Shown piece by piece: positions 1-64,000 of a stretch of DNA of 64,000 nucleotides; the first letter of the stretch is position 1, and each line of letters begins with the position of its first letter. The position numbers were made by a program, and so were the translations under genes. Below the pieces are notes generated by a model, which was not told the origin of the DNA, made no database searches, and saw only the letters and a list, made by a program, of their open reading frames with translations. Origin of the DNA: Candidatus Latescibacterota bacterium (lineage in GTDB: Bacteria; Latescibacterota; UBA2968; GCA-2709665); assembly GCA_963662665.2 (NCBI GenBank), contig CAXXJS010000028.1:159432-223431 (forward strand). Reading direction: 5' to 3'.

Positions 1-700
1 GTCGAAGCGAACGGCACTGATTACAGGCGCATCTCGGGGATTGGGATTTGCACTCGCGCGTGAACTCGCACGCCGGGGATGGCGATTGGTCATAAACGCA
101 AGAGATTCGGAGGCACTGGAAGCCGCACGGGAAGAACTGGCAAAATGGACGGACGTTATCGCCGTTCCGGGAGATGTCACGGAGGCCGAACATCGTCTGG
201 AGCTTTCTTGGGCCGCGCAAGGAGCCGGAGGGCTGGATGCCGTGATCAACAATGCCGGCATGCTTGGCCCGAGTCCACAGCCTGAATTGCTGGATTATCC
301 ACCCGACGTCCTGGAAGACGTGTATCGCGCCAATGTAGTTGCGCCTCTGGGTGTGCTGCAGGCGGTTCAACAGGCGCTGAAGCCTGGCGCATGCGTGATC
401 AACGTGACAAGCGACGCAGCCCGCGAGGCGTACGAGGGCTGGGGCGGATACGGTTCTTCAAAAGCGGCGCTTGAACAGCTTTCAAACGTGCTCGCCGCAG
501 AACGTCCGGACTTGCGCGTGTACCGGGTGGATCCGGGCGATATGCGGACCCGGATGCATCAGGAGGCATTTCCCGGAGAGGATATCAGCGACCGCCCGTT
601 GCCTGAGACGAGCGTGGGGGGATTTATGGAACTGATGGAAGGTTCGTACGAGAGCGGGCGTTACGTAGCGCGGGAGTCATTCATTGCGACAGATAGCTGA
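1..700 (+). CDS. Short-chain dehydrogenase/reductase (5' end at window edge)
   Basis: The frame is open from base 2 (SKRTALITGASRGLG, a TGxxxGxG motif), with NNAG and YxxxK (YGSSK). The start ATG probably straddles base 1. Confidence 0.92.
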   Translation, partial: SKRTALITGASRGLGFALARELARRGWRLVINARDSEALEAAREELAKWTDVIAVPGDVTEAEHRLELSWAAQGAGGLDAVINNAGMLGPSPQPELLDYPPDVLEDVYRANVVAPLGVLQAVQQALKPGACVINVTSDAAREAYEGWGGYGSSKAALEQLSNVLAAERPDLRVYRVDPGDMRTRMHQEAFPGEDISDRPLPETSVGGFMELMEGSYESGRYVARESFIATDS

Positions 701-720
701 TTCTGTATAGGGGGTTCTAC

Positions 721-1827
721 ATGTCCAATCCAATGCCGAGTACCGTATCACCCATTACTATAGTGGACTCACGGCTTGATTCTCTGGTCTTTGATCTGCC
801 CTCGCGTCTTGAAGCAGGCGAGCCCCCGGAGGTACGTGGATTCGATCGAGACGAAGTCCGGTTGATGGTCTCGCGGCAAAGCGATGACTCAATCGAACAC
901 GTCGCTTTTCGGGATCTGCCCGGCGTGCTTCATGCGGGTGACGTGGTGGTGATCAATACCAGCGGTACCCGCAAAGCGTCGTTGCCTGTTTCCCGGTCCG
1001 ACGGTCTGGAATTGAGGCTGCATCTGTCAACACGATTGCCGGCCGAAACGTGGGCTGTTGAAGTGCGCACATCGGACGCCAAGGGGCCTTTCTTTCGGGC
1101 AAGTCCGGGCGAGGTGTTGGCGTTGCCCGGTGGCGGATCGGCGCATCTGCACGCGCCCTACAGGCCTGAACACCGCGCTGATCCTGACGCTGACGTTCGT
1201 TTATGGATGGCCACGTTGAAATTACCCTGCGGCGTTAACACTTACCTGGACGTTTACGGCGCGCCCATTCGGTATGGATACGTGCGGGATAACTGGCCGA
1301 TTGAGTACTATCAGAACGTATATGCGACAGAGACAGGGAGCGCTGAAATGCCATCGGCCGGGCGCGCATTCACACCCCGGGTCATCACGAATCTGGTTGC
1401 AGAGGGCGTTCAGATTGCGCCGCTGATCCTGCACACCGGTGTGGCGAGTCTTGAATCCGATGAACCGCCGTACGAAGAATATTACCGTGTTCCGGAACCA
1501 ACTGCACGCGTCATCAACAGCGCGCGCGAGAATTCTGGGCGGATCATCGCCGTTGGCACCACGGTAGTCCGGGCGCTTGAGACCGTTGCCGAAGAAGCGG
1601 GGTGGGTCTACCCGGGTCAAGGGTGGACAGACCTGGTGATTTCGCCGGAGCGGCCGATGCGGGTTGTAGACGGCCTGTTGACCGGCTTGCACGAACCGCG
1701 CGCCACACATCTGGCGATGTTGCAGGCATTGACCGGTCCGGATCATCTACGTGCGACCTATGAAGAGGCACTCAGCGAGGGATATCTGTGGCATGAATTC
1801 GGCGATCTGCAATTGATTTTGCCCTGA
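721..1827 (+). CDS. QueA-like SAM:tRNA ribosyltransferase-isomerase family protein (divergent subfamily)
   Basis: QueA-fold motifs (GDVVVINTS, YQNVYA, AVGTTVVRALE, FGD) are present, but canonical APTAGLHF reads MPSAGRAF. Confidence 0.85.
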   Translation: MSNPMPSTVSPITIVDSRLDSLVFDLPSRLEAGEPPEVRGFDRDEVRLMVSRQSDDSIEHVAFRDLPGVLHAGDVVVINTSGTRKASLPVSRSDGLELRLHLSTRLPAETWAVEVRTSDAKGPFFRASPGEVLALPGGGSAHLHAPYRPEHRADPDADVRLWMATLKLPCGVNTYLDVYGAPIRYGYVRDNWPIEYYQNVYATETGSAEMPSAGRAFTPRVITNLVAEGVQIAPLILHTGVASLESDEPPYEEYYRVPEPTARVINSARENSGRIIAVGTTVVRALETVAEEAGWVYPGQGWTDLVISPERPMRVVDGLLTGLHEPRATHLAMLQALTGPDHLRATYEEALSEGYLWHEFGDLQLILP

Positions 1828-1870
1828 ACAGGAGATATATTGGCAGAGCCTACTCGCAGAAAGAATCCAA

Positions 1871-3049
1871 ATGCTATCGAAAGAAACCATGCCGACTTCG
1901 ACCGACCAACTCGGACAGCGCAATCGCGAACTTACCGTTCTGAACGAGATTGCCCATGCATTGAACCAGTCTGTTGATCTCGATCAGGCCCTGGAAACAA
2001 CGCTTCGAAAGGTTGCCGCACTACTCGGCCTGAACACAAGCTGGATATGGCTCATGAACGAAGAGACCGGCGAGCCGTACCTTGCGGCTGAACACAACCT
2101 GCCGCCCGCGCTGCAGGACAATCCGGTCAGAATGGGTGGGTGGTGCTATTGTCTGGACACCTACCGGCGAGGAGATTTGAAGGGGGCGGCGAACGTGAAC
2201 GTTGTGACGTGCAGCCGTCTGAAGGGGCTTGTTGAAGGGACGGACGGTTTACGGTACCACGCGAGCATTCCGCTGTACGCGAAGGGGAAGAGAGTGGGAG
2301 TGATGAACGTGGCGAGCGGCGCGTGGCGCGAACTTTCGTCCGAGGACTTGCGCCTGCTCAACACCGTGGGCGATCTGACCGGCATCGCAATCGAACGGGC
2401 GCGTTTGTATGAACAGAGCGTAGAAACCGGGGTCGCGAACGAGCGTGTCCGACTCGCACGGGAAATTCACGATACCCTCGGTCAGAATCTGGCGGCGATT
2501 CTGATGCGGCTGGAAACGCTGGATGCGTTGATTGACGACGATGCGGACCGAAAAAAGCTGTCCGGGATTCTGGGCGGGGCAATGGCGATTGCTCGCGACA
2601 ATCTCGAGGAGGCGCGCCGTGCGGTACTGGACCTGCGGGCCGCGCCGCTCGAAAACCGTTCATTGCAAGGGGCATTGGAAGATTTGGGGAAGGCGATCGG
2701 ATCCGAGGCCGGTGTGGACGTTCGTATAGAATGTGTTGGCGGACGTCCTCTATCAGCCAGCGTCGAATCCGGTTTGTATCGCATGGCGCAGGAGGCGATG
2801 AACAACGTCGTTGAACACGCGGGCGCAGAGAAGGCCCACGTCAAACTGACGTCGACGCCCGATTACGTTGCGCTTGTCGTTGAAGACGATGGTTGCGGAT
2901 TCGACACGACAAACACCTTCCAGGGTCGTCACGGGCTCGCAGGAATGAGTGAACGGGCGCGCTTGTTGAGGGGATCAATGGTCATTGACAGCGCGCCGGG
3001 GCGCGGCACGCGATTGGAAATTCGTGTTCCTGCGCAGGAGAGGACATGA
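1871..3049 (+). CDS. Cytoplasmic GAF-domain sensor histidine kinase (HisKA_3), AirS/YhcY-like
   Basis: GAF domain with WCYC...VTCSRL, H-box RLAREIHD, N-box QEAMNNVVEHA, DDGCGF, GLAGMSERA. Confidence 0.93.
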   Translation: MLSKETMPTSTDQLGQRNRELTVLNEIAHALNQSVDLDQALETTLRKVAALLGLNTSWIWLMNEETGEPYLAAEHNLPPALQDNPVRMGGWCYCLDTYRRGDLKGAANVNVVTCSRLKGLVEGTDGLRYHASIPLYAKGKRVGVMNVASGAWRELSSEDLRLLNTVGDLTGIAIERARLYEQSVETGVANERVRLAREIHDTLGQNLAAILMRLETLDALIDDDADRKKLSGILGGAMAIARDNLEEARRAVLDLRAAPLENRSLQGALEDLGKAIGSEAGVDVRIECVGGRPLSASVESGLYRMAQEAMNNVVEHAGAEKAHVKLTSTPDYVALVVEDDGCGFDTTNTFQGRHGLAGMSERARLLRGSMVIDSAPGRGTRLEIRVPAQERT

Positions 3050-3666
3050 GCGCGCCGATTCGCATTCTGATTGTAGACGACCATCCCGTCATCCGGGATG
3101 GCCTCACTGCGATGTTGAATACACAGACCGATTTTGAGGTCGTAGGTGAAGCCGGCGACGGCGAGGACGCGATGCGGAAAATCGCCGATTGGGATCCCGA
3201 CGTGATCTTGCTGGACCTGGAGATGCCGGGCGTGGATGGGATTGAGACCCTTCAACGCTTGAAGGAAATGGACGTTCGGGCGCGGGTGATTGTTTTCACG
3301 GTCTTTGACACGGACGAACGCATTGTCTCAGCCATGCGCGCGGGTGCAATGGGCTATCTGCTCAAGGGCGCGCCAAGAGAGGACGTGTTTCGCGCTGTCA
3401 GGGTGGTCAATGAAGGAGGCTCGTTACTGGAACCGGCGGTTGCTTCGAGGTTTCTGGACAGCATCAACGATCCGGATGCGTTGACAGCGCGGCAAAGGGA
3501 AGTGCTGAAGCTGATTGCAACGGGTCTGTTAAACAAGGAAATCGCCGACCGGCTCTACATTTCCGAACGCACCGTCAAGTTCCACGTGAGCGAAATCCTC
3601 GCCAAACTCGGCGCGGGAAACCGTACCGAAGCAGTAGCAATCGCGACGGAGAAGGGATTGATATAA
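3046..3666 (+). CDS. NarL/LuxR-family response regulator
   Basis: Receiver domain (VDDHPV, LLDLEMP, GYLLK) plus LuxR HTH (LTARQREVL...TVKFHVSEILAKLG). Overlaps the kinase by ATGA. Confidence 0.95.
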   Translation: MSAPIRILIVDDHPVIRDGLTAMLNTQTDFEVVGEAGDGEDAMRKIADWDPDVILLDLEMPGVDGIETLQRLKEMDVRARVIVFTVFDTDERIVSAMRAGAMGYLLKGAPREDVFRAVRVVNEGGSLLEPAVASRFLDSINDPDALTARQREVLKLIATGLLNKEIADRLYISERTVKFHVSEILAKLGAGNRTEAVAIATEKGLI

Positions 3667-3741
3667 ACAACCGGTATTCAGCGCCCTGCGATCCGCATCG
3701 AAGGGTTGTCTTTCGGGAGCTGATATCCTCACGGATAGTAC

Positions 3742-4014
3742 TTGCTGGCCGACATGTACCAGATGTTCGTATACGGTAAGAAATACGGCTGCAGGAAGGT
3801 CGCGCTGGTCTATCCGAAGACGGACGAGTTTAATAAATCGTTACAATACGAATTCGACAAACAACTGTTATTGACCTGTTTTCCGTTTGATGTGACCAAA
3901 CCGGAGTGTGGCGTTAGAAAGATAATCGAAAATCTGAAAAACCGAGTTTGGTCGAATAAAGCGGAGAAAGAAAAAAAGAACCAGTGTGTTTCGATTTACG
4001 CTACAAGCGGTTGA
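3742..4014 (+). pseudogene. C-terminal remnant of an McrC-like restriction subunit
   Basis: ADMYQMFVYGKKY...VALVYPK resembles the McrC DxYQxxxY...LxYP motif. There is no N-terminal part and no mcrB. Confidence 0.6.
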
Positions 4015-4113
4015 TTTCTGATGGTAACTTGGTATTCTACACACAGTCTGACCGGAATCTATTTTCACGGGGTCGGTGACGGTTAATGCTTCCGATTGCA
4101 TTGGAGATGCTCG

Positions 4114-4401
4114 ATGATCAGAGGCGATAATCCGATTAAGAGATCTGATGATGATGTTATTGGTAGAGCAGTTGAAGCAAATAAGTTCGCTCGAAATGTA
4201 CTTGAACTTGATACCAGTGAGGGGGCAGTAGTCGGTGTCTTAGGTCCTTGGGGTTCCGGGAAAACTTCCTTTATAAACCTGGCCAGGGAGGAATTCGAGA
4301 AAGCAAGGGTTCCCATTCTCGATTTTAATCCGTGGATGTTCAGCGGTACAACCCAACTCATTCAGGCGTTTTTTATAGAACTTTCCGCACAACTTAAGCA
4401 G
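4114..4401 (+). pseudogene. KAP-family P-loop NTPase, N-terminal part (interrupted by IS21)
   Basis: DNPI...DVIGR, Walker A GPWGSGKTS and FNPWMFSG, with a GGAGA RBS. The fragment ends at the IS left end. Confidence 0.9.
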
Positions 4402-4510
4402 TGTTAGTGATCGGTCATATGGAGCCATTTGGGGATCGCCATAATGGCGCCACGTGAGGATCGCCGTAAAGGCGCCACGCGAGGATCGCCGTAATAGCGC
4501 CATGTGAGGT
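4402..4510 (+). repeat. Multiple ~25-bp subterminal repeats of the IS21 left end
   Basis: Tandem GATCGCC(G/A)TAAxxGCGCCAxGxGAG units, mirrored by TGGCGCCTTTAxxCCGATCA twice at ~6998-7041. Confidence 0.85.
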
Positions 4511-4604
4511 AACCGGAAAAGGGGTCTCGGGCATTCCGTTCATCGTTGTTTACCTTCTGACGACACAGTGGATAACTATTCGCACAAGTCAGGAGGGATA
4601 CAAG

Positions 4605-6179
4605 ATGTCAAACCGGAGGTTCGAGATGCACGAATACCGACACGTGATTGTCTGCATGCGGTTGGGACAGTCCGACCGCGCGATTGCCGAAGCCGGATTG
4701 ATGGGTCGCAAGAAAGTGGGTCAACTGCGCCGCCTTGCTGCTCGTCACGGTTTTCTGGACCTTTGCAAACCCGTGCCTGAGGAAGCCACGCTTGCGAAAG
4801 TGTTGGAGTTGGCTTCGACCCGTGCGGCTGTTTCCCTGGTGCTCCCGTATCGGGAGGAAGTCACCCGCTGGTGGCGACAGGGCATCCAGGGTACGACGAT
4901 CCACCAGGCGCTTGTTTGCAAGTACGGATTTTCCGGCAGTTACTCGTCCATCCGCCGTTTTCTGCAGGGGTTGGAACAGACCCATCCGCGGGTCACGACG
5001 GTTCTGGGTTTCTCTCCGGGCGATGTTGCGCAGGTGGACTTTGGCGCCGGTCCACGCATCCAGGACGTGCATACGGGCCAGGTCTGCTCGACCTGGGTCT
5101 TTGTCATGGTCTTGGCCTGGAGTCGTCACCAATACGCGGCGTTCGTCACCGACCAGAAGGTCGCGACGTGGTTGCTTTGCCACCGCCACGCCTTCGAGTT
5201 CTTCGCTGGTGTGCCCAAAAGGGTGATGATCGATAACCCCAAGAGCGCCATCACCCGCGCGTGTTATTACGATCCGGGCGTGCAGCGTGCTTACGCCGCC
5301 TGCGCCGAAGGCTATGGCTTTCTCATCTCACCGTGTCCCCCACGAGACCCCAAGAAGAAGGGACGCGTCGAGGCCGGCGTCAAATATGTGAAGAGAAACT
5401 TCCTGCCACTACGCGACTTCCGAAGCGTGGCCGACGCGAATGCACAACTTCGAGAATGGGTGCTCGCCATCGCCGGCAACCGCATCCACGGCACCACGCA
5501 GGAAAAGCCGCTGAACCGCTTTGCGCAAACCGAGCGTCATCTCCTCACGCCTTTGCCCGATATCCCCCCTGAAGAAGCGTCCTGGACCCCCGTCAAAGTA
5601 CACGGCGACTGCCACGTGCAGTTCGAAAAGTGCCGCTACAGTGTGCCTTTTAGCCTCGTGCGCCGCGACCTCTGGCTGCGGGCAGGACCAACCACGGTCC
5701 GGATCTACAAGGATCAACAACTGGTGGCCGCCCATTCCCGTCTGCACAATCCCGGCGCCCGTTCCACTGTGGATGACCATCTGCCACCCGACGCCAGGGC
5801 CTACAAGATGCGAGATCCGCAATGGTGCTTGAAACAGGCCAAACGCATCGGGCCGGCCTGCCGGGAGCTCATCGAGTGCCTCTTTGCAGACAGGGTCCTC
5901 GACAAGCTACGCGCGGCACAAGGGGTCATCAGGATGGAAAAACGCTATGGCCCCGCCCGCCTGGAAGCCGCCTGCGCCCGCGCATTGGCTTTCGACAGTC
6001 CCCTGTATCGCACCGTCAAAACCATCCTGGATCGGGGACTCGACCAGCAGCCCGACACACCAAACACGCCCGATAAGCTGCCTGACGTCTATAAAGGCGC
6101 TGGGCTTTTTTGCAGAGAGACAACCGATCTGTTCCATCACATAGACAACGCTGCCCATTCCAAGGAGACACGGCCATGA
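4605..6179 (+). CDS. istA: IS21 transposase
   Basis: AQVDFG, IDNPKSA and KGRVEAGVKYVK integrase-core DDE motifs. Confidence 0.95.
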   Translation: MSNRRFEMHEYRHVIVCMRLGQSDRAIAEAGLMGRKKVGQLRRLAARHGFLDLCKPVPEEATLAKVLELASTRAAVSLVLPYREEVTRWWRQGIQGTTIHQALVCKYGFSGSYSSIRRFLQGLEQTHPRVTTVLGFSPGDVAQVDFGAGPRIQDVHTGQVCSTWVFVMVLAWSRHQYAAFVTDQKVATWLLCHRHAFEFFAGVPKRVMIDNPKSAITRACYYDPGVQRAYAACAEGYGFLISPCPPRDPKKKGRVEAGVKYVKRNFLPLRDFRSVADANAQLREWVLAIAGNRIHGTTQEKPLNRFAQTERHLLTPLPDIPPEEASWTPVKVHGDCHVQFEKCRYSVPFSLVRRDLWLRAGPTTVRIYKDQQLVAAHSRLHNPGARSTVDDHLPPDARAYKMRDPQWCLKQAKRIGPACRELIECLFADRVLDKLRAAQGVIRMEKRYGPARLEAACARALAFDSPLYRTVKTILDRGLDQQPDTPNTPDKLPDVYKGAGLFCRETTDLFHHIDNAAHSKETRP

Positions 6180-6955
6180 ACCCCATGCCTGAGCTGGCGC
6201 CCTTGCTCAAACAACTGCGTTTGTCCGGCATCGTCGAATCCCTGCCGACAAGAAACCGCGAGGCCACCGAAAAACAGTTGTCCTATGCTGAGTTCCTCGC
6301 CTTACTCATCCAGGACGAAGTCGCAAGACGCGAACAGAAAAAGTTCGCCCTCAGAGTACGTCGCGCAGGCTTCAGAAACGAAAAAACCCTCGAAGGCTTT
6401 GACTTCTCCTTCAATCCCAAGATCAATCAGACGCAAATCCAGGAACTGGCGTCCTGCCACTTCATCCACGAGAAGGTCGCTGTCCTCATCGCCGGACCCT
6501 GCGGCACTGGCAAAAGCCACATCGCCCAGGCCTTAGGTCACTGCGCCGTCCGCAACGGCTACGATGTGCTCTTCTACACACAAACCAAACTGTTGGGACA
6601 CCTGCACGCCGCCAGAGCCACCCATACCTTCGATCGCCGTTTCCACGCCCTGGCCAAGGTCCCCCTCCTCGTCATCGATGACTTCGGACTCCGACCCCTT
6701 AGCCCGCCGCACGAGGACGACTTCCATGACCTCATCGCCGAACGCTATGAACGCGCTGCCACTATCGTCACCTCCAACCTCGACTTCAACGAGTGGGGTA
6801 ACGCCTTCTCCAATCGACTCCTCGGCGCTGCAACACTCGACCGACTGCGACACGCCGCCTACCGCATCATCCTCGACGGTCACAGCTATCGGTCTCCGCG
6901 TCCCCTACGTACACCACACAAAATCACCCTTGCAAAGGAGGTCACTAAAACCTAA
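6176..6955 (+). CDS. istB: IS21 helper ATPase
   Basis: GPCGTGKSH, LLVIDDFG, TSN, ATLDRLRH, GHSYR. Overlaps istA by ATGA. Confidence 0.95.
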   Translation: MNPMPELAPLLKQLRLSGIVESLPTRNREATEKQLSYAEFLALLIQDEVARREQKKFALRVRRAGFRNEKTLEGFDFSFNPKINQTQIQELASCHFIHEKVAVLIAGPCGTGKSHIAQALGHCAVRNGYDVLFYTQTKLLGHLHAARATHTFDRRFHALAKVPLLVIDDFGLRPLSPPHEDDFHDLIAERYERAATIVTSNLDFNEWGNAFSNRLLGAATLDRLRHAAYRIILDGHSYRSPRPLRTPHKITLAKEVTKT

Positions 6956-7052
6956 TTACATGTCCCGTCTGAGACCCCCCTTTTGACCCTCGCTCACTGG
7001 CGCCTTTAAGCCGATCATGGGTGGCGCCTTTACACCGATCATTGACAAGCAG

Positions 7053-8819
7053 CGTACATCGTTTGCCAAAGTGGCTGAATCTCTTGGGAAATATGGCGAT
7101 GCATTTGCCGGTATGGGATGGATTCCGTTTGTCGGTACCTGGTTTGAGCGAATACGCGTATTGGCGAAGATTACACACAAGATCAGCGAAACTCAGAAAG
7201 ATGGAGTTCACGCGAGGCGAAGGAGACTCAAAAACCTCCTTAAGAAAGTCGACAAACCCATTTTGGTGGTACTTGACGACATTGACCGACTTTCGTCTCC
7301 TGAAATCCGAGACATATTCAAATTGGTACGGCTAACGGCCAACTTCCCCAATATTATCTATATTTTGGCATTTGACCGAACCCGAGTCGAAAACGCGCTT
7401 AGCGAAAATGGAATAAGCGGTCGCGCCTACCTGGAAAAAATCCTTCAGGTTGCATATGATTTGCCTGAAGTACCCGGTAATATACTCATAGAACAGATAT
7501 CCTGCGCCTTGCAAGACGCTATCGGAAACATCGAGAACGTCAGCCAGGTCGATGAGCAAGTTTGGCCAGATGTCTTCATGGATATCATTCGCCCACTCAT
7601 TCGGAACATGCGAGATGTACGGCGATACGTCGCAACCGTTCACGGCACCGTAAAATCCCTCAACGGGAAAATTGCGCTTGCCGACCTCTTGGCGCTCGAA
7701 GCAATTCGCATTTTCGTTCCAGATGTATTTAGGCTTTTGCACGGTGCCATTGAAGGTCTGACCGGATCCCAAGAGATCGACTCTCAAACTCCCAAACCTA
7801 AATCTTATTTACAGCGGCAAGTCGACGATCTGACTGAAGCAGCGGGTGATCACAGAAATGTAGTCGAGAACATGATTGCAAGAATCTTTCCGGCTGCCGG
7901 GGATTATGACTCGGGCGATGACCACCGAGCAGAATTGAGGAACGGGTGGCTTAGGAATCGACTCGTCGCTCATGCGGACATTCTGCGGTTTTACCTGGAA
8001 CGACTAGAAAGTGACAATCTGCAAGCCTTTGAAAAAGCAGAGGGGCTATGGAAACACATGGCTGATCGCGAAGCCTTCGATAAATGTCTGCGTTCTCTCC
8101 ATCCGAAACAACAGCAAGGCGTCGTTGCATCATTCGAGCTGTACGAGGATCAATTCCTACCAGAGTATGTAGTACCGGGTACGATCGTATTGCTCAACCT
8201 CTTGCCGCTTCCCGAACGAGATAATAGTGTGTTTGGTTTTTCTCCGACAATTACTATCACCCGTGTCGTACTTCGCCTCCTAAAGTGCCTCGATGACTCA
8301 GCTTCGATCGAAAATGCGGTTCGCCTGATTCTACCAGAATTGAGATCGCTGTCTTCGAAACTAGAACTTATCAGCATGGTTGGATACCAGGATGGAGTGG
8401 GTCATAAGCTGGTAATAGAAAAAACGGCATTGGAATTTGAGAAGGCTTGGCGTGAGGAAGTCAGATCATCGTCAGTTGCAGATCTCGCGACTGAGCACAA
8501 TCTCTTGGGCGTGCTTCTTCGTACGACACGCGCCGCAGGTCCGACGGAATGCCCGCTCAATATCGAGAACTCTCCAGAAATGACGTTGGCCGTACTCAGG
8601 GCTGCTAAAGATGAGATCATTGGCCAATATCTCGGAAGTAGGGCGATCCAACGCAAACCGCGATTACATTGGAAAGGTCTCATTGAACTGTACGGCGATG
8701 AGACGACGATAAAGGAGCGGGTTCAAAGTTTGAAGATCGCGAATCTCGAAGGTTCACGTGATCTTATCGCACTTGCTGAGAAATATCTAGGCGGATATCG
8801 AGATGAAGGATCACGTTAG
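7053..8819 (+). pseudogene. KAP-family P-loop NTPase, C-terminal part
   Basis: Walker B VVLDDIDRL, YLEKILQ, RNMRDVRR. In frame with 4114-4401 once the IS and one TSD are removed (...QLKQ|RTSFAK...), giving 684 aa. Confidence 0.9.
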
Positions 8820-8878
8820 TTACCATATGTAAAATGGTTACGATGTGACCAAGATAACTTTCGTCGAACAGGCAAACC

Positions 8879-8915
8879 ACAAAAGCCCACACCGTGAATG
8901 GCGCGGGCTTTTTTT
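8879..8915. terminator. Possible bidirectional intrinsic terminator
   Basis: AAAAGCCC...GGGCTTTTTT hairpin between convergent genes. Confidence 0.45.
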
Positions 8916-9116
8916 CGTGAGTGGAAACAGCGGTATTGGTTTTCGTTCAAACTCCGTTTGTGAATATTTAATGGTAATCGGTAAAGAGTCTGGCTCACGC
9001 AAGTCCGCACGACTCCTGGGCATCGACCAAATATAGGATACTGTTATCGGAATGTTCGGGAAACGCATGATGTATAAAAACGTGATTACATAGCGTGTCT
9101 CTCACTTACATCAACT

Positions 9117-9626
9117 TCAACGAGTACGCCTTGCCCTTCCGTTGCGCCGAATTGCGTCCGCGATAGGGCCAAGCCGAGACGGCCCCGAAAACATCCCCTC
9201 TTCAATAATTCTTCGGATTTCTCCGGGTTCCATCGATGCGATATATTTAAAAACTCTCGGAATGGAACTTGCTCTAGACTTGGACACAGGTGTGTCAATG
9301 CCATAGACCTGGCAAAAATTATCAATATCGCCAAATGTTGGCAGGAAATCTTTCCTTTCGAATTTTGTTGCAAGTTCAATTGTTACTTCCTCTTTGTCCT
9401 TATCAAGTTTCATTTTCTCAACATACTCAGGCGCACTTACCTTTGGCTTCTTTCTGGCAGGTCTTGTCAAACCGGCGCTTCGAGCCGGCGTTTCCCTACT
9501 TTTCGGACTCTTGACATGCAGCTCAGAATTGCGGATTTCCCGTAATGACCTTCCAACTTGCTCGAATCCAAACTGAAGAACCAACCCACGCAGCGTCTCT
9601 TTGAGATTAGAATTAGCATTGGTCAT
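9117..9626 (-). CDS. Hypothetical 169-aa protein, partner of the ParA-like ATPase
   Basis: ATG at 9626 follows a GGGGG RBS 20 bp below the ParA-like stop. Basic linker; no family recognised. Confidence 0.7.
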   Translation of the reverse strand: MTNANSNLKETLRGLVLQFGFEQVGRSLREIRNSELHVKSPKSRETPARSAGLTRPARKKPKVSAPEYVEKMKLDKDKEEVTIELATKFERKDFLPTFGDIDNFCQVYGIDTPVSKSRASSIPRVFKYIASMEPGEIRRIIEEGMFSGPSRLGPIADAIRRNGRARRTR

Positions 9627-9646
9627 AGCAATCGACCCCCTGGGAC

Positions 9647-10498
9647 CTACTCGATCCCTAAAGCTTGGAAGAATTCCTCTGCAAAAAAACGGAATTGATG
9701 AGCGTCCCCTACGTGAGAAAAATTCCCACGCATCATCTTCGGAAAGCCACGGGAAAGCGGAATCTCGTTCTCGAAAATACGCCATCCACTGTTGTCAACT
9801 TCTTCACGTATTTCTTCCATCGCTGTCCATTTTTCAGGACCACCCTCGTTTCCACTGTAGTGATAGGATGAGTTGTTGATGACAACTCCAATCACATCAA
9901 TCTGATGGCCTCGGTTGTTACGCCCGAACGCTTCAAGGGAGTCGTTTAACAACGGAAATCCAATTGTCGCAAAATACTCGGGCTTGACGGGAACGAGTAC
10001 GTGGCGTGATGCATGGTATGCGGCTCGGGTGAATATTGATTCTGTCGGAGCGCAGTCTATAATGATAAGGTCTTTTTCCTGAAAATACTCTGCGATACAC
10101 CGAGCGAGGACGGTTTCATCAGGCTTAAGTGAATTTATCAAATTGTCGGAAAAATCAAATCTGGATGGAATGACCCGAACATTTCGACCCCCTAAACGAG
10201 ACGTGTCTAAGGCTATGCTTTCAACATCGAGTGAACCCGGTGATCCAGTATTAGCGCTTGGAGGTTGGTACCCTCTGAATATTTCGACAATTGAAGGGGA
10301 CTGGTTGTTCAGAAATTGTTTATATCGCGTGTCTCCCATGAGTGCTTGAGAAAGGTTGGCCTGTGGATCGAGGTCAATAGCGAGGACGTCAAGATTCGAC
10401 GGAGCATAGTGACACAGCAATGCCGCAATTGTCGTTTTTCCAACCCCGCCTTTCATATTGATCACCGAAACACTAACGGGTCCATTTACCGAATTCAT
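9647..10498 (-). CDS. ParA/Soj-family ATPase
   Basis: Deviant Walker A KGGVGKTT, IDLDPQANLS, IIIDCAP. Confidence 0.9.
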   Translation of the reverse strand: MNSVNGPVSVSVINMKGGVGKTTIAALLCHYAPSNLDVLAIDLDPQANLSQALMGDTRYKQFLNNQSPSIVEIFRGYQPPSANTGSPGSLDVESIALDTSRLGGRNVRVIPSRFDFSDNLINSLKPDETVLARCIAEYFQEKDLIIIDCAPTESIFTRAAYHASRHVLVPVKPEYFATIGFPLLNDSLEAFGRNNRGHQIDVIGVVINNSSYHYSGNEGGPEKWTAMEEIREEVDNSGWRIFENEIPLSRGFPKMMRGNFSHVGDAHQFRFFAEEFFQALGIE

Positions 10499-10886
10499 TA
10501 CGATTTTCCCCTTACTGGATTGATAGAAGCCCGACCCTTATAGTATAGACGACCGTACTGGTTCCGTATTTCCCCCGATCCCGAAGTACACAGACTGCGG
10601 CCCGGCTAGGTTTGGTTCCCGGCACGGCGCGAAAGGGTCGCTGTGCTCTTTTGAAAACCCAAAGGTCAAGCACTTATGCGAGAGGACACTTGACGGCAGA
10701 TATTGGAAACAGCGCGAAGACTTCCGATGTGGAAACGGGAAGTTATTTATTATATCTACTCAGAATGAATACGCAGTGCAAGTGCTTTATTGGAGCAGGT
10801 GCGGTTTTTACAGGGTGTTTGTATTCAACAGCCGGTACTTTTCAGCGCCCCCGGATAGACAAAATAAAAAGAGCGTCAGTGCGTTA

Positions 10887-11020
10887 CCTGCGTTGAGCCT
10901 GTCGAAAGGCCCGCGCCTTCGCTACCTTCGCCGGCCCTTCGACAAGCTCAGGGGACCGGCTCGGGGCGGGGCTAAACTACGTACGATGCCTGCGCTGAGC
11001 CTGCCGAAGTGAGCTTGTCG
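10887..11020. repeat. Cluster of REP-like TTCGACAAGCTCAG / CTGAGCCTGTCGAA repeats
   Basis: Several copies in both orientations, partly nested. Confidence 0.8.
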
Positions 11021-11044
11021 ATCCGTTGAAAAATCATGTCTGAA

Positions 11045-11204
11045 GGTGGGGCGGACATTCCTGTCTGCCCGGCACAGGTGATCCTGCAGATGGCGCCGTC
11101 CAATTTCCAGTGGGGGAGACGGCGGCGAGTCGTGGTTTGCACGGTTTTTGGATTGTGAGGACTCGGGTTTATGAAAGTGCGCAGACAGGAATGTCCGCTC
11201 CACC
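11045..11204 (-). mobile_element. RAYT (REP-associated tyrosine transposase) remnant between inverted REPs
   Basis: Inverted GGACATTCCTGTCTGC / GCAGACAGGAATGTCC flank a minus-strand peptide RRRLPHWKLDGAICRIT, resembling a RAYT N-terminus. Confidence 0.6.
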
Positions 11205-11405
11205 CATTAATATCTTCGTTTGTACTTGCGTCTTTACCTCTTGATGATAAAAAACCCCGCGCTGAAACTGGCACGGAGTTTTTGTGTGTACTGTAACTGC
11301 GCCTGACGAGACATCCCCGGCAATTGGAGTCTTGCACCAAGATTATTACCCCGGTTGCGCTCATGTCTTAAACAAGCTGCTTGCCTGCGATTGGGGGTTG
11401 AAACC

Positions 11406-11486
11406 CCCCACCACCGTCGTCGGCCCTTCGACAAGCTCAGGGAACCGGCTCGGCTTCTGCGACTCCCCCTCAAGGGGGGAGTGATT
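11406..11486 (+). repeat. REP-like composite (CCCTTCGACAAGCTCAGGG...CTCCCCCTCAAGGGGGGAG)
   Basis: The same core occurs at ~18585-18690 and, inverted, at ~31395-31500. Confidence 0.85.
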
Positions 11487-11656
11487 GGGCTCTATCAGGT
11501 ACCACAAACTGCCAGTTTGTGGTACGGTCGGTGGGCCGCTGCCATAAATAGGCGGATCTTTGCGGCTTTCATCCTGCCCATCCTACCTGCCTGTGCGTGA
11601 GGCACGCACGCAGACGGGTCCATCCATGTAAATCTTTGCCTATGGAGTTCATTTCG

Positions 11657-12724
11657 CTAGATCGTCTTGCTCAGGTTTCTGCGGTGCAGGATGAACCAGA
11701 TGACCACGGGGGCGCCGATGAGGGAGGTCACGGCATTCAGCGGGAGAACGTACTGACTCCCCGGCAGATGGGCGAACAGATCGGATAGCAGCGCGAGGGT
11801 TGCGCCGAGGCAGATGACGGCGGGCATGAGCACGCGGTGGTCCGACGTGTGCAGGAGACTGCGGCAGAGGTGCGGCACGGCCAGGCCGAGGAACGCGATG
11901 GGCCCGCAGAAGGCGGTGGTGGCGCCCGCGAGAACGGACGCACTGACCAGAATCCACAGGCGGGCGCGTTTTACGTTGAGCCCCATGCTTCTCGCGTAAT
12001 TCTCTCCCAGCAGGAGTGCATTGAGAGGCTTGATGCACAGCAAAGCCAGCAGGAGGCCGAACAGAGTTGTGCAGACGAGCACCGGTATCTGGCGCCACGT
12101 CACGCTGCCGAAACTGCCAAACGTCCACAGGATGTACGATTGAATCTGTTCCGGAACGCTGAAGTAAATCAAAATGCTGACGAACGCCGCGGTCGCGTAT
12201 CCGAACATCAGGCCCAGTATGAGAAGCGTCATCACGCTGCTTACGCTGCGCGAAACCAGCAGCACGCACCCCAGCACCGCGGCGGCGCCCAGGATTGCCG
12301 CAACAGCCAGGCCGAGGTCGCCCAGAAAGCCCAGTCCGGCGATCAACGCGCTACCGGCCGCGCCAGCCGTCAACACCACGATGGCCACGCCGAGACTGGC
12401 GCCGGCGCTGATGCCGAGCACGAACGGATCGGCGAGCGGATTGCGGAACAACGTCTGCATCTGCAGGCCGCTGACAGCCAGCGCGGCGCCGGCCAGCACC
12501 CCCGTGATCGCCCGAGGCAGTCGGATGGTGTGAATGATGATGGCCCAGGCGGGAGAACTCGTCTCCCTTCCAAGGACAACGTCAAACAGTCCGGCCAGCG
12601 GAATGCGGACCGATCCGAGCGAAAGGCTCAGACCGAACGAGATCAAAAGCAGCAGAAAGAGCCCCGGCACGAGGATCCTGCGCCGCGGTCCTTCCCTTAC
12701 GTCGTCTCCCGGTTCCGACCTCAT
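11657..12724 (-). CDS. btuC: Cobalamin/iron-chelate ABC permease (FecCD/BtuC-like)
   Basis: IRLPRA, QTLFRNPLADPFVLGISAGA, GPIAFLGLAVPHL. Lies in the riboswitch-led locus. Confidence 0.85.
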   Translation of the reverse strand: MRSEPGDDVREGPRRRILVPGLFLLLLISFGLSLSLGSVRIPLAGLFDVVLGRETSSPAWAIIIHTIRLPRAITGVLAGAALAVSGLQMQTLFRNPLADPFVLGISAGASLGVAIVVLTAGAAGSALIAGLGFLGDLGLAVAAILGAAAVLGCVLLVSRSVSSVMTLLILGLMFGYATAAFVSILIYFSVPEQIQSYILWTFGSFGSVTWRQIPVLVCTTLFGLLLALLCIKPLNALLLGENYARSMGLNVKRARLWILVSASVLAGATTAFCGPIAFLGLAVPHLCRSLLHTSDHRVLMPAVICLGATLALLSDLFAHLPGSQYVLPLNAVTSLIGAPVVIWFILHRRNLSKTI

Positions 12725-13767
12725 CCCGTTTTTCCCGACTCCTGAAGAGCTTCTATTCCATATTCGCATTTGATCGCCGTGATCAAGTCGTATATGGAAT
12801 AGAATTCCATTGTCGTTTCGTCACGTTTGAAACGCCAGGTGACGGTCTCGCCGTCCAGGACGTCGATGCTGCGCCCGGATGCCGCGTCACGCACCTGAAA
12901 TCCCGCCCTCTCGAGCGCCCGCCTTGTCCAATACGCGTGCCGCCCCTTTCCATTGACTTCGACCGTGGCCTGGCCGCGCTCCGCGGAAAGCCTGAACGCG
13001 CCCGAATCGGCGTCAAAACGCACGCCATCGCTCCCGAACGCTTCTTCAAAAGCACCATTGAGGACGAGGTCCTCCGGCGCGCCGGTCTGCAATGCGCCGT
13101 CTGACGGCAGGAGATAAATGCGGTCCGCGCATCGAAGGGCGAGATCCAGATCGTGCGTGGAGAGGAGGATGGTTTTCCGGGTCGTATGTGCGAGATTTCG
13201 CAATAAAGCCATGATTTCCACGCGGCGGGGCAGATCCAGAAAGGCCGTGGGTTCATCCAGGATCATCAGGCCCGGCTGCTGCGCCAGCGCGCGCGCGATC
13301 ATCACCTTCTGGCGCTCGCCGTCGCTGAGTTCGGATACGTTGCGGTGTTCCAGGTCCTCTGCCCCCGCCGCCCTGACTGCCCAGTTAACGGCCTGTTCGT
13401 CTTCGGGGGCGAAGCGTCCTATCCAATCGGTATGAGGATATCGTCCCAGGCCGACCAGATCGCGCACCGTCATGGTCCCTGCGCTGACGCGGTCGGTAAG
13501 CACAACGCTGAGGAGTTGGGCGACTTCCGTCGCGGACATCTCCGCGATGTCTCTTCCGGTGATTTGCACGTGTCCGTCCAGCGGTGGCTGCATCCCGGCA
13601 AGCGTGCGTATGAGCGTGGATTTCCCCGCGCCGTTGGGACCCAGCAGACAGACGAATTCACCGCGATCGAGCGCCACGTCGATATCGCTGGCTACAATGC
13701 GTGGCGGCCGACGGCCGCTCTTGTATCCGATGGTGAGGTCACGCGCCGTTAGAATCGCCGCAGTCAC
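12721..13767 (-). CDS. btuD: Cobalamin/iron-chelate ABC ATPase with C-terminal extension
   Basis: GPNGAGKST, LSDGERQK, LDEPT, STHDL. Confidence 0.85.
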   Translation of the reverse strand: MTAAILTARDLTIGYKSGRRPPRIVASDIDVALDRGEFVCLLGPNGAGKSTLIRTLAGMQPPLDGHVQITGRDIAEMSATEVAQLLSVVLTDRVSAGTMTVRDLVGLGRYPHTDWIGRFAPEDEQAVNWAVRAAGAEDLEHRNVSELSDGERQKVMIARALAQQPGLMILDEPTAFLDLPRRVEIMALLRNLAHTTRKTILLSTHDLDLALRCADRIYLLPSDGALQTGAPEDLVLNGAFEEAFGSDGVRFDADSGAFRLSAERGQATVEVNGKGRHAYWTRRALERAGFQVRDAASGRSIDVLDGETVTWRFKRDETTMEFYSIYDLITAIKCEYGIEALQESGKTG

Positions 13768-13792
13768 CGCGCCTCCGAGAAAATCAAGCGCC

Positions 13793-14044
13793 TTACTTCA
13801 AGAGCCGAAGCCGCTCGAGATCGTCCTCTCCCCACTGAGCCTGACGCTCTACGATTGGCTTCAGGGTGCCCACCGCAAAGGTCTGGTTCATGTTGTACAG
13901 GTGGACGGTTGTCATTCTCCCGTCCGCTTGCACAAAAAAACGGGTCACGCCCTTCCTTCTGTATTCGCGAAACCCGTCTCTGTTTAAGGCCCGAATCAAC
14001 CTGCGTGCCTTCAGTGAACGAAGCATGCTATAATCAATAGCCAC
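13793..14044 (-). CDS. HicA-like toxin
   Basis: 83 aa, LIRALNRDGF...RRKG...TTVH...GTLKPI, downstream of a hicB-like gene. Confidence 0.7.
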   Translation of the reverse strand: MAIDYSMLRSLKARRLIRALNRDGFREYRRKGVTRFFVQADGRMTTVHLYNMNQTFAVGTLKPIVERQAQWGEDDLERLRLLK

Positions 14045-14045
14045 A

Positions 14046-14315
14046 TCAGATAGCTACGGAGACCATTGGTACATCGCGGACGTCAATCTGTGAAGATGGC
14101 TCGGAGGGGATCTCTTCTCCATTCTCCAGCAGGCACGCAACGAGAAGATCAACAGCGTTTTTTAGATTCTCCAGGGCCCCTTTCTCAGTATTTCCCCAAC
14201 TCGCAGCCCCCCTATGCTCCAGCGCAGGAATATAAGCTCGCCAAACGGCCTTTGAATCCGGCTCATCGGGCCATTTGTCTTTCTCCAGGACTGCCTTGAA
14301 CAGATACGTTTTCAT
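14046..14315 (-). CDS. HicB-like antitoxin
   Basis: WRAYIPALEHRGAASWGNTEKGALENLKNAV...GEEIP. Confidence 0.8.
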   Translation of the reverse strand: MKTYLFKAVLEKDKWPDEPDSKAVWRAYIPALEHRGAASWGNTEKGALENLKNAVDLLVACLLENGEEIPSEPSSQIDVRDVPMVSVAI

Positions 14316-14516
14316 ATTCTCCTCAGAACGGATGTTATCACGAGCCGGACTTGAGACAGACGATTTTATCACCGTTTTCATGTCATTTGGTTACCAACGG
14401 CGAACGACGACTATCGAATAATTCCGCCGATCTTGTTTGTTGGCAGCAGAACCGTTTGCGAAAAAATAGCGGACTGACTCTTGAAAGTCAAAGAACGGCA
14501 AGTCTTCGCGCGGCCG

Positions 14517-16103
14517 TTACTTTGCCAGTACCATCTTGCGCGTGACCACGTCTCTCCCTGCCTGGAGCCGGTACAGGTACAAACCCGTACTCACCTGGCG
14601 CCCGGCCGCGTCGCGCCCATCCCACGCGACCGTATAGTTTCCCTCTGGCTGGAACTGTCGAACCAGCAACCGGACCTCTTGGCCCAATACGTTGTAGATT
14701 GCAAGTTTCACGTTCACCGCCTTGTCCAGCGAATAGCGTATGGAAGTGGCGGGGTTGAACGGATTCGGACGGTTCGGACCCAGCGAAGCCGCCACCGGCC
14801 TGACTGCGCGCACGTCGCCATTCAGATTGACTTCGTAAGTTACTGTTCTGCCGGGCATCAGAGGAATGCTGCTCCAGCTTGCAACGGTCTTACCGTTTGA
14901 CGTACGTACGCGCGCCCGGTACATGCCGTTTACACGACGGCGCGCATCCGCAGTCACTCGCACGACGGCGCGTCCCGTCTCATCAGTCGTCTTTCGCCAC
15001 GCAAAATCAGGCGCGCGGCCGGATATCGAACGCGAGACCTCCACGGTCAGACCGCTAACGTCGCCATCGCCCACGACCTGTACTTCCATCTCGGAGACCT
15101 CTTCGAAAGCCGTATCGTCCTCCAGATATATGCCGGCGCCCACGATAAACGTCTGTCCGAAGACGTTGATCGGGATCACGTAGCTCAGCTTGGGCGACTG
15201 GGTGTCCTCATCTCCGACGACCGCAGGATTGTCCCAGTAATATTTAATGAATCCGCCGCCCGCTACGCCTGTCTCGATGATCTCCTGGACAATCCTCACC
15301 CCGTTGACATCTTCGACGTCGATCAGATTTTCCCCATATTGACTGGGGTCTGCGGTGCCGTGAAAGATCAGTACACCTGAGGTGCTCACGACAAAGATGT
15401 AAATCGAGCCATGTTTGAAATCCTCGCCCTCGGTCCTGATCGCGGCCTGAACGGTTGCCAGGTAGGGATAACCTTTTTCCTCAATTATCGGCACGAGGAC
15501 CCTCAGGCCCTCGACAAAAGCTTTGAGGGACTCCCTGTCCTTCACGTCGCGGGCCGTTACTTCCAGCAAGTCAAAGATGTTCGGCTCGGCTTCGACGTCT
15601 GACAAATCCATATGGAAGCCGCCAACAAGGATGAAGTCCTCCCCGCGAATGGCAACGGGAACCGCGTAGGCGAGTTTGGATGAATCGTCGTCCTCAACGG
15701 CTGGATCGTCCCAATAGTACTCGACGAATCCTCCGTCATCGTCAGCCGCGGCGAGCATATCCGGGACAATCTTCGTACCCCTGTCATCCTCGAGATCGAG
15801 AATATTCTTGTCCTCAAACTTCACGTCGGCCGCGTGAAACTGCACGAGTCCCTCAGCGGTCAGAATGACGAGATAGACCGTGCCGGCTTTCCAGTCATTC
15901 TCGGTCCTGAATGCCTCCACCAGTCGACCCACGGCGGCGAAGTCAGCGGCGTTATCAAGGGAGTCCCTGGCCGATTCCACAAAGGCCTTCAGGGTTTCCC
16001 GGTCCATCACGTCACCTGCCGTCGTCCTGTTGTCCTGTGCAGCCGCAGGATTTGGAGAAAAACAGATACCCGCCAGACTCAAAATGACAAGCAGAGATCT
16101 CAT
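14517..16103 (-). CDS. Secreted protein: signal peptide, two single-Cache-like repeats, RSISGR module, C-terminal FlgD-Ig/sorting-type domain
   Basis: Repeats DRETLKAFVE/DRESLKAFVE...YYWD(D/N)PAV...KL. C-terminal NPFNPATSIRY...IYNVLGQEVR...WDGRD...GLYLYRL. Confidence 0.85.
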   Translation of the reverse strand: MRSLLVILSLAGICFSPNPAAAQDNRTTAGDVMDRETLKAFVESARDSLDNAADFAAVGRLVEAFRTENDWKAGTVYLVILTAEGLVQFHAADVKFEDKNILDLEDDRGTKIVPDMLAAADDDGGFVEYYWDDPAVEDDDSSKLAYAVPVAIRGEDFILVGGFHMDLSDVEAEPNIFDLLEVTARDVKDRESLKAFVEGLRVLVPIIEEKGYPYLATVQAAIRTEGEDFKHGSIYIFVVSTSGVLIFHGTADPSQYGENLIDVEDVNGVRIVQEIIETGVAGGGFIKYYWDNPAVVGDEDTQSPKLSYVIPINVFGQTFIVGAGIYLEDDTAFEEVSEMEVQVVGDGDVSGLTVEVSRSISGRAPDFAWRKTTDETGRAVVRVTADARRRVNGMYRARVRTSNGKTVASWSSIPLMPGRTVTYEVNLNGDVRAVRPVAASLGPNRPNPFNPATSIRYSLDKAVNVKLAIYNVLGQEVRLLVRQFQPEGNYTVAWDGRDAAGRQVSTGLYLYRLQAGRDVVTRKMVLAK

Positions 16104-16172
16104 AATCGCCCTTTCCGGTTAACGGGTTTATTGGTTCACTCAAGCACGGCAGATCAAGATAGTGGCGGGACA

Positions 16173-17153
16173 TCAGAAAGTCAACCCGGGCGGGCACAAA
16201 ACGAACATACAGGCCGCCGCCGCGCATGTCGCCAACAGACAGGTAGCAATGACAAACCGGCACATGCGGCGCATGTCTCCGGGCTGTCCGCCTTCCGGGT
16301 CGGACCCGTCGCCCAGCCAGAGGTCTGTAATCTTCTCTCCATCCTGCCAGATGGGACCTGCCAGACGCCGCTGCACCGCGCCGGCGGCCGTCGCTTCGCT
16401 CCAGCCGGAGTTCGGCCCGGGAACGAGCGCGTGCTGCCGCCATCCGGCAAGCAGCGCCTTGCGGGTGGAACATCCCGGCAGGAAAAAGGCGACAAACGCC
16501 ATCAGCAGATAAGTCAATCGTGCCGGGACATAGTTAAGTACATCGTCCAGCCGGGCGCCGCACCAGCCGAAGTGTCGGTATCGCGGTGTCATGAAGCCCA
16601 CCATTGAATCCATGGTGCTGACCACCTTGAAGAATACGATCCCCGGCAGTCCAAGAACCGCGTACCAGAAGACGGGCGAAACAAACCCGTCCACCGCATT
16701 CTCGCTCAAACTCTCCATACCCGCACGCCGGCAGGCCGCGGCATCCATCGTGTCGGTATCGCGCCCGACAAGCATCGAGACCGCCCTTCGCGCGCCGTCC
16801 GGATCGGCGGCCCGATCAATGGCCAACCCGTGCCTGCACAAGTCCTTAAGCGCGATCATACTAAATATAATATATGCCTGAAATATCCATCCGACCTCAT
16901 ATTGCACGCGGCTCAACACCATCGTCAGGCCACAGAGAACGCCCAGCCAGAACGTGGAGAGCAGCAGCAACAGAATACACCCGCCCACGCGACCGTCCAG
17001 GCGAAGTCGACGCAGCATCCGCTCAATGAGGGACAGTGTCGCGCCAATCAGACGAATCGGGTGCCATGCATAAACCGGGTCGCCGAACAGACCATCCAGA
17101 ACCACCGCGAAAAGGATAAGAAAAGGGTCCGGCGCAAACAGGGTCAGGTCCAT
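16173..17153 (-). CDS. cbiB: Adenosylcobinamide-phosphate synthase CbiB/CobD
   Basis: GDP...HPIR, VGRDT, ESLSENAVDG, TMDSMVG, ARLDDVLNYVPARLT, PNSGWSEA. Confidence 0.93.
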   Translation of the reverse strand: MDLTLFAPDPFLILFAVVLDGLFGDPVYAWHPIRLIGATLSLIERMLRRLRLDGRVGGCILLLLLSTFWLGVLCGLTMVLSRVQYEVGWIFQAYIIFSMIALKDLCRHGLAIDRAADPDGARRAVSMLVGRDTDTMDAAACRRAGMESLSENAVDGFVSPVFWYAVLGLPGIVFFKVVSTMDSMVGFMTPRYRHFGWCGARLDDVLNYVPARLTYLLMAFVAFFLPGCSTRKALLAGWRQHALVPGPNSGWSEATAAGAVQRRLAGPIWQDGEKITDLWLGDGSDPEGGQPGDMRRMCRFVIATCLLATCAAAACMFVLCPPGLTF

Positions 17154-18268
17154 TTCAGACGCCATCCGAGGGCGAGCGCATCGTAAACGAGTTCCAGCAG
17201 GTCGCCTTCCTTCGCGTGAAGCCTGGCGTAACAGAACGGCCACTCCCCGGGTCTCGCTGCCAGCGAAGCCGCCAACGTGGCTGCCTGCTGCCGCAGCACC
17301 GGATCGGCCAACGAATGTGAAATCGCGCCGCATCGCATGCGGTCCCAAACCGCCGCGAACGCGTAGGCCGCCGCCGAAACGCGCGGCTCATATACGACGG
17401 ACTCAAAGTTTTTTTCCAGCAATATGCGTTCTTCTTCCTTCAAACGTATGTCCATCGCCCGCAGAAAACGGTCGCGACGGAACCCGTACCGTTTCAGCGC
17501 GTGGAAAAGGCTTCTCGTATGGGATGGCTCGAGCCCGTTCTGCCATCGCAGGGCTTCCAGTGTGGCTTTGCGTACCGACCTCCCGATCAACTCCCCCAGT
17601 TTCGCGTGATGGCCGGCGTTGGTCTTCGGTGCTCTCGTATCGTCCAGAGGCGCCGCGATACAATACTGGTCGGTCCCGGTGCCCGTCGCGAGATCCTGAG
17701 AATAGCGGCTCGAGACGGCGAGGTCACGCAGTGCGGCGGACTTGCCCTCGGTCATCGTGACTGCCGCACGCGCTATCGCGCCCGGCGTGAGCGGCCAATT
17801 GATGAATACCATGGTATTGATCGTACCCGCGTGCGAATGCGCTTCGATCCAATTTGCATCCTCTTCATGCCAGGCTGCCGGATCGCCCGCACATCCGGCA
17901 TTGCCCTCCACGCCCGCCGTCACAACCGCACACACGCGCAATTCGGCATGGGTTTCTACGGTGTGGGCCGCACAGTTCATATTCGCGGCCGTACCCATCA
18001 CGGCGACGTCATCCGGGGGCAGGCCGCGTTCCTCGCAGACGTGGCGATGATAGCCCGCCTGGCCGAGTTGCCTGATCAACGCAAACCGGGCATCGTGCCC
18101 CGAACCCTCGCAACTCTGGTGATTCAAGAGATATTGGATGCCCGTGCACAAGCCGCCGCGATGCGCTGATGTACTCAGCACCTGGTGGGGCGTCAACAAT
18201 TCCGCGATCAGAAAACGCCCATCGCGACGCAGATCGTAGTGTTCATTGCGATCGATATATTCATTCAT
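17144..18268 (-). CDS. cbiZ: Adenosylcobinamide amidohydrolase CbiZ with C-terminal extension
   Basis: MGTAANM, VTAGVEGNA, GTIN, TEGKS, ATGTGTD, GHHAKLGELIG. Confidence 0.9.
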   Translation of the reverse strand: MNEYIDRNEHYDLRRDGRFLIAELLTPHQVLSTSAHRGGLCTGIQYLLNHQSCEGSGHDARFALIRQLGQAGYHRHVCEERGLPPDDVAVMGTAANMNCAAHTVETHAELRVCAVVTAGVEGNAGCAGDPAAWHEEDANWIEAHSHAGTINTMVFINWPLTPGAIARAAVTMTEGKSAALRDLAVSSRYSQDLATGTGTDQYCIAAPLDDTRAPKTNAGHHAKLGELIGRSVRKATLEALRWQNGLEPSHTRSLFHALKRYGFRRDRFLRAMDIRLKEEERILLEKNFESVVYEPRVSAAAYAFAAVWDRMRCGAISHSLADPVLRQQAATLAASLAARPGEWPFCYARLHAKEGDLLELVYDALALGWRLKWT

Positions 18269-18374
18269 AAGCAGAAAAAGCAGCGGTCAGCAGTCAGTTA
18301 AAAGCAAGAACCAAAGGCAGCCAGGAGCAAAAACGAAAGGCAAAGTCTAATTCCACCTCTCCACCGCCCCGCAG

Positions 18375-18500
18375 ACCTCTCCCCCCGGCCCCCTCAGAAC
18401 CTATCCCGCCTGCCTGGCGGCAGGCACCCTTTCCTGAAGGAAAGGGAAAAGCGGGTCACGAAATAGGATCCCGGTTCCCCCTTCCTTCAGGAAGGGGGTT
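18375..18500. repeat. REP-like palindromes (CCTTCCTTCAGGAAGGGG type) with an embedded CCTGCCTGGCGGCAGG palindrome
   Basis: Inverted TTCCTGAAGGAAGGG / CCCTTCCTTCAGGAA pair seen directly. Confidence 0.65.
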
Positions 18501-18756
18501 AGAGTCTTACAGTAAGCCTTCAACGCAAGATACGTAGATGTTTGATCATGCTGTTTGCATACGGTAAGGCGTTGAAGTCCCCCCACCGCATCAGCCGTCG
18601 CCGGCCCTTCGACAACCCTTCGACAAGCTCAGGACAGCGGCTCAGGGATCGGCTCGGCTTCTGCGACTCCCCCTCAAGGGGGGAGTGATTGAACCTTCAA
18701 ACGGGCTCGCCCGATCATTGCCATCTGTTTGGTTGCGGCTGAGCACAGCTAAGCCG
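18501..18756 (+). mobile_element. ~255-bp non-coding MITE-like/REP composite, copy A
   Basis: Collinear with the reverse complement of 31327-31582 over its whole length. Confidence 0.8.
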
Positions 18757-18762
18757 CGCTAG

Positions 18763-20394
18763 GAGTCTGCGCCGCAGGAGTTTTTACAAAGGGCGAGGTG
18801 TGTCCGTGAGTCGGGTTGGTCGTTATGTTGGGAGTGGTATGATGAGTTTTGGGTACGGTGATCGTTGCAGGCAGGCGTGTTGAGGGCGAGATTCCAGGGA
18901 TCGTGGTTTCCCGTATGTCGAGTCCATAAGGACAGGACACCCGAACCCATGCTTCAACACATCGACAACGCTGCCATCCGCTTGACGTTCAACGCGAGGC
19001 AGACCAGATCCCACTCGGCACGCACCTTTTCCAGCCCCCGGAAGCTGAAGCGCCGGAAGCCCAATACCTCCTTGATCCATCCGTTGGGCGCCTCCGAGAG
19101 CCACTTGCGCTTCGCATACAGGCCCCGACCTTCCGGGCTGGTGAGCTTCTCGCCCATGCGATGGGTCGCCGGAAGCGTCTCCGAATCGACGTCCACCTTT
19201 TCCTTGCCCTCCCGCCCCAGCGCCACGTAACCATCAATGCCACGCTCCTCAAGCGTGGCCAGGTCCTCCTCGTTGCAGTAGCCCGCATCCGCCAGAACCG
19301 CGTCCGGCTTGACCCCGAATGTCTCTTGCACACCATCCAGCAAGGGGAGCATAAAGCCCTGATCGGTGGCCTGTGACCCCAGATGCACAGCCACGATGAT
19401 CTGACGCTCGGCGTCCACCACCGTCTGCGCGTTGTAGCACTGCTGGAACCCCTCCGCGCTCGTCTTCATGATCCGAGACTCGGGGTCCGTGAAGTTGCTC
19501 TGAGCCTTCGGGTCGGGCTCGCCATAGGCTCTTTTGTAAGGCCGCCCGCCCTTCGGGTTGCGCTTCTGACCCGGTTTGCGCCCGCGCGCATCGTCGACGG
19601 CTCGTTGCGATGCTTCCAGACGCTCCCTCGCCGCCCTGATCGCCGCCAGACGAGCCTGCCTGCGCTGCAACTCGACCGGCAACTCGTCGCCACGAACATC
19701 CACGCCGTAACGTGCATCCTCCTCGGCATCAATCGACACAGCACCCGAAAGCAACGCCCCGATCTCTTTCTCCAGACGAGCCTGTTCCTTCAACATCCGC
19801 TCGTAACTCATGGCCTTGCGCTTGCTGGCCTTCGCTCGTACCTTCGTGCCGTCTAAAGATAACGTCCCGAAACGTACCAGGCCCATCTCCCGTGCCACAC
19901 CAACCACCTCCACGAACAAACGCCCGAAATCTTCCAGGTGACGACGCCGAAACTCGCAGATCGTCCGGTGTTGTGGGAAATTGCCCGCCGCCAACATACG
20001 AAACGCCACGTCCTCCTCCAGCTTCCCAGCGATCGCTCGAGACGAATACACTCCCGTCGCGTACCCATAGATCAATACCTTCAACATCATCGATGGATCA
20101 TATGGCGCGTTGCGACGACCATCGCCTTCATAGGGCGCGTAGAACGACCCCAGATCCAGGGAATCCACCAGATCGCTCACCTGGTGCGACAGATGACCTT
20201 CAGGCACCCACTCCCGAAGATCCGGCGCCAACAGCAATATCTGGTCCGGGTGATACGGTCGAAACGTTGTCGGCATGGATCGCTCCCTCCCCTGACATAA
20301 CACACAACGATACCCTTGACATATACCAACTACACGACCCATTATACCTACAACTACATGTCCATTGAAATGAATTTTCCTGCGGCGCAGACTC
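18763..20394 (-). mobile_element. IS1182-family element, 17-bp perfect IRs, flanked by CTAG
   Basis: GAGTCTGCGCCGCAGGA at 18763 and its inverse ending at 20394. CTAG at 18759-62 and 20395-98. Confidence 0.9.
18954..20276 (-). CDS. IS1182-family transposase
   Basis: YDPSMMLKVLIYGY, SSRAI, LDGTKVRA, NFTDPESRIMK, YNAQ, LADAGY, GFRRFSFRG. Confidence 0.93.
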   Translation of the reverse strand: MPTTFRPYHPDQILLLAPDLREWVPEGHLSHQVSDLVDSLDLGSFYAPYEGDGRRNAPYDPSMMLKVLIYGYATGVYSSRAIAGKLEEDVAFRMLAAGNFPQHRTICEFRRRHLEDFGRLFVEVVGVAREMGLVRFGTLSLDGTKVRAKASKRKAMSYERMLKEQARLEKEIGALLSGAVSIDAEEDARYGVDVRGDELPVELQRRQARLAAIRAARERLEASQRAVDDARGRKPGQKRNPKGGRPYKRAYGEPDPKAQSNFTDPESRIMKTSAEGFQQCYNAQTVVDAERQIIVAVHLGSQATDQGFMLPLLDGVQETFGVKPDAVLADAGYCNEEDLATLEERGIDGYVALGREGKEKVDVDSETLPATHRMGEKLTSPEGRGLYAKRKWLSEAPNGWIKEVLGFRRFSFRGLEKVRAEWDLVCLALNVKRMAALSMC

Positions 20395-20489
20395 CTAGGG
20401 GGTAGGTCACGCGCTCCTTACCGGAATCCACTTCTCGTACCACAACGTGAGTCCATTGCGCGGCGTCGCATACGGAATAGTTACCAACA

Positions 20490-20590
20490 CTTCTTCCTTC
20501 CTCCTTTCTCCTTCTCCCTTCTTCTTCCTTCCTCCTTCTTCCTTCCTCCTTCTTCCTTCCTCCTTCTTCCTTCTCACTTCCTCCTTCTCC
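20490..20590. repeat. Near-pure polypyrimidine heptamer tandem repeat (CTTCCTT/CCTCCTT)n
   Basis: About 100 bp of period-7 C/T sequence directly after the stop codon of the propeller gene. Confidence 0.9.
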
Positions 20591-20597
20591 CCATTGT

Positions 20598-21842
20598 TCA
20601 TCCACCGCCAAATTCCGAGGCGAAGATAAGGAAGTCCTGAAAATCGACCTCTCCATTGCCGTTCAAGTCGAACCTGCCATCGAAGTCATCGTCGCCGGCT
20701 GTCCCGCCAAACGCGGAGGCGAACGCCACGAAGTCGCTGAAATCCACAACGCAGTCCCCATCGAAATCCGCCACGCTGCCCAGGAACGCGATGCTGGACG
20801 GCGGCAGACCCGTGCCGATCGGACCGGCCACAAGCGCATCCGTACTCACGTCGTAGACCTTCACGCCGGCGGATGCCGGATCGCCGAAACTCCCCTGGTC
20901 CAGAACATATAACCTCCGGCCGAACACGCCCAGGCCTGGTACGAATCCGCCGGAAAGACCGTCCAGACTCCGGGAAACCGACTGCGTTGCCAGATCGAGC
21001 CGTTTAACGGCATTGACGAAATTCGCGTCCGTAACCACGGCATACCCAACACTTTCGGATATCATCACCAGAGAACTCAGGTTACCGCCCGCGGTCGCCT
21101 CATCCAGCACAACGCCTTCGCTCCGCATGGTCTCGAGATCGATCACCTCGATGCCGCCGTCGGTCAGATCGGTGTACGAATTTACCGCACTCACGAACCA
21201 CTTGCTGCCTCGCCGGGCGGCACCCGCGGGATTCTTGCTCGCCATCGCGATCCCCTGTACGCCCTCTACAACCGGATCCGCGTCCACCAACATATCGGAG
21301 GCGACGTCAATGACGGCAATGACAGAAAACTCGGTTGGAACCCATCCGTTCTCCCTGTCCAGCCGATGACATGCCGCGAACAAGTGTCCTTCGTGTACCG
21401 CGAGTTGAGACGTTTCAGGCAGGCCGTCGGCATCCGCGAACGTCGAAAGGTCGACCGTTCCCAGCGAATCGCCCGTAACGGGATTGACAACGAGCAATTG
21501 CGTTCGCTCATATAGCGAGACATAGGCTTTCTCTTCATTGACAAAGGCGATGTCGTGGGGATTTGAGCCGTTGCCCGTGGAATATTGTATCAACGGCGTC
21601 GTCAGGTCAGAGATATTCAAGACGATCACATTGTCCTGTCCCAGACGATTGATAACGTACGCCTTGTCGCGATACGTGCGGACGACGGCGTCCGAATGAA
21701 TGGTCAGATGATCGGTCGCCGCCGCATTATTGCCCAGATCCAGACTCGATAATCCGCCGCTGCTGTAGTCCGTTGTGGTAACGACCGCCTGATTGGCCAG
21801 TGCATCCGTCGCAAGAAACAGAACGAGCAACAACCATCTCAT
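20598..21842 (-). CDS. Secreted YncE/BtuG-like beta-propeller with C-terminal dockerin-like double EF-hand
   Basis: Signal peptide, NPHDIAFVNEEKAYVSLY blade motif, and C-terminal DFDGDCVVDFSDFVAFASAFG and DLNGNGEVDFQDFLIFASEFG. Confidence 0.75.
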   Translation of the reverse strand: MRWLLLVLFLATDALANQAVVTTTDYSSGGLSSLDLGNNAAATDHLTIHSDAVVRTYRDKAYVINRLGQDNVIVLNISDLTTPLIQYSTGNGSNPHDIAFVNEEKAYVSLYERTQLLVVNPVTGDSLGTVDLSTFADADGLPETSQLAVHEGHLFAACHRLDRENGWVPTEFSVIAVIDVASDMLVDADPVVEGVQGIAMASKNPAGAARRGSKWFVSAVNSYTDLTDGGIEVIDLETMRSEGVVLDEATAGGNLSSLVMISESVGYAVVTDANFVNAVKRLDLATQSVSRSLDGLSGGFVPGLGVFGRRLYVLDQGSFGDPASAGVKVYDVSTDALVAGPIGTGLPPSSIAFLGSVADFDGDCVVDFSDFVAFASAFGGTAGDDDFDGRFDLNGNGEVDFQDFLIFASEFGGG

Positions 21843-21958
21843 TAAATCCTCCCCTCGGGTAAAGTGTTCGTGACATCGACCGGATATTTCAAACTGCGCC
21901 GGACAGGTAGACGGAGACGGGTGCGCTCCGGGGCCATCGCAATCCGTCCCACCATTGC

Positions 21959-24154
21959 CTATTCCGTTTTGACGCTCACGAAAAATGCGCGGCCCGGCAA
22001 TGGATAACCCCAGGTATCGGCGATCTGCGCGCCGGATATGTTCTTGGCATCCAGTCCGATTTGCAACCGCAGTCCGGTATCCACCTTCACGCCGGCATTG
22101 TGAATCTGACGCATCGATAGACGGCGTCGATTGGCCTGGTCCAGAAAGCTGCCGTCTTCGAGGCTGTAATCGTAAGCCAGGGTCCAACGTCCCAGCCGCG
22201 CCGTCGCGCGGACAAACAGCGCGTGGGGCGGACGGTTGGGCAGAACGTTACCGGCCAGATACGGAATTGCCGATCGGTCTCTTGCATCCTGAAACGTGTA
22301 ATTCCCGGAAAGGCAGAGGCGTGGTCCGAAGCGCCTCTGAGCGGTTATTTCCAGCCCGTACACGCGAGCTTTGCCGATGTTGACGGGCCGCGACGTGGCC
22401 TGAGACGTGTGTACAAACTGGATCAGGTCTTCATAGCGATGATCGAAGAACGCCAGTTCCAGCGTATTCGTCCCATCCGAATAGCGTACGCCTCCGTCCC
22501 ACGCGAATCCGTATTCGGGACGGAGATTGACGTTGCCCACCACGCCGCCGCGGTCGCCGAAGAGCTCGAAGAAAGACGGAATCCGGAAGACGCGACCGGC
22601 ATTGGCCTTGAACGCAAGGTGGGATGCCAGGTCAAGCCGTACGCCGGTACGCACGCTCGTGAGATTGCGGGTATTCGGGGAATCCGGCGCAAGGGGAGAG
22701 AAATCGAACGGGTTCGCGCCCGTAAACGAACTGTGAATAAGCCGTTGTTCGACGCCCGCGGACCAGACGCCAACGTTCCCGGGCAGGGAAACATCAACAC
22801 CCGCGCGCGCGGTTAAAGCCCATCGCCTGCTGTCGAAGTAATTCGCGACGCTCCGGATCCGCTTTGTGGGCACATAGGCCTCCCGACGCAGGCCGATCGC
22901 GGCCGTTGTATTGCAGCGCGAAAGCAGAACCGTTTGCAAACGGCCCCGCCATCCATAGGTGCGCGTGCGGTAGTCGTTATCCTGACGGCCGATTCCGACT
23001 TCGCCGTCGAGGTCGCGGAACCGCTCCCCGGTGTGCGTGACGTAAAACGACTGATGCGTGCTCATGCCGTTCAACAGCGCCCGATTCTCGTACGTGAGTT
23101 CGGTCATCGTCCGGAAGGCGTCCAGCTGCGCGTTCCGTGACTGATTGTTGCTGATACCGGGCATGCCCTGGACCTTCCAGTACATGGTCTCGTGAACGGA
23201 CAAGCCGCTGTTTTCCCCCAACGCGCGCCGCCATTTGCCCAGCAGGTTAATGGACCGGTGGTCGTTGTTCCGGCGCCTGCTCCATACGTCGTCACCGGCA
23301 TTGTATTCGGTCCCGTTGTCGTCCATAAACCCGAAATCGTTATCGCTTTGCGCGTAGTCGGCCACAACGAGAAACTCCGACTCCCCCCGCGTACCCGCGA
23401 TTACGCCGCTCAGCGACCGCGTATCAAAAGCCCCCCACGATCCACGAACGCCATGTCGCCATCGTCTCTGCAGCCGGCGGGTGCGCACGTGCACGGTTCC
23501 GCCCATGCCGTTGCCACCGGCGCCCGCACCGCGATACACTTCGATCTGTCCGACGTGCGCGAGCGGCAGGTTGCCAAGGTCCACGCCTCCGCCAAAGGCG
23601 GCATTGAGCAGGATGCCGTCGAGATACACTTCAACCTGGTTGGCGGATGAACCCCGCAGAGAAATCGTGCTGAATGCGCCCAACCCGCCCAGGCGCTTGA
23701 CGTGTACGCCCGTGGCTTCGGCCAGGACGTCGGGCAGGGTCGTCTCTCTGTCCGCGAAGCTCTCTCGCACAATGACAGTGGCGTAAGCGGGATTCCGCTG
23801 AATATCGCCGGCGCCGAAGGGTTCGGCGATTACCGGGTAGTCATCGAGAGGATAGGTTCTGGGCGTCAGTCCGATGACAACGCCTGTTGTTCCTGTCACG
23901 CTGATTTTTCGCTGTACGGGATGGTAGGCGATATGCGATATTGCGAGCGTATACGTGCCGGCATCCAGATTGGAAAAATAGAATTCGCCGCGGTGGTCCG
24001 TCTTTGTCGCAATATCGGCGCTGATAACGCGAACCCCCGCGTTGGCAATGGGCACTCGCGTTTCCGTATCGGTGATACGTCCGGCAATCTCCGCCGCCTC
24101 AAGCGGCGCGGTTGCGAGGAGGCTCGACAGGATGAGAAAACGTAGGGTTCGCAT
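21959..24154 (-). CDS. btuB: TonB-dependent receptor, probable cobalamin transporter
   Basis: N-terminal carboxypeptidase-regulatory-like domain, plug (ISLRGS...VYLDG, IEVYRG), NLRPE, GYPLPGR. Riboswitch context. Confidence 0.85.
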   Translation of the reverse strand: MRTLRFLILSSLLATAPLEAAEIAGRITDTETRVPIANAGVRVISADIATKTDHRGEFYFSNLDAGTYTLAISHIAYHPVQRKISVTGTTGVVIGLTPRTYPLDDYPVIAEPFGAGDIQRNPAYATVIVRESFADRETTLPDVLAEATGVHVKRLGGLGAFSTISLRGSSANQVEVYLDGILLNAAFGGGVDLGNLPLAHVGQIEVYRGAGAGGNGMGGTVHVRTRRLQRRWRHGVRGSWGAFDTRSLSGVIAGTRGESEFLVVADYAQSDNDFGFMDDNGTEYNAGDDVWSRRRNNDHRSINLLGKWRRALGENSGLSVHETMYWKVQGMPGISNNQSRNAQLDAFRTMTELTYENRALLNGMSTHQSFYVTHTGERFRDLDGEVGIGRQDNDYRTRTYGWRGRLQTVLLSRCNTTAAIGLRREAYVPTKRIRSVANYFDSRRWALTARAGVDVSLPGNVGVWSAGVEQRLIHSSFTGANPFDFSPLAPDSPNTRNLTSVRTGVRLDLASHLAFKANAGRVFRIPSFFELFGDRGGVVGNVNLRPEYGFAWDGGVRYSDGTNTLELAFFDHRYEDLIQFVHTSQATSRPVNIGKARVYGLEITAQRRFGPRLCLSGNYTFQDARDRSAIPYLAGNVLPNRPPHALFVRATARLGRWTLAYDYSLEDGSFLDQANRRRLSMRQIHNAGVKVDTGLRLQIGLDAKNISGAQIADTWGYPLPGRAFFVSVKTE

Positions 24155-24157
24155 AAG

Positions 24158-25285
24158 CTATGGATCGAGCTTTCTATAGTACTTGAGTTGGTGATCGGGC
24201 TGCAGGTCGGGGTACAGAATTTTTATGATATCGGCCAGCAGCACGTCCGGCTCGATCAGGCCGGTTTCCCAATAGTCGTTGCCGCCGTTTTCATTGAGGC
24301 GCGCATTGGCGTTGAAGACCCTGCCCGTTTCAACCGCCTTGAATTGCCCGTACCGTTCATCTTCCGCGACAACGTTGCCAATGGATTGCCATTCGTTTCT
24401 CATGGTGATCCAGATGTCGGCATCGTGCGCCTTTTCGTAGACCGATTCGAAATCCAACGTCAGACTCCGCCGCGATTCATTGCCCCCCCACAGGTAATTC
24501 GCGCCCGCGTCCTCGAGCAGTTGCGCGGGATATGATTTTCCGCCGGACATGAACCAGGTTCCGCGCCACTGGGATCCGACGAAGACGGTGGGTTTCCTGT
24601 CAGGCCGTAAATTTGCGGTCAACGATTTGCGCGCGTCGTATCTGACTGCGATGCTGTCGAACAGCGCGGCGGCCAGGTTTTCCTTGTTGAAAAAGGCGCC
24701 CATGAATTTCAGCCATTCCACGCGTCCCAACAGCGTCGGTTCGGCATAGGCGGCATTCACCACGGCGGCCGCTCCGGCCTGCTGGAGAGAATGGTATGCA
24801 TTGTCCTGTGACGGGGCGTCGATGACGACGATATCGGGCCGGAGCACGAGGACCCGCTCCAAATCGATGGACCTTCCCCTGCCGACTTCCGTTATTTTCC
24901 CCGCTGCGAGACGCTGTCTGACGGCTTCAGAGTTGACGAATTTGACGTTGTCGACCGCAACGAGGCTTCGAATCTCATCCAGCTTTTCGATATGCGGCAG
25001 GTGTGTCGTGGACGTGGTGATCAGGGCGCGTACGGGTATCCGGATCCTCGGTGCCCCTTCATATCCGTCTGGTGATTTTCTACCTCGCTGTACCAGGATG
25101 TACTTAAGCGTTTCCCCCGTTGCGGTCCCCGGCACGACGACGGTCAAGACCTTGTACCCGTCGAAGTACTCAACGCCAAATCCCTCGGCATATTGCAGTG
25201 ACATCTGCGCGCCGACAGGTATCGCCGCCACGCAGACTCCGATGCAACAGATCAACCGAATCCAGAACCGGACATTCAGCACCAC
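24158..25285 (-). CDS. btuF: Periplasmic cobalamin-binding protein (BtuF-like)
   Basis: YAEPTLLGRVEWLKF, LLEDAGANY, NDYWETGLIEPDVLLAD. GTG start after GGAGG (start inferred). Confidence 0.85.
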   Translation of the reverse strand: MVLNVRFWIRLICCIGVCVAAIPVGAQMSLQYAEGFGVEYFDGYKVLTVVVPGTATGETLKYILVQRGRKSPDGYEGAPRIRIPVRALITTSTTHLPHIEKLDEIRSLVAVDNVKFVNSEAVRQRLAAGKITEVGRGRSIDLERVLVLRPDIVVIDAPSQDNAYHSLQQAGAAAVVNAAYAEPTLLGRVEWLKFMGAFFNKENLAAALFDSIAVRYDARKSLTANLRPDRKPTVFVGSQWRGTWFMSGGKSYPAQLLEDAGANYLWGGNESRRSLTLDFESVYEKAHDADIWITMRNEWQSIGNVVAEDERYGQFKAVETGRVFNANARLNENGGNDYWETGLIEPDVLLADIIKILYPDLQPDHQLKYYRKLDP

Positions 25286-25476
25286 ATCGACCTCCAGCCG
25301 TAAACCTCTACCCCTCAACCTCACCGGGGTAGACGTGAGACGCAAGACGTGAGTACAAGCAGAGCCGACGTCAAGCCGTGCCGGGTAACCCGCCACAACA
25401 CACTTCACGCATCTTTCGGCTATCCGGTGGTGTTGGGCGGCCCCCTTACGTCTACCGTCTCACCTCTTACCGCCTC

Positions 25477-25512
25477 AAAAAAAAATCCCTGAATTCCTTG
25501 CGGAAATCAGGG
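25477..25512 (-). terminator. Intrinsic terminator, riboswitch expression platform
   Basis: Minus strand CCCTGATTTCC-GCAA-GGAATTCAGGG followed by a long T run. Confidence 0.85.
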
Positions 25513-25590
25513 TCATAACCAACCATGCGGCCGAAGCACGTGTTTATGTCACCTATTCCCGAATCCACGAGGAAATCTGTTAGGTCTGAG

Positions 25591-25736
25591 ATTCAGGCAG
25601 GTCTTCTGGCTCCTGGATCATCTGTTTCCCGCGCCTTCCCGGTTTTAACCAGTGGCATATTTGCGGAAAACATCCCCAGTTACAGCGGCGGGACCGCAAC
25701 GGATTTTCACCGTTTTCCCTGTTTCGTGACCTGAAT
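25591..25736 (-). promoter_or_regulatory. Cobalamin riboswitch
   Basis: Minus strand ATTCAGG...AGGGAAAACGGTGAAAATCCG...CCCGCCGCTGTAA...GCCACTG...GGGAAGG...AGCCAGAAGACCTGCCTGAAT (B12 box, P1 pairing). Confidence 0.95.
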
Positions 25737-25749
25737 CCGAAATTTCTAT

Positions 25750-27447
25750 CCTGACCTATTCATGAATCGTCAGGGATTGCAGATTCGTGCAGCAGAAGCA
25801 GCTTTCGAGTGAGTCTAAGAACGCAGGAGAAAGCTGGCTGTGCGGAACTGGCGTTTTCAAGCGATTTCAGGGTGTGTTTTTGTAGCAGGGTCGGGTGGAG
25901 GCGTCAGGATGACCCTGCTGTGACTGCCAAGAGCACAGACTTCTCCATGGCTTTTGATGGTAGCAATCAAGACGTGAAGGCGGCCTGGTCCAGATGGAAA
26001 CGTTATGGCATGGCGGTTCCCAGATTGTAGAGCATGGTTCGATAGAGGTGTTTGAGTGGAAACGCCGTTGGCAGATGGAACGTGATTTTGGTTTTCAGTT
26101 CACAAACGCGCCCGGCGACTTTCAAGATGCGGTTTTGCAGCGTATTAAACTGGGCGTTCGTCCACGTGGTGCCGCGCAACCCGATATGGGCCAGGGCGTG
26201 TACCAACACATAGGCGGCGCTGTGGAGAAAGAGCCGGAAGTGATTGGCATGGAAGGTGTGGCAAGAGGTGCGATCGGAATGCAGAAAGGTCTTGTGATTC
26301 TTGATGAAGTTTTCCATCCTGCCGCGTGAGCAATAAGCGGTTTTGTAGATGAATGACGGTTGTGCGCCGTTCAGGTTGGTGACCACGAATCGGACATTGT
26401 GACCTTGCGGGTTGACTTCTGCCTTGCAGATGATGCGGCGTGGGGAAGACCAGCTGCCGGCCTGATAGTCCCAACAGCGATACAGGCGCACAGGTTTTCC
26501 CCCATCGGCATACAGCGCTTTGGCCTGGTCCATCAAGGGCTGTGCCAACCGCAGCAGCACCGCGTTTCCGCTTTGTCCGAGGATAAAAAACACATCGTTT
26601 TCGTCACACATCGTGTGTACTTCCGGACACGAAAAGTGTGAATCGCCACGCAACAGGATCTTGACATCGGGCCATGCGTGACGCAGGTAGGCGATCACCC
26701 GTTTGAGAATCGACACGATCTCTTTGCCCGTGGGTCGGCGGCCCGGACGCAAGACCGTCGTGATCAACTTGCCGGTTTGCCCTTCATAGATATGCAGGGG
26801 TTGGTAGCAATAGCCCTTGAAATACGCATTGAATAACGACAACTGCTGGGATCCATACACCTTGTCTTCCGTGTCATCGATATCCAACAGGATGGCTTCG
26901 GGGGGGTGCTTATACGAGGCGATAAACGCATCGGCAAAGGCCGTCGCGATCCGATATAAATCACCTCTGGTGATCCGGTTCTCGAACCGACTCATCGTGG
27001 GTTGACTGGCCAGGTTGGCACCGGTGACCGGCAACCGATCGCAGGCCGCCTTGAAGCCGGGGTCGCTACGCAACGTATTGCAGTCGTTCGCATCTTCATA
27101 CCCACACGCCATCTGAAAGACACGCTGACGGAGCAGGTCCACCGACGGGTGATCCACGTAACTTGGATGCCGACGATCTGTTATCGCCTCGACGATCCGA
27201 CACAAAATGCCGATTTTGGATTCCACCTCTCGAAGCAGCATCGCCCCGGTGTCGCTGGTCAGCATGCCCCCGTCGAAGGCGGCTTCTACCCGTTTGCCAG
27301 AAACACTTGCGAAAGACATCCTTTGTTGTTTATCTTGACCTGCCACGGTAGTTTCCTCCCGGTTCATTGTTATCAGGTTATTCGCGTAACCATAATATAA
27401 TACAATGACTTGGGTAAGGAAACTACCTTTTTTGTGAATTATTCAGA
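25750..27447 (-). mobile_element. IS1380-family element, 4-bp TSD CTAT
   Basis: Imperfect IRs CCTGACCTATTCATGAA / TCTGAATAATTCACAAA (reverse complement). CTAT at 25746-49 and 27448-51. Confidence 0.8.
26003..27367 (-). CDS. IS1380-family transposase
   Basis: FDGGMLTSDTG, GYEDANDC, LASQPTMSRFEN, LDIDDT, RGDSHF, YCSRGRMENFIK. Confidence 0.95.
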   Translation of the reverse strand: MNREETTVAGQDKQQRMSFASVSGKRVEAAFDGGMLTSDTGAMLLREVESKIGILCRIVEAITDRRHPSYVDHPSVDLLRQRVFQMACGYEDANDCNTLRSDPGFKAACDRLPVTGANLASQPTMSRFENRITRGDLYRIATAFADAFIASYKHPPEAILLDIDDTEDKVYGSQQLSLFNAYFKGYCYQPLHIYEGQTGKLITTVLRPGRRPTGKEIVSILKRVIAYLRHAWPDVKILLRGDSHFSCPEVHTMCDENDVFFILGQSGNAVLLRLAQPLMDQAKALYADGGKPVRLYRCWDYQAGSWSSPRRIICKAEVNPQGHNVRFVVTNLNGAQPSFIYKTAYCSRGRMENFIKNHKTFLHSDRTSCHTFHANHFRLFLHSAAYVLVHALAHIGLRGTTWTNAQFNTLQNRILKVAGRVCELKTKITFHLPTAFPLKHLYRTMLYNLGTAMP

Positions 27448-27656
27448 CTATGTAATTGCTGCTCTAATTAAATCTGAAAAATCCTCCTGCTGAAAGACCA
27501 TCGTCACGAACTGTCAACCCGTTCAACGTTGGCGACGCGTGGTCTGTGTATTCGACAATATACGACGCCGGTTCGACAACATCAAGAACTTTGTTTCGAA
27601 TCGCTCCGCTTTGCTCTTAGCGGAAAAAACCTGACCCCAGTTGAGAGGCGCATCCT

Positions 27657-27911
27657 TTATGCAAGTTTAGCCGCCTTTTTGCCGTGGGTTATTCCAAGCA
27701 GTCCGTCAATAGACAGGTCTTCATCGATTAAAGGCCAGTGAACGCCATATCCGGACGGTGACACCTCGTATGTATTTCTCTCTCCGGACGTGGCATTTAA
27801 GAGTACGGACGATATATGGCGGACCTTAAACCTCCTGACGTGGCCGTCGATTGTCAGGACCATTTCGTCGTGTTCAAAATGAAGATCACTTACCTTGTGA
27901 TGCCTTCTCAC
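27657..27911 (-). CDS. DUF2442-family protein
   Basis: LLNATSGERN...GYGVHWPLIDEDLSIDGLL. Confidence 0.85.
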   Translation of the reverse strand: MRRHHKVSDLHFEHDEMVLTIDGHVRRFKVRHISSVLLNATSGERNTYEVSPSGYGVHWPLIDEDLSIDGLLGITHGKKAAKLA

Positions 27912-28512
27912 CTTTGACGCCTCCGTTCGAACTTATCCCATTTTTGCTCTCACAAGAGGCCGAGGCGCAACCTTGCGATCACCGATATTCTATCGCAGAG
28001 GCTGTAATGTCATTGCAGTATCGACCAGGAATTCAGCTCACGGATTTGTTGTTTGCGAACCCGTGCGTGTGGCGTACAAAATGGATGTGTCGGCTACGGT
28101 TAATATTACAAGATTTGGTGCGGAGGAGAGGACTTGCACCTCTCTGCGTTTCTCTCGGCTGATAAATGCCTACGTAAGTGTTAATCTCTCGTCTGGATTG
28201 GGGTGTCCCACTATGGCTCCGCAGAAACGCCACTCCGCATCATACGCGTGATTGAACGAATGGGTTATCCACGAGAAACTCCTTTATCAAAAATGCTGAC
28301 TTAGAGATCCACACTTCCAACCCGAACAAGATACTCACAGTTATTTCAACATTTACCGAAATCGCCAAGCCCTTGTTGTTGCTGTACCAGAACAGGCTAA
28401 CGATAGTTAAATCCCGTATTCAATTTACATCGAAGCCTCTTCCATTTCAACTAGAATTGGCACAATCCCAACCGTTACTGCGATAACGTCAAGAACAATT
28501 GTATTTCGATTT

Positions 28513-28740
28513 TCAACTGGTGCTCTTCTTCGAATCTGCCGGTCCGCTGGCCCCGTCAATAAATGACCGAAGTGCGCTATTTACCGCCTCCTCGGTGGGA
28601 AATGCCCTGGCAACGTCCGGCTCGAGCAAGACGAGATTTGTCCCGGATCGAAAAAACTTGAAATACTTGCCCCTGACGCCGGGACCGAGATCTCCACGGC
28701 GATATTCCGGTCGCAGTTCGTCCGGTTCAGCCCTGTTCAT
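28513..28740 (-). CDS. BrnA-like antitoxin
   Basis: DELRPEY...GVRGKY...VLLEPDVARAFPTEEAVNSALR, coupled to a BrnT tail. Confidence 0.75.
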   Translation of the reverse strand: MNRAEPDELRPEYRRGDLGPGVRGKYFKFFRSGTNLVLLEPDVARAFPTEEAVNSALRSFIDGASGPADSKKSTS

Positions 28741-28795
28741 AGATCCTCCTTTCCCGACGCGTCATTAAACGCGCACTTATAATTCTCGTCATTCC
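28727..28795 (-). pseudogene. BrnT toxin C-terminal remnant
   Basis: Manual translation gives TRIISARLMTRRERRIYEQG*. The N-terminus is absent. Confidence 0.7.
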
Positions 28796-28799
28796 AGTT

Positions 28800-29624
28800 T
28801 TACCTGTCCGGTCTGTTGAGTTGTTTACCGAGTCGCTTTGCCAGCGCAGGGAACTCGCTGCCGAACAGGATGCAGCCTTTCCGAGTTACTGACTGCCCCG
28901 GTGCAATATCACCAAAAAGTGGCCTGCTATGCAGACAATGATGCCCGTCAGCGTTCTGCAAAGCCGAAGTCGCGCATTCATATCCCAACGCTACTGCCTT
29001 GGACCTGTCATGAGAAACGGCGCCCAGGATGGCCGGTCGATCTATGGCCGTGTTGCTTCTTCCCCAGAACCATGCTGACCTGTTGACCCATTCCTTTTCG
29101 TAGTCCATAAGGTCTGCATGATACGCGGTCCGAATTTCCATGGTTCTGTGAAGATCACCCATGCTTTCCGGCTTACCGTTCACCAGGATGCAGGATCGTT
29201 TGACTTCATCTTGATCCAGGAAATCAGATGACTTTGCCTGGAGACATCCGCCATCAGAAACGACGTCATAAAATCTCGCGGATGACTGATTCGTGAGGGT
29301 CAGCGTCAATTCTACACTATCCTCGAGTCCGGACAACGCTGCTCTGAGAACAAGACCCGTTATGAAGTTGTGTCGAATGACCCTCCCCGAGGGATCCTTT
29401 TGGCGGTATGCCAACTGCTCTTTGATGTACTCAGGCGTTGTCTGCCATTCGTATGCCCATGCATTGTCTCCCGTCCTGGTCCATTGAGGGCAGATCTTCT
29501 GCCACATCATCGTCACGCCATTCATCGACGTGATGACTTCCGGAAACTGGATGGACCACTTCAGATCCCAGTCCAGGTGATGAATATCAACGAATCGCGT
29601 TTGGGCAGGCTGCACCAGTATCAC
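28800..29624 (-). CDS. Hypothetical protein (beta-rich)
   Basis: 274-aa ORF with a purine-rich RBS, co-oriented with its neighbours. No family recognised. Confidence 0.7.
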   Translation of the reverse strand: MILVQPAQTRFVDIHHLDWDLKWSIQFPEVITSMNGVTMMWQKICPQWTRTGDNAWAYEWQTTPEYIKEQLAYRQKDPSGRVIRHNFITGLVLRAALSGLEDSVELTLTLTNQSSARFYDVVSDGGCLQAKSSDFLDQDEVKRSCILVNGKPESMGDLHRTMEIRTAYHADLMDYEKEWVNRSAWFWGRSNTAIDRPAILGAVSHDRSKAVALGYECATSALQNADGHHCLHSRPLFGDIAPGQSVTRKGCILFGSEFPALAKRLGKQLNRPDR

Positions 29625-29688
29625 TTTTCTTTTCCCCTCTGCATGAACAGCAACACAGAAATGTGAGTCAGGTGTAGTTATCGCTTAT

Positions 29689-30399
29689 TCAGGCTTGCAC
29701 TATTTGAACAGACTTGTACGTCAGTTCCCAGTGTTTCTCGCCCGGCCATTCCCGGTATTGGACGTCCGTTCCGAAGCCACTTAACGTGGCAGCGAGTTCC
29801 TGTTCGGTCGGGAAATTTTTTACGATGTCGTACTCCTGTCCATCCGAGAGAACCCGCCGCTCAATGGTATCGCCTTTGGAATCCTCGTGCCGTTGTGTGG
29901 CCATACCGTCAACTCTGGGAATATCATATTCGAGCTGGTCCGAATACAGCACCAGCGCTCCGGGAATCAGCCTTCGGTGAAGCGATTGCAGGAACTGCCG
30001 CACGCGGGTTCTTGGAACGTGCGACCACCACCAGACAGCGAACGCCGCGGTGAATGTACCGACCTTGGGGTCCAGGGAATACGCGTCAGCCAGACGGAAT
30101 TTCACATGCGGTAGATGTTCACATCTCGAGCGCGCACGCGAGATCATCTCCGGGTTGACGTCAACGCCAACAACCGACGTCGCGGTTTCCGCCAGGGCTT
30201 CCGTCCAGTATCCCGTCCCGCACGCAATCTCAAGGACATCATGGCCCTTGAACAGTTGCTGGTATCTCTTCTTTTTCGCAACACGGAATGGGTGCGCGTC
30301 GGGCGTCAGATATCCCGCGCTACGATCGTATTCCGGAGCGCGCGCAGCATAGTATCTGGCCGTTTCTTCGGATACCGCATCGTTGGAATGAGGCGTCAT
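29689..30399 (-). CDS. Class I SAM-dependent methyltransferase
   Basis: YYAARAPEYD, VLEIACGTGYWT, WWSHVP, IVKNFP. Confidence 0.9.
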   Translation of the reverse strand: MTPHSNDAVSEETARYYAARAPEYDRSAGYLTPDAHPFRVAKKKRYQQLFKGHDVLEIACGTGYWTEALAETATSVVGVDVNPEMISRARSRCEHLPHVKFRLADAYSLDPKVGTFTAAFAVWWWSHVPRTRVRQFLQSLHRRLIPGALVLYSDQLEYDIPRVDGMATQRHEDSKGDTIERRVLSDGQEYDIVKNFPTEQELAATLSGFGTDVQYREWPGEKHWELTYKSVQIVQA

Positions 30400-30473
30400 T
30401 TCGATAGTCCCTTTAAAATTTTCCGATGCTGCGGCAATTTCACGAGGGGTTTCTTCGAGCCTTCCCAAGGAAC

Positions 30474-31298
30474 TCAGACCATACCTACTCTCTTGAACAG
30501 GAACAGCGCCTCGACCGTAAAGGCCGCCCGGTGTTCCTCTCCATGATTGGTGATCCAACCCCCGTCATCGTGCTGATAGCCCTTTACCTTTTCCAGCGAT
30601 AAATCGAAAAGGTCTGCCGCAATTTCACCGGCAAGGTGGCTGGCATAGGCGATCGAGATCGTGTCTCCCGGGTCCGCCTTGTCCGCCGTTACCGCATCGT
30701 AGAGAACCTTCGTGCAGCCTCTGATAATTGCTTCATCGGCTTCGTCGCCGGTTCCAATCAGACTCAACAGCGGCATTGCCATCCAATGTGTGTGCTGGTA
30801 GACCGGAAATTTCTCGCCATCCCATGCCTGCCGGATAAACGCCACTGCTTTCGAAAAATCCACATGTCGTTCCAGGCCCGATTCTTTCAGTTTGCAGCAC
30901 AGTGCCGAAGTGAGCCACACCTGATTCTCGTGCCGCCCGGGCAGCATCCAGAAAGGCGGGTTGAAGTTGACGATCTCATCCGGTTCGTCCCAACTCCCGT
31001 CTTCGCGCTGGGTTTTCCGGAGGAACTCCAGGGTGTTCCGCAGAACCGGGCTGTTCCGGTCCCCGATCCAGTTCAACCACTGCAGGGCCACCCACGTCGC
31101 GCTGATGATTGACACGTCACCCTGGAAGTCCTTGTCGGTTCGCGTCCAGCCGCCATCATCTCTCTGGCAGGTCTCCAGGGAGTCGATCACGTCTTCCCGG
31201 CCGCAACTGCCGCTTGCAAAAAGGGCGAGACTTGAAAGAACGGGATCATTCGTGGCAAGAACGAAAGCGGTTGCCTTGTCCGGATCTACGGCGCCCAT
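30474..31298 (-). CDS. Prenyltransferase/squalene-oxidase-repeat protein
   Basis: QW-like repeats QRDDGGW, QREDGSW, QHDDGGW. Confidence 0.8.
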   Translation of the reverse strand: MGAVDPDKATAFVLATNDPVLSSLALFASGSCGREDVIDSLETCQRDDGGWTRTDKDFQGDVSIISATWVALQWLNWIGDRNSPVLRNTLEFLRKTQREDGSWDEPDEIVNFNPPFWMLPGRHENQVWLTSALCCKLKESGLERHVDFSKAVAFIRQAWDGEKFPVYQHTHWMAMPLLSLIGTGDEADEAIIRGCTKVLYDAVTADKADPGDTISIAYASHLAGEIAADLFDLSLEKVKGYQHDDGGWITNHGEEHRAAFTVEALFLFKRVGMV

Positions 31299-31326
31299 GT
31301 CTTCAACCTCATCGTAAGCACTTCCT

Positions 31327-31582
31327 GGCTTCGCTATGCTCAACCCCAACCAAACAGGTGGCAATTATAGGGCGAACCCGTTTGAAGGTTCAATCACTCC
31401 CCCCTTGAGGGGGAGTCGCAGAAGCCGAGTCCGTCCCCTGAGCCGCTGTCCTGAGCTTGTCGAAGGGTTGTCGAAGGGCCGGCGACGGCTGATGCGGTGG
31501 GAGGATTTCAGCGCCTTACCGTATGCAAGCAGCATGATTAAATATGCACACATCTTGCGTAGAAGTCTTACTGTAAGAAACT
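31327..31582 (-). mobile_element. ~255-bp MITE-like/REP composite, copy B (inverted relative to copy A)
   Basis: The reverse complement aligns with 18501-18756, including the nested repeat. Confidence 0.8.
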
Positions 31583-31689
31583 AAAGGAATCCCGCCCAAT
31601 AATATACTGTATTAAGTATATTATAATTAGCATATCAAATACACGAATCAATAGACTGATCTACTCATGAATTGTCAAGGTTCGCCGTC

Positions 31690-32097
31690 TTATTCGCAGT
31701 TCTGTCTCTCGAAATTTCGAACCACCATACCCACGCACTCCGAAAACTCCTGCTTGACGTAGAAATCGGCCACGTCCCGGTCGCACACAAGGTCGATCAT
31801 GTAGAGATGTCCAACCTGTTCGAGCATTCGCCGGACAAGCTCGGCGCCAATGCCCATCCCCTGGTAGTCGGGAAGTACGCTGAGGTGGGGAATATATGCG
31901 CAGGATACGCCGTCCGAGACGGCGGAAATCCAGCCGACGACCGCACCTTGCGTGGAAACTGCCAGAACAAGGTAATCGCTGCCCTGAATAATCCTGAAAT
32001 GTGCATCCGGGGAGGGTGGATTGGGTCAACCCATGAAGTGACCCTTGAGATTTTCGGGCCGGATTCCTTCAAGCGTATTCTGATATCTGATTGACAT
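31690..32097 (-). pseudogene. GNAT N-acetyltransferase with in-frame TGA at codon 24
   Basis: Manual translation MSIRYQ...HFMG*PNPPSP...AVSDGVSCAYIPHLSVLPDYQGMGIGAELVRRML...FY. Not in the ORF track. Confidence 0.85.
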
Positions 32098-32183
32098 CGC
32101 GTCACGTGTGCCCATGAGATTCTTCCCGCATCATGTTTCCTGACGTCTTCACCGTTCCCGAGTACTTTCTCCCTGACGCATGA

Positions 32184-32981
32184 TCAGGCACCTGTCGTGG
32201 CGGGTCTCGCGGCGACGACTACAAGCCGATCGGATTCCCTGCCGTATTCCTCCCCTTCAAAACTCCCGCATAGGTTCACGCCCCGAAAGCCGGCGGCAAG
32301 CAATCTGTCCTTCAACTCCTGGCCGGAATAGACGGTGTGGTGAAATTTGAAGGTGCGGACCTCCGCCCCCTTGATGATGATCCATTCATTCCTGATGCGG
32401 GACCATTCGTCGAAAATTTCGTGGCGCTGAATCAGCAGGGTGCCGTCTTCAAGCTTCTCGGAGGCCGTCGGCTGGAAGATGCGCGCCAGCTTCTCCTTGC
32501 CCATGAGGTCCATCACGAGACGTCCGCCGGGCTTCAGGCTGGCAAAGATCTTTCGCAGCACCCTGACGTCCTCGTCTTTGGCATCGAAGTACCCAAAGGA
32601 AGTGTTGAGGTTGAGGACAAGGTCGAAGGCCTCCGGCCGCTCAAATTCACGCATGTCACTCTCGACCCATTCGATTTCCAGATTCCTTTGCGCCGCCCTC
32701 TGTCGACCGTCGCCCAGCAGAAACGGGCTCCTGTCCACCGCCGTGACCCGAAACCCGCGCTGCGCCAGGGGAATCGCAAAACGGCCCGGGCCGCAACACA
32801 GGTCGAGGACCGCCCCTGAGTCCAGGCCGACCAGATCGAGGATGTTTTCGAGGTGCTCCCCGGCGGCCTCAAACCTTGCCTTCGAGAAAAGATACGGATA
32901 GATCGCAGTCCAGAAGGACTCGTCTTCAAACCACTCCAATTGACTCACCTCGTGTTCTCCTCTCCGCCCTATATACGACAT
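32184..32981 (-). CDS. Class I SAM-dependent methyltransferase
   Basis: VLDLCCGPGRF, SDMR, TSFGYF, LKPGG. Confidence 0.92.
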   Translation of the reverse strand: MSYIGRRGEHEVSQLEWFEDESFWTAIYPYLFSKARFEAAGEHLENILDLVGLDSGAVLDLCCGPGRFAIPLAQRGFRVTAVDRSPFLLGDGRQRAAQRNLEIEWVESDMREFERPEAFDLVLNLNTSFGYFDAKDEDVRVLRKIFASLKPGGRLVMDLMGKEKLARIFQPTASEKLEDGTLLIQRHEIFDEWSRIRNEWIIIKGAEVRTFKFHHTVYSGQELKDRLLAAGFRGVNLCGSFEGEEYGRESDRLVVVAARPATTGA

Positions 32982-33003
32982 TAATCTCGGAGGGGGAGTT
33001 GTC

Positions 33004-33108
33004 TCACTCTATATTGGCACGTCGTGTGCCCTGGCGTGCCACGCGCAAACCAGCTTTCTCCAATGCGCGCACGGCATCCAGATGGTTAATACCCGGTAGT
33101 TTCGGCAT
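33004..33108 (-). pseudogene. Truncated HicA toxin
   Basis: MPKLPGINHLDAVRALEKAGLRVARQG then an early stop (34 aa). The catalytic His region is missing. Confidence 0.7.
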
Positions 33109-33109
33109 C

Positions 33110-33307
33110 CTATACCGTCAACTCAATCTCTCGTACTTCTACGTTATCCAATAGATCGTCAACGACTTCAAGATACTCGCGAATTGCCGTCTCGATGTTT
33201 GCAATTGCTTCATCTTCGGTGGCTCCTTGCGACCAACAACCTGGCAAGCCAGGTACCGAGGCACTATAGCCTTCTTCGGATCTCTGAAGTGCAATCTTAT
33301 ACCTCAT
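33110..33307 (-). CDS. HicB-family antitoxin
   Basis: GYSASVPGLPGCWSQGATEDEAIANIETAIREYL. Confidence 0.9.
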   Translation of the reverse strand: MRYKIALQRSEEGYSASVPGLPGCWSQGATEDEAIANIETAIREYLEVVDDLLDNVEVREIELTV

Positions 33308-33522
33308 GAATCCTCCTTGCGGTTTACCCCAATTCAAAAAAAGCAACTCGGCGACGCGACGAAAACCCTTGAAACGGGGCGTAACGGTCGTCAAAAGGGA
33401 CATTTTTTCAATTCACGTCCAGTGACCTGGTGTATCCTGGTCATCAGAACTCTTTAAACAACCTCCTGCGGGCTGTCCGCCGGCCACCGGTTCATGGCGG
33501 ACGCCTACGCGCCGAGCCGTTC

Positions 33523-35247
33523 CTAACCTTGCGACCTCGCGCCTGCCTGCCGAAGCATCTCCGCGATTTCCCGATGTCCGCGTTTTTCAGCCCAACTCAA
33601 TGGCGCAGCCCAGGCCGGTGTGTCGGGAATATTCGCAGAAGCCCCATGTTCAAGCAAGAAAGCAACCACGTCTTTGTGGCCCGCGCGGACATGCCAGCCC
33701 AGTGGCGTCGAACACAGTTCGTCATCCTGAACATTCAAATCAGCTTTATAATCGAGCAATACTTCCGCCATCTCAATCATCACGGCTTCACTATTGTTCC
33801 ATACGTCCTCACGTTCACGATAGCTTCCTCCGATCCAATGCAGTAGGGTTGAGTTTTCCGGCCCCCGGACGTTAACGTCAACCCCATTATCCAGAATCAT
33901 CCGTACGGTCTCCCCGGCGCCGCTTTGCAGCCCCCAGCGCAAACACTCAAACCAAAAATCCGCATCAAAATCGGGATCGCAACGCAAGCACATTTTTACG
34001 ACGTTGACGTCTCCAAAGCTCAATCCCGAACGCATGGTTTGACGAACCACGCCTTCACTGCGATCTTGAGGCAGATAGCCAGCTTCTCGAACGGCCGTGG
34101 CACGATCCAGTAACTCACCAATCACGCAATATTGTCTTGCCTTCACGTAGGTCCACATCATCGGGCGCCCGCCATTTACATAGACGCGATCCGCCAGGAC
34201 CTGGTTGCCCGAAAGCAACGCCTCGTCTGCTACGCCCAGTTCCGAATCATTCGGGGGTGCATCTGTGCGGGCGCCGCGATCCATTAACCGTTCGGCCACG
34301 TCAAAGTGTTTGCGTTCCAGTGCATAAATCAACGCGCCGGAAATATGTGCCACCGTACCATTGCGTTCACATTTCGTATCCACGTCAGCGCCGGAATCCA
34401 GGAGCAGGTCCACAACCTCCAGGTGCCCCTCGCGGGCGGCCATCGCCAGGGGATAGGTCGATGCATTCTTGTTATTCACGCGGCCGCACTGATAATTCGC
34501 CAGGCCGGGGTCCGCTTCCAGCATCTTCCTGACGCCTTCCACGTCACCAAGAGCACTGGCTACCCAGATGTCGTAATCTGCCGCATGTTCAAGCAACAAT
34601 TCAGCGATCTCTCGATACGCCGGTTTTTTACGGCCGGGGTCATTACCTCTAAATAAAGCGCGGTGGATGGGCAATTCATTTTCGGCATTCCTGATAGTTA
34701 CGTCGGCGCCAGCCGTGAGCAAGTCCGTCACAAGATCAAACTGCATGTGTGACACCGCATAGTGAAGCGCCGTATTACCGGATGTATCGCTTTCGTTAAT
34801 GACTGCCGGTTCCCTGTCCAACATGAAGCGCACTTTCTCGAACTCCCGCATCCTCGCCGCATCACAGAATTCCACCCCGCGAGACGTTGTCCCATGTTCT
34901 GTGTTCATCCACGCTTCCATTAACGCGACGACCTCGGTATGCCCCCGCTCCCGCGCCAATGTCAATGGTTGCGACGCCTCCCGGTTGGGCCAGATCCCAA
35001 CGGCCGGGCTGGCTCCCGCCTCAAGCAGTATCTTCACGACTTCGGCATGGCCTTCGCGAGCGGCATAATGAATGGGGCGCCGTCCGTGTTGCGGATGGTT
35101 TTTGGCAGTTGCCAGATCCGGATTCTTCTTCAATAGCATCTCTACCCGTTCCACGTCTCCAGCTTGCGCGGCGTTGCACGTGCGGATCGCATCCGCAAAC
35201 CCATCGTCTCCTGAAGGGACTTCATCTCGAAAGGTCTTCTTTGCCAT
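33523..35247 (-). CDS. Ankyrin-repeat protein
   Basis: Many G-x-(T/R)-(P/A)LH...G...VV..LL..GA repeats. Confidence 0.93.
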   Translation of the reverse strand: MAKKTFRDEVPSGDDGFADAIRTCNAAQAGDVERVEMLLKKNPDLATAKNHPQHGRRPIHYAAREGHAEVVKILLEAGASPAVGIWPNREASQPLTLARERGHTEVVALMEAWMNTEHGTTSRGVEFCDAARMREFEKVRFMLDREPAVINESDTSGNTALHYAVSHMQFDLVTDLLTAGADVTIRNAENELPIHRALFRGNDPGRKKPAYREIAELLLEHAADYDIWVASALGDVEGVRKMLEADPGLANYQCGRVNNKNASTYPLAMAAREGHLEVVDLLLDSGADVDTKCERNGTVAHISGALIYALERKHFDVAERLMDRGARTDAPPNDSELGVADEALLSGNQVLADRVYVNGGRPMMWTYVKARQYCVIGELLDRATAVREAGYLPQDRSEGVVRQTMRSGLSFGDVNVVKMCLRCDPDFDADFWFECLRWGLQSGAGETVRMILDNGVDVNVRGPENSTLLHWIGGSYREREDVWNNSEAVMIEMAEVLLDYKADLNVQDDELCSTPLGWHVRAGHKDVVAFLLEHGASANIPDTPAWAAPLSWAEKRGHREIAEMLRQAGARSQG

Positions 35248-35306
35248 TACAGGAAACCTTCTTTACCGATAATTCCGCGCTCAACGCCGTCGCTTGTTTG
35301 AGGACA

Positions 35307-36152
35307 CTAATCGGCCACAAAGTGCCGGAAGAGCGGCTTCACTTCCTCCGGAAGCCCTTCGTACACGTCGCGGCGCAGGGGCTCCATCTCGTAGTTCTTA
35401 CCGCCGGTCTCCACCACCATCATCTCGTGCTCCGGCGTGCCCACGTGCGTTGGATTCAGGTTCAACCACCAGGGGGCGTAGCGTACGATCAGGGCTACCC
35501 GGGGGCTGCCGCTCCGATTGGGGGCAACCGCGTGCCACTGCCGGCTGTCGTAGAGCAGCACCGATCCCGCCCTGCCCTGCGCGTTGATCTCGTCCGGCCG
35601 GGGCGCCTCGTTGTTGAAGCCGGGGAGGTCTCCCGCGGCCGGATTGCGGTCCTTCCGGTGCGTACCCGGCAACAGCAGCGTCCCTCCGTTGGCGGCGGAG
35701 AACTCGGTAAGCATCCACAGCGACGACGCGTGCATCATCGCGTCCGGGTAGGGGGCCGGGACATTGGAGGCGTTCGTCTGGTTGAACGGCCAGTCAGCGT
35801 GCCAGTAGCCGCGCTCGTTCCCCGGCTGGTTCACCACGGCGTCGGTGCAGGAGATCCGCACCCAGGGACCGAAGAAGATCTCGAGGGCCCCGACGATCCG
35901 CCGGTCGGCCAGGTACGGCGCGAACGACTGATCGTGGTTGATCGCCTGCTTGAGCACGCCCACGCCGCGGGCGCCCACGCGGTGGCCCCTGGCACGAGTC
36001 GCCCTTTCCCTGGCCTGGTGGGCGGCTTCGGTGGCGGCCTGAGCCCGCACAACGCGATTGCGGATCCCGTCCACTTTCCCTGAGGGGATGACGTCCTCCA
36101 CGATGCAGAAGCCGTTTTCCCTGATATGGTGCGCTATTTCAGCCGGTTCCAT
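35307..36152 (-). CDS. PhyH-family Fe(II)/2OG dioxygenase
   Basis: WHADW, NGGTLLLPGTH, DSRQWH...N...R. Confidence 0.9.
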   Translation of the reverse strand: MEPAEIAHHIRENGFCIVEDVIPSGKVDGIRNRVVRAQAATEAAHQARERATRARGHRVGARGVGVLKQAINHDQSFAPYLADRRIVGALEIFFGPWVRISCTDAVVNQPGNERGYWHADWPFNQTNASNVPAPYPDAMMHASSLWMLTEFSAANGGTLLLPGTHRKDRNPAAGDLPGFNNEAPRPDEINAQGRAGSVLLYDSRQWHAVAPNRSGSPRVALIVRYAPWWLNLNPTHVGTPEHEMMVVETGGKNYEMEPLRRDVYEGLPEEVKPLFRHFVAD

Positions 36153-36291
36153 GTCGTTGTCCTTTGCCCGGGCGCCGGTTCGGTTGTCCGGGCCGGAAGG
36201 CATGGCAGGGAGCAGTTCCCTGGCAAGGTGGACGGTCAGGAGTGACAATCATCGGTACGTCCCGGATCGCCCCTGTCCCCCTGCATACGTG

Positions 36292-37362
36292 CTAACCGTA
36301 CACCGCCTGGATCATGGCATTGATGTAGCCGAAGCAGTAAGCGTAGGACTGGTAGGAGCGGTTCGGGTCGTCGTCGGTCCAAGGGACGTGATCGGGATCG
36401 ATGCCGTAACAATAGCCCGTGTCCTTCAGCGCCCTCAAGACGAGGTGGAAGTCCATGTCGCCTTCATCGGGGAGAGACTCGCGGAAACTGTACTGCCCCC
36501 CTATGATGTTGCGATAGTGGACCAGGAAGATCGTATCCCGGCTGCCGAAATATTCGATGATGGGATAGATTTCAGCGGCCGGATCTTTCAGCCCTTCTGC
36601 GACGGAGCCCACGCAGAAGTTCCAGCCGTGATACGGACTGCGCTGAATCTCGATGAAACGCTTCATGCCCTCAAAGTCATTGAGGACTTTGTCAACGCCC
36701 CGGTAGCCGGGGGGTGTGGCGGGGTCCTCCTGGGAATTGCCCATTCGAACCTTGTATTCTTCCGCCACCGGAATCATGCGCTCCAGAAGATACGCGATGC
36801 GTTCCCAGTGCATCTCCGCGGTGACGCGCCCGGCTTCGGTCAGTTCGGCCTGTTTTTCGGCAGCGATCTTTTCCACGCGGAACGCGGTGTGGAAGAAGCC
36901 GCCCCGGCCTTCTTCCGGTTCGGTACGGTCGATGGGCAGCACGCAGGTGTTGTATCGCAGGGAGTCGATGCCGGCGCGCGATGCGGTCCGGATCATCTCG
37001 CATACGATGTCGATCTCCCTGTCGCGCTCCGGGCTCTTGCCATAATAGATGATGTTGGGAAAACGCTCGTATATGGGCAGCGAACTCATATCCAGCGTTA
37101 TTCCGAAGGACTCGTGTCGCTCCCGTACCTGGACCAACTCGTCGAGGTCCCATCCGCGGCCTGGATGAAACGGAAAGACAACGGCCTTGTGACGCACGCC
37201 GCACCGCTCCAGAAACCGCAATTCGGCATCGGTGGACCCGAAACTCTGCGTGCGCACGTACATGCGACCGCCGTTCGACGATGATTGTGACCCGCCTCCT
37301 GCGGCGGAAGCGGCCGCCTCACCGGCTGCGAGGCCCTGTTCAAATGGATCGGATTTCGTCAT
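36292..37362 (-). CDS. Mannonate dehydratase (UxuA)-like protein
   Basis: SPYHGWNFCVG, VHYRNI, FRESLPDEGDMD, PDHVP, GYINAM. Confidence 0.8.
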   Translation of the reverse strand: MTKSDPFEQGLAAGEAAASAAGGGSQSSSNGGRMYVRTQSFGSTDAELRFLERCGVRHKAVVFPFHPGRGWDLDELVQVRERHESFGITLDMSSLPIYERFPNIIYYGKSPERDREIDIVCEMIRTASRAGIDSLRYNTCVLPIDRTEPEEGRGGFFHTAFRVEKIAAEKQAELTEAGRVTAEMHWERIAYLLERMIPVAEEYKVRMGNSQEDPATPPGYRGVDKVLNDFEGMKRFIEIQRSPYHGWNFCVGSVAEGLKDPAAEIYPIIEYFGSRDTIFLVHYRNIIGGQYSFRESLPDEGDMDFHLVLRALKDTGYCYGIDPDHVPWTDDDPNRSYQSYAYCFGYINAMIQAVYG

Positions 37363-37492
37363 GTGGTTCCTTTCGTTGGTGTGGCGCCCCTCGGCGCGGA
37401 TATCGAGAAGGGACGTCGCAAGGCAATTTCGTTATCCGGCGGAGCGGGGTGATCTTCTTCCGTCTCCCGGCTTACGTCTTCCCGTTCTTGTG

Positions 37493-38317
37493 CTATCCGT
37501 ACGCCCCTTTTTCGTGCCGGCCCAGGAGCCGTTGGAGTCGGGGGCCGGCGTCTTCCCAGACGTAGTCGGGCATGCGGTAATCGATGAACGGATAGAGGCG
37601 CTGGGCGATCATCCGCTGGCTGTAGACGATTGAGCCTACGTAACGCACCTGGTCCGAGTTGTTCCGCGAACCGCGGTGCCAGACCTGGTTGTGGAACATG
37701 TATATATCGCCGGGTTTCGCCACCAGGGATACCGGCTTCCGACCTTCGAAGGTCGGATTCTCGCGGTCATTCGGGTTTCTGCCGGCGAAGTGGCTGCCCG
37801 GGATGACCTGGGTGACGCCGTATTCGATGGAATCGGCCCTGCTGAGCGGGATCATCACATTTATCACGAAGCAGGGGATTGGGACATCCGGATTGTGGCG
37901 CGGGACGCCATCGGGCAGCGGGAAGTGGATCCTGTCGTCCAGGTGCCATCCGCCGCCCTGACCGGGTTCGTAACGCAAGGCGTTCTGGGACATCATGTGG
38001 CAGTCCTCGCCGAGGATGGCTTCCACCAGGCTCACGATGGGCTCGCGTTCGATCAGGTCCCGGAAATTGCGGTCGTATTCGTACATGCGCATCATGCTGA
38101 TGCCGCGAATGTGATCGCCGGCTTCGTCCCCCTGAATCCGGGGGTCGTCCCACTTGCGCTCCATGCCCTCCCTCAGCGCCTCCACCTCCTCGGGATTGAG
38201 CACATTCTCCATGAAATAATACCCGTCGCGGTTGAACCGTTCCACGATCTTCCAGGTTGTTTCTTCGTCGTAGGCCTGCGCGTTTTTCGCGATGACGCTG
38301 TTGGCGGACGTTGACAT
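37493..38317 (-). CDS. PhyH-family dioxygenase
   Basis: FNRDGY, WHLDD, VIPGSH, VWHRGSRNNS...R. Confidence 0.9.
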   Translation of the reverse strand: MSTSANSVIAKNAQAYDEETTWKIVERFNRDGYYFMENVLNPEEVEALREGMERKWDDPRIQGDEAGDHIRGISMMRMYEYDRNFRDLIEREPIVSLVEAILGEDCHMMSQNALRYEPGQGGGWHLDDRIHFPLPDGVPRHNPDVPIPCFVINVMIPLSRADSIEYGVTQVIPGSHFAGRNPNDRENPTFEGRKPVSLVAKPGDIYMFHNQVWHRGSRNNSDQVRYVGSIVYSQRMIAQRLYPFIDYRMPDYVWEDAGPRLQRLLGRHEKGAYG

Positions 38318-38537
38318 TGGGACCTCCATTATCGGATTGCGGTTTCCGGAATATAGAAATGGACCCGGGCGGACACAATGGAATTGAATGGAGGCGCACA
38401 ACGCCTTTTTCTTTGACTTCCGGGGGAAACTGTGCCATCATGGCACCATCGAGGTTCGCTGTGGTGTCGTGGTGGATTATGTGCGGCAAGCGGGCCGGTC
38501 CGCGCCATCCGGATCCACAAATCAGTTGGAGGAATCC

Positions 38538-39587
38538 ATGGCTGTTAGCGCTCAGGATTTACAGGCTGTTATCGATGGTTTTCCGAGAACGGGATTAGCC
38601 GAACTACCCACGCCCCTGCACGATTGTCCGCGTTTTTCGGAAGCGTTGGGCGGGAAAGTGCGGGTGCTGGTAAAACGGGACGATCTCACAGGTCTGGCAT
38701 TCGGCGGAAACAAGACCCGCAAGTTCGACCTGGCCCTGGGCGATGCGCTGGCCGAGGGGGCCACGGCGCTGATTACGGGGGCGGCCTCGCAGTCCAACCA
38801 CGCGCGGCAGGCAGCCGCGGCGGCCGCGAAGCTGGGTATGAAATGTGTGCTGGTGAACCGGCATGACCACCGGAGTCAGATGGGCATTCAGGGAAATCAG
38901 CTTCTGGACAATATCCTTGGCGCGGACGTCAGGCTGGTTGCGGAAGGCGTGAACCAGGAGGAAGTGAAGAGAGGGGCGGCGGAGGAACTTGGCGCGCAGG
39001 GAGAGAAACCCTACATAATCGGGCGACGGGCCGTGGTGCTGGGTACGGTGGCGTACGTCGGTTGCGCGCTGGAAATCGTGACGCAGCTCGAGGCGATGGA
39101 CGCGCAGACGGATTTCATATGTACGGCATCCGGACACGGCACGCACGCGGGTCTGGCATTGGGGGTGAAGGCGCTCGGGCTGCCGGTGCGCGCCCAGGGG
39201 TTTTCGCCGAGCAGGGGAGACGAAGCGCGACGGAAGGAGCAACTTGCGGAAGTCGCCAACGAAGCGTCGACGCTCATGGAACTGGGTGTGCGAATGACTG
39301 CCGCGGAAATGGAGAATACGGATGCCTACGTGGGCGAAAACTACGGAATCGTGACCGAAGCCGGCCTCGACGCATTGCATCTTCTGGCTCGGAAGGAGGG
39401 GATTTTATTGGACCCGGTGTATACAAGCAAGGCGATGTCCGGCGTGATCGATAGAATCCGGACGGGAGAAATTCAGGAAGGATCCACGGTGGTGTACGTG
39501 CATACAGGCGGGAATCCCGCGCTGTTCGCCTACGCGCCCGAACTCATCGCCCACGGCGACTATCGCCAGAACGTCGTAACCGCGTAA
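38538..39587 (+). CDS. D-cysteine desulfhydrase / ACC deaminase family PLP enzyme
   Basis: KRDDLTGLAFGGNKTRK, QSNHAR, EGILLDPVYTSKAM, HTGG. Confidence 0.92.
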   Translation: MAVSAQDLQAVIDGFPRTGLAELPTPLHDCPRFSEALGGKVRVLVKRDDLTGLAFGGNKTRKFDLALGDALAEGATALITGAASQSNHARQAAAAAAKLGMKCVLVNRHDHRSQMGIQGNQLLDNILGADVRLVAEGVNQEEVKRGAAEELGAQGEKPYIIGRRAVVLGTVAYVGCALEIVTQLEAMDAQTDFICTASGHGTHAGLALGVKALGLPVRAQGFSPSRGDEARRKEQLAEVANEASTLMELGVRMTAAEMENTDAYVGENYGIVTEAGLDALHLLARKEGILLDPVYTSKAMSGVIDRIRTGEIQEGSTVVYVHTGGNPALFAYAPELIAHGDYRQNVVTA

Positions 39588-39639
39588 GGAAAAACAGTAA
39601 AACCAGAATGGGCGTCCTTTCCGCCCAAGGAGGGATGAC

Positions 39640-40425
39640 ATGACGGACGACGAAAAATACCTCTTCGATTTGAACGGGTACCTGGTACTCAAGGATGTCC
39701 TGACATCGGAGGAAGTCGACCGCTGCAACGAGGCGATCGATCGCCACGCCGATCAGCTCAAGGAGAGGGAGGGGTCGCTCACGATTGGCGCGCCGGCGCT
39801 TGGGGGCACGTCGAACAGGAAGGATCTGGGCGGAATGCTGGCATGGGAGCGGCCGTGGTGTGAACCCTTCAGGGCGATGCTCGTGCATCCCCGTGTGATG
39901 CCTTATCTGCACGTGATTCTGGGCAAAGGATATCGGCTGGATCACGGGCCCGGTCTGATTGCCATGGACAAGGGCTGCGAAGGGGGAACGTTGCACGGGG
40001 GCGGTGTGGAGCGACCGGATCTCTCAGAGGCGTATTTTTTCAAGAGCGGACGCATCTACTGCGGGCTGACGGTCGTGGAGTATCTGCTGGCGGACGAGGG
40101 GCCGGGCGAAGGGGGTGTGGCGGTGGTGCCGGGAAGCCACAAGGCGAATCTGGCGTGTCCGAGGGAGATGACACGGGGTGAGAAATACCAGGAACATTTG
40201 GTGGAGGTTAGTGGGCGCGCCGGAGACGTGGTGATTTTTACGGAAACACTGACCCACGGGACGTTGCCGTGGACGGCCGACCATCAGCGGCGGGCGCTGC
40301 TGTACAAGTTCAGCCCGGGATTTCAGGCCTACGGGCCCGGCGCGCATACGGTGACGTATCCTGACTACATTCTGGACATGACGGAGGCTGAACGGACGGT
40401 GATGGAACATCCGCATTTCCGGTAG
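39640..40425 (+). CDS. PhyH-family dioxygenase
   Basis: YLFDLNGYL, LHGGG, VVPGSHK, ETLTHGTLPW...RR. Confidence 0.88.
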   Translation: MTDDEKYLFDLNGYLVLKDVLTSEEVDRCNEAIDRHADQLKEREGSLTIGAPALGGTSNRKDLGGMLAWERPWCEPFRAMLVHPRVMPYLHVILGKGYRLDHGPGLIAMDKGCEGGTLHGGGVERPDLSEAYFFKSGRIYCGLTVVEYLLADEGPGEGGVAVVPGSHKANLACPREMTRGEKYQEHLVEVSGRAGDVVIFTETLTHGTLPWTADHQRRALLYKFSPGFQAYGPGAHTVTYPDYILDMTEAERTVMEHPHFR

Positions 40426-40469
40426 CATTGAATTGGTTGCGGCCAGGCACAGCGAAGCAGGGAGACGGA

Positions 40470-41036
40470 ATGCCGACGTTCGGAGCAGCGGCGGTTGTCA
40501 TTTCCGCTGGAAAAGTGTTGCTGATCAAGAGGCGGGACTGCGAGGCCTGGGCATTGCCGGGCGGGAACGTTGAATCAGGAGAGACGGTTGCGGAAACCGC
40601 CATCCGCGAGGTCAATGAAGAAACGGGGATTGAAATCGAACTGACGCGGCTTGTGGGGATCTACGCAAGCCCGCGGTGGCTTTCAGGCGGTAACCACAGC
40701 GTAGTCTTTGCGGCTCGACCGCTCAGCCATGGAATTACACCGCAACCGGAGGAGGTCATCGAATCCGGTTATTTTTGTGCCACGCAATTGCCGGAGCACT
40801 TTGTCTGGTGGCACCGCCGGTGGATCGGTGATTCACTGGACGGGATCTGCGGAACGGTCTGTCTGCAGGACCGGATCTGGCCGTGGGAGGCCGGCGTGAA
40901 CCGGCGGGACCTGCACCGGATATTTGTGGAATCCGGGATGTCTCCGCAGGAGTTCTTTCAGAAATATCTGACTCGAACAGGCGCCGAACGGGAACGCATT
41001 CTGGTTGAGCCGGGAAGCGGAGAATCCAGGGCATGA
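40470..41036 (+). CDS. NUDIX hydrolase
   Basis: Nudix box GGNVESGETVAETAIREVNEETG. Confidence 0.92.
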   Translation: MPTFGAAAVVISAGKVLLIKRRDCEAWALPGGNVESGETVAETAIREVNEETGIEIELTRLVGIYASPRWLSGGNHSVVFAARPLSHGITPQPEEVIESGYFCATQLPEHFVWWHRRWIGDSLDGICGTVCLQDRIWPWEAGVNRRDLHRIFVESGMSPQEFFQKYLTRTGAERERILVEPGSGESRA

Positions 41037-42256
41037 TCTATGACCTCGTACTTAAAGGCGCCACCGTGATCGACGGAGCGCAGGGATTGAACGGCAAGTA
41101 CGACGTGGCAGTCCACGGCGAAAAGGTCGCCGCCGTGGAGAAGGAAATCTCGGAGCCCGCGAGAGAGACGGTGGATCTGGGTGGAAGGATTCTGACGCCG
41201 GGCTGGATCGATATCCATACGCATATCTATGCGGGGTCGACGACCTGGGGGATCCGGGCGGATGCGCTCTGCCTGGCAACGGGCGTGACTACGGTCGTGG
41301 ACGCGGGCAGTCCGGGATGGGCGAATTTCATGGGCTTCCGGGACTACGTGGCGGCGCCGGCGCGGACGCAGGTCTTGACGTTTGTCCATATCAGCGGCAT
41401 CGGGTTGACCTGCGGGCCCGTTGGTGAAATGCAGGATATGAGATACGCGGACCCGGAGCGAACGGCCTACGTCATAGATCGATGGCCGGAACTCTGTGTG
41501 GGCGTGAAGGTGCGGGAGGGCAGACACCAGGTGGGCGACAACGGGGTGGCGCCTCTGAGACTCGCGGTGAAGGCGGCGGAGCTTTCGGATTCGAAGGTGA
41601 TGGTGCACGCCGGCGCCGGCGTTCCGCTGCCGGACGTGCTGGGCGAGGTTCGACAGGGCGACATTGTCACCCACTGCTATCACGGTGGCGGCGATACGAT
41701 CCTCGGTAGCGAGGAACGGGTCATTCCGGAGGTGTGGGCGGCGCGAGAGCGGGGGGTCCTGTTCGACCTCGGCCACGGCGGCGGAAGTTTCCTGTTCGAA
41801 GTTGCGAAGAAAGCCCTGGCGCAGGGGTTTCCTTCCGATGTGATCAGTACGGACCTGCACGTGCTCTGTTTAAACGATCCGGTATTCAGTCTGCCCGAAA
41901 CGGCATCCAAGATGCTGAACCTCGGAATGGAATTGCCGGAGGTCGTCTACCAGACAACAGCCGCGCCTGCCAGTGCGATCGGACGGGACGACGAACTGGG
42001 AACGTTAAAGGTGGGCACGGTGGCGGACCTGGCGGCGTTCGAGGTGCGGGACGGCGAGTTCGAGTTCCGGGACGTGCGCGACAACCTGGAGGTGGGCTCG
42101 CGCATGATTCAGCCCGTATTGACCGTTCGAAAAGGAAACCTGTACAGGCCGGAAGACCTGAAAGAGGAAGTCGCGGAGACATTCCACAGGGCGCGCGAGA
42201 TGCATGCGCTGGTGAGAGGCAGGTTCGATAGGTTAATGCCGGATTCGAAAGCGTAG
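41033..42256 (+). CDS. Metal-dependent amidohydrolase (dihydroorotase/deacetylase-like)
   Basis: PGWIDIHTH, GVTTVVDAGS, GVKVR, THCYH, GHGGGSF, ISTDLH. Confidence 0.9.
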   Translation: MIYDLVLKGATVIDGAQGLNGKYDVAVHGEKVAAVEKEISEPARETVDLGGRILTPGWIDIHTHIYAGSTTWGIRADALCLATGVTTVVDAGSPGWANFMGFRDYVAAPARTQVLTFVHISGIGLTCGPVGEMQDMRYADPERTAYVIDRWPELCVGVKVREGRHQVGDNGVAPLRLAVKAAELSDSKVMVHAGAGVPLPDVLGEVRQGDIVTHCYHGGGDTILGSEERVIPEVWAARERGVLFDLGHGGGSFLFEVAKKALAQGFPSDVISTDLHVLCLNDPVFSLPETASKMLNLGMELPEVVYQTTAAPASAIGRDDELGTLKVGTVADLAAFEVRDGEFEFRDVRDNLEVGSRMIQPVLTVRKGNLYRPEDLKEEVAETFHRAREMHALVRGRFDRLMPDSKA

Positions 42257-42305
42257 ATTGTTCGGGTTGTGCGCCGCCGTTGTGGAGTCAGGAAGGAAGC
42301 ATTTC

Positions 42306-43895
42306 ATGTCGATGACCGGTGCGGAGGTACTCGTTGAAGGGTTGATAACGGCCGGGGTGAAGCATCTGTTTTCGCTGTCGGGCAATCAGATCCTCCCGGT
42401 TTACGATGCGACGATCGACCGGGACATTGAATTGTTACACACCCGGCACGAAGCCGCCGCCGTCCATATGGCGGATGGTTGGGGACGGTTGACCGAGCAG
42501 CCCGGTGTAGCGCTCCTGACGGCGGGGCCCGGTCATTGTAATGGGCTGGGTGCGCTTTACGTGGCGATGATGGCGGAGTCTCCGCTGTTGATGCTGAGCG
42601 GTCATTGTCCTGAGGGGCAGATCGGGAAAGGAGCGTTTCAGGAAGTGGATCAGGTGGCCGCGGCGCGTCCCGTCGCCAAAGCGTCCTGGCGGGTGGAGAG
42701 AAGCGAAGATCTGGAAGATGACCTGTCCAGAGCGCTTGAAACGGCGGTATCCGGCAGGCCTGGCCCCGTGCATTTGAGTTTGCCGGCCGACGTCCTCGAG
42801 GCATCCGCACCACGCGCGCACGCAACGCACGCGAAGTGCGCGGAAGAACTGGAAGACGTCGATCTCGGTCCCGTGCTCGCTTTGTTGAACAAAGCAGAGC
42901 GACCGCTGATTCTGGTGGGCCCCGCGATGGGCCGGTCCGGTCGTTGGCTCGCTGTGGAGAAGCTGGCGAAGGTCACCGGGATTCCCGCCCTGTCGATGGA
43001 AAGCCCCCGCGGCGTGAACGATCCGGCACTGCGCCGGGCGGTAACATGCCTGGCGGCCGCCGACGTGGTGCTTCTGCTGGGGAAAAAACTGGATTTTTCG
43101 CTGTGCTTCGGACAGCCGCCGTTCTTTTCAGGGCAGTGCCGGTTCATTCAGATCGATGCGGAACAGAGCGAGTTGCGCGACCACGCCTGTGTAGAACTGC
43201 GCCTGTTGGCGAACCCGTCAGAAACGACCGGGCGGCTCGCGGACCTGGCGCTTGCCCGTTCGTGGAATGTCGGAACGTGGCGTTCGGAGGTGGAAAGCCT
43301 GCGTCGCGCTACGCCTTCGGGCTGGGACGCCCTGTTGCGACCGTCGCCAGGTCCCATGCATCCGTTGGGGGTGTGCGAGGCAATGCAGCCATTCCTGGAT
43401 GAAGGGGCGATATTCGTGAGCGATGGAGGAGAGTTCGGGCAGTGGGCGCAGGCGGGTCTGGCGGCCGAGATCAGGTTGATCAACGGACCGTCCGGCGCAA
43501 TCGGGAGCGGGCTGCCGATGGGTCTGGCGGCAAAGCTGGCCTATCCTGACAGGGCTGTATTCGTATTGCTGGGGGATGGGACTTTTGGTTATCATGCATT
43601 GGAATTGGACACGGCGCTGCGCTACGGGCTGCCGGTTGTCGCAATCGTCGGAAACGACGCAAGGTGGAATGCCGAGCATCAATTACAGGTCGCGACCTAT
43701 GGACCGGATCGTACGGTAGGGTGCGATCTGCTCGGGACAAGGTTCGATCGGATGGCTGAGTCCCTGGGCGGGTATGGCGCATTTGTGGACCGCGCGGAGG
43801 ATCTCCCGGCCGCGCTTGACGACGCGTTGGCGTCCGGCCTTCCCGCGTGCGTGAACGTTGCGATTGAACCGGCTGGCGCGCCGGTTTTTCGATGA
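42306..43895 (+). CDS. Thiamine-diphosphate-dependent enzyme (IlvB/HACL/OXC-like)
   Basis: TRHEAAAVHMAD, TAGPG, RPGPVHL, GDGTFG...N. Confidence 0.9.
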   Translation: MSMTGAEVLVEGLITAGVKHLFSLSGNQILPVYDATIDRDIELLHTRHEAAAVHMADGWGRLTEQPGVALLTAGPGHCNGLGALYVAMMAESPLLMLSGHCPEGQIGKGAFQEVDQVAAARPVAKASWRVERSEDLEDDLSRALETAVSGRPGPVHLSLPADVLEASAPRAHATHAKCAEELEDVDLGPVLALLNKAERPLILVGPAMGRSGRWLAVEKLAKVTGIPALSMESPRGVNDPALRRAVTCLAAADVVLLLGKKLDFSLCFGQPPFFSGQCRFIQIDAEQSELRDHACVELRLLANPSETTGRLADLALARSWNVGTWRSEVESLRRATPSGWDALLRPSPGPMHPLGVCEAMQPFLDEGAIFVSDGGEFGQWAQAGLAAEIRLINGPSGAIGSGLPMGLAAKLAYPDRAVFVLLGDGTFGYHALELDTALRYGLPVVAIVGNDARWNAEHQLQVATYGPDRTVGCDLLGTRFDRMAESLGGYGAFVDRAEDLPAALDDALASGLPACVNVAIEPAGAPVFR

Positions 43896-43916
43896 TAGGA
43901 CAGTTGAGGAGGAGAT

Positions 43917-45140
43917 GTGCGCGCGGAAATCGTTATGATCGGAACCGAGCTTCTGCTGGGAGAAATCGTCGACACGAACGCGAATCTGCTGGCGGTCGCG
44001 CTCCGTAATATCGGTATGGACCTCTATTACAAGACCACCGTGGGAGACAACGAGGATCGTATAACGCAGGTGCTCAATCTCGCGCTGGATCGATCGGACG
44101 TGGTGATTACGTCTGGGGGTATCGGGCCGACCGTGGACGACGTGACCCGGCAGGCGATTGCGCGCGCGACGAGTCGACAGTTAATATTCAGCGAGGTGCT
44201 GGAACGTCAGATAGCCGCGCGCTTTCGCGACTTCGGACGAGAAATGGCCGCGAACAACAAACGGCAGGCGTACCTGCCGGAAGGCGCCCGGCCGCTGGAG
44301 AACCCCGTTGGAACGGCGCCGTGTTTTCTGAGTGAAGATACAGGAGGACGGGGATTCATTATCTGCCTGCCCGGAGTGCCCCGCGAGCTGGCGCATATGA
44401 TGGAGCATACCGTCGTGCCGCTGCTTGTTGAGAGGATGGGCGGTGTGAAGGTTATCCGGGTGCGGGTACTTCGGACCTGCGCGGTTGGCGAAAGCAATAT
44501 CGACAGGGGTATCGGGGACCTGATGACGTCTTCGAACCCGACGGTTGGCCTGGCCGCGCACGCGGGACAGACGGACGTTCGCATTGCAGCCAGGGCCGAT
44601 TCGGAAGATGAAGCCAGGACGTTGGTAGCCGGCATGGAAACCGAACTCCGGAACCGGCTGGGCGTGGCGGTCTATGGTGTAGAGAAAGAGACCGTGGCCG
44701 AAGTTGTTGGCGGGTTGCTGGCGCAGCGTGATTTGAAACTGGGAGTGGTGGACGGCCTTACCGGTGGACAACTGACGCGGGAGTTGGGCGAAGCGGGATT
44801 CGAGAGCGTCGCGTTCGCGGATTTGCACGGGAGCGATGCCGTGCAGGCCATGGCGGCCGCACGCAACGGATTGCCGCAAGGAGCCGATAACCGAACATTG
44901 GCAGAGCTGCTTGCGGAGCGTGTCGCGCCAAAGGGGGGTATGGGGTTGGCGATGATAGGGCCATTCAACGGGAGATCGACGGTGTTCGCGATCCACGGGC
45001 CTGGAGATCTGAGGACGAACGAGGCGGGGCGGCGCTTTGAGGATACAGATCATATGCGGCGGTGGCTGGTGATTCAGGGCCTGGACCGGGTCAGAAGGGC
45101 CGTGCTGGGTGTGCTGGAATCGCCGGTGGATTGGAACTAG
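43917..45140 (+). CDS. cinA: CinA-like protein (molybdopterin-binding-fold N-terminus, degenerate PncC C-terminus)
   Basis: GTELLLGEIVDTN, GGIGPTVDDVTR, GTAP, LPGVPREL, GES. Confidence 0.85.
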   Translation: MRAEIVMIGTELLLGEIVDTNANLLAVALRNIGMDLYYKTTVGDNEDRITQVLNLALDRSDVVITSGGIGPTVDDVTRQAIARATSRQLIFSEVLERQIAARFRDFGREMAANNKRQAYLPEGARPLENPVGTAPCFLSEDTGGRGFIICLPGVPRELAHMMEHTVVPLLVERMGGVKVIRVRVLRTCAVGESNIDRGIGDLMTSSNPTVGLAAHAGQTDVRIAARADSEDEARTLVAGMETELRNRLGVAVYGVEKETVAEVVGGLLAQRDLKLGVVDGLTGGQLTRELGEAGFESVAFADLHGSDAVQAMAAARNGLPQGADNRTLAELLAERVAPKGGMGLAMIGPFNGRSTVFAIHGPGDLRTNEAGRRFEDTDHMRRWLVIQGLDRVRRAVLGVLESPVDWN

Positions 45141-45247
45141 CCGGATGTGCGTGGCTGCCGCGGAGAACCTGCCCGTCAGTCAGCCGGAGGTTTCAGCATC
45201 GGCGTTAATCGTATTGGTCCATCAGCGGCGTTACAGGAGGATGACCC

Positions 45248-46630
45248 ATGGCTGGCGTCAGAGACATAAACTCCAGGCTTGAGCTATTCGTCGACGACTG
45301 GTTGATCGACACGATGACGGGTACGAGCCTCAAGCTCCATCCTCCGGCGCCGGCTGAGGTCGTCCTGGACTTCGACCGACCCTGGGAAGGGGAGACCTCG
45401 TGGGTCGCCAACGTCATCCTGGACGACGGGCGTTACCGCCTCTGGTACCGCGCCCCCGGCCCTGACGGAACGAACCGGACGACCTGTTACGCCGAAAGCC
45501 CCGATGGCATCCACTTCGAGCGTCCAACCCTCGGGCTCCACGAGTTCGAGGGCTCGAAGGAGAACAACATCGTCATGGGGGCTGAGCACTGGAACGCCTG
45601 CGTCTTCAAGGATCCCAATCCGGCCGCGCCGGACTCATGGAGGTACAAGGGCTTCCTGAGGGGCGAAAAGCTGGACGGGCGCAGTACGATTTACGGCTAC
45701 GGTTCGCCCGACGGCATACATTGGGAGCTGATCCAGGACGGGCCGATCCTGCATGCGCCACCCGACGACCACCCCAGTTTCGACTCGCCCAACGTGGCCT
45801 TCTGGGACGTCAATATATGCAAGTACGTCAGCTACCTGAGGGGTTTCACGCCCGCTTGCGATTATGGCGGGGACCCCGCTCAGGGCGGCGTATACCGGTC
45901 GATTCGGAGGGCCGAGTCGGACGACTTCCTGGACTGGAACGTGCCGGAGCTGATCGACGTGGGCGAAAGGCAGAAGGAACACCTGTACACCAACGCAGCG
46001 ACCCCCTACTTCCGCGCTCCCCACGTCTATCTGATGTTCCCCAAGCGGCTTCGGCTTGGCCGGAAGTTCCACAAGGACTGGGGATCTGACGGCCTGTCCG
46101 AGGGGGTCTTCATGTCCAGCCGGGACGGCGTCCGATGGGACCGCCGGTTTATGGGTCCGTTCATCCGTCCAGGCCTTGACTCGAGGAACTGGAATGAGCG
46201 GAATATGGCCGCCGGCGTCGGCGTTGTGCCTACGGGGCCCGAGGAGGTCTCGATCTACTACGTGGAGAACTACCGGAACCCGTCGTGCCGGCTCCGTCGA
46301 GGCGTCCTTCGGACGGACGGTTTCGTCTCCGTCAACGCACCCTTCCGCGGCGGCGAGATTGTGACCAGGCCCTTCACGTTCGCTGGCGGCGAGCTGGTCA
46401 TTAACTACTCGACGTCCGTGGCCGGTGAAATCCGGTTCGAGATGCAGGACGAGCAGGGCAGCCCCATCGAGGGCCATACGCTCTCCGAGAGCGTTGAGAT
46501 CTTTGGAGACGAGATTGCGAGGGCGGTCAGCTGGGACAGCGGCCCGGACGTGTCTGCGCTGGCCGGAAAGCCGGTTCGTCTTCGTGTGGCGATGAAGGAG
46601 GCCGACCTCTACGCCATACGCTTCCGGTAG
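45248..46630 (+). CDS. Putative five-bladed beta-propeller glycoside hydrolase-like protein
   Basis: Asp-box-like SPDGIHF, SPDGIHW, SDDFLDW, SRDGVRW; LRTDGFVS. Confidence 0.7.
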   Translation: MAGVRDINSRLELFVDDWLIDTMTGTSLKLHPPAPAEVVLDFDRPWEGETSWVANVILDDGRYRLWYRAPGPDGTNRTTCYAESPDGIHFERPTLGLHEFEGSKENNIVMGAEHWNACVFKDPNPAAPDSWRYKGFLRGEKLDGRSTIYGYGSPDGIHWELIQDGPILHAPPDDHPSFDSPNVAFWDVNICKYVSYLRGFTPACDYGGDPAQGGVYRSIRRAESDDFLDWNVPELIDVGERQKEHLYTNAATPYFRAPHVYLMFPKRLRLGRKFHKDWGSDGLSEGVFMSSRDGVRWDRRFMGPFIRPGLDSRNWNERNMAAGVGVVPTGPEEVSIYYVENYRNPSCRLRRGVLRTDGFVSVNAPFRGGEIVTRPFTFAGGELVINYSTSVAGEIRFEMQDEQGSPIEGHTLSESVEIFGDEIARAVSWDSGPDVSALAGKPVRLRVAMKEADLYAIRFR

Positions 46631-47088
46631 CGGATGATACCTGCGCCCCTGAACAGCCTCATAGTCGAGATGCCGCCTGAAACAGCCCTGAAGGAACCGG
46701 GTTGACTCACGCATCCGTATCGGATTCCGTGGGACTATTGACAGGGAAATGGATCATGCCAGCCGACCATTGCGATCCATTGTCGTAGAGCGTTTGGAGA
46801 ATTTCGTTAGAAACCGTAACACATATTGTAATCTGTGTTTTTTTCATTTTTTACTCAAATTACGCACACCTTTTTTCCGTGAATCAATCCAAATGAATTG
46901 ACTAATCTGATACTTTGCATTATAAATTAGGGGTTCTCAGGAGATTTCGATCATATAGCGAACTTGGGGTGATCCGGCTCAAGTCATTGGACGTCGTGTA
47001 GACGTTCCCAGGCCGTATCGATCGCCAAAGCACACCACGGATCAGCATCTTCAATCCAAACCGCCAGGAGGATTCAGTGGATCGCCAG

Positions 47089-47310
47089 ATGAATAACGTG
47101 AGTTTTTGCCTGGGGATATTCGGCCTCGGCGCAATCATCGGTATGGCCCTTGGGATAGTCGCCGGTGTATTGCTGGCCCCCCGGAGCGGCATCGAAACCC
47201 GCCAATCCGTTCGACGCAGCGTGGACAAAGCCGTAAACAGGGGGCGGTCATACGTGGAACGAGTCCGTGCGCAAGACGGCGATGGAACGGAAGAGGTCGC
47301 TGAATCTTAG
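47089..47310 (+). CDS. YtxH-domain protein
   Basis: Hydrophobic N-terminus followed by GVLLAPRSGIETR. Confidence 0.8.
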   Translation: MNNVSFCLGIFGLGAIIGMALGIVAGVLLAPRSGIETRQSVRRSVDKAVNRGRSYVERVRAQDGDGTEEVAES

Positions 47311-47433
47311 TGTCCCGTCGGGTGAATGTTTCACTATTCCGCCGCCTGCCTCGCATGCTTCAGCAGGAAGGTCAACAGTTCGTACGGCCAGCACGGTTCC
47401 GGACCTGGATACCCATCTGAAAAGGAGCGATTC

Positions 47434-48549
47434 GTGAAAAAGGCAATTGCCGCAGCTATTTTGGGCTGTCTGCTGTGGGGGGTGGACATGGCCTTTGCCG
47501 GAGAGTTCACGATTTACGGTTTTGTCCGTTTCGACGCCGTTATCGACGATTCGAAGATGCAAAGCCACCAATTCGGCTTCTGGGTAAAACCGGAGGATCC
47601 TGGGGCCGAAACCGATGGCAATTTGACCATGTACCCTCGTCTTACCCGGTTGGGCGCGAGATTCAAACCCGTAAAACTGGACGAGAGATCCAGCATCAGC
47701 GGTCTCGTCGAGGTGGATTTCCAGAACGGCGGCAGCGAGTCGCGCCAGATTCTGAGGCTTCGTCAGGCCTATTTCAACCTGCAGCGAGGGGACTGGCATT
47801 TTCTGGCGGGCCAGGCCTGGGACGTCATTTCGCCGATCTTTCCGATCGCCAACAACGACGGGCTGATGTGGCACGCGGGTAACCTGGGAGACCGGCACCC
47901 GCAGGCGAGGCTCACGTACAAGCCGGAAGGCGGGTTTTCTCTAGCGATTGCGGCGGGACAGACCGGGGCCGTGGACAGGAAAGACCTGGACAAGAATGGC
48001 ATTATGGATGGCTGGGACGCGGCGGTGCCTTTCCTGCAGGCGCGACTGGGATTCGAGCAGCCGAAATTCAAGGCGGGCGCCTGGGCCCATTGGGGCGCTG
48101 AGGAGACAGCCGAACCGGTGGGAGGCGAGACAAGTTTCACCTCCACCGCCGTGGGTATTGATGCGTCGATTTCACTTACCGACCAGTTTATGGTACAGGG
48201 TGAAGCCTGGACGGGTAAGAATCTCACGGATATCCGCGGCGGCATCGGCCAGGGGGTCAACACCGCAACGGGCGAGGAGATCGCCTCTTCCGGCGGGTGG
48301 GCGCAGATCGTGATCATGCCGAATGCTCAATGGAAGCTTTACGCCGGGGCAACGATGGAGAAGCCCGATGAGGACGCCGTACCCGCTGGAGGGCGCACCA
48401 GCAATGGCGCCTTCTACGCCGTGGGTCGTTATCGGCCGTGGAAGCCACTGCAGGTGGCGGTAGAATATCTGTACTGGAAAACCGCCTACAAGGGACCGAA
48501 CGACGGGATCGCCAACCGGCTGGACATCCATTTTACCTACAATTTTTAA
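47434..48549 (+). CDS. Outer-membrane porin (DcaP-like)
   Basis: Signal peptide, YGFVRFD, TRLG, EVDF, LRLRQAY, LAGQAWD, C-terminal YNF. Confidence 0.8.
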   Translation: MKKAIAAAILGCLLWGVDMAFAGEFTIYGFVRFDAVIDDSKMQSHQFGFWVKPEDPGAETDGNLTMYPRLTRLGARFKPVKLDERSSISGLVEVDFQNGGSESRQILRLRQAYFNLQRGDWHFLAGQAWDVISPIFPIANNDGLMWHAGNLGDRHPQARLTYKPEGGFSLAIAAGQTGAVDRKDLDKNGIMDGWDAAVPFLQARLGFEQPKFKAGAWAHWGAEETAEPVGGETSFTSTAVGIDASISLTDQFMVQGEAWTGKNLTDIRGGIGQGVNTATGEEIASSGGWAQIVIMPNAQWKLYAGATMEKPDEDAVPAGGRTSNGAFYAVGRYRPWKPLQVAVEYLYWKTAYKGPNDGIANRLDIHFTYNF

Positions 48550-48642
48550 GACAGCTTCCAAGGATCAATCAGCCCGCGGGCGAATCGGCGCGGGAGTCCC
48601 GGGAATTCAAGTAGATCCGTATTTCAGCTGAAGAGGAACGGA

Positions 48643-50007
48643 ATGGATATTCCCAATTGGACTGACGGACACGACGCACGGAACGACCGGACGTCCGATC
48701 TTACGCGAAGGTCGCTGTTGCGTCGAGGCCTTATCGGGCTGTTGGCGTTATCCTGGGGAGGTTGGAAAGACGTCGGGGCCCAGACAGTAGGATCAGACAG
48801 GGATTCAACGGAAACGTTGAGCAGCGGCGGCACTGAAGGCGTATATGACGGCAGAATCGTCCTGGGCATGTCAGCCGCGTTTTCCGGGCCCTCCCGGGGG
48901 CTGGGCAGCGAACTCTACCGGGGCGCCAAATCATACTTCAATCACGTAAATGACAACGGCGGCGTTGGCGGCCGCCAGATCGTCTTCAAGCTGTATGACG
49001 ACGGGTACCAGCCGGTCCCGTGCGTGAAGAACACCATGAGGCTCATGCTGGAAGATCAGGTGTTCCTGTTATTCGGGTACGTCGGCACGCCAACCGTGAC
49101 CCGCGCGCTTCCCCTGCTGAAGAAGTTCCAGGACGAGCGGGTCTATCTGTTTTTCCCGTTTACCGGCGCTCAGCCTCAAAGGGAGCCGCCATACGGGGAT
49201 TTCGCGTTCAACCTCCGCGCGTCCTATCGCCAGGAGACCGCCGGGCTTGTGGACAATTTCGTTCGGACCGGCAGAAAGCGGATCGCCGTTTTCTACCAGG
49301 CCGACGCGTACGGACGCAGCGGATGGGCGGGGGTAAGGGCGGCAATCGAGGCGCACGGCGAACACATCGCCGGCGAGGCGACGTACAGCCGCGGTCAGAG
49401 GTTCACCGGGAGCATGAGGCGGCAGGTTGAAATTTTGCAGAAGGCTTCTCCGGACGCCGTCATCTGCATCGGATCATACGCCGCGTGCGCCGCATTCGCC
49501 CGCGACGCGATCGACCTGGGCCTGAAGGTCCCGATCGCCAATCTCTCGTTCGTCGGCAGCGAGAATCTGCTGCATCTGCTCAGCGAGGACCGTGACGACG
49601 CCGAGGCATACACCCGGTATCTCGTCAATTCCCAGGTTGTGCCCAGCTATGAAGACACTTCCATTCCTGCCGTGAGAGAGTACCGGGAGTTGATGGCGCG
49701 CTACAACCCTGCCGTTCCCGAGGAACTTGTCAAAGAGTCATACAGTCCGTTCGAGCAGAGCTTCGTGAGCCTGGAGGGCTTTCTGGATGCCAAGCTGATG
49801 ACCGAGATTCTCAGGCGTCTGGGAGATAGACCCAACAGGGCGGGGCTGGAGGACGCGGTCTTCTCGGTCCGGGATTTCGATCTCGGCATCGGGGAGCGGG
49901 TTTCTTTCGGACCCGACCGGCGACAGGGACTGCAAACCGTTTACTATACCGTTGTTCAGGACGGCCGATTTGTCACCCTGAACGACTGGGAAAGCTGGCT
50001 TTCGTAA
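48643..50007 (+). CDS. Tat-exported type-1 periplasmic ligand-binding protein
   Basis: TRRSLL twin-arginine signal, GMSAAFSG, YDDGYQP, GYVGTPT, NLRASY, SQVVP. Confidence 0.88.
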   Translation: MDIPNWTDGHDARNDRTSDLTRRSLLRRGLIGLLALSWGGWKDVGAQTVGSDRDSTETLSSGGTEGVYDGRIVLGMSAAFSGPSRGLGSELYRGAKSYFNHVNDNGGVGGRQIVFKLYDDGYQPVPCVKNTMRLMLEDQVFLLFGYVGTPTVTRALPLLKKFQDERVYLFFPFTGAQPQREPPYGDFAFNLRASYRQETAGLVDNFVRTGRKRIAVFYQADAYGRSGWAGVRAAIEAHGEHIAGEATYSRGQRFTGSMRRQVEILQKASPDAVICIGSYAACAAFARDAIDLGLKVPIANLSFVGSENLLHLLSEDRDDAEAYTRYLVNSQVVPSYEDTSIPAVREYRELMARYNPAVPEELVKESYSPFEQSFVSLEGFLDAKLMTEILRRLGDRPNRAGLEDAVFSVRDFDLGIGERVSFGPDRRQGLQTVYYTVVQDGRFVTLNDWESWLS

Positions 50008-50008
50008 T

Positions 50009-50752
50009 ATGAAAATTCAAAGGTTGTTTCAGAAGACCCGGTTCGGCATCTTTGCGCTTTTCGGGCTGATCGTACTGTCCACGTCTTTCCTGTGCATTTA
50101 CACCGTAGACACGCAGTTGTCTGCGGAGTACGCGTCCAACAGCAAAGACATCGCGAAGACCATCGCCAACGCCAGCGTGGACATCCTTCTGAACCGGAAT
50201 CTTGCGACACTGCAGTCGATGATCGATCAGTTCGTCGAGATTCAGGGCATCCGTTACATCTATATTGCCAGTGAAGAGGGCGAATATCTGGCGCATACCT
50301 TCGTACCGGGCATCCCCGAGGAGATTCTGGCGAGCGATCCGTCCAATACCGAACCTGTTGAACGAAGCATACCGGGCCTGGGCGATTTCCTGGAGGTGGG
50401 CAGCCCGATCCTGGCCGGCGTTGCCGGCACGGTACACGTCGGTATGGATTTGGACATCGTGGCCCTAAAGATACAACGCGCCATCGGCCAGCAGGTCATT
50501 CTCATCAGTATCTTTCTTGTTGTTGGCGTCCTGGCGTCGATCTGGCTGGTAAACCTTGCCGCAAAGCCGCTGGGAGGGCTTCTTTCCTACGCGGTGGACC
50601 TGGCAGACGATCGCAAGCGGGAGAAGCCGCAGGACGACGAACTTCTTGCCCGCGACGATGAAGTCGGCGACCTCGCTCGACTGTTCCGGCACGTTTCGGG
50701 AAATTCGCCGGGCGCCGGGGGACCGGAGGGGTCGGCGGAAAAGCCAGGATAA
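50009..50752 (+). CDS. Two-TM sensor-like protein ending in a HAMP domain, no output domain
   Basis: TM1, periplasmic Cache-like region (AHTFVPGIP), TM2, KPL...DDEVGDLARLF, then stop. Confidence 0.8.
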   Translation: MKIQRLFQKTRFGIFALFGLIVLSTSFLCIYTVDTQLSAEYASNSKDIAKTIANASVDILLNRNLATLQSMIDQFVEIQGIRYIYIASEEGEYLAHTFVPGIPEEILASDPSNTEPVERSIPGLGDFLEVGSPILAGVAGTVHVGMDLDIVALKIQRAIGQQVILISIFLVVGVLASIWLVNLAAKPLGGLLSYAVDLADDRKREKPQDDELLARDDEVGDLARLFRHVSGNSPGAGGPEGSAEKPG

Positions 50753-50766
50753 TCGGAGGGCGGGCA

Positions 50767-52071
50767 TTGCGTATTCCAAGAAGCGCTATTGCGGTCTTCT
50801 GCACGGTTCTGCAGGTCTGCTTCGGCACGGTCTACGCCTGGAGTTTTTTCCAGACGATCCTGGTGCATCGGGGCGGCTGGACACATACGGAAACGGCGTG
50901 GGCTTTCAGTATCGCAATTTTTACGCTCGGTGTGTCTGCGGCCTGGGCGGGCAACATGCTCTCCCGGCTGGGACCCAGGTTCCTGGCGGTGACCGGCAGC
51001 ATCCTGTTTTCCGGCGGCTACCTGATCTCCGGGGCCGCGCTTCACATGGATTCCGTTCCGCTCTTCTACCTGGGTTACGGCGTGATTGGCGGCGCAGGCA
51101 TCGGGCTGGGGTACGTGACACCGGTCGCGACCGTTGCGAAGTGGTTCCCCGACCGCAAGGGGCTGGCCACCGGAATCGTGGTCATGGGCTTCGGTGTCGG
51201 CGCCTTCCTGCTTAGCAAGGGACTGGCGCCATTTTTGATCGTAAATACAAAAGGCGCACTACCGCTCGTCTTCGTCTGGCTCGGGATCATATTCGGCGCC
51301 ATCCTAATTCCGTGCAGTCTCGCACTGAGCGATCCTCCTGCGTCCGCTACCCCCGCAGCCAGTGCGGCTGAAGAGGCGCTCGAATACGGAGAACCGGACT
51401 CGGCCGTCACGTATCTCAAGACGACCCAATTCGTGATCATGTGGGTCGTCTTCTTTTTCAATATCGCCGCAGGGATATCGGTCATCAGCTTCCAGTCGGA
51501 AATCCTGCAGGAGATCTGGGGCCTCGCGGACAGCAAGATCGAGCCGACCACGCTGGCCGAATACGGCGCAACACTCATCGCAGTCAGTTCGATCTGCAAT
51601 GGCCTGGGGCGTCTTTTCTGGGGACTGCTTTCCGACAGGTTCGGCAGGGTCACGGTTTTCAGAGTCCTCCTCGCCAGCCAGATGGTTGTCTTCGGCATCT
51701 TGATGACGGAGACCAATCCCTGGATATTCTCAGCCCTGGTCTGCTACGTCCTGCTCTGCTTCGGCGGTGGCTTTGCAACCATGCCGCCCTTCGTCCTTGA
51801 CGTCTTCGGCACCAAAAAGATGTCCACCATCTACGGCGCCGTCCTGACGGCCTGGGCCGCCGCGGGGATCACGGGTCCCCTGTACGTCGGGTACCTTAAG
51901 GATGTATATCCCGACAGAGCGGTGATGTATTGTTTCCTGATAGGGATCCTCATGTTGGGCGCGGGATATCTCTTCACGTACCTGCTGAACGACGGCAGGA
52001 TTCGCCTGGGGCGTCCCACGCTTGCGACTACGCTGCATCGATACGGGATTCCGTTACCTGGGAAGTCCTGA
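50767..52071 (+). CDS. OFA-family (oxalate/formate antiporter-like) MFS transporter
   Basis: GTVYAWS, GLGYVTPV...KWFPDRKGLATG, NGLGRLFWG, GGGFATMP. Confidence 0.9.
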   Translation: MRIPRSAIAVFCTVLQVCFGTVYAWSFFQTILVHRGGWTHTETAWAFSIAIFTLGVSAAWAGNMLSRLGPRFLAVTGSILFSGGYLISGAALHMDSVPLFYLGYGVIGGAGIGLGYVTPVATVAKWFPDRKGLATGIVVMGFGVGAFLLSKGLAPFLIVNTKGALPLVFVWLGIIFGAILIPCSLALSDPPASATPAASAAEEALEYGEPDSAVTYLKTTQFVIMWVVFFFNIAAGISVISFQSEILQEIWGLADSKIEPTTLAEYGATLIAVSSICNGLGRLFWGLLSDRFGRVTVFRVLLASQMVVFGILMTETNPWIFSALVCYVLLCFGGGFATMPPFVLDVFGTKKMSTIYGAVLTAWAAAGITGPLYVGYLKDVYPDRAVMYCFLIGILMLGAGYLFTYLLNDGRIRLGRPTLATTLHRYGIPLPGKS

Positions 52072-52268
52072 GCGCGACTGCGTTTAGAACGGCGCATGGC
52101 CATGCCGGCACAGGCGTAGCAAGCAGCTTTGGTTGAGACATTGCCCGGAGCAGACGATGACGAGTCGCCAACGCCCGCTGCGCGGAACGATTGTGAACCC
52201 GGTCCCGATAACTCGAGAATAAAGCTGTAGAATACCTCCCTCGAATCGCCAGCCCTTGAATTCCCGGA

Positions 52269-53051
52269 CTATTCTTCCTTTCCGATATCCATAAGAATCT
52301 CACGGCCGTTCAGAGACTGTACCGGACGGTTATTTTTATGAACGACAGCTTTGAAAGCGGCAATCTGCGCCTCCGACAGTTCAATGGGGGTCGCCATGAC
52401 AATCCAGTTGACGTCCTCGGTGCAGGGCGGTGTCGTAAGGGAACCGTCATACCGGTAGGAGCGCTTGCTTCGCGGCAGCAGATCGCCGATGTTGACAGGG
52501 GCGCCGTCAATGTGTTTATTCTCGCCCGGCGCGTGCGGCAAATGTGCTCGAATCCGATCGAACGCGATGAGCGGGTTTCCCTTCTCGATCAGCACACCGA
52601 TAACCACCAGTGCGCCTTTTTCGTTCCGGTGTACGAGGTGCATCTCCATGTCGAATGATTTTCCGTCCACCGTGTGTTCGGACGGCGCGTGGAAATGGAA
52701 TTGCAGCAGGCTGAATGTATCACCGCCAACTTCGATCCAGTTTTCCGCGGAGGGCGTCACCTCGATGGTGTGCCCGGTATTCCGGATATCCAGCGCGGCT
52801 GGCCGGTAGTCGAAGACAACCGCAGGGAGCCTTGCCGCCGTTGGATCACGAAGGTCGACGGGAGACTGACGCGTCCCGTTGGCGCAAAGCGCATATTCGG
52901 GGCTCAACCTGCCCCAGACGTCCGGACCGTTACCGGCGTCGTACCCCCAGGCAACCTTGTCCGGATGGGATGGCGGATTTTCTGAATCTGTACAGGAAGT
53001 CGTCGAGACGCAGACGATACACATAAGGATCTCCAGTTTGAATTTGTACAT
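52269..53051 (-). CDS. Alpha-class carbonic anhydrase (probable lipoprotein)
   Basis: QSPVD, QFHFHAPSEH, EMHLVH, GSLTTPPCTE, NNRPVQ. Confidence 0.95.
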   Translation of the reverse strand: MYKFKLEILMCIVCVSTTSCTDSENPPSHPDKVAWGYDAGNGPDVWGRLSPEYALCANGTRQSPVDLRDPTAARLPAVVFDYRPAALDIRNTGHTIEVTPSAENWIEVGGDTFSLLQFHFHAPSEHTVDGKSFDMEMHLVHRNEKGALVVIGVLIEKGNPLIAFDRIRAHLPHAPGENKHIDGAPVNIGDLLPRSKRSYRYDGSLTTPPCTEDVNWIVMATPIELSEAQIAAFKAVVHKNNRPVQSLNGREILMDIGKEE

Positions 53052-53152
53052 ATTGCCTCTTTTGTGGAGGACGATTCGATTGCTGACGTTTGGTACGCCG
53101 GTCGGTAAGACTCTCGAATTGCGCATCCAATATAACGCAACAGGTTAACGCA

Positions 53153-53926
53153 ATGAAAACTGTATACGCAGGCATTGTGGGCGTTTTGCTCCTGACCGTT
53201 CCAACCGCGGCGGTCGCGCAGACCGAATTTCACCTTCAATACGGCTCACACGTGAATCCATTCTCGGGGTCCGACCAATGGACGCTCGTGTTTACCGTGC
53301 AGAACGCCTCGAGATGGAAATTGGGCGACAGTTTCTTTTTCCTGGATTACATTGACGACAGCGGCAGCGACGGATTCAACGACAGGGATTTTTATTCCGA
53401 GTGGTATCCTACACTGAGTTTCGGCAAGCTGGCGAAAAAGGACGTGCGCCTGGGACCCATTCGGGACGTCGCCATGGTAGCCGGCGTCAACGCGGGGGGT
53501 GATGCCAAGGTATTGAAATACCTGCCGGGCGTGAGGGCCTCCTGGAGTGTGCCGGGATTCCTGTTTCTGAATACGGATCTGACGGCCTATATTGACGACA
53601 ACACCGGCGTGGACGGCGGCGGCGCCCCGAAGACCGGCAACAGCTTCATGTTCGACGTGAGCTGGCTGCTGCCCATCGAAGCGGGCGAGCAATCATTCAC
53701 GTTCACGGGGCATGCCGAATACATCGGCGGTCGTTTCAACGAATTTGGAGAAGACGTCAACGGGTCGATCCTGGCGCAGCCGCAGCTGGTGTGGGACGTG
53801 GGCAAGGCGATGGCTGGCGAAGCCAACCAGTTCATGGTCGGCGTAGAGTTCCAATATTGGCGGAATAAGCTCGGAACGGACGAAGACGAAATGACCGCGC
53901 AGATCCTCGTGGTCTGGCGCATGTGA
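53153..53926 (+). CDS. Tsx-like nucleoside channel outer-membrane protein
   Basis: Signal peptide, WKLGDSFFFLD, QPQLVWD, GVEFQYWRNKLG. Confidence 0.75.
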   Translation: MKTVYAGIVGVLLLTVPTAAVAQTEFHLQYGSHVNPFSGSDQWTLVFTVQNASRWKLGDSFFFLDYIDDSGSDGFNDRDFYSEWYPTLSFGKLAKKDVRLGPIRDVAMVAGVNAGGDAKVLKYLPGVRASWSVPGFLFLNTDLTAYIDDNTGVDGGGAPKTGNSFMFDVSWLLPIEAGEQSFTFTGHAEYIGGRFNEFGEDVNGSILAQPQLVWDVGKAMAGEANQFMVGVEFQYWRNKLGTDEDEMTAQILVVWRM

Positions 53927-53949
53927 CGCAGCCCGACAGGGAGAGATCA

Positions 53950-55692
53950 ATGCCTGAAGAAAAAACCGCTACAAGCGATACCATCCGGTATGAACCGGAC
54001 GAACGGCCCCCGCACTCCGTTGCCGCAGCGGTGGGCTTCCAGGCGGCGGTTGTCGTCCTGGCGCCGGTGGTGCTCAGCGCTGTGATTATCGGACGGGCGG
54101 GGAATCAACCGGAAAGTTACCTGAACTGGATTGCCTTCGCGGCGCTGGTGGTCAGCGGCATTAGCACGGTCCTGCAGGCGGTGAGGGTTGGGCGGATCGG
54201 GGCGGGCCACGTGCTCATTATGGGTACGTCCGGCGCCTTCATCGCGGTGTGTATTACCGCGCTGGTTAAGGGCGGGCCGGCCCTCATGGCGAGTCTGATC
54301 GTGGTATCCTCGCTGTTTCAGTTCGCCCTGGCCGCCAAGCTTTCGCTACTTCGCAGGATTATTACGCCGGTCGTCGCCGGAACCGTGATCATGCTGATCG
54401 CCGTCACAGTGATGCCGGTTATCTTCGGCCTCCTGACCGACGTGCCGGAGGGGACGCCGGTGGCCGCGCCGCCGGCCGCCGCCGCCGCGGCGTTTGTGAC
54501 CCTAGTCGTGCTGGCATTGCGGGCCCCCGTGTCCTTGAGGCTCTGGGCGCCGCTGATAGGGATTGGCGTGGGATGCGTGGTCGCCGCCATGTTCGGTCTG
54601 TACGACGTGCGTCCGGTTATCGAGGCGCCCTGGATCGGCTTTCCCAATTACGCCTGGCCGGGGCTGGATCTCTCGATGAGCGCGGAGTTCTGGGCCCTGC
54701 TTCCTGCATTCGTGGTGGTGACGGTCGTCGGGGCGATCGAGACCGTTGGCGACGGCGTTGCCATACAGCGGGTCTCCCGGCGCCGACCCCGGGCAACCGA
54801 CTTTCGCCTGGTCCAGGGGGCGCTCAACGCGGACGGGATGGGCAACCTTCTCTCGGGTCTCATCGGTACGCCTCCGAATACGACCTATTCCACCAGCATA
54901 TCGCTTGCCGAACTGACCGGCGTCGCGGCGCGCCGCGTCGGGATTTATATCGGCGTCATCTTTGTCCTTCTTGCGCTGTCTCCCAAGGTAACGGCTCTCG
55001 TGATCGCCATTCCCAATCCCGTCGGCGCGGCCTACGTTACGCTTCTGATAGGCCTGCTTTTTGTCCAGGGCATGAAGCTGATTGTCGAGGATGGCCTCGA
55101 TCATCGAAAGGCCACGGTGGTGGGCATCTCGTTCTGGCTGGGTGTGGGTTTTCAGGGCCAGGTGATCTTCCCGGACTTGCTTGACGGAACTTGGGGGACG
55201 TTGCTCGGCAACGGGATGACCGCGGGCGGCATTGCGGCAATCCTGCTGACCGCGTTCATGGAACTGACGGCGCGACGCCGGAAGCGTCTGGAGGTTGAAT
55301 TGTCCACCGCCTCGCTCCCTGGAATCGATGCGTTTCTGCGAAAATATTCGGCAGGCAACGGATGGACTGAACCGGCCACCGACCGGCTTTGCGCAGCGGG
55401 GGAAGAGACCCTGTCGATTCTGATTCAACAGGCCCGGGAGAATGCGACGGAGGAGGGGCGGCTCCTGGCGGTCACCGCTCGGGTTGTCGAGGGGACGACG
55501 GAACTGGAGTTTCTGGCGGCTGCGGCGGGAGAGAATCTGGAAGACAGGCTTGCCTATCTGAGCGAACAGCCCGAGATCCTGGACGAACACGAAATCTCGT
55601 TCCGCCTGTTACGACACTACGCGTCGACGGTGCGTCACCAGAAGTATCATGACCTGGACATCGTTACCGTGAGGGTGGAGGAAACGTCGTAA
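53950..55692 (+). CDS. NCS2 (xanthine/uracil) permease with ~140-aa C-terminal extra domain
   Basis: YEPDERPP, MGTSGAFI, ITPVVAG, ETVGD, PPNTTYS. Confidence 0.88.
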   Translation: MPEEKTATSDTIRYEPDERPPHSVAAAVGFQAAVVVLAPVVLSAVIIGRAGNQPESYLNWIAFAALVVSGISTVLQAVRVGRIGAGHVLIMGTSGAFIAVCITALVKGGPALMASLIVVSSLFQFALAAKLSLLRRIITPVVAGTVIMLIAVTVMPVIFGLLTDVPEGTPVAAPPAAAAAAFVTLVVLALRAPVSLRLWAPLIGIGVGCVVAAMFGLYDVRPVIEAPWIGFPNYAWPGLDLSMSAEFWALLPAFVVVTVVGAIETVGDGVAIQRVSRRRPRATDFRLVQGALNADGMGNLLSGLIGTPPNTTYSTSISLAELTGVAARRVGIYIGVIFVLLALSPKVTALVIAIPNPVGAAYVTLLIGLLFVQGMKLIVEDGLDHRKATVVGISFWLGVGFQGQVIFPDLLDGTWGTLLGNGMTAGGIAAILLTAFMELTARRRKRLEVELSTASLPGIDAFLRKYSAGNGWTEPATDRLCAAGEETLSILIQQARENATEEGRLLAVTARVVEGTTELEFLAAAAGENLEDRLAYLSEQPEILDEHEISFRLLRHYASTVRHQKYHDLDIVTVRVEETS

Positions 55693-55743
55693 TTGCGGCA
55701 AATGGGATCACAGTACCGGGCAGACGGGATGCGGGACAGGACG

Positions 55744-56406
55744 CTAATAGGGCCGCATCTGTACGGCGAGTGCAAGCGACAGTTCAATTTCAGTGATCGC
55801 CCGGAACGTTGCCTGCCCGATCAGATCGAGCTTCCGTACCTGGTTGATGCGGGGAGCGACGCGCGTCAGCTCTCTGGCGGACAATATCTGGCTGAAAAGG
55901 TTGCAGGCGTGCGCGAGGCTGATGATTACCACGTCGCGTGGGTCGGGGATCTCGTCGCTGAAAAGGATCTCCAGAATTCTGAGCTTGACCTCCCGTTCGG
56001 CCTGGTCGTCCACAACGGGATATCGCCGCGACCGGAAGACCCACAGAAACCGGTCATCGCGGCGTTCCAGGATGCCTTTTTCCACCAGCCGGTCCAGACA
56101 CTGCTCGCGAATACCCGCAGCACTGCGAATGGCGGTGCGTTCCACCCAGAAGCGCGCGTCGTGGGTTTCGGTCGTTTGCGAAACGTCCGCAAGCGTCGGA
56201 TCGAGAAGGCTGTCCCCAACGGGGGTCGAATCCACCAGGACAAGCTTCTGAGGATCGGTGTCGATACGGTTTTCCATTGCCAGGTCCATCAGCACCCCGC
56301 CGGCAAGCGCATAGCGCAATGACTGATTCGGCACACGGGCAAATTTCCCGTTCTCGTCGTCGAGTATGAGAAGCAGGAGTTCTTCGGGGAATCTCAGCAT
56401 CTTCAT
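55744..56406 (-). CDS. GPP34/GOLPH3-family protein
   Basis: EELLLLILDD, LAGGVLMDL, GDSLLD, LVEKGIL...FLWVF...RYP. Confidence 0.88.
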   Translation of the reverse strand: MKMLRFPEELLLLILDDENGKFARVPNQSLRYALAGGVLMDLAMENRIDTDPQKLVLVDSTPVGDSLLDPTLADVSQTTETHDARFWVERTAIRSAAGIREQCLDRLVEKGILERRDDRFLWVFRSRRYPVVDDQAEREVKLRILEILFSDEIPDPRDVVIISLAHACNLFSQILSARELTRVAPRINQVRKLDLIGQATFRAITEIELSLALAVQMRPY

Positions 56407-56663
56407 TTCCTTTCTTGAATGGAAGTAGATATTCAATATAAATGATACGGCAAGTTGGCGCATTGTCAAGCCTGCGACCTCACCCTCCGCCCCCTGCCGC
56501 GGGGTAGACGTTAGACGGGAGATGATTTGAGTGCCGGTTCGGTTTCATATCTTGCCGGAGGCATAAAAGGAAGAGTCAATCGGGCAAGGACGTCTTCTAC
56601 CGTCTCCCGGCTTACGTCTTACCGCCCTCAAACGACCTGACAGGACACTAAGGGCACGATGCG

Positions 56664-58286
56664 ATGAAATGTGACTTGAATGCGCTGCGGGGCGACATAT
56701 ATGGCGGCGTCATGGCAACCGCGGCGGCGCTGCCCGTGGCGTTGGCCCTGGGCGTCGCCTCGGGAATGGGCGCGGCGGCCGGAATGTACGGGGCGATCGC
56801 GGTGGGCTTCTTTGCGACGGTATTCGGCGGTACACGGACGCAAATATCGGGCCCCACGGCGCCGATGACCGTCGGACTGGTCGTTATTGTCTCCAGCTAC
56901 ACTTCCAACCTGACCGAGGCGCTGACAGTCGTCGTCATGGCCGGTCTGCTTCAGGTACTCCTTGGTGTGTCGAGGATCGGCCGTTTCATCGCCTATACGC
57001 CGTATGTGGTCACCTCCGGGCTCATGGCGGGGGTTGGGATCATTATCATGGTGATTCACATCCTGCCGTTTCTCGGGTTCCCGACGGCGCCGGGAGGCTT
57101 CGTCGGCACGATTCGCGCCGTGTCCGATGCGGTGGACAACGTCAATTACAACGCGTTGGCTATCGCGGCCGTCGCGCTCGCCGCCGGAGTGCTCTGGCCA
57201 CGCCGTTTGGCGCGGTACCTTCCGGGCCCCCTGCCAGCGCTCGTTGCAGGGACCCTGCTGGGCGTTTTCTGGCTGGAGGACGTGCCGGTCATCGGAGCGA
57301 TACCCGCCGGCCTGCCCGATCTGCAACTGACGCTTCCCACGGTCTCCTTTCTGATGATGGCGCTGGAACCTGCGCTCATCCTCGCGCTTCTCGGTTCGGT
57401 AGACAGCCTCCGCGCTTCTCTGGTCGCGGATTCGCTGACCGGTACCAGGCACAATCCGAGCCGGGAACTGGTGGGGCAGGGTATCGGCAATATGGTCTCG
57501 GGACTGTTCGGGGGCCTTCCCGGCGCGGGGTCGACGACCGGAACCGCAGTCAATATACGTGCCGGAGGCAAAACATCCGTCTCGGGTGCGCTATATGCGG
57601 TACTCATGCTCGGTCTCCTGATCGGTCTCGGTCGGTACGTGGAGCAGGTTCCCCTCGCCGTTCTCGGGGGCATTCTGTTGAAAGTCGGATGGGACGTCAT
57701 AGACTGGCGTCTTCTTGTACGCGTACACCGCCTGCGGCGCGAGCATCTCATCGTCTTGATGATTACGCTTGGGCTGACGCTGTCTGTCGATCTGGTAACG
57801 GCCGTGGCGATCGGCCTGATCGCCGCCGCGATGGCGCACGCCCGGCAATTGGAGCGTCTGGAGCTGGACAGCGTGGTTTCCATGCCGATGCTGGACCGGA
57901 CGTTCTTTTCAGAAGAGGATGACATCGACGTGGCCGCCTTCAGCCCGGACTCGGCCCGCGTGGGGCTGGTGGCGCTGAGTGGAAGCCTCACCGTCGCATC
58001 GTCCCACAAGCTGGCCGGCGTGATCGGTGCGAACGTCAAGGAACACGACGTGGTGATCCTGGACTTTTCCGGGGCCACGTATCTCGACGACAGCGCAGCC
58101 ATGGCTATCGGACAGCTCATGGGAATCGCCAGAGGCGAGCAGACCGAATGCATTGTGATGGGACTCTCCGGCCTGGTTCCGAGAACCCTGCACGCGCTGG
58201 GCATCTTGAAACATCTACCCAGGCATCGCGTAGTCGAAACGCTGGACGAGGCGCGCCAGGTTGCAAGGAGTATAATCGGGCTCTAA
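56664..58286 (+). CDS. SulP/SLC26 anion transporter with STAS domain
   Basis: LPVALALG, FGGTRTQISGPTAPM, ELVGQGIGN, ILDFSGATYLDDSA. Confidence 0.93.
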   Translation: MKCDLNALRGDIYGGVMATAAALPVALALGVASGMGAAAGMYGAIAVGFFATVFGGTRTQISGPTAPMTVGLVVIVSSYTSNLTEALTVVVMAGLLQVLLGVSRIGRFIAYTPYVVTSGLMAGVGIIIMVIHILPFLGFPTAPGGFVGTIRAVSDAVDNVNYNALAIAAVALAAGVLWPRRLARYLPGPLPALVAGTLLGVFWLEDVPVIGAIPAGLPDLQLTLPTVSFLMMALEPALILALLGSVDSLRASLVADSLTGTRHNPSRELVGQGIGNMVSGLFGGLPGAGSTTGTAVNIRAGGKTSVSGALYAVLMLGLLIGLGRYVEQVPLAVLGGILLKVGWDVIDWRLLVRVHRLRREHLIVLMITLGLTLSVDLVTAVAIGLIAAAMAHARQLERLELDSVVSMPMLDRTFFSEEDDIDVAAFSPDSARVGLVALSGSLTVASSHKLAGVIGANVKEHDVVILDFSGATYLDDSAAMAIGQLMGIARGEQTECIVMGLSGLVPRTLHALGILKHLPRHRVVETLDEARQVARSIIGL

Positions 58287-58353
58287 CGACAGACCCGAAA
58301 AGAAAGAATTGGCGCCTGTACACTGAGCCGTTTGACGGGAATCGAAACGCTGG

Positions 58354-58412
58354 CGCTTCGACGATTCGACAAGCTCAACGCACGCAAGTTCAATGCAGGC
58401 GAGCTCAGCGTC
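58354..58412 (+). repeat. Nested TTCGACAAGCTCA REP-like repeat
   Basis: GCTTCGAC-GATTCGACAAGCTCAACGCA-CGCAAGTTCAATGCA-GGCGAGCTCAGC. Confidence 0.6.
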
Positions 58413-58886
58413 TGCATTGCGACGGGCTCAGAATGACCGATGTAAAGCGATGGATGAATCGAGGGATGAACGGTAACTCAGAAACGGGCCGCCGGAATCA
58501 GACCAGTCGCTCGTGCCTTCGGGAGAGGGCGCCAGCAATTGCACCTGGCAGGAGGAGTCCGGGATCAGGGCCGCAATCCTTGCGGTACGGTCGGCGCTGT
58601 TGTGCGTCCATGAGCGCAAGCCACCGCTGTCCCTATCGGATTTTGACAAAGAAATTCCTGTAGGCCCTTGTGTACAGGCAAAATGGACTTATATTATATT
58701 ACGCATAGGCAGCACCGTTCATTTAAGCACTGGGGCGGGGAGCGGCGTTGTTTAGTCTGATTTATTCATTTATATATCCGTCAACGAGTCAGGAGCCATT
58801 TGAGACGGTCGCGTCTTTTGCGCTCGTTGCGTACATCTTTCTGGCTCTTTTTCGCTGGGTAATCCACAACATAGGGAGGGTTTGCT

Positions 58887-60404
58887 ATGTTTGGAAGTCT
58901 TCGCAGCGTATTCGTGTTGGCGCTTTCCGCGGGATTAATCTGGGGCTGCGGGAGCGAACGCCTGACAACGTCGCAGGTTCCCGAGGCGGGCGAAGGCGCC
59001 GGTCAGCCCGCCGGCAAGCTGGCCATCAATGGCATGATGCGGGCCGTGGTGGTTGCCAACGTGCGGGACGGTAGCGCCGGTGTAAGCGGCGTCACCGTTG
59101 AGTTCGCGCGCTCGGTTTCAGGTCGCACGACAGAATTCGAATGGTCGGTGACGACCAACGCGCGAGGGCAGGCCTACGTGGATATCGGGGGCGCCGGAGT
59201 GACCGGCTACTATCGAGCGCGGGCGATGCGGGACGGGAGCGAAGTCGGTTCGTGGACTAGCATACCGGTTAACAGCGGATATCAGTCGCAGGTTGAATTG
59301 CCGCTTGGCGACAAGGCGCGTGCGGGCGGGTCAATTGCGCTGACGCCCGGCGGTCTCCCCGCAAAGATAGCCATCGGTTTCGCCATGCCGCTGACCGGAC
59401 CTCAAGACGTGTACGGCCTGCCGGCGTTGGAAGGCTTCGAGCTGGCTCAGAAAGAGATCAATGCCTCTTCCAGGCTCGGCGGCGCAAGTATCGAATTTAT
59501 CGTCGAGGATACTGAGGGCACGATCGACGCCGCCACTGCAGCTTTCAACAAACTCATCAACGAAGACGGCGTAAACGTTATTCTGGGCCCCGGTATTTCC
59601 ACCGTGGGAACGGACGTGTTCCCAATCGCCCAACAGAACGAAGTCCTGGCATTCAGTTCAACCTCGACCGCTGTCGGCCTGAGCGCGATCGGCGACTATA
59701 TTTTCCGCTCCGGTCTCAACGTGGGTACGCTGGTTCCGGGCGCCGTCAAGGACCTGCAGGAGAAATTGAGGTTTAGCAGGGTCGCCACAATGGTGGACGA
59801 CGCCGACGTCTATTCACGGAGCCTGGACGAGGCGGTAAGCAATGCCCTGGTGGAAGGCGAAGTGGAAATTCTGAGCAGGGAGACCTTTGCAACGGGAGAT
59901 ACATCGTTCGCGGACCAGTTGAACAACATCAAGGATTTGAATCCGCACGCCCTCTTTGTTTCGTGTCTGGCGTCGGAGATGATAAAGATTATGGTCCAGG
60001 CCCGGGAAGTTGGCATTCCCTCGGATATTCCCATAATCATTCCTGAAATGACGATGGATGAAGTGACCGCCGCCAACGAGGCCGCGGAACGCGTGATCAG
60101 CATTACGAGTTGGGCAACCAACGCTTCCACGCCGGGGAACCAGACCTTTATCGAAAGTTATATGGCGGAACACGAGAGCGAACCAGGTCCGTGGGCCGCG
60201 CTTTCATACGCGTCTCTGAATATTCTCGCGGACGCAATCGCGGCAGCCGGGTCGACGGATGCCGGGGCGATTAAAGACGAGCTGGCCAAGACGCAGGACA
60301 TCGACACGATTCTGGGCCGCTTTTCATTCAACGCCGACGGCGACGCGGTCTACGATCCCATTGTCCTGATCGTCCGCGACGGCGCCTTCGAGCTGTTCGA
60401 GTAG
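58887..60404 (+). CDS. Lipoprotein: RSISGR module + LivJ-like type-1 substrate-binding domain
   Basis: Lipobox LIWGC, RSVSGR...SWTSIP, IGFAMPLTG, GDYIFR, LGRFSFNADGD. Confidence 0.9.
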   Translation: MFGSLRSVFVLALSAGLIWGCGSERLTTSQVPEAGEGAGQPAGKLAINGMMRAVVVANVRDGSAGVSGVTVEFARSVSGRTTEFEWSVTTNARGQAYVDIGGAGVTGYYRARAMRDGSEVGSWTSIPVNSGYQSQVELPLGDKARAGGSIALTPGGLPAKIAIGFAMPLTGPQDVYGLPALEGFELAQKEINASSRLGGASIEFIVEDTEGTIDAATAAFNKLINEDGVNVILGPGISTVGTDVFPIAQQNEVLAFSSTSTAVGLSAIGDYIFRSGLNVGTLVPGAVKDLQEKLRFSRVATMVDDADVYSRSLDEAVSNALVEGEVEILSRETFATGDTSFADQLNNIKDLNPHALFVSCLASEMIKIMVQAREVGIPSDIPIIIPEMTMDEVTAANEAAERVISITSWATNASTPGNQTFIESYMAEHESEPGPWAALSYASLNILADAIAAAGSTDAGAIKDELAKTQDIDTILGRFSFNADGDAVYDPIVLIVRDGAFELFE

Positions 60405-60479
60405 AGTACACGTCTCCAGCCTCTGGATGCCATTGTGTCCGGAGGCTGTTTTACGTTTAAATCGCGGGCAGGCTCCGGC

Positions 60480-60693
60480 GTCCATAGTGGCCGATGGCGG
60501 AACGTTATTTATCGACCGCGTCGCGTTGTGCGCGGAGATCGAGGCGACGGCCGGTTTCCCCGGCCTTATCGGCGAACTCACGTGCGACGAGTTCGGAGAC
60601 TGCGGCACCGGGGTTGTAAACATCTACCGCCACGCGGACACGAGCATCGTAGACCCGGCGGAGTTGCCTGTGGTCTATCGTTTCGAGGCGTGA
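60480..60693 (+). pseudogene. C-terminal remnant of a paralogue of the 62100-63710 SBP
   Basis: LTCDEFGDCGTGVVNIYRHADTSIVDPAELPVVYRFEA is close to the 62100 protein C-terminus. Confidence 0.85.
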
Positions 60694-60970
60694 GACGCGG
60701 CCGGCAGTCGTGATGAGGATCGGATTCGGGGTTCGTTCTCTTTCGATGCAGATTGGAACGCTGTTCAGGGACCGTCCGCACTGATTTTCGGCGATGGCCT
60801 GTTTCGGATACCCGGGTGTGCCTGCGATTCACCGGCCAGGAGTATCCGTACCGGATGGTTGGTAATACATAAATGACAGGCAGTGAATGCTGCTTGTCAT
60901 TTTGCGCTTTGGTGGAGGGCGATGCTCTGCCCTATTCGCCTGACTTCGCTGGAATTTGAGGAGGTCCGGT

Positions 60971-61966
60971 TTGTTCAGCAATATCCGAGGTGCGCTGGTA
61001 TTTGCGCTCATCGCTGGCGTGAGCTGGAGTTGCGGCAGCGAACGCCTCGCAACGTCGCAGCATCAGGAAGCAGAAGACGCGGTCGGTCCGGCGGCGGGCA
61101 AACTCGCTGGAGCCGGAAACACAACTCGGGCCTCCGTCATCGTTCGCGTCCGTCAAGGCCAGACGCCTCTGAGCGGCGTCACCGTGGAGTTCGCTCGATC
61201 CGTCTCCGGGCGGGTGGCGGATTATGCGTGGTCCGGTAAGGCGGACCCGCGAGGGCGCGCGCACGTCGAGATTGCAGGAAACGGGGTGAGCGGTTATTAT
61301 AGTGCGCGGGCCATGCAGGGCGAGACCGCACTGGGTTCCTGGTCCAGCATTCCCGTCAACGCGGGATACGAATCCCGGATAGAATTACCGGTCGGTGAAA
61401 AGTCCCGTGTAACCGCCACATTAAGGTTGACGCCGGGAGGCCTTCCCGAGCAGATTCCGATCGGCCTGGTACTTCCGTGGGAAGAGCAACAGCGCCCCTT
61501 CATTCAGCCTGTTATGAATGGATTTGAACTCGCCCGCGCGGAGATTAACGGTTCTTCCCGGCTGGGCGGAGCGTCCATCGCGTTCATTGTCGGGAATTCC
61601 CGGGCCACCGCGGAAGGCGCGGTTGAAGCGTTCGACACGTTGATTCATCAGGACGCTGTACCGGTGATTCTCGGTCCGGCGCTTTCTACGGGCGCCGTCG
61701 CGGCTTTCCCCGTGGCGCAGCAGAACCAGGTCGTCGCCTTCAGTTCAACTTCGGTTGTCCCAGGCCTGAGCGCGATCGGCGACTACATTTTCCGCGCCGG
61801 TCTCAGCCTGGGCGTACTCGTGCCCGGGGGCGTCGAACAGACGAAGGAGAAGCTGGGGTATCGCCGGGTGGCGACAATGGTCGATCAGAGTGATTTGTTC
61901 GCCCGCGCCAGCGACGAAGGGCTCAGGAGCGCGTTGACCGATGCGGGGGTCGAGATTTTCGAGTGA
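60971..61966 (+). pseudogene. Lipoprotein RSISGR module + internally deleted LivJ-like domain
   Basis: Lipobox VSWSC. Collinear with the 58887 protein up to VEI, then ends FE*, missing about 170 aa. Confidence 0.8.
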
Positions 61967-62099
61967 TCTCGGTTTCCTGTGTTCCATTGCGAGCGCGCCA
62001 GGAGATGGTTCTTGTCGGATTCGAACACCCGTATAAAAAGCGACTAACCAACCACTCCTGTTAATCTCACAGGCGGAATTCCAACCGGAGGTCTTTGCC

Positions 62100-63710
62100 A
62101 TGTTAGCCAGTGTTCGCAGTCTGCTTGTGTTCGCGGTTGTTGCAGCCGTAACCTGGAGTTGCGGGGGTGAACGCCTGACGAAATCGCAGGTACCGGAGGC
62201 TGACCATCGAACCGGCCAGCCATTGGGAAAACTGGCTTTCGGTGGAGACACCACACCCGCACTGGTGGTGGCCCGCGTGATGCAGGGCGAAAATCCGGTA
62301 AGTGGCGTCACCGTGGAAATCGCACGATCCATTTCCGGGCGTTCGGCCGAATACGAGGCGTCGGGAACGACCGACGCAGGTGGCCGGGCGCGGGTGGAGA
62401 TCGGCGGATCGGGGGGTTACTACCGCGTACGGGCGATGCAGAACGGAAGCCGGCTGGGATCGTGGTCCAGTATACCCATAAAGGGTGGATACGAAACGAA
62501 CGTCGATTTGCCGGTTGGGGACAAGGCGCGCGTTACGGGTTCGTATGAGCGGGCCCTGGTTGCGATTGGCGAGGGCCAGACCGTGCATATCCGGTCGCTG
62601 CTCACCCACACGATCGCCGCATCTCTTGGTGATCCGTCGCGCAACGCCGTTGAGTTGGCCGTCCAGGACTACGGATCCGTTCACGGCCGCGACGTCGAAC
62701 TCGGCGATCCGATAGACGGCATGTGCGGGGCGGACGGCGGACGGGCGGGCGCGGAGCAGATCGTCGCCGATTCACGGGTGCTTGGCGTTATCGGAACTTC
62801 ATGCTCCGGCGCGGCGGTGGCGGCCTCACCGGTCATCAGCGCGGCAGGTCTGGTGATGATCTCACCGTCCAATACGTCGCCGAGATTAACGTCCGACCTG
62901 GCGGGCAACGCGAGTTCCGACTATCATCCGGGTTATTTCCGGCTTGCGGTTAACGATCTCTACCAGGCGCGGGCCGTCGCCGATTTCGCGTACAATGAAC
63001 TGGGTCTGAGGCGCATGGTGGCCGTCGACGACGGCGATGCCTATACAACGGCCCTCGTCAGCGCGTTCGGCAATGCGTTCGCCGCCGTCGGCGGCGAGGT
63101 TTCCGTCAGCGCGCAGATCGACAAGGGGCAGACTGACATGACACCGGTTCTCGCGGAATTCGCGGAAGCGGGGCCGGACGGCATCTTCTTCCCGCTCTTC
63201 GACGAGGAAGGTCTGCCGTTCGCGAAACAGGTGCGGGAATTCGACGGCCTGGAGGGCGTGACCCTCATCACGGGCGCCGCCTTGCTCGATTCGGAGTTTC
63301 TCGCTACACCTCAGTCCGAGGGCGTTTACGCGGCGGGACCCGAGGCGGATCTCGGCTCGAATATCAATGCCATTACCGGCAAGAGCGTGGACGAGGCATT
63401 GACGGCGTATGACGCGGCGTACGGCGGGTTCCCGGGCACGCCGTACTGGGCGCATTCCTACGATGTCACAACGCTGCTGCTCAGCGCCATCGAGTCCGTG
63501 GCGATTGCAAGGGGCGGAAACCTGATCGTGGACCGCAACGCGCTGCGCAGGGAACTCCACGCGACGTCCGGTTTTCAAGCTCTCGTCGGAACGCTCGCCT
63601 GCGATGAATTCGGCGATTGCGGTACCGGACGCATCAACATCTACCACCACACGGACACGAGCGTCACCGATCCCTCGCAGTTGCCCGTGGTCTATCGGTT
63701 TGAGCCGTAA
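62100..63710 (+). CDS. Lipoprotein: RSISGR module + branched-chain-amino-acid-type SBP (second subtype)
   Basis: Lipobox VTWSC, RSISGR...SWSSIP, GVIGTSCSGAA, ISPSNTSP, GYFRLAVND. Confidence 0.9.
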   Translation: MLASVRSLLVFAVVAAVTWSCGGERLTKSQVPEADHRTGQPLGKLAFGGDTTPALVVARVMQGENPVSGVTVEIARSISGRSAEYEASGTTDAGGRARVEIGGSGGYYRVRAMQNGSRLGSWSSIPIKGGYETNVDLPVGDKARVTGSYERALVAIGEGQTVHIRSLLTHTIAASLGDPSRNAVELAVQDYGSVHGRDVELGDPIDGMCGADGGRAGAEQIVADSRVLGVIGTSCSGAAVAASPVISAAGLVMISPSNTSPRLTSDLAGNASSDYHPGYFRLAVNDLYQARAVADFAYNELGLRRMVAVDDGDAYTTALVSAFGNAFAAVGGEVSVSAQIDKGQTDMTPVLAEFAEAGPDGIFFPLFDEEGLPFAKQVREFDGLEGVTLITGAALLDSEFLATPQSEGVYAAGPEADLGSNINAITGKSVDEALTAYDAAYGGFPGTPYWAHSYDVTTLLLSAIESVAIARGGNLIVDRNALRRELHATSGFQALVGTLACDEFGDCGTGRINIYHHTDTSVTDPSQLPVVYRFEP

Positions 63711-63741
63711 GGCCCTGAACTCCAAAAAACAGGGGAATCCA

Positions 63742-64000
63742 ATGCGTAGTCTATCTTTCCGTATCCGCAGTGTGTTGTTACCGGCTCTATCCATATGCGC
63801 AGCATGGGGTTGCACCGGCGATCGTATGACGACGTCTCAGGTACCGGAGGTCGACGGGCAGGCGGTGCGGCCGCTCGGCAAACTGGCTTCGGGTGGGGAA
63901 CAGGCGTTGGCGATTGTGGTGGCCCGCGCAACGCAAAATCAGGCGCCCGTAAGTGGCGTCACCGTAGAACTCGGACGATCCGTTTCGGGGAGGGCGGCGG
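63742..64000 (+). CDS. Next lipoprotein paralogue with RSISGR module (runs off window)
   Basis: Manual translation MRSLSFRIRSVLLPALSICAAWGCTGDRMTTSQVPE...PLGKLA...PVSGVTVELGRSVSGRAA. Confidence 0.88.
   Translation, partial: MRSLSFRIRSVLLPALSICAAWGCTGDRMTTSQVPEVDGQAVRPLGKLASGGEQALAIVVARATQNQAPVSGVTVELGRSVSGRAA

Follow-up and report, generated by a model that had tools for sequence, protein, structure and literature searches.

A domain of about 98 aa with the motifs RS[IV][SA]GR … W[SN]SIP lies beside the anchor, at a distance of approximately 25 residues, in 86 of the 96 exported proteins for which its position was decidable. It is found next to both the lipid anchor of probable lipoproteins and the T9SS sorting domain. 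We infer that this module is a lineage-specific, anchor-proximal pedestal of exported envelope proteins, and that its LivJ-type heads serve tethered capture or sensing; taken together with the view that the module is a divergent offshoot of the Big_1/CarboxypepD_reg (transthyretin-like) superfamily, we give this reading a slightly better than even chance. Five copies are present in the window, the whole 64,000-nt stretch analyzed here (Candidatus Latescibacterota bacterium, GCA_963662665.2, CAXXJS010000028.1, positions 159,432-223,431, forward), and 11 in the genome.

The module coordinates and bit scores below were obtained with a profile from alignment A1, which recovered the module at all five sites proposed in the initial annotation.

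14517..16103, minus strand: exported protein of 528 aa with signal peptide, two Cache domains, module and T9SS type A sorting domain
14529..14768, minus strand: T9SS type A sorting domain (aa 446-525; TIGR04183, 39.6 bits, cut-off 23; also Por_Secre_tail)
14808-15110, minus strand: module copy 1 (aa 332-432; 117.6 bits)
58887..60404, plus strand: probable lipoprotein of 505 aa with leader ...LIWGC-GSERLTT..., module and HAAT-type (LivJ-like) domain
59028-59321, plus strand: module copy 2 (aa 48-145; 142.1 bits; 27 residues from Cys21)
60409..60687, plus strand: relic comprising the C-terminal ~93 residues of a binding-protein paralogue (pseudogene fragment; tblastn)
60956..61966, plus strand: shortened array gene, 336 aa, with leader, module and only the first half of the binding domain
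61115-61408, plus strand: module copy 3 (aa 54-151; 142.0 bits)
62100..63710, plus strand: probable lipoprotein of 536 aa with leader, module and a domain of the second HAAT subtype
62244-62531, plus strand: module copy 4 (aa 49-144; 133.1 bits)
63742..63999, plus strand: start of the fifth array gene, with leader ...AAWGC-TGDRMTT... and module from 63895; stops at the contig end
63895-63999, plus strand: module copy 5, partial (29.3 bits over profile positions 3-35; ends with the window, which is the end of contig C28)

When the copy in the 58887 gene was used as query, the remaining copies in the genome were detected with E values of 1.6e-32 to 6e-13 and the cut copy with 7.2e-4; these values exclude chance similarity. 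Across the ten full copies, identity to the first is 38-58%, and 9 alignment columns are invariant. Furthermore, modules are 41-58% identical between proteins with unrelated heads, two of which share only 28% identity with each other. Among 107 representatives, 12 module positions are at least 90% conserved, and the conserved polar residues include R27, S28, S30, R32, D43, R64 and N81. This polar pattern suggests a conserved contact. To judge from the sequences, conservation appears to be above the expectation for a passive spacer, and a shared docking partner may be involved. In line with its description as unrecognised, no Pfam-A or NCBIfam model matched the module above cut-off, and we regard it as a domain family unnamed in the current versions of both collections. 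The nearest clusters in a protein atlas were unnamed or CarboxypepD_reg bearing (scores 0.91-0.94, taken as leads only), and the literature outside subscription journals yielded nothing on the module or on T9SS in Latescibacterota.

Modeled alone with AF2, the module has 7 strands (pLDDT 88.7). VIA-align matched it to 3e8v (Z 11.1; rmsd 2.3 over 81 residues), the SlaB stalk (Z 10.2), the transthyretin-like domain of carboxypeptidase D (5aq0; Z 10.0; rmsd 2.8 over 79 residues), CnaB2 (Z 8.9), the SusC N-terminal domain (8.5), the SdrD B domains (8.0-8.4) and transthyretin (8.1-8.6), and Foldseek gave 13 matches at E≤1e-3. Several of the structural matches are domains which we take to be stalks or spacers. 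The model and these matches agree with the beta-rich, transthyretin-like character proposed earlier: the predicted fold is a 7-strand transthyretin/CarboxypepD_reg/Big_1-like sandwich, a fold class in common with the CarboxypepD_reg and Big_1 families, among which the N-terminal extension of SusC-type TonB receptors is also counted.

A full-length match to such a generic spacer family, which had been named as evidence against the proposal, was not obtained, as all CarboxypepD_reg and Big_1 matches were below cut-off. No module copy reached the PF13620 (CarboxypepD_reg) gathering score of 32.3 bits; the copies of the window's genome scored up to 18.4 bits, the best relative (P0097) 30.6 bits, and 2 of 10 members matched (best E 1.8e-4). 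Likewise, the PF02369 (Big_1) gathering score of 34.9 bits was reached by no copy; in the window's genome the maximum was 23.5 bits, for the contig C48 protein, and 6 of 10 members matched (best E 8.5e-5). A T-D-x-x-G turn of the module recurs in the single CarboxypepD_reg domain of the TonB receptor encoded in the window. This resemblance is not significant, and the profile-profile comparison of that domain with A1 was uninformative (probability 0.2). The module profile also matched giant proteins in 5-36 partial stretches (positions ~8-70; E down to 6.3e-56). The four of them that were scanned are Big_1/Invasin_D3 repeat proteins, in which the last third of the module was unmatched. The giant Big_1 proteins gave no WSSIP-type match and just five isolated RSxSG-type matches. 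They lack the RSxSGR loop and the WSSIP strand, whereas the module has both, and they are tandem Big_1 arrays, whereas the module is single in each protein.

The module is restricted to one class of Latescibacterota and occurs in 84 of the phylum's 168 genomes, with 4-21 copies per genome in the genus of the window's genome (21 being the maximum overall); at E≤1e-3, its profile matched 647 cluster representatives. These numbers bear out the lineage restriction and high copy number that had been anticipated, as did the heads described below for diversity. Related loci were scanned for with the five closest copies (A2), a choice that favours close relatives; of the 158 confirmed stretches (58 loci), the best 80 are covered here.

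Module position was surveyed in the 150 best representatives, 110 of which contain a full-length match, always one module per protein. In 45 of the 110 (form A), a lipobox Cys is followed by the module with a median gap of 27 residues (15-47), and in 38 (form B), the module is followed by a PNPx sorting-domain start with a median gap of 25 residues (13-41). The rest consists of one protein with both anchors, 14 fragments and 12 classified as other; in two of the latter (P0049 and P0067) the Cys leader was overlooked by the search pattern. The module is away from the anchor in ~10 of the 96 decidable proteins, for example with LamG (P0072, P0102) or LRRs (P0136) between it and the sorting domain.

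Pfam analysis of 94 of these proteins revealed ~20 unrelated head families. They include Cu/Zn superoxide dismutase, esterases, di-haem peroxidase, cytochrome P460, nuclease/phosphatase, peptidase inhibitor, SnoaL, WD40, LRR, NHL, LamG and ligand binders. Both forms and the range of heads confirm that the module is independent of head fold, of N- or C-terminal position and of export route. The label of a ligand capture or sensing system was too narrow, since heads are also enzymes, repeat proteins and a peptidase inhibitor. The constant feature is anchor adjacency, for which a pedestal accounts no less well than an adaptor to a common receptor. As an annotation rule, the end of an exported protein at which the module lies can be taken as the anchor-proximal one.

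A form A protein is built of signal peptide, Cys, a conserved linker of ~27 residues, module and any head, and a form B protein of any head, module, a linker of ~25 residues and a T9SS type A sorting domain. The module is the first folded domain by the anchor in either form. According to the pedestal model, this anchor would be a lipid attached to the Cys in form A and the C-terminus remaining after sorting-domain removal in form B, and the module would keep the working domain off the membrane. Leader and module would move jointly between lipoproteins while the heads are exchanged, and the LivJ-type heads of the genus would act as tethered capture or sensing proteins.

The lipoprotein leader is itself conserved. 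In the pattern [LM]W[GSH]-C-G-G-[ED]-R-V-T, the Cys is present in 48 of 48 leaders, Gly at +1 in 36 and Glu or Asp at +3 in 35, and in nearly all complete leaders the Cys is 17-26 residues from the start. The lipobox is atypical rather than classical: 26 of the 48 leaders have Trp at -2, and 7 have His at -1. LspA (PF01252) was detected above cut-off in the window's genome, in which 5 of 8 matches to the leader pattern are module proteins. Form A proteins are probable lipoproteins and may be surface exposed. Near-identical modules (the module tree is a quick IQ-TREE tree) carry differing heads: two Peripla_BP_6 domains in P0013, an esterase in P0016 and Peripla_BP_6 plus SBP_bac_3 in P0014; Peripla_BP_6 plus Sod_Cu in P0021 and Sod_Cu alone in P0026. 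We read leader plus module as a portable cassette onto which heads get swapped in the lipoprotein form. Such a cassette would be a clear instance of modular evolution. The use of one domain beside both kinds of anchor offers a way to study how a phylum of uncultured bacteria assembles and reshuffles its envelope proteins.

In the binding-protein array at 58887-63999, the claim that all three full module copies precede a type-1 binding domain, of one of two subtypes, holds for the 58887 and 62100 genes. Their Peripla_BP_6 domains (aa 161-488, E 3.5e-53, 181.9 bits; aa 173-499, E 1.2e-33, 117.6 bits; cut-off 31.7 bits) have 4gnr (E 6.1e-34) and 4n0q (E 5.9e-15), respectively, as nearest solved chains and represent two subtypes with 28% identity. 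The third gene (60956..61966) is incomplete: it covers Peripla_BP_6 positions 1-166 of 343, aligns with 82% identity to residues 28-363 of a 540-aa orthologue, and its junction is spanned without differences by contigs from two other runs. The relic at 60409..60687 aligns at 68% identity with an array gene of a relative (residues 447-537; tblastn), and the 92-aa ORF at 60435-60710 matched no Pfam family. Beyond the window end, a contig from another run extends the sequence; 485 letters on, it resembles the first head at 59618-59722, from which it differs in 17 of 105 letters. The full-length AF2 model of the 58887..60404 protein (pLDDT 86.5, pTM 0.84) has disordered residues 1-49 and an ordered connector, and each 10-residue block from residue 51 averages a pLDDT of at least 82; module and head are predicted to be rigidly coupled. 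Such a connection, like the conserved polar residues, would speak against a merely passive spacer.

The array has neither an ABC permease or ATPase nor a signalling output next to it in the window, as noted initially. Cognate permeases just past the window had been regarded as a possible counterargument, but three complete syntenic chromosomes contain no importer permease beyond the array; the genes located downstream of it encode a PLP decarboxylase, a glyoxalase and a DHDPS-family protein. We therefore dropped the idea that the array is an ABC operon continuing past the contig end. Moreover, BPD_transp_2 (PF02653, LivH/M type) was detected in none of the 15 genomes of the genus, including the window genome (G000, 92% complete) and five single-contig genomes of 97-100% completeness; the control of this search was positive in 12 of 14 known genomes. 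Because no such permease is encoded, the heads cannot feed a LivHM-type ABC importer in this genus. Peripla_BP_6 nevertheless has 12-14 matches per genome in the four genus genomes counted, about half of them module tethered in the window's genome, and the array proteins lie in tandem as sets of 5-6 paralogues that include no transporter genes. To us, this is a more surprising result than the module, and it makes the question of transporter-less binding proteins testable. On genus-wide orphan LivJ-type proteins, the literature outside subscription journals contained nothing.

At the other locus, Pfam agreed with the Cache-Cache-module-FlgD-Ig order described for the 14517..16103 protein (dCache_2 3.9e-33 in two stretches; FlgD_ig 6.9e-10, aa 454-515). 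Module copy 1 ends 13 residues ahead of the sorting-domain match (aa 446). SprA_N was above cut-off in the window's genome (105.9 bits), and PorU-like (222 bits vs 420) and PorV-like (144 vs 250) matches were below their equivalog cut-offs. SprA is present in 159 of the 168 phylum genomes, compared with 84 for the module, and the module precedes only 4 of 17 FlgD_ig-type sorting domains in the window's genome. Thus, T9SS export is independent of the module, and the module as a T9SS requirement was dropped. The same counts bear on a broader role as an export or sorting element, acting in lipoprotein flipping to the outer leaflet or in sorting-domain recognition or cleavage, as proposed in gingipains for the Ig-like domain that adjoins the sorting domain. 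The location beside an export or anchor signal (86 of 96) and the conserved leader after the Cys speak for such a role, but a single element for two unrelated export routes would also be unparsimonious, and we rate it as very unlikely. Still less probable, in our view, is a polymerisation unit in which modules of different proteins would join through edge strands, like transthyretin-like domains, to form a mixed lattice at the surface. Transthyretin-like and CnaB-like folds do occur in oligomers and pili, and copies are many per genome; however, there is no pointer in the sequence, pilin-type sorting motifs are absent, and every one of the 110 full-length cases has a single module. The prediction of a two-copy module complex (A1), run without controls, scored 0.00 and counts neither way.

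The initial interpretation as a whole is partly supported; no partner, scaffold or polymer was found. As a docking adaptor, the module would bind one envelope partner (either a protein of the outer membrane or an anionic polymer, for example lipopolysaccharide) through its conserved RSxSGR/WSSIP surface, and interchangeable heads would thereby be joined to a common scaffold or receptor. The strong conservation across unrelated proteins, including three conserved arginines (R27, R32 and R64) plus polar residues, the 4-21 copies per genome in the genus and the exchange of heads on a constant module favor this reading, and orphan binding proteins need a partner to deliver or signal their ligand. 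Yet no candidate partner emerged, neighbours of module genes vary between loci, many heads, being enzymes or repeat proteins, have no need of a receptor, and a pedestal alone accounts for the positional rule. Judging by strand topology, both the RSxSGR loop and the one that follows WSSIP seem to sit at the domain's N-terminal end, which would make them membrane facing in form A and head facing in form B, so that they would point opposite ways relative to the anchor. We regard docking as possible but rather unlikely. A doubtful extension, to which we attach a small probability as a whole, is a unified surface display: lipoproteins and T9SS cargo would dock via the arginine-rich RSxSGR/WSSIP face on the same component of the envelope, which might be anionic lipopolysaccharide or a dedicated outer-membrane protein, and in the genus lacking all LivHM-type permeases the expanded arrays of docked LivJ-type heads would constitute ABC-free amino-acid capture or sensing, with ligand handed to an outer-membrane channel, secondary carriers or sensor kinases.

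The pedestal reading has parallels in Bacteroidota, which use unrelated Ig-like domains where this class of Latescibacterota has one conserved domain beside both the lipid anchor and the T9SS sorting domain. According to work on SGBP-B, surface glycan-binding lipoproteins have N-terminal Ig-like/PKD "membrane spacer" domains (PMC7974029). As in form A, a small beta-sandwich directly follows the lipid anchor and precedes the ligand-binding head, and there the spacer is taken to keep the binding site away from the membrane, the role that we propose for the module. SGBP-B belongs to another phylum, and its sequence family is unrelated. Unlike it, the module is strongly conserved (RSxSGR, WSSIP), carries many kinds of heads including enzymes, and also occurs at a C-terminal anchor; in addition, SGBP-B is described as "beads on a loose string", whereas module and head are predicted to be rigidly coupled. 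Form B resembles the gingipains RgpB and Kgp and PPAD, in which an IgSF domain before the T9SS sorting domain is proposed to act as "spacer or insulator" (PMC4804311): a seven-strand sandwich lies between working and sorting domains, with a short linker. This comparison concerns placement and fold, not sequence. In contrast to the IgSF domain, the module also follows lipoprotein anchors, and it is carried by 4 of the 17 sorting-domain proteins of the genome.

The array heads themselves resemble LivJ/HAAT binding proteins, with Peripla_BP_6 above cut-off and binders of branched-chain and other amino acids (4gnr, 4nqr, 3td9, 2lbp) as nearest solved chains. The array proteins differ from them in the additional N-terminal module, the probable lipid anchor, the tandem arrangement and the lack of a LivH/LivM permease in the genus. 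In the TorT/TorS system, a histidine kinase relays the signal of a type-1 binding protein. A comparable layout was seen on contig C48. The window array has no kinase nearby, and no link between the module and signalling emerged. On C48, the gene of a module-less Peripla_BP_6 protein immediately precedes that of a kinase. The kinase has HAMP, HisKA and HATPase domains and a weak TorS-sensor-like match (E 6.2e-5, below cut-off), and a module-bearing binding lipoprotein follows.

A profile of A1, our alignment of ten copies of the ~98-aa module from the source genome (G000), placed all five copies that the initial annotation had described in the window, each borne by its own ORF. The whole genome has 11 copies with E-values of 7.2e-4 or lower, of which ten reach 6e-13 or lower. 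Identity of the ten full copies to the first is 38-58%, with nine invariant columns in the alignment, a resemblance far beyond chance. Copies and genes are as follows.

Module copies (profile of A1) and module-bearing genes (domain matches) in the window
14808-15110, minus strand: module copy
59028-59321, plus strand: module copy
61115-61408, plus strand: module copy
62244-62531, plus strand: module copy
63895-63999, plus strand: module copy cut by the contig end
14517-16103, minus strand: gene for two Cache stretches, module, FlgD_ig/TIGR04183
58887-60404: gene for Cys leader, module, Peripla_BP_6
60956-61966: shortened array gene, matching Peripla_BP_6 profile positions 1-166 of 343 only
62100-63710: gene for Cys leader, module, Peripla_BP_6 of another subtype

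The architectures proposed earlier held for 14517-16103, whose T9SS type A sorting domain scored 39.6 bits with TIGR04183 (cut-off, 23), and for 58887-60404 and 62100-63710, but not for 60956-61966, which is truncated. The heads (the working domains besides the module) of 58887-60404 and 62100-63710 are 28% identical and their modules 58%. The window ends with its contig, C28. A contig of run X2 spans 63627-63999 and extends past this end; 485 letters further, 105 of its letters align to 59618-59722 of the first head with 17 differences, which suggests that the cut fifth gene probably has a binding domain too.

Set against a complete relative's array (relatives' loci L013 and L048), the window shows a relic of a binding-domain C terminus at 60409-60687, and the second array gene (60956-61966) ends after residue 363 of 540. 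For the third array gene of the relative, no counterpart was found at ≥60% identity. The tandem array in G000 is thus decaying. Contigs from two other runs span the junctions without differences, so the truncation of 60956-61966 is not an artefact of the G000 assembly.

No Pfam-A or NCBIfam model reached its cut-off on the module. Below threshold, Big_1 matched 6 of the 10 copies (best E, 8.5e-5) and CarboxypepD_reg 2 of the 10 (best E, 1.8e-4), next to MG2, bMG3 and further families. AlphaFold2 on A1 returned a confident seven-strand sandwich (pLDDT 88.7, pTM 0.79), with transthyretin-like, CarboxypepD_reg and CnaB-type domains as structural neighbours. The matches were 3e8v (Z 11.1, rmsd 2.3 over 81 residues), the SleC N-terminal domain (Z 10.9), the S-layer stalk protein SlaB (Z 10.2), the transthyretin-like domain of carboxypeptidase D (Z 10.0), CnaB2 (Z 8.9), the SusC N-terminal extension (Z 8.5) and SdrD B domains (Z 8.0-8.4); Foldseek agreed (E about 1e-4).

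A search of the module profile against 1.84 billion cluster representatives detected 647 proteins at E≤1e-3, of which 308 reached E≤1e-10. Among the best 150 of the 647, about 40 were giant proteins with 5-36 matches each, covering only profile positions ~8-70, and the four giants that were scanned are Big_1/Invasin_D3 repeat proteins; the other 110 had a single full-length match apiece. Since the giants match partly and repeatedly and the 110 once over the full length, the module is a branch of the Big_1/CarboxypepD_reg superfamily that has diverged and occurs as a single copy. It is marked by a B-C loop reading R-S-[IV]-[SA]-G-R and a strand reading W-[SN]-S-I-P, and in 107 representatives twelve positions are at least 90% conserved (R27, G31, W38, T42, G46, G59, Y61, A63, W75, S77, I78 and P79). 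We conclude that it is a new sequence family inside a known fold, in a known kind of role.

The heads were surveyed with Pfam on 94 single-match proteins from the best 150. Binders and sensors (Peripla_BP_6 in 10 proteins, Cache in 11, and OpuAC) were found along with enzymes and redox proteins (SnoaL in 6; Cu/Zn superoxide dismutase, esterases and Exo_endo_phos in 2 each; di-haem peroxidase, cytochrome P460, multihaem cytochrome and SGL), with repeat and related domains (WD40 in 7, LRR and LamG/pentaxin in 3 each, NHL in 2) and with a chagasin-type inhibitor, PrcB_C and Temptin_C; numerous proteins had no head family at all. Given so many enzyme and repeat heads, the term "ligand-binding heads" is too narrow, and the suggestion that the module is specific to ligand binders was not borne out. 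Module heads outside the window include WD40, LRR, NHL and LDL-receptor repeats. On other contigs of G000, a module lipoprotein (C48, 19940-21046; L074:5943-7046, minus strand) carries a ~150-residue C-terminal head without a Pfam family, and the head of a 415-aa protein on C49, with the module between head and sorting domain, has no assignment.

What is constant in module proteins is anchor adjacency, not ligand binding. In 45 of the 110 proteins a lipobox-like Cys precedes the module (median gap, 27 residues; range, 15-47), and in 38 the module precedes the PNPx start of an FlgD_ig-type sorting domain (median gap, 25; range, 13-41). One protein has both signals, 14 are fragments and 12 were classed as "other", including two (P0049 and P0067) with a Cys leader that is visible though missed by the pattern. 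Altogether, of the 96 proteins that could be decided, 86 have the module next to an anchor. In the others it is internal: LamG lies between module and sorting domain in P0072 and P0102, and LRRs do so in P0136.

These arrangements define form A (signal peptide, Cys, linker, module, head) and form B (head, module, linker, T9SS type A sorting domain). The form A leader is conserved as [LM]-W-[GSH]-C-G-G-[ED]-R-V-T-x-S, and a PL[GS]KLA motif precedes the module. This leader is almost restricted to module proteins in G000, where they make up five of the eight pattern hits and two more were missed by the pattern. Among 48 form A leaders, including those of 58887, 60956, 62100 and 63742, the lipobox is atypical (26 have Trp at -2 and 7 have His at -1), and the motif after the Cys, G-G-[ED]-R, is strongly conserved. 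The leader motif may act as a sorting signal specific to this lineage.

We inferred a quick maximum-likelihood tree of 117 modules, 107 from representatives and 10 from G000, leaving out giants >1300 aa and partial matches. It contained a clade of 38 with 27 form B and 1 form A members (SH-aLRT 96), a clade of 37 with 35 form A members, and a mixed group without resolution. Form changed 10 times on the tree, at least two changes being forced by well-supported branches, compared with 31 changes for shuffled labels. Sister modules on short branches differ in their heads: P0013 has two Peripla_BP_6, P0016 an esterase, and P0014 Peripla_BP_6 plus SBP_bac_3; similarly, P0021 has Peripla_BP_6 plus Sod_Cu and P0026 Sod_Cu alone. 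Heads have been exchanged on a constant leader-module unit, and this unit has switched anchor type at least twice.

The module is restricted to certain lineages. Scanning one genome for each of 185,579 species with patterns derived from the closest copies, which favours near relatives, confirmed 158 stretches. The best 80 of these represent 58 loci: 46 come from records whose titles name Latescibacterota or Latescibacteria, 9 from three MAGs labelled Gemmatimonadota and 3 from one MAG labelled "uncultured bacterium." At E≤1e-10, the module occurs in 84 of 168 phylum genomes, including 21/21 of its own family (f1), 29/31 of the second family of the order (f2), 3/3 of a third family (f3) and 30/76 of a fourth family, of the same class (f4), and in 0/36 genomes of the ten other families. 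Genomes of the own genus have 4-21 copies, and five chromosome-level relatives gave 17, 20, 21, 8 and 8 matches. The initial annotation's interpretation is partly right: different proteins share the module, which is mobile and restricted to a lineage, and the heads on it are interchangeable.

The best-supported role of the module is that of an anchor-proximal pedestal, which would be rigid rather than a bead on a string. In a full-length model of the 505-aa protein, residues 1-49 are disordered, and module, ordered connector (with an extra strand at 145-152) and head have pLDDT >80. The head comprises only about 345 of the 505 residues, yet pTM is 0.84, which would require a confident module-head orientation and so suggests a rigid pedestal. 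The CnaB, SdrD B and SlaB neighbours are domains that we take to be stalks or spacers. Such stalk-like neighbours, the anchor-adjacency rule and two Bacteroidota precedents count for a pedestal; in one of the precedents (PMC4804311), an IgSF domain preceding a T9SS sorting domain is termed a "spacer or insulator." The docking function favored by the initial annotation, in which the module binds a shared partner, is possible: modules on unrelated proteins are 41-58% identical, and there are conserved polar residues, three arginines among them. The seven-strand topology would place the B-C loop, with RSxSGR, and the F-G loop, which follows WSSIP, at the domain's N-terminal end. In form A this end would face the anchor, in form B the head, an argument that cuts both ways.

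We also considered whether the module is a T9SS requirement and rejected this, since SprA is present in 159 of the 168 phylum genomes and the module in only 84, and since just 4 of G000's 17 FlgD_ig sorting domains have the module before them. In G000, SprA and LspA scored over their cut-offs, and PorU-like and PorV-like matches (eight of the latter) under theirs. It is unusual that one domain family serves both lipoprotein and T9SS anchors.

The array heads are of the HAAT type, their nearest solved chains being amino-acid binding proteins (4gnr, E 6.1e-34; 4n0q, E 5.9e-15). The locus order, syntenic in relatives, is a 257-aa protein, an NCS2 permease, GPP34, SulP/STAS and the tandem binding lipoproteins with the module. 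The block upstream of the array (53090-58286) is conserved in loci L013-L019; its NCS2 permease is of the xanthine/uracil type with a ~180-aa C-terminal extension, and GPP34 is Golgi phosphoprotein 3-like. The window copy of the 257-aa protein matched no Pfam or NCBIfam family and, with its signal-peptide-like start, may be an outer-membrane protein. Three complete chromosomes have 5 or 6 module-bearing array genes, followed by genes for a PLP decarboxylase, a glyoxalase and a DHDPS-family protein; an exporter-type ABC gene pair lies about 10 kb from the array in two of them.

As the initial annotation had noted for the window, an ABC partner is lacking: none of the three complete chromosomes has an importer permease near the array. 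Moreover, PF02653 (LivH/LivM, also RbsC type) had no match in G000 (92% complete) or in 14/14 other genus genomes, five of them single-contig, with 97-100% completeness. The control search gave matches in 12/14 known genomes; most other genera of the order keep 2-6 such genes, and in the sister family (f2) they were found in 29/31 genomes. In another genome that has these permeases (G004), the 200 kb on either side of each are free of module copies. Among four genus genomes counted, Peripla_BP_6 had 12 matches in G000, 5 with the module (2 truncated) and 7 without, and 13-14 in three complete relatives. We conclude that the genus' array heads cannot serve a canonical HAAT importer. A genus rich in LivJ-type proteins without LivHM is unusual.

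A locus on C48 (22614-29391; L074:8614-15388) encodes an RR-SpoIIE phosphatase, an anti-sigma-type kinase, a module-less Peripla_BP_6 protein, a histidine kinase and a module-bearing binding lipoprotein. With an upstream STAS gene, the first two form a partner-switching set beside the histidine kinase, in which HAMP, HisKA and HATPase domains are joined by a weak TorS-sensor-like match (E 6.2e-5; 23.1 bits, cut-off 27). The locus looks like a binding-protein-dependent sensing unit and is a local precedent for a role other than canonical import. The array proteins may either capture nutrients or sense them. In the window, 48643-52068 encodes a module-less Peripla_BP_6 protein (454 aa), then a small sCache_3_2 protein of 247 aa and a transporter of the MFS type, again without ABC genes.

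The Cache-module-sorting-domain gene lies within a cobalamin salvage and uptake neighbourhood (11657-18268 and 20598-25408) with FecCD permease, ABC ATPase, HicA with probable HicB, CobD, CbiZ, Peripla_BP_2 and a TonB-dependent receptor with a CarboxypepD_reg N-terminal domain. Three transposase sets are present at 4605-6955 (IS21-like rve and IstB), 18954-20342 (DDE_Tnp_1 with DUF772) and 26003-27367 (DDE_Tnp_1_4). Eukaryote-like proteins are encoded at 33523-35247 (574-aa ankyrin-repeat protein), 52269-53126 (eukaryotic-type carbonic anhydrase) and 55744-56469 (GPP34).
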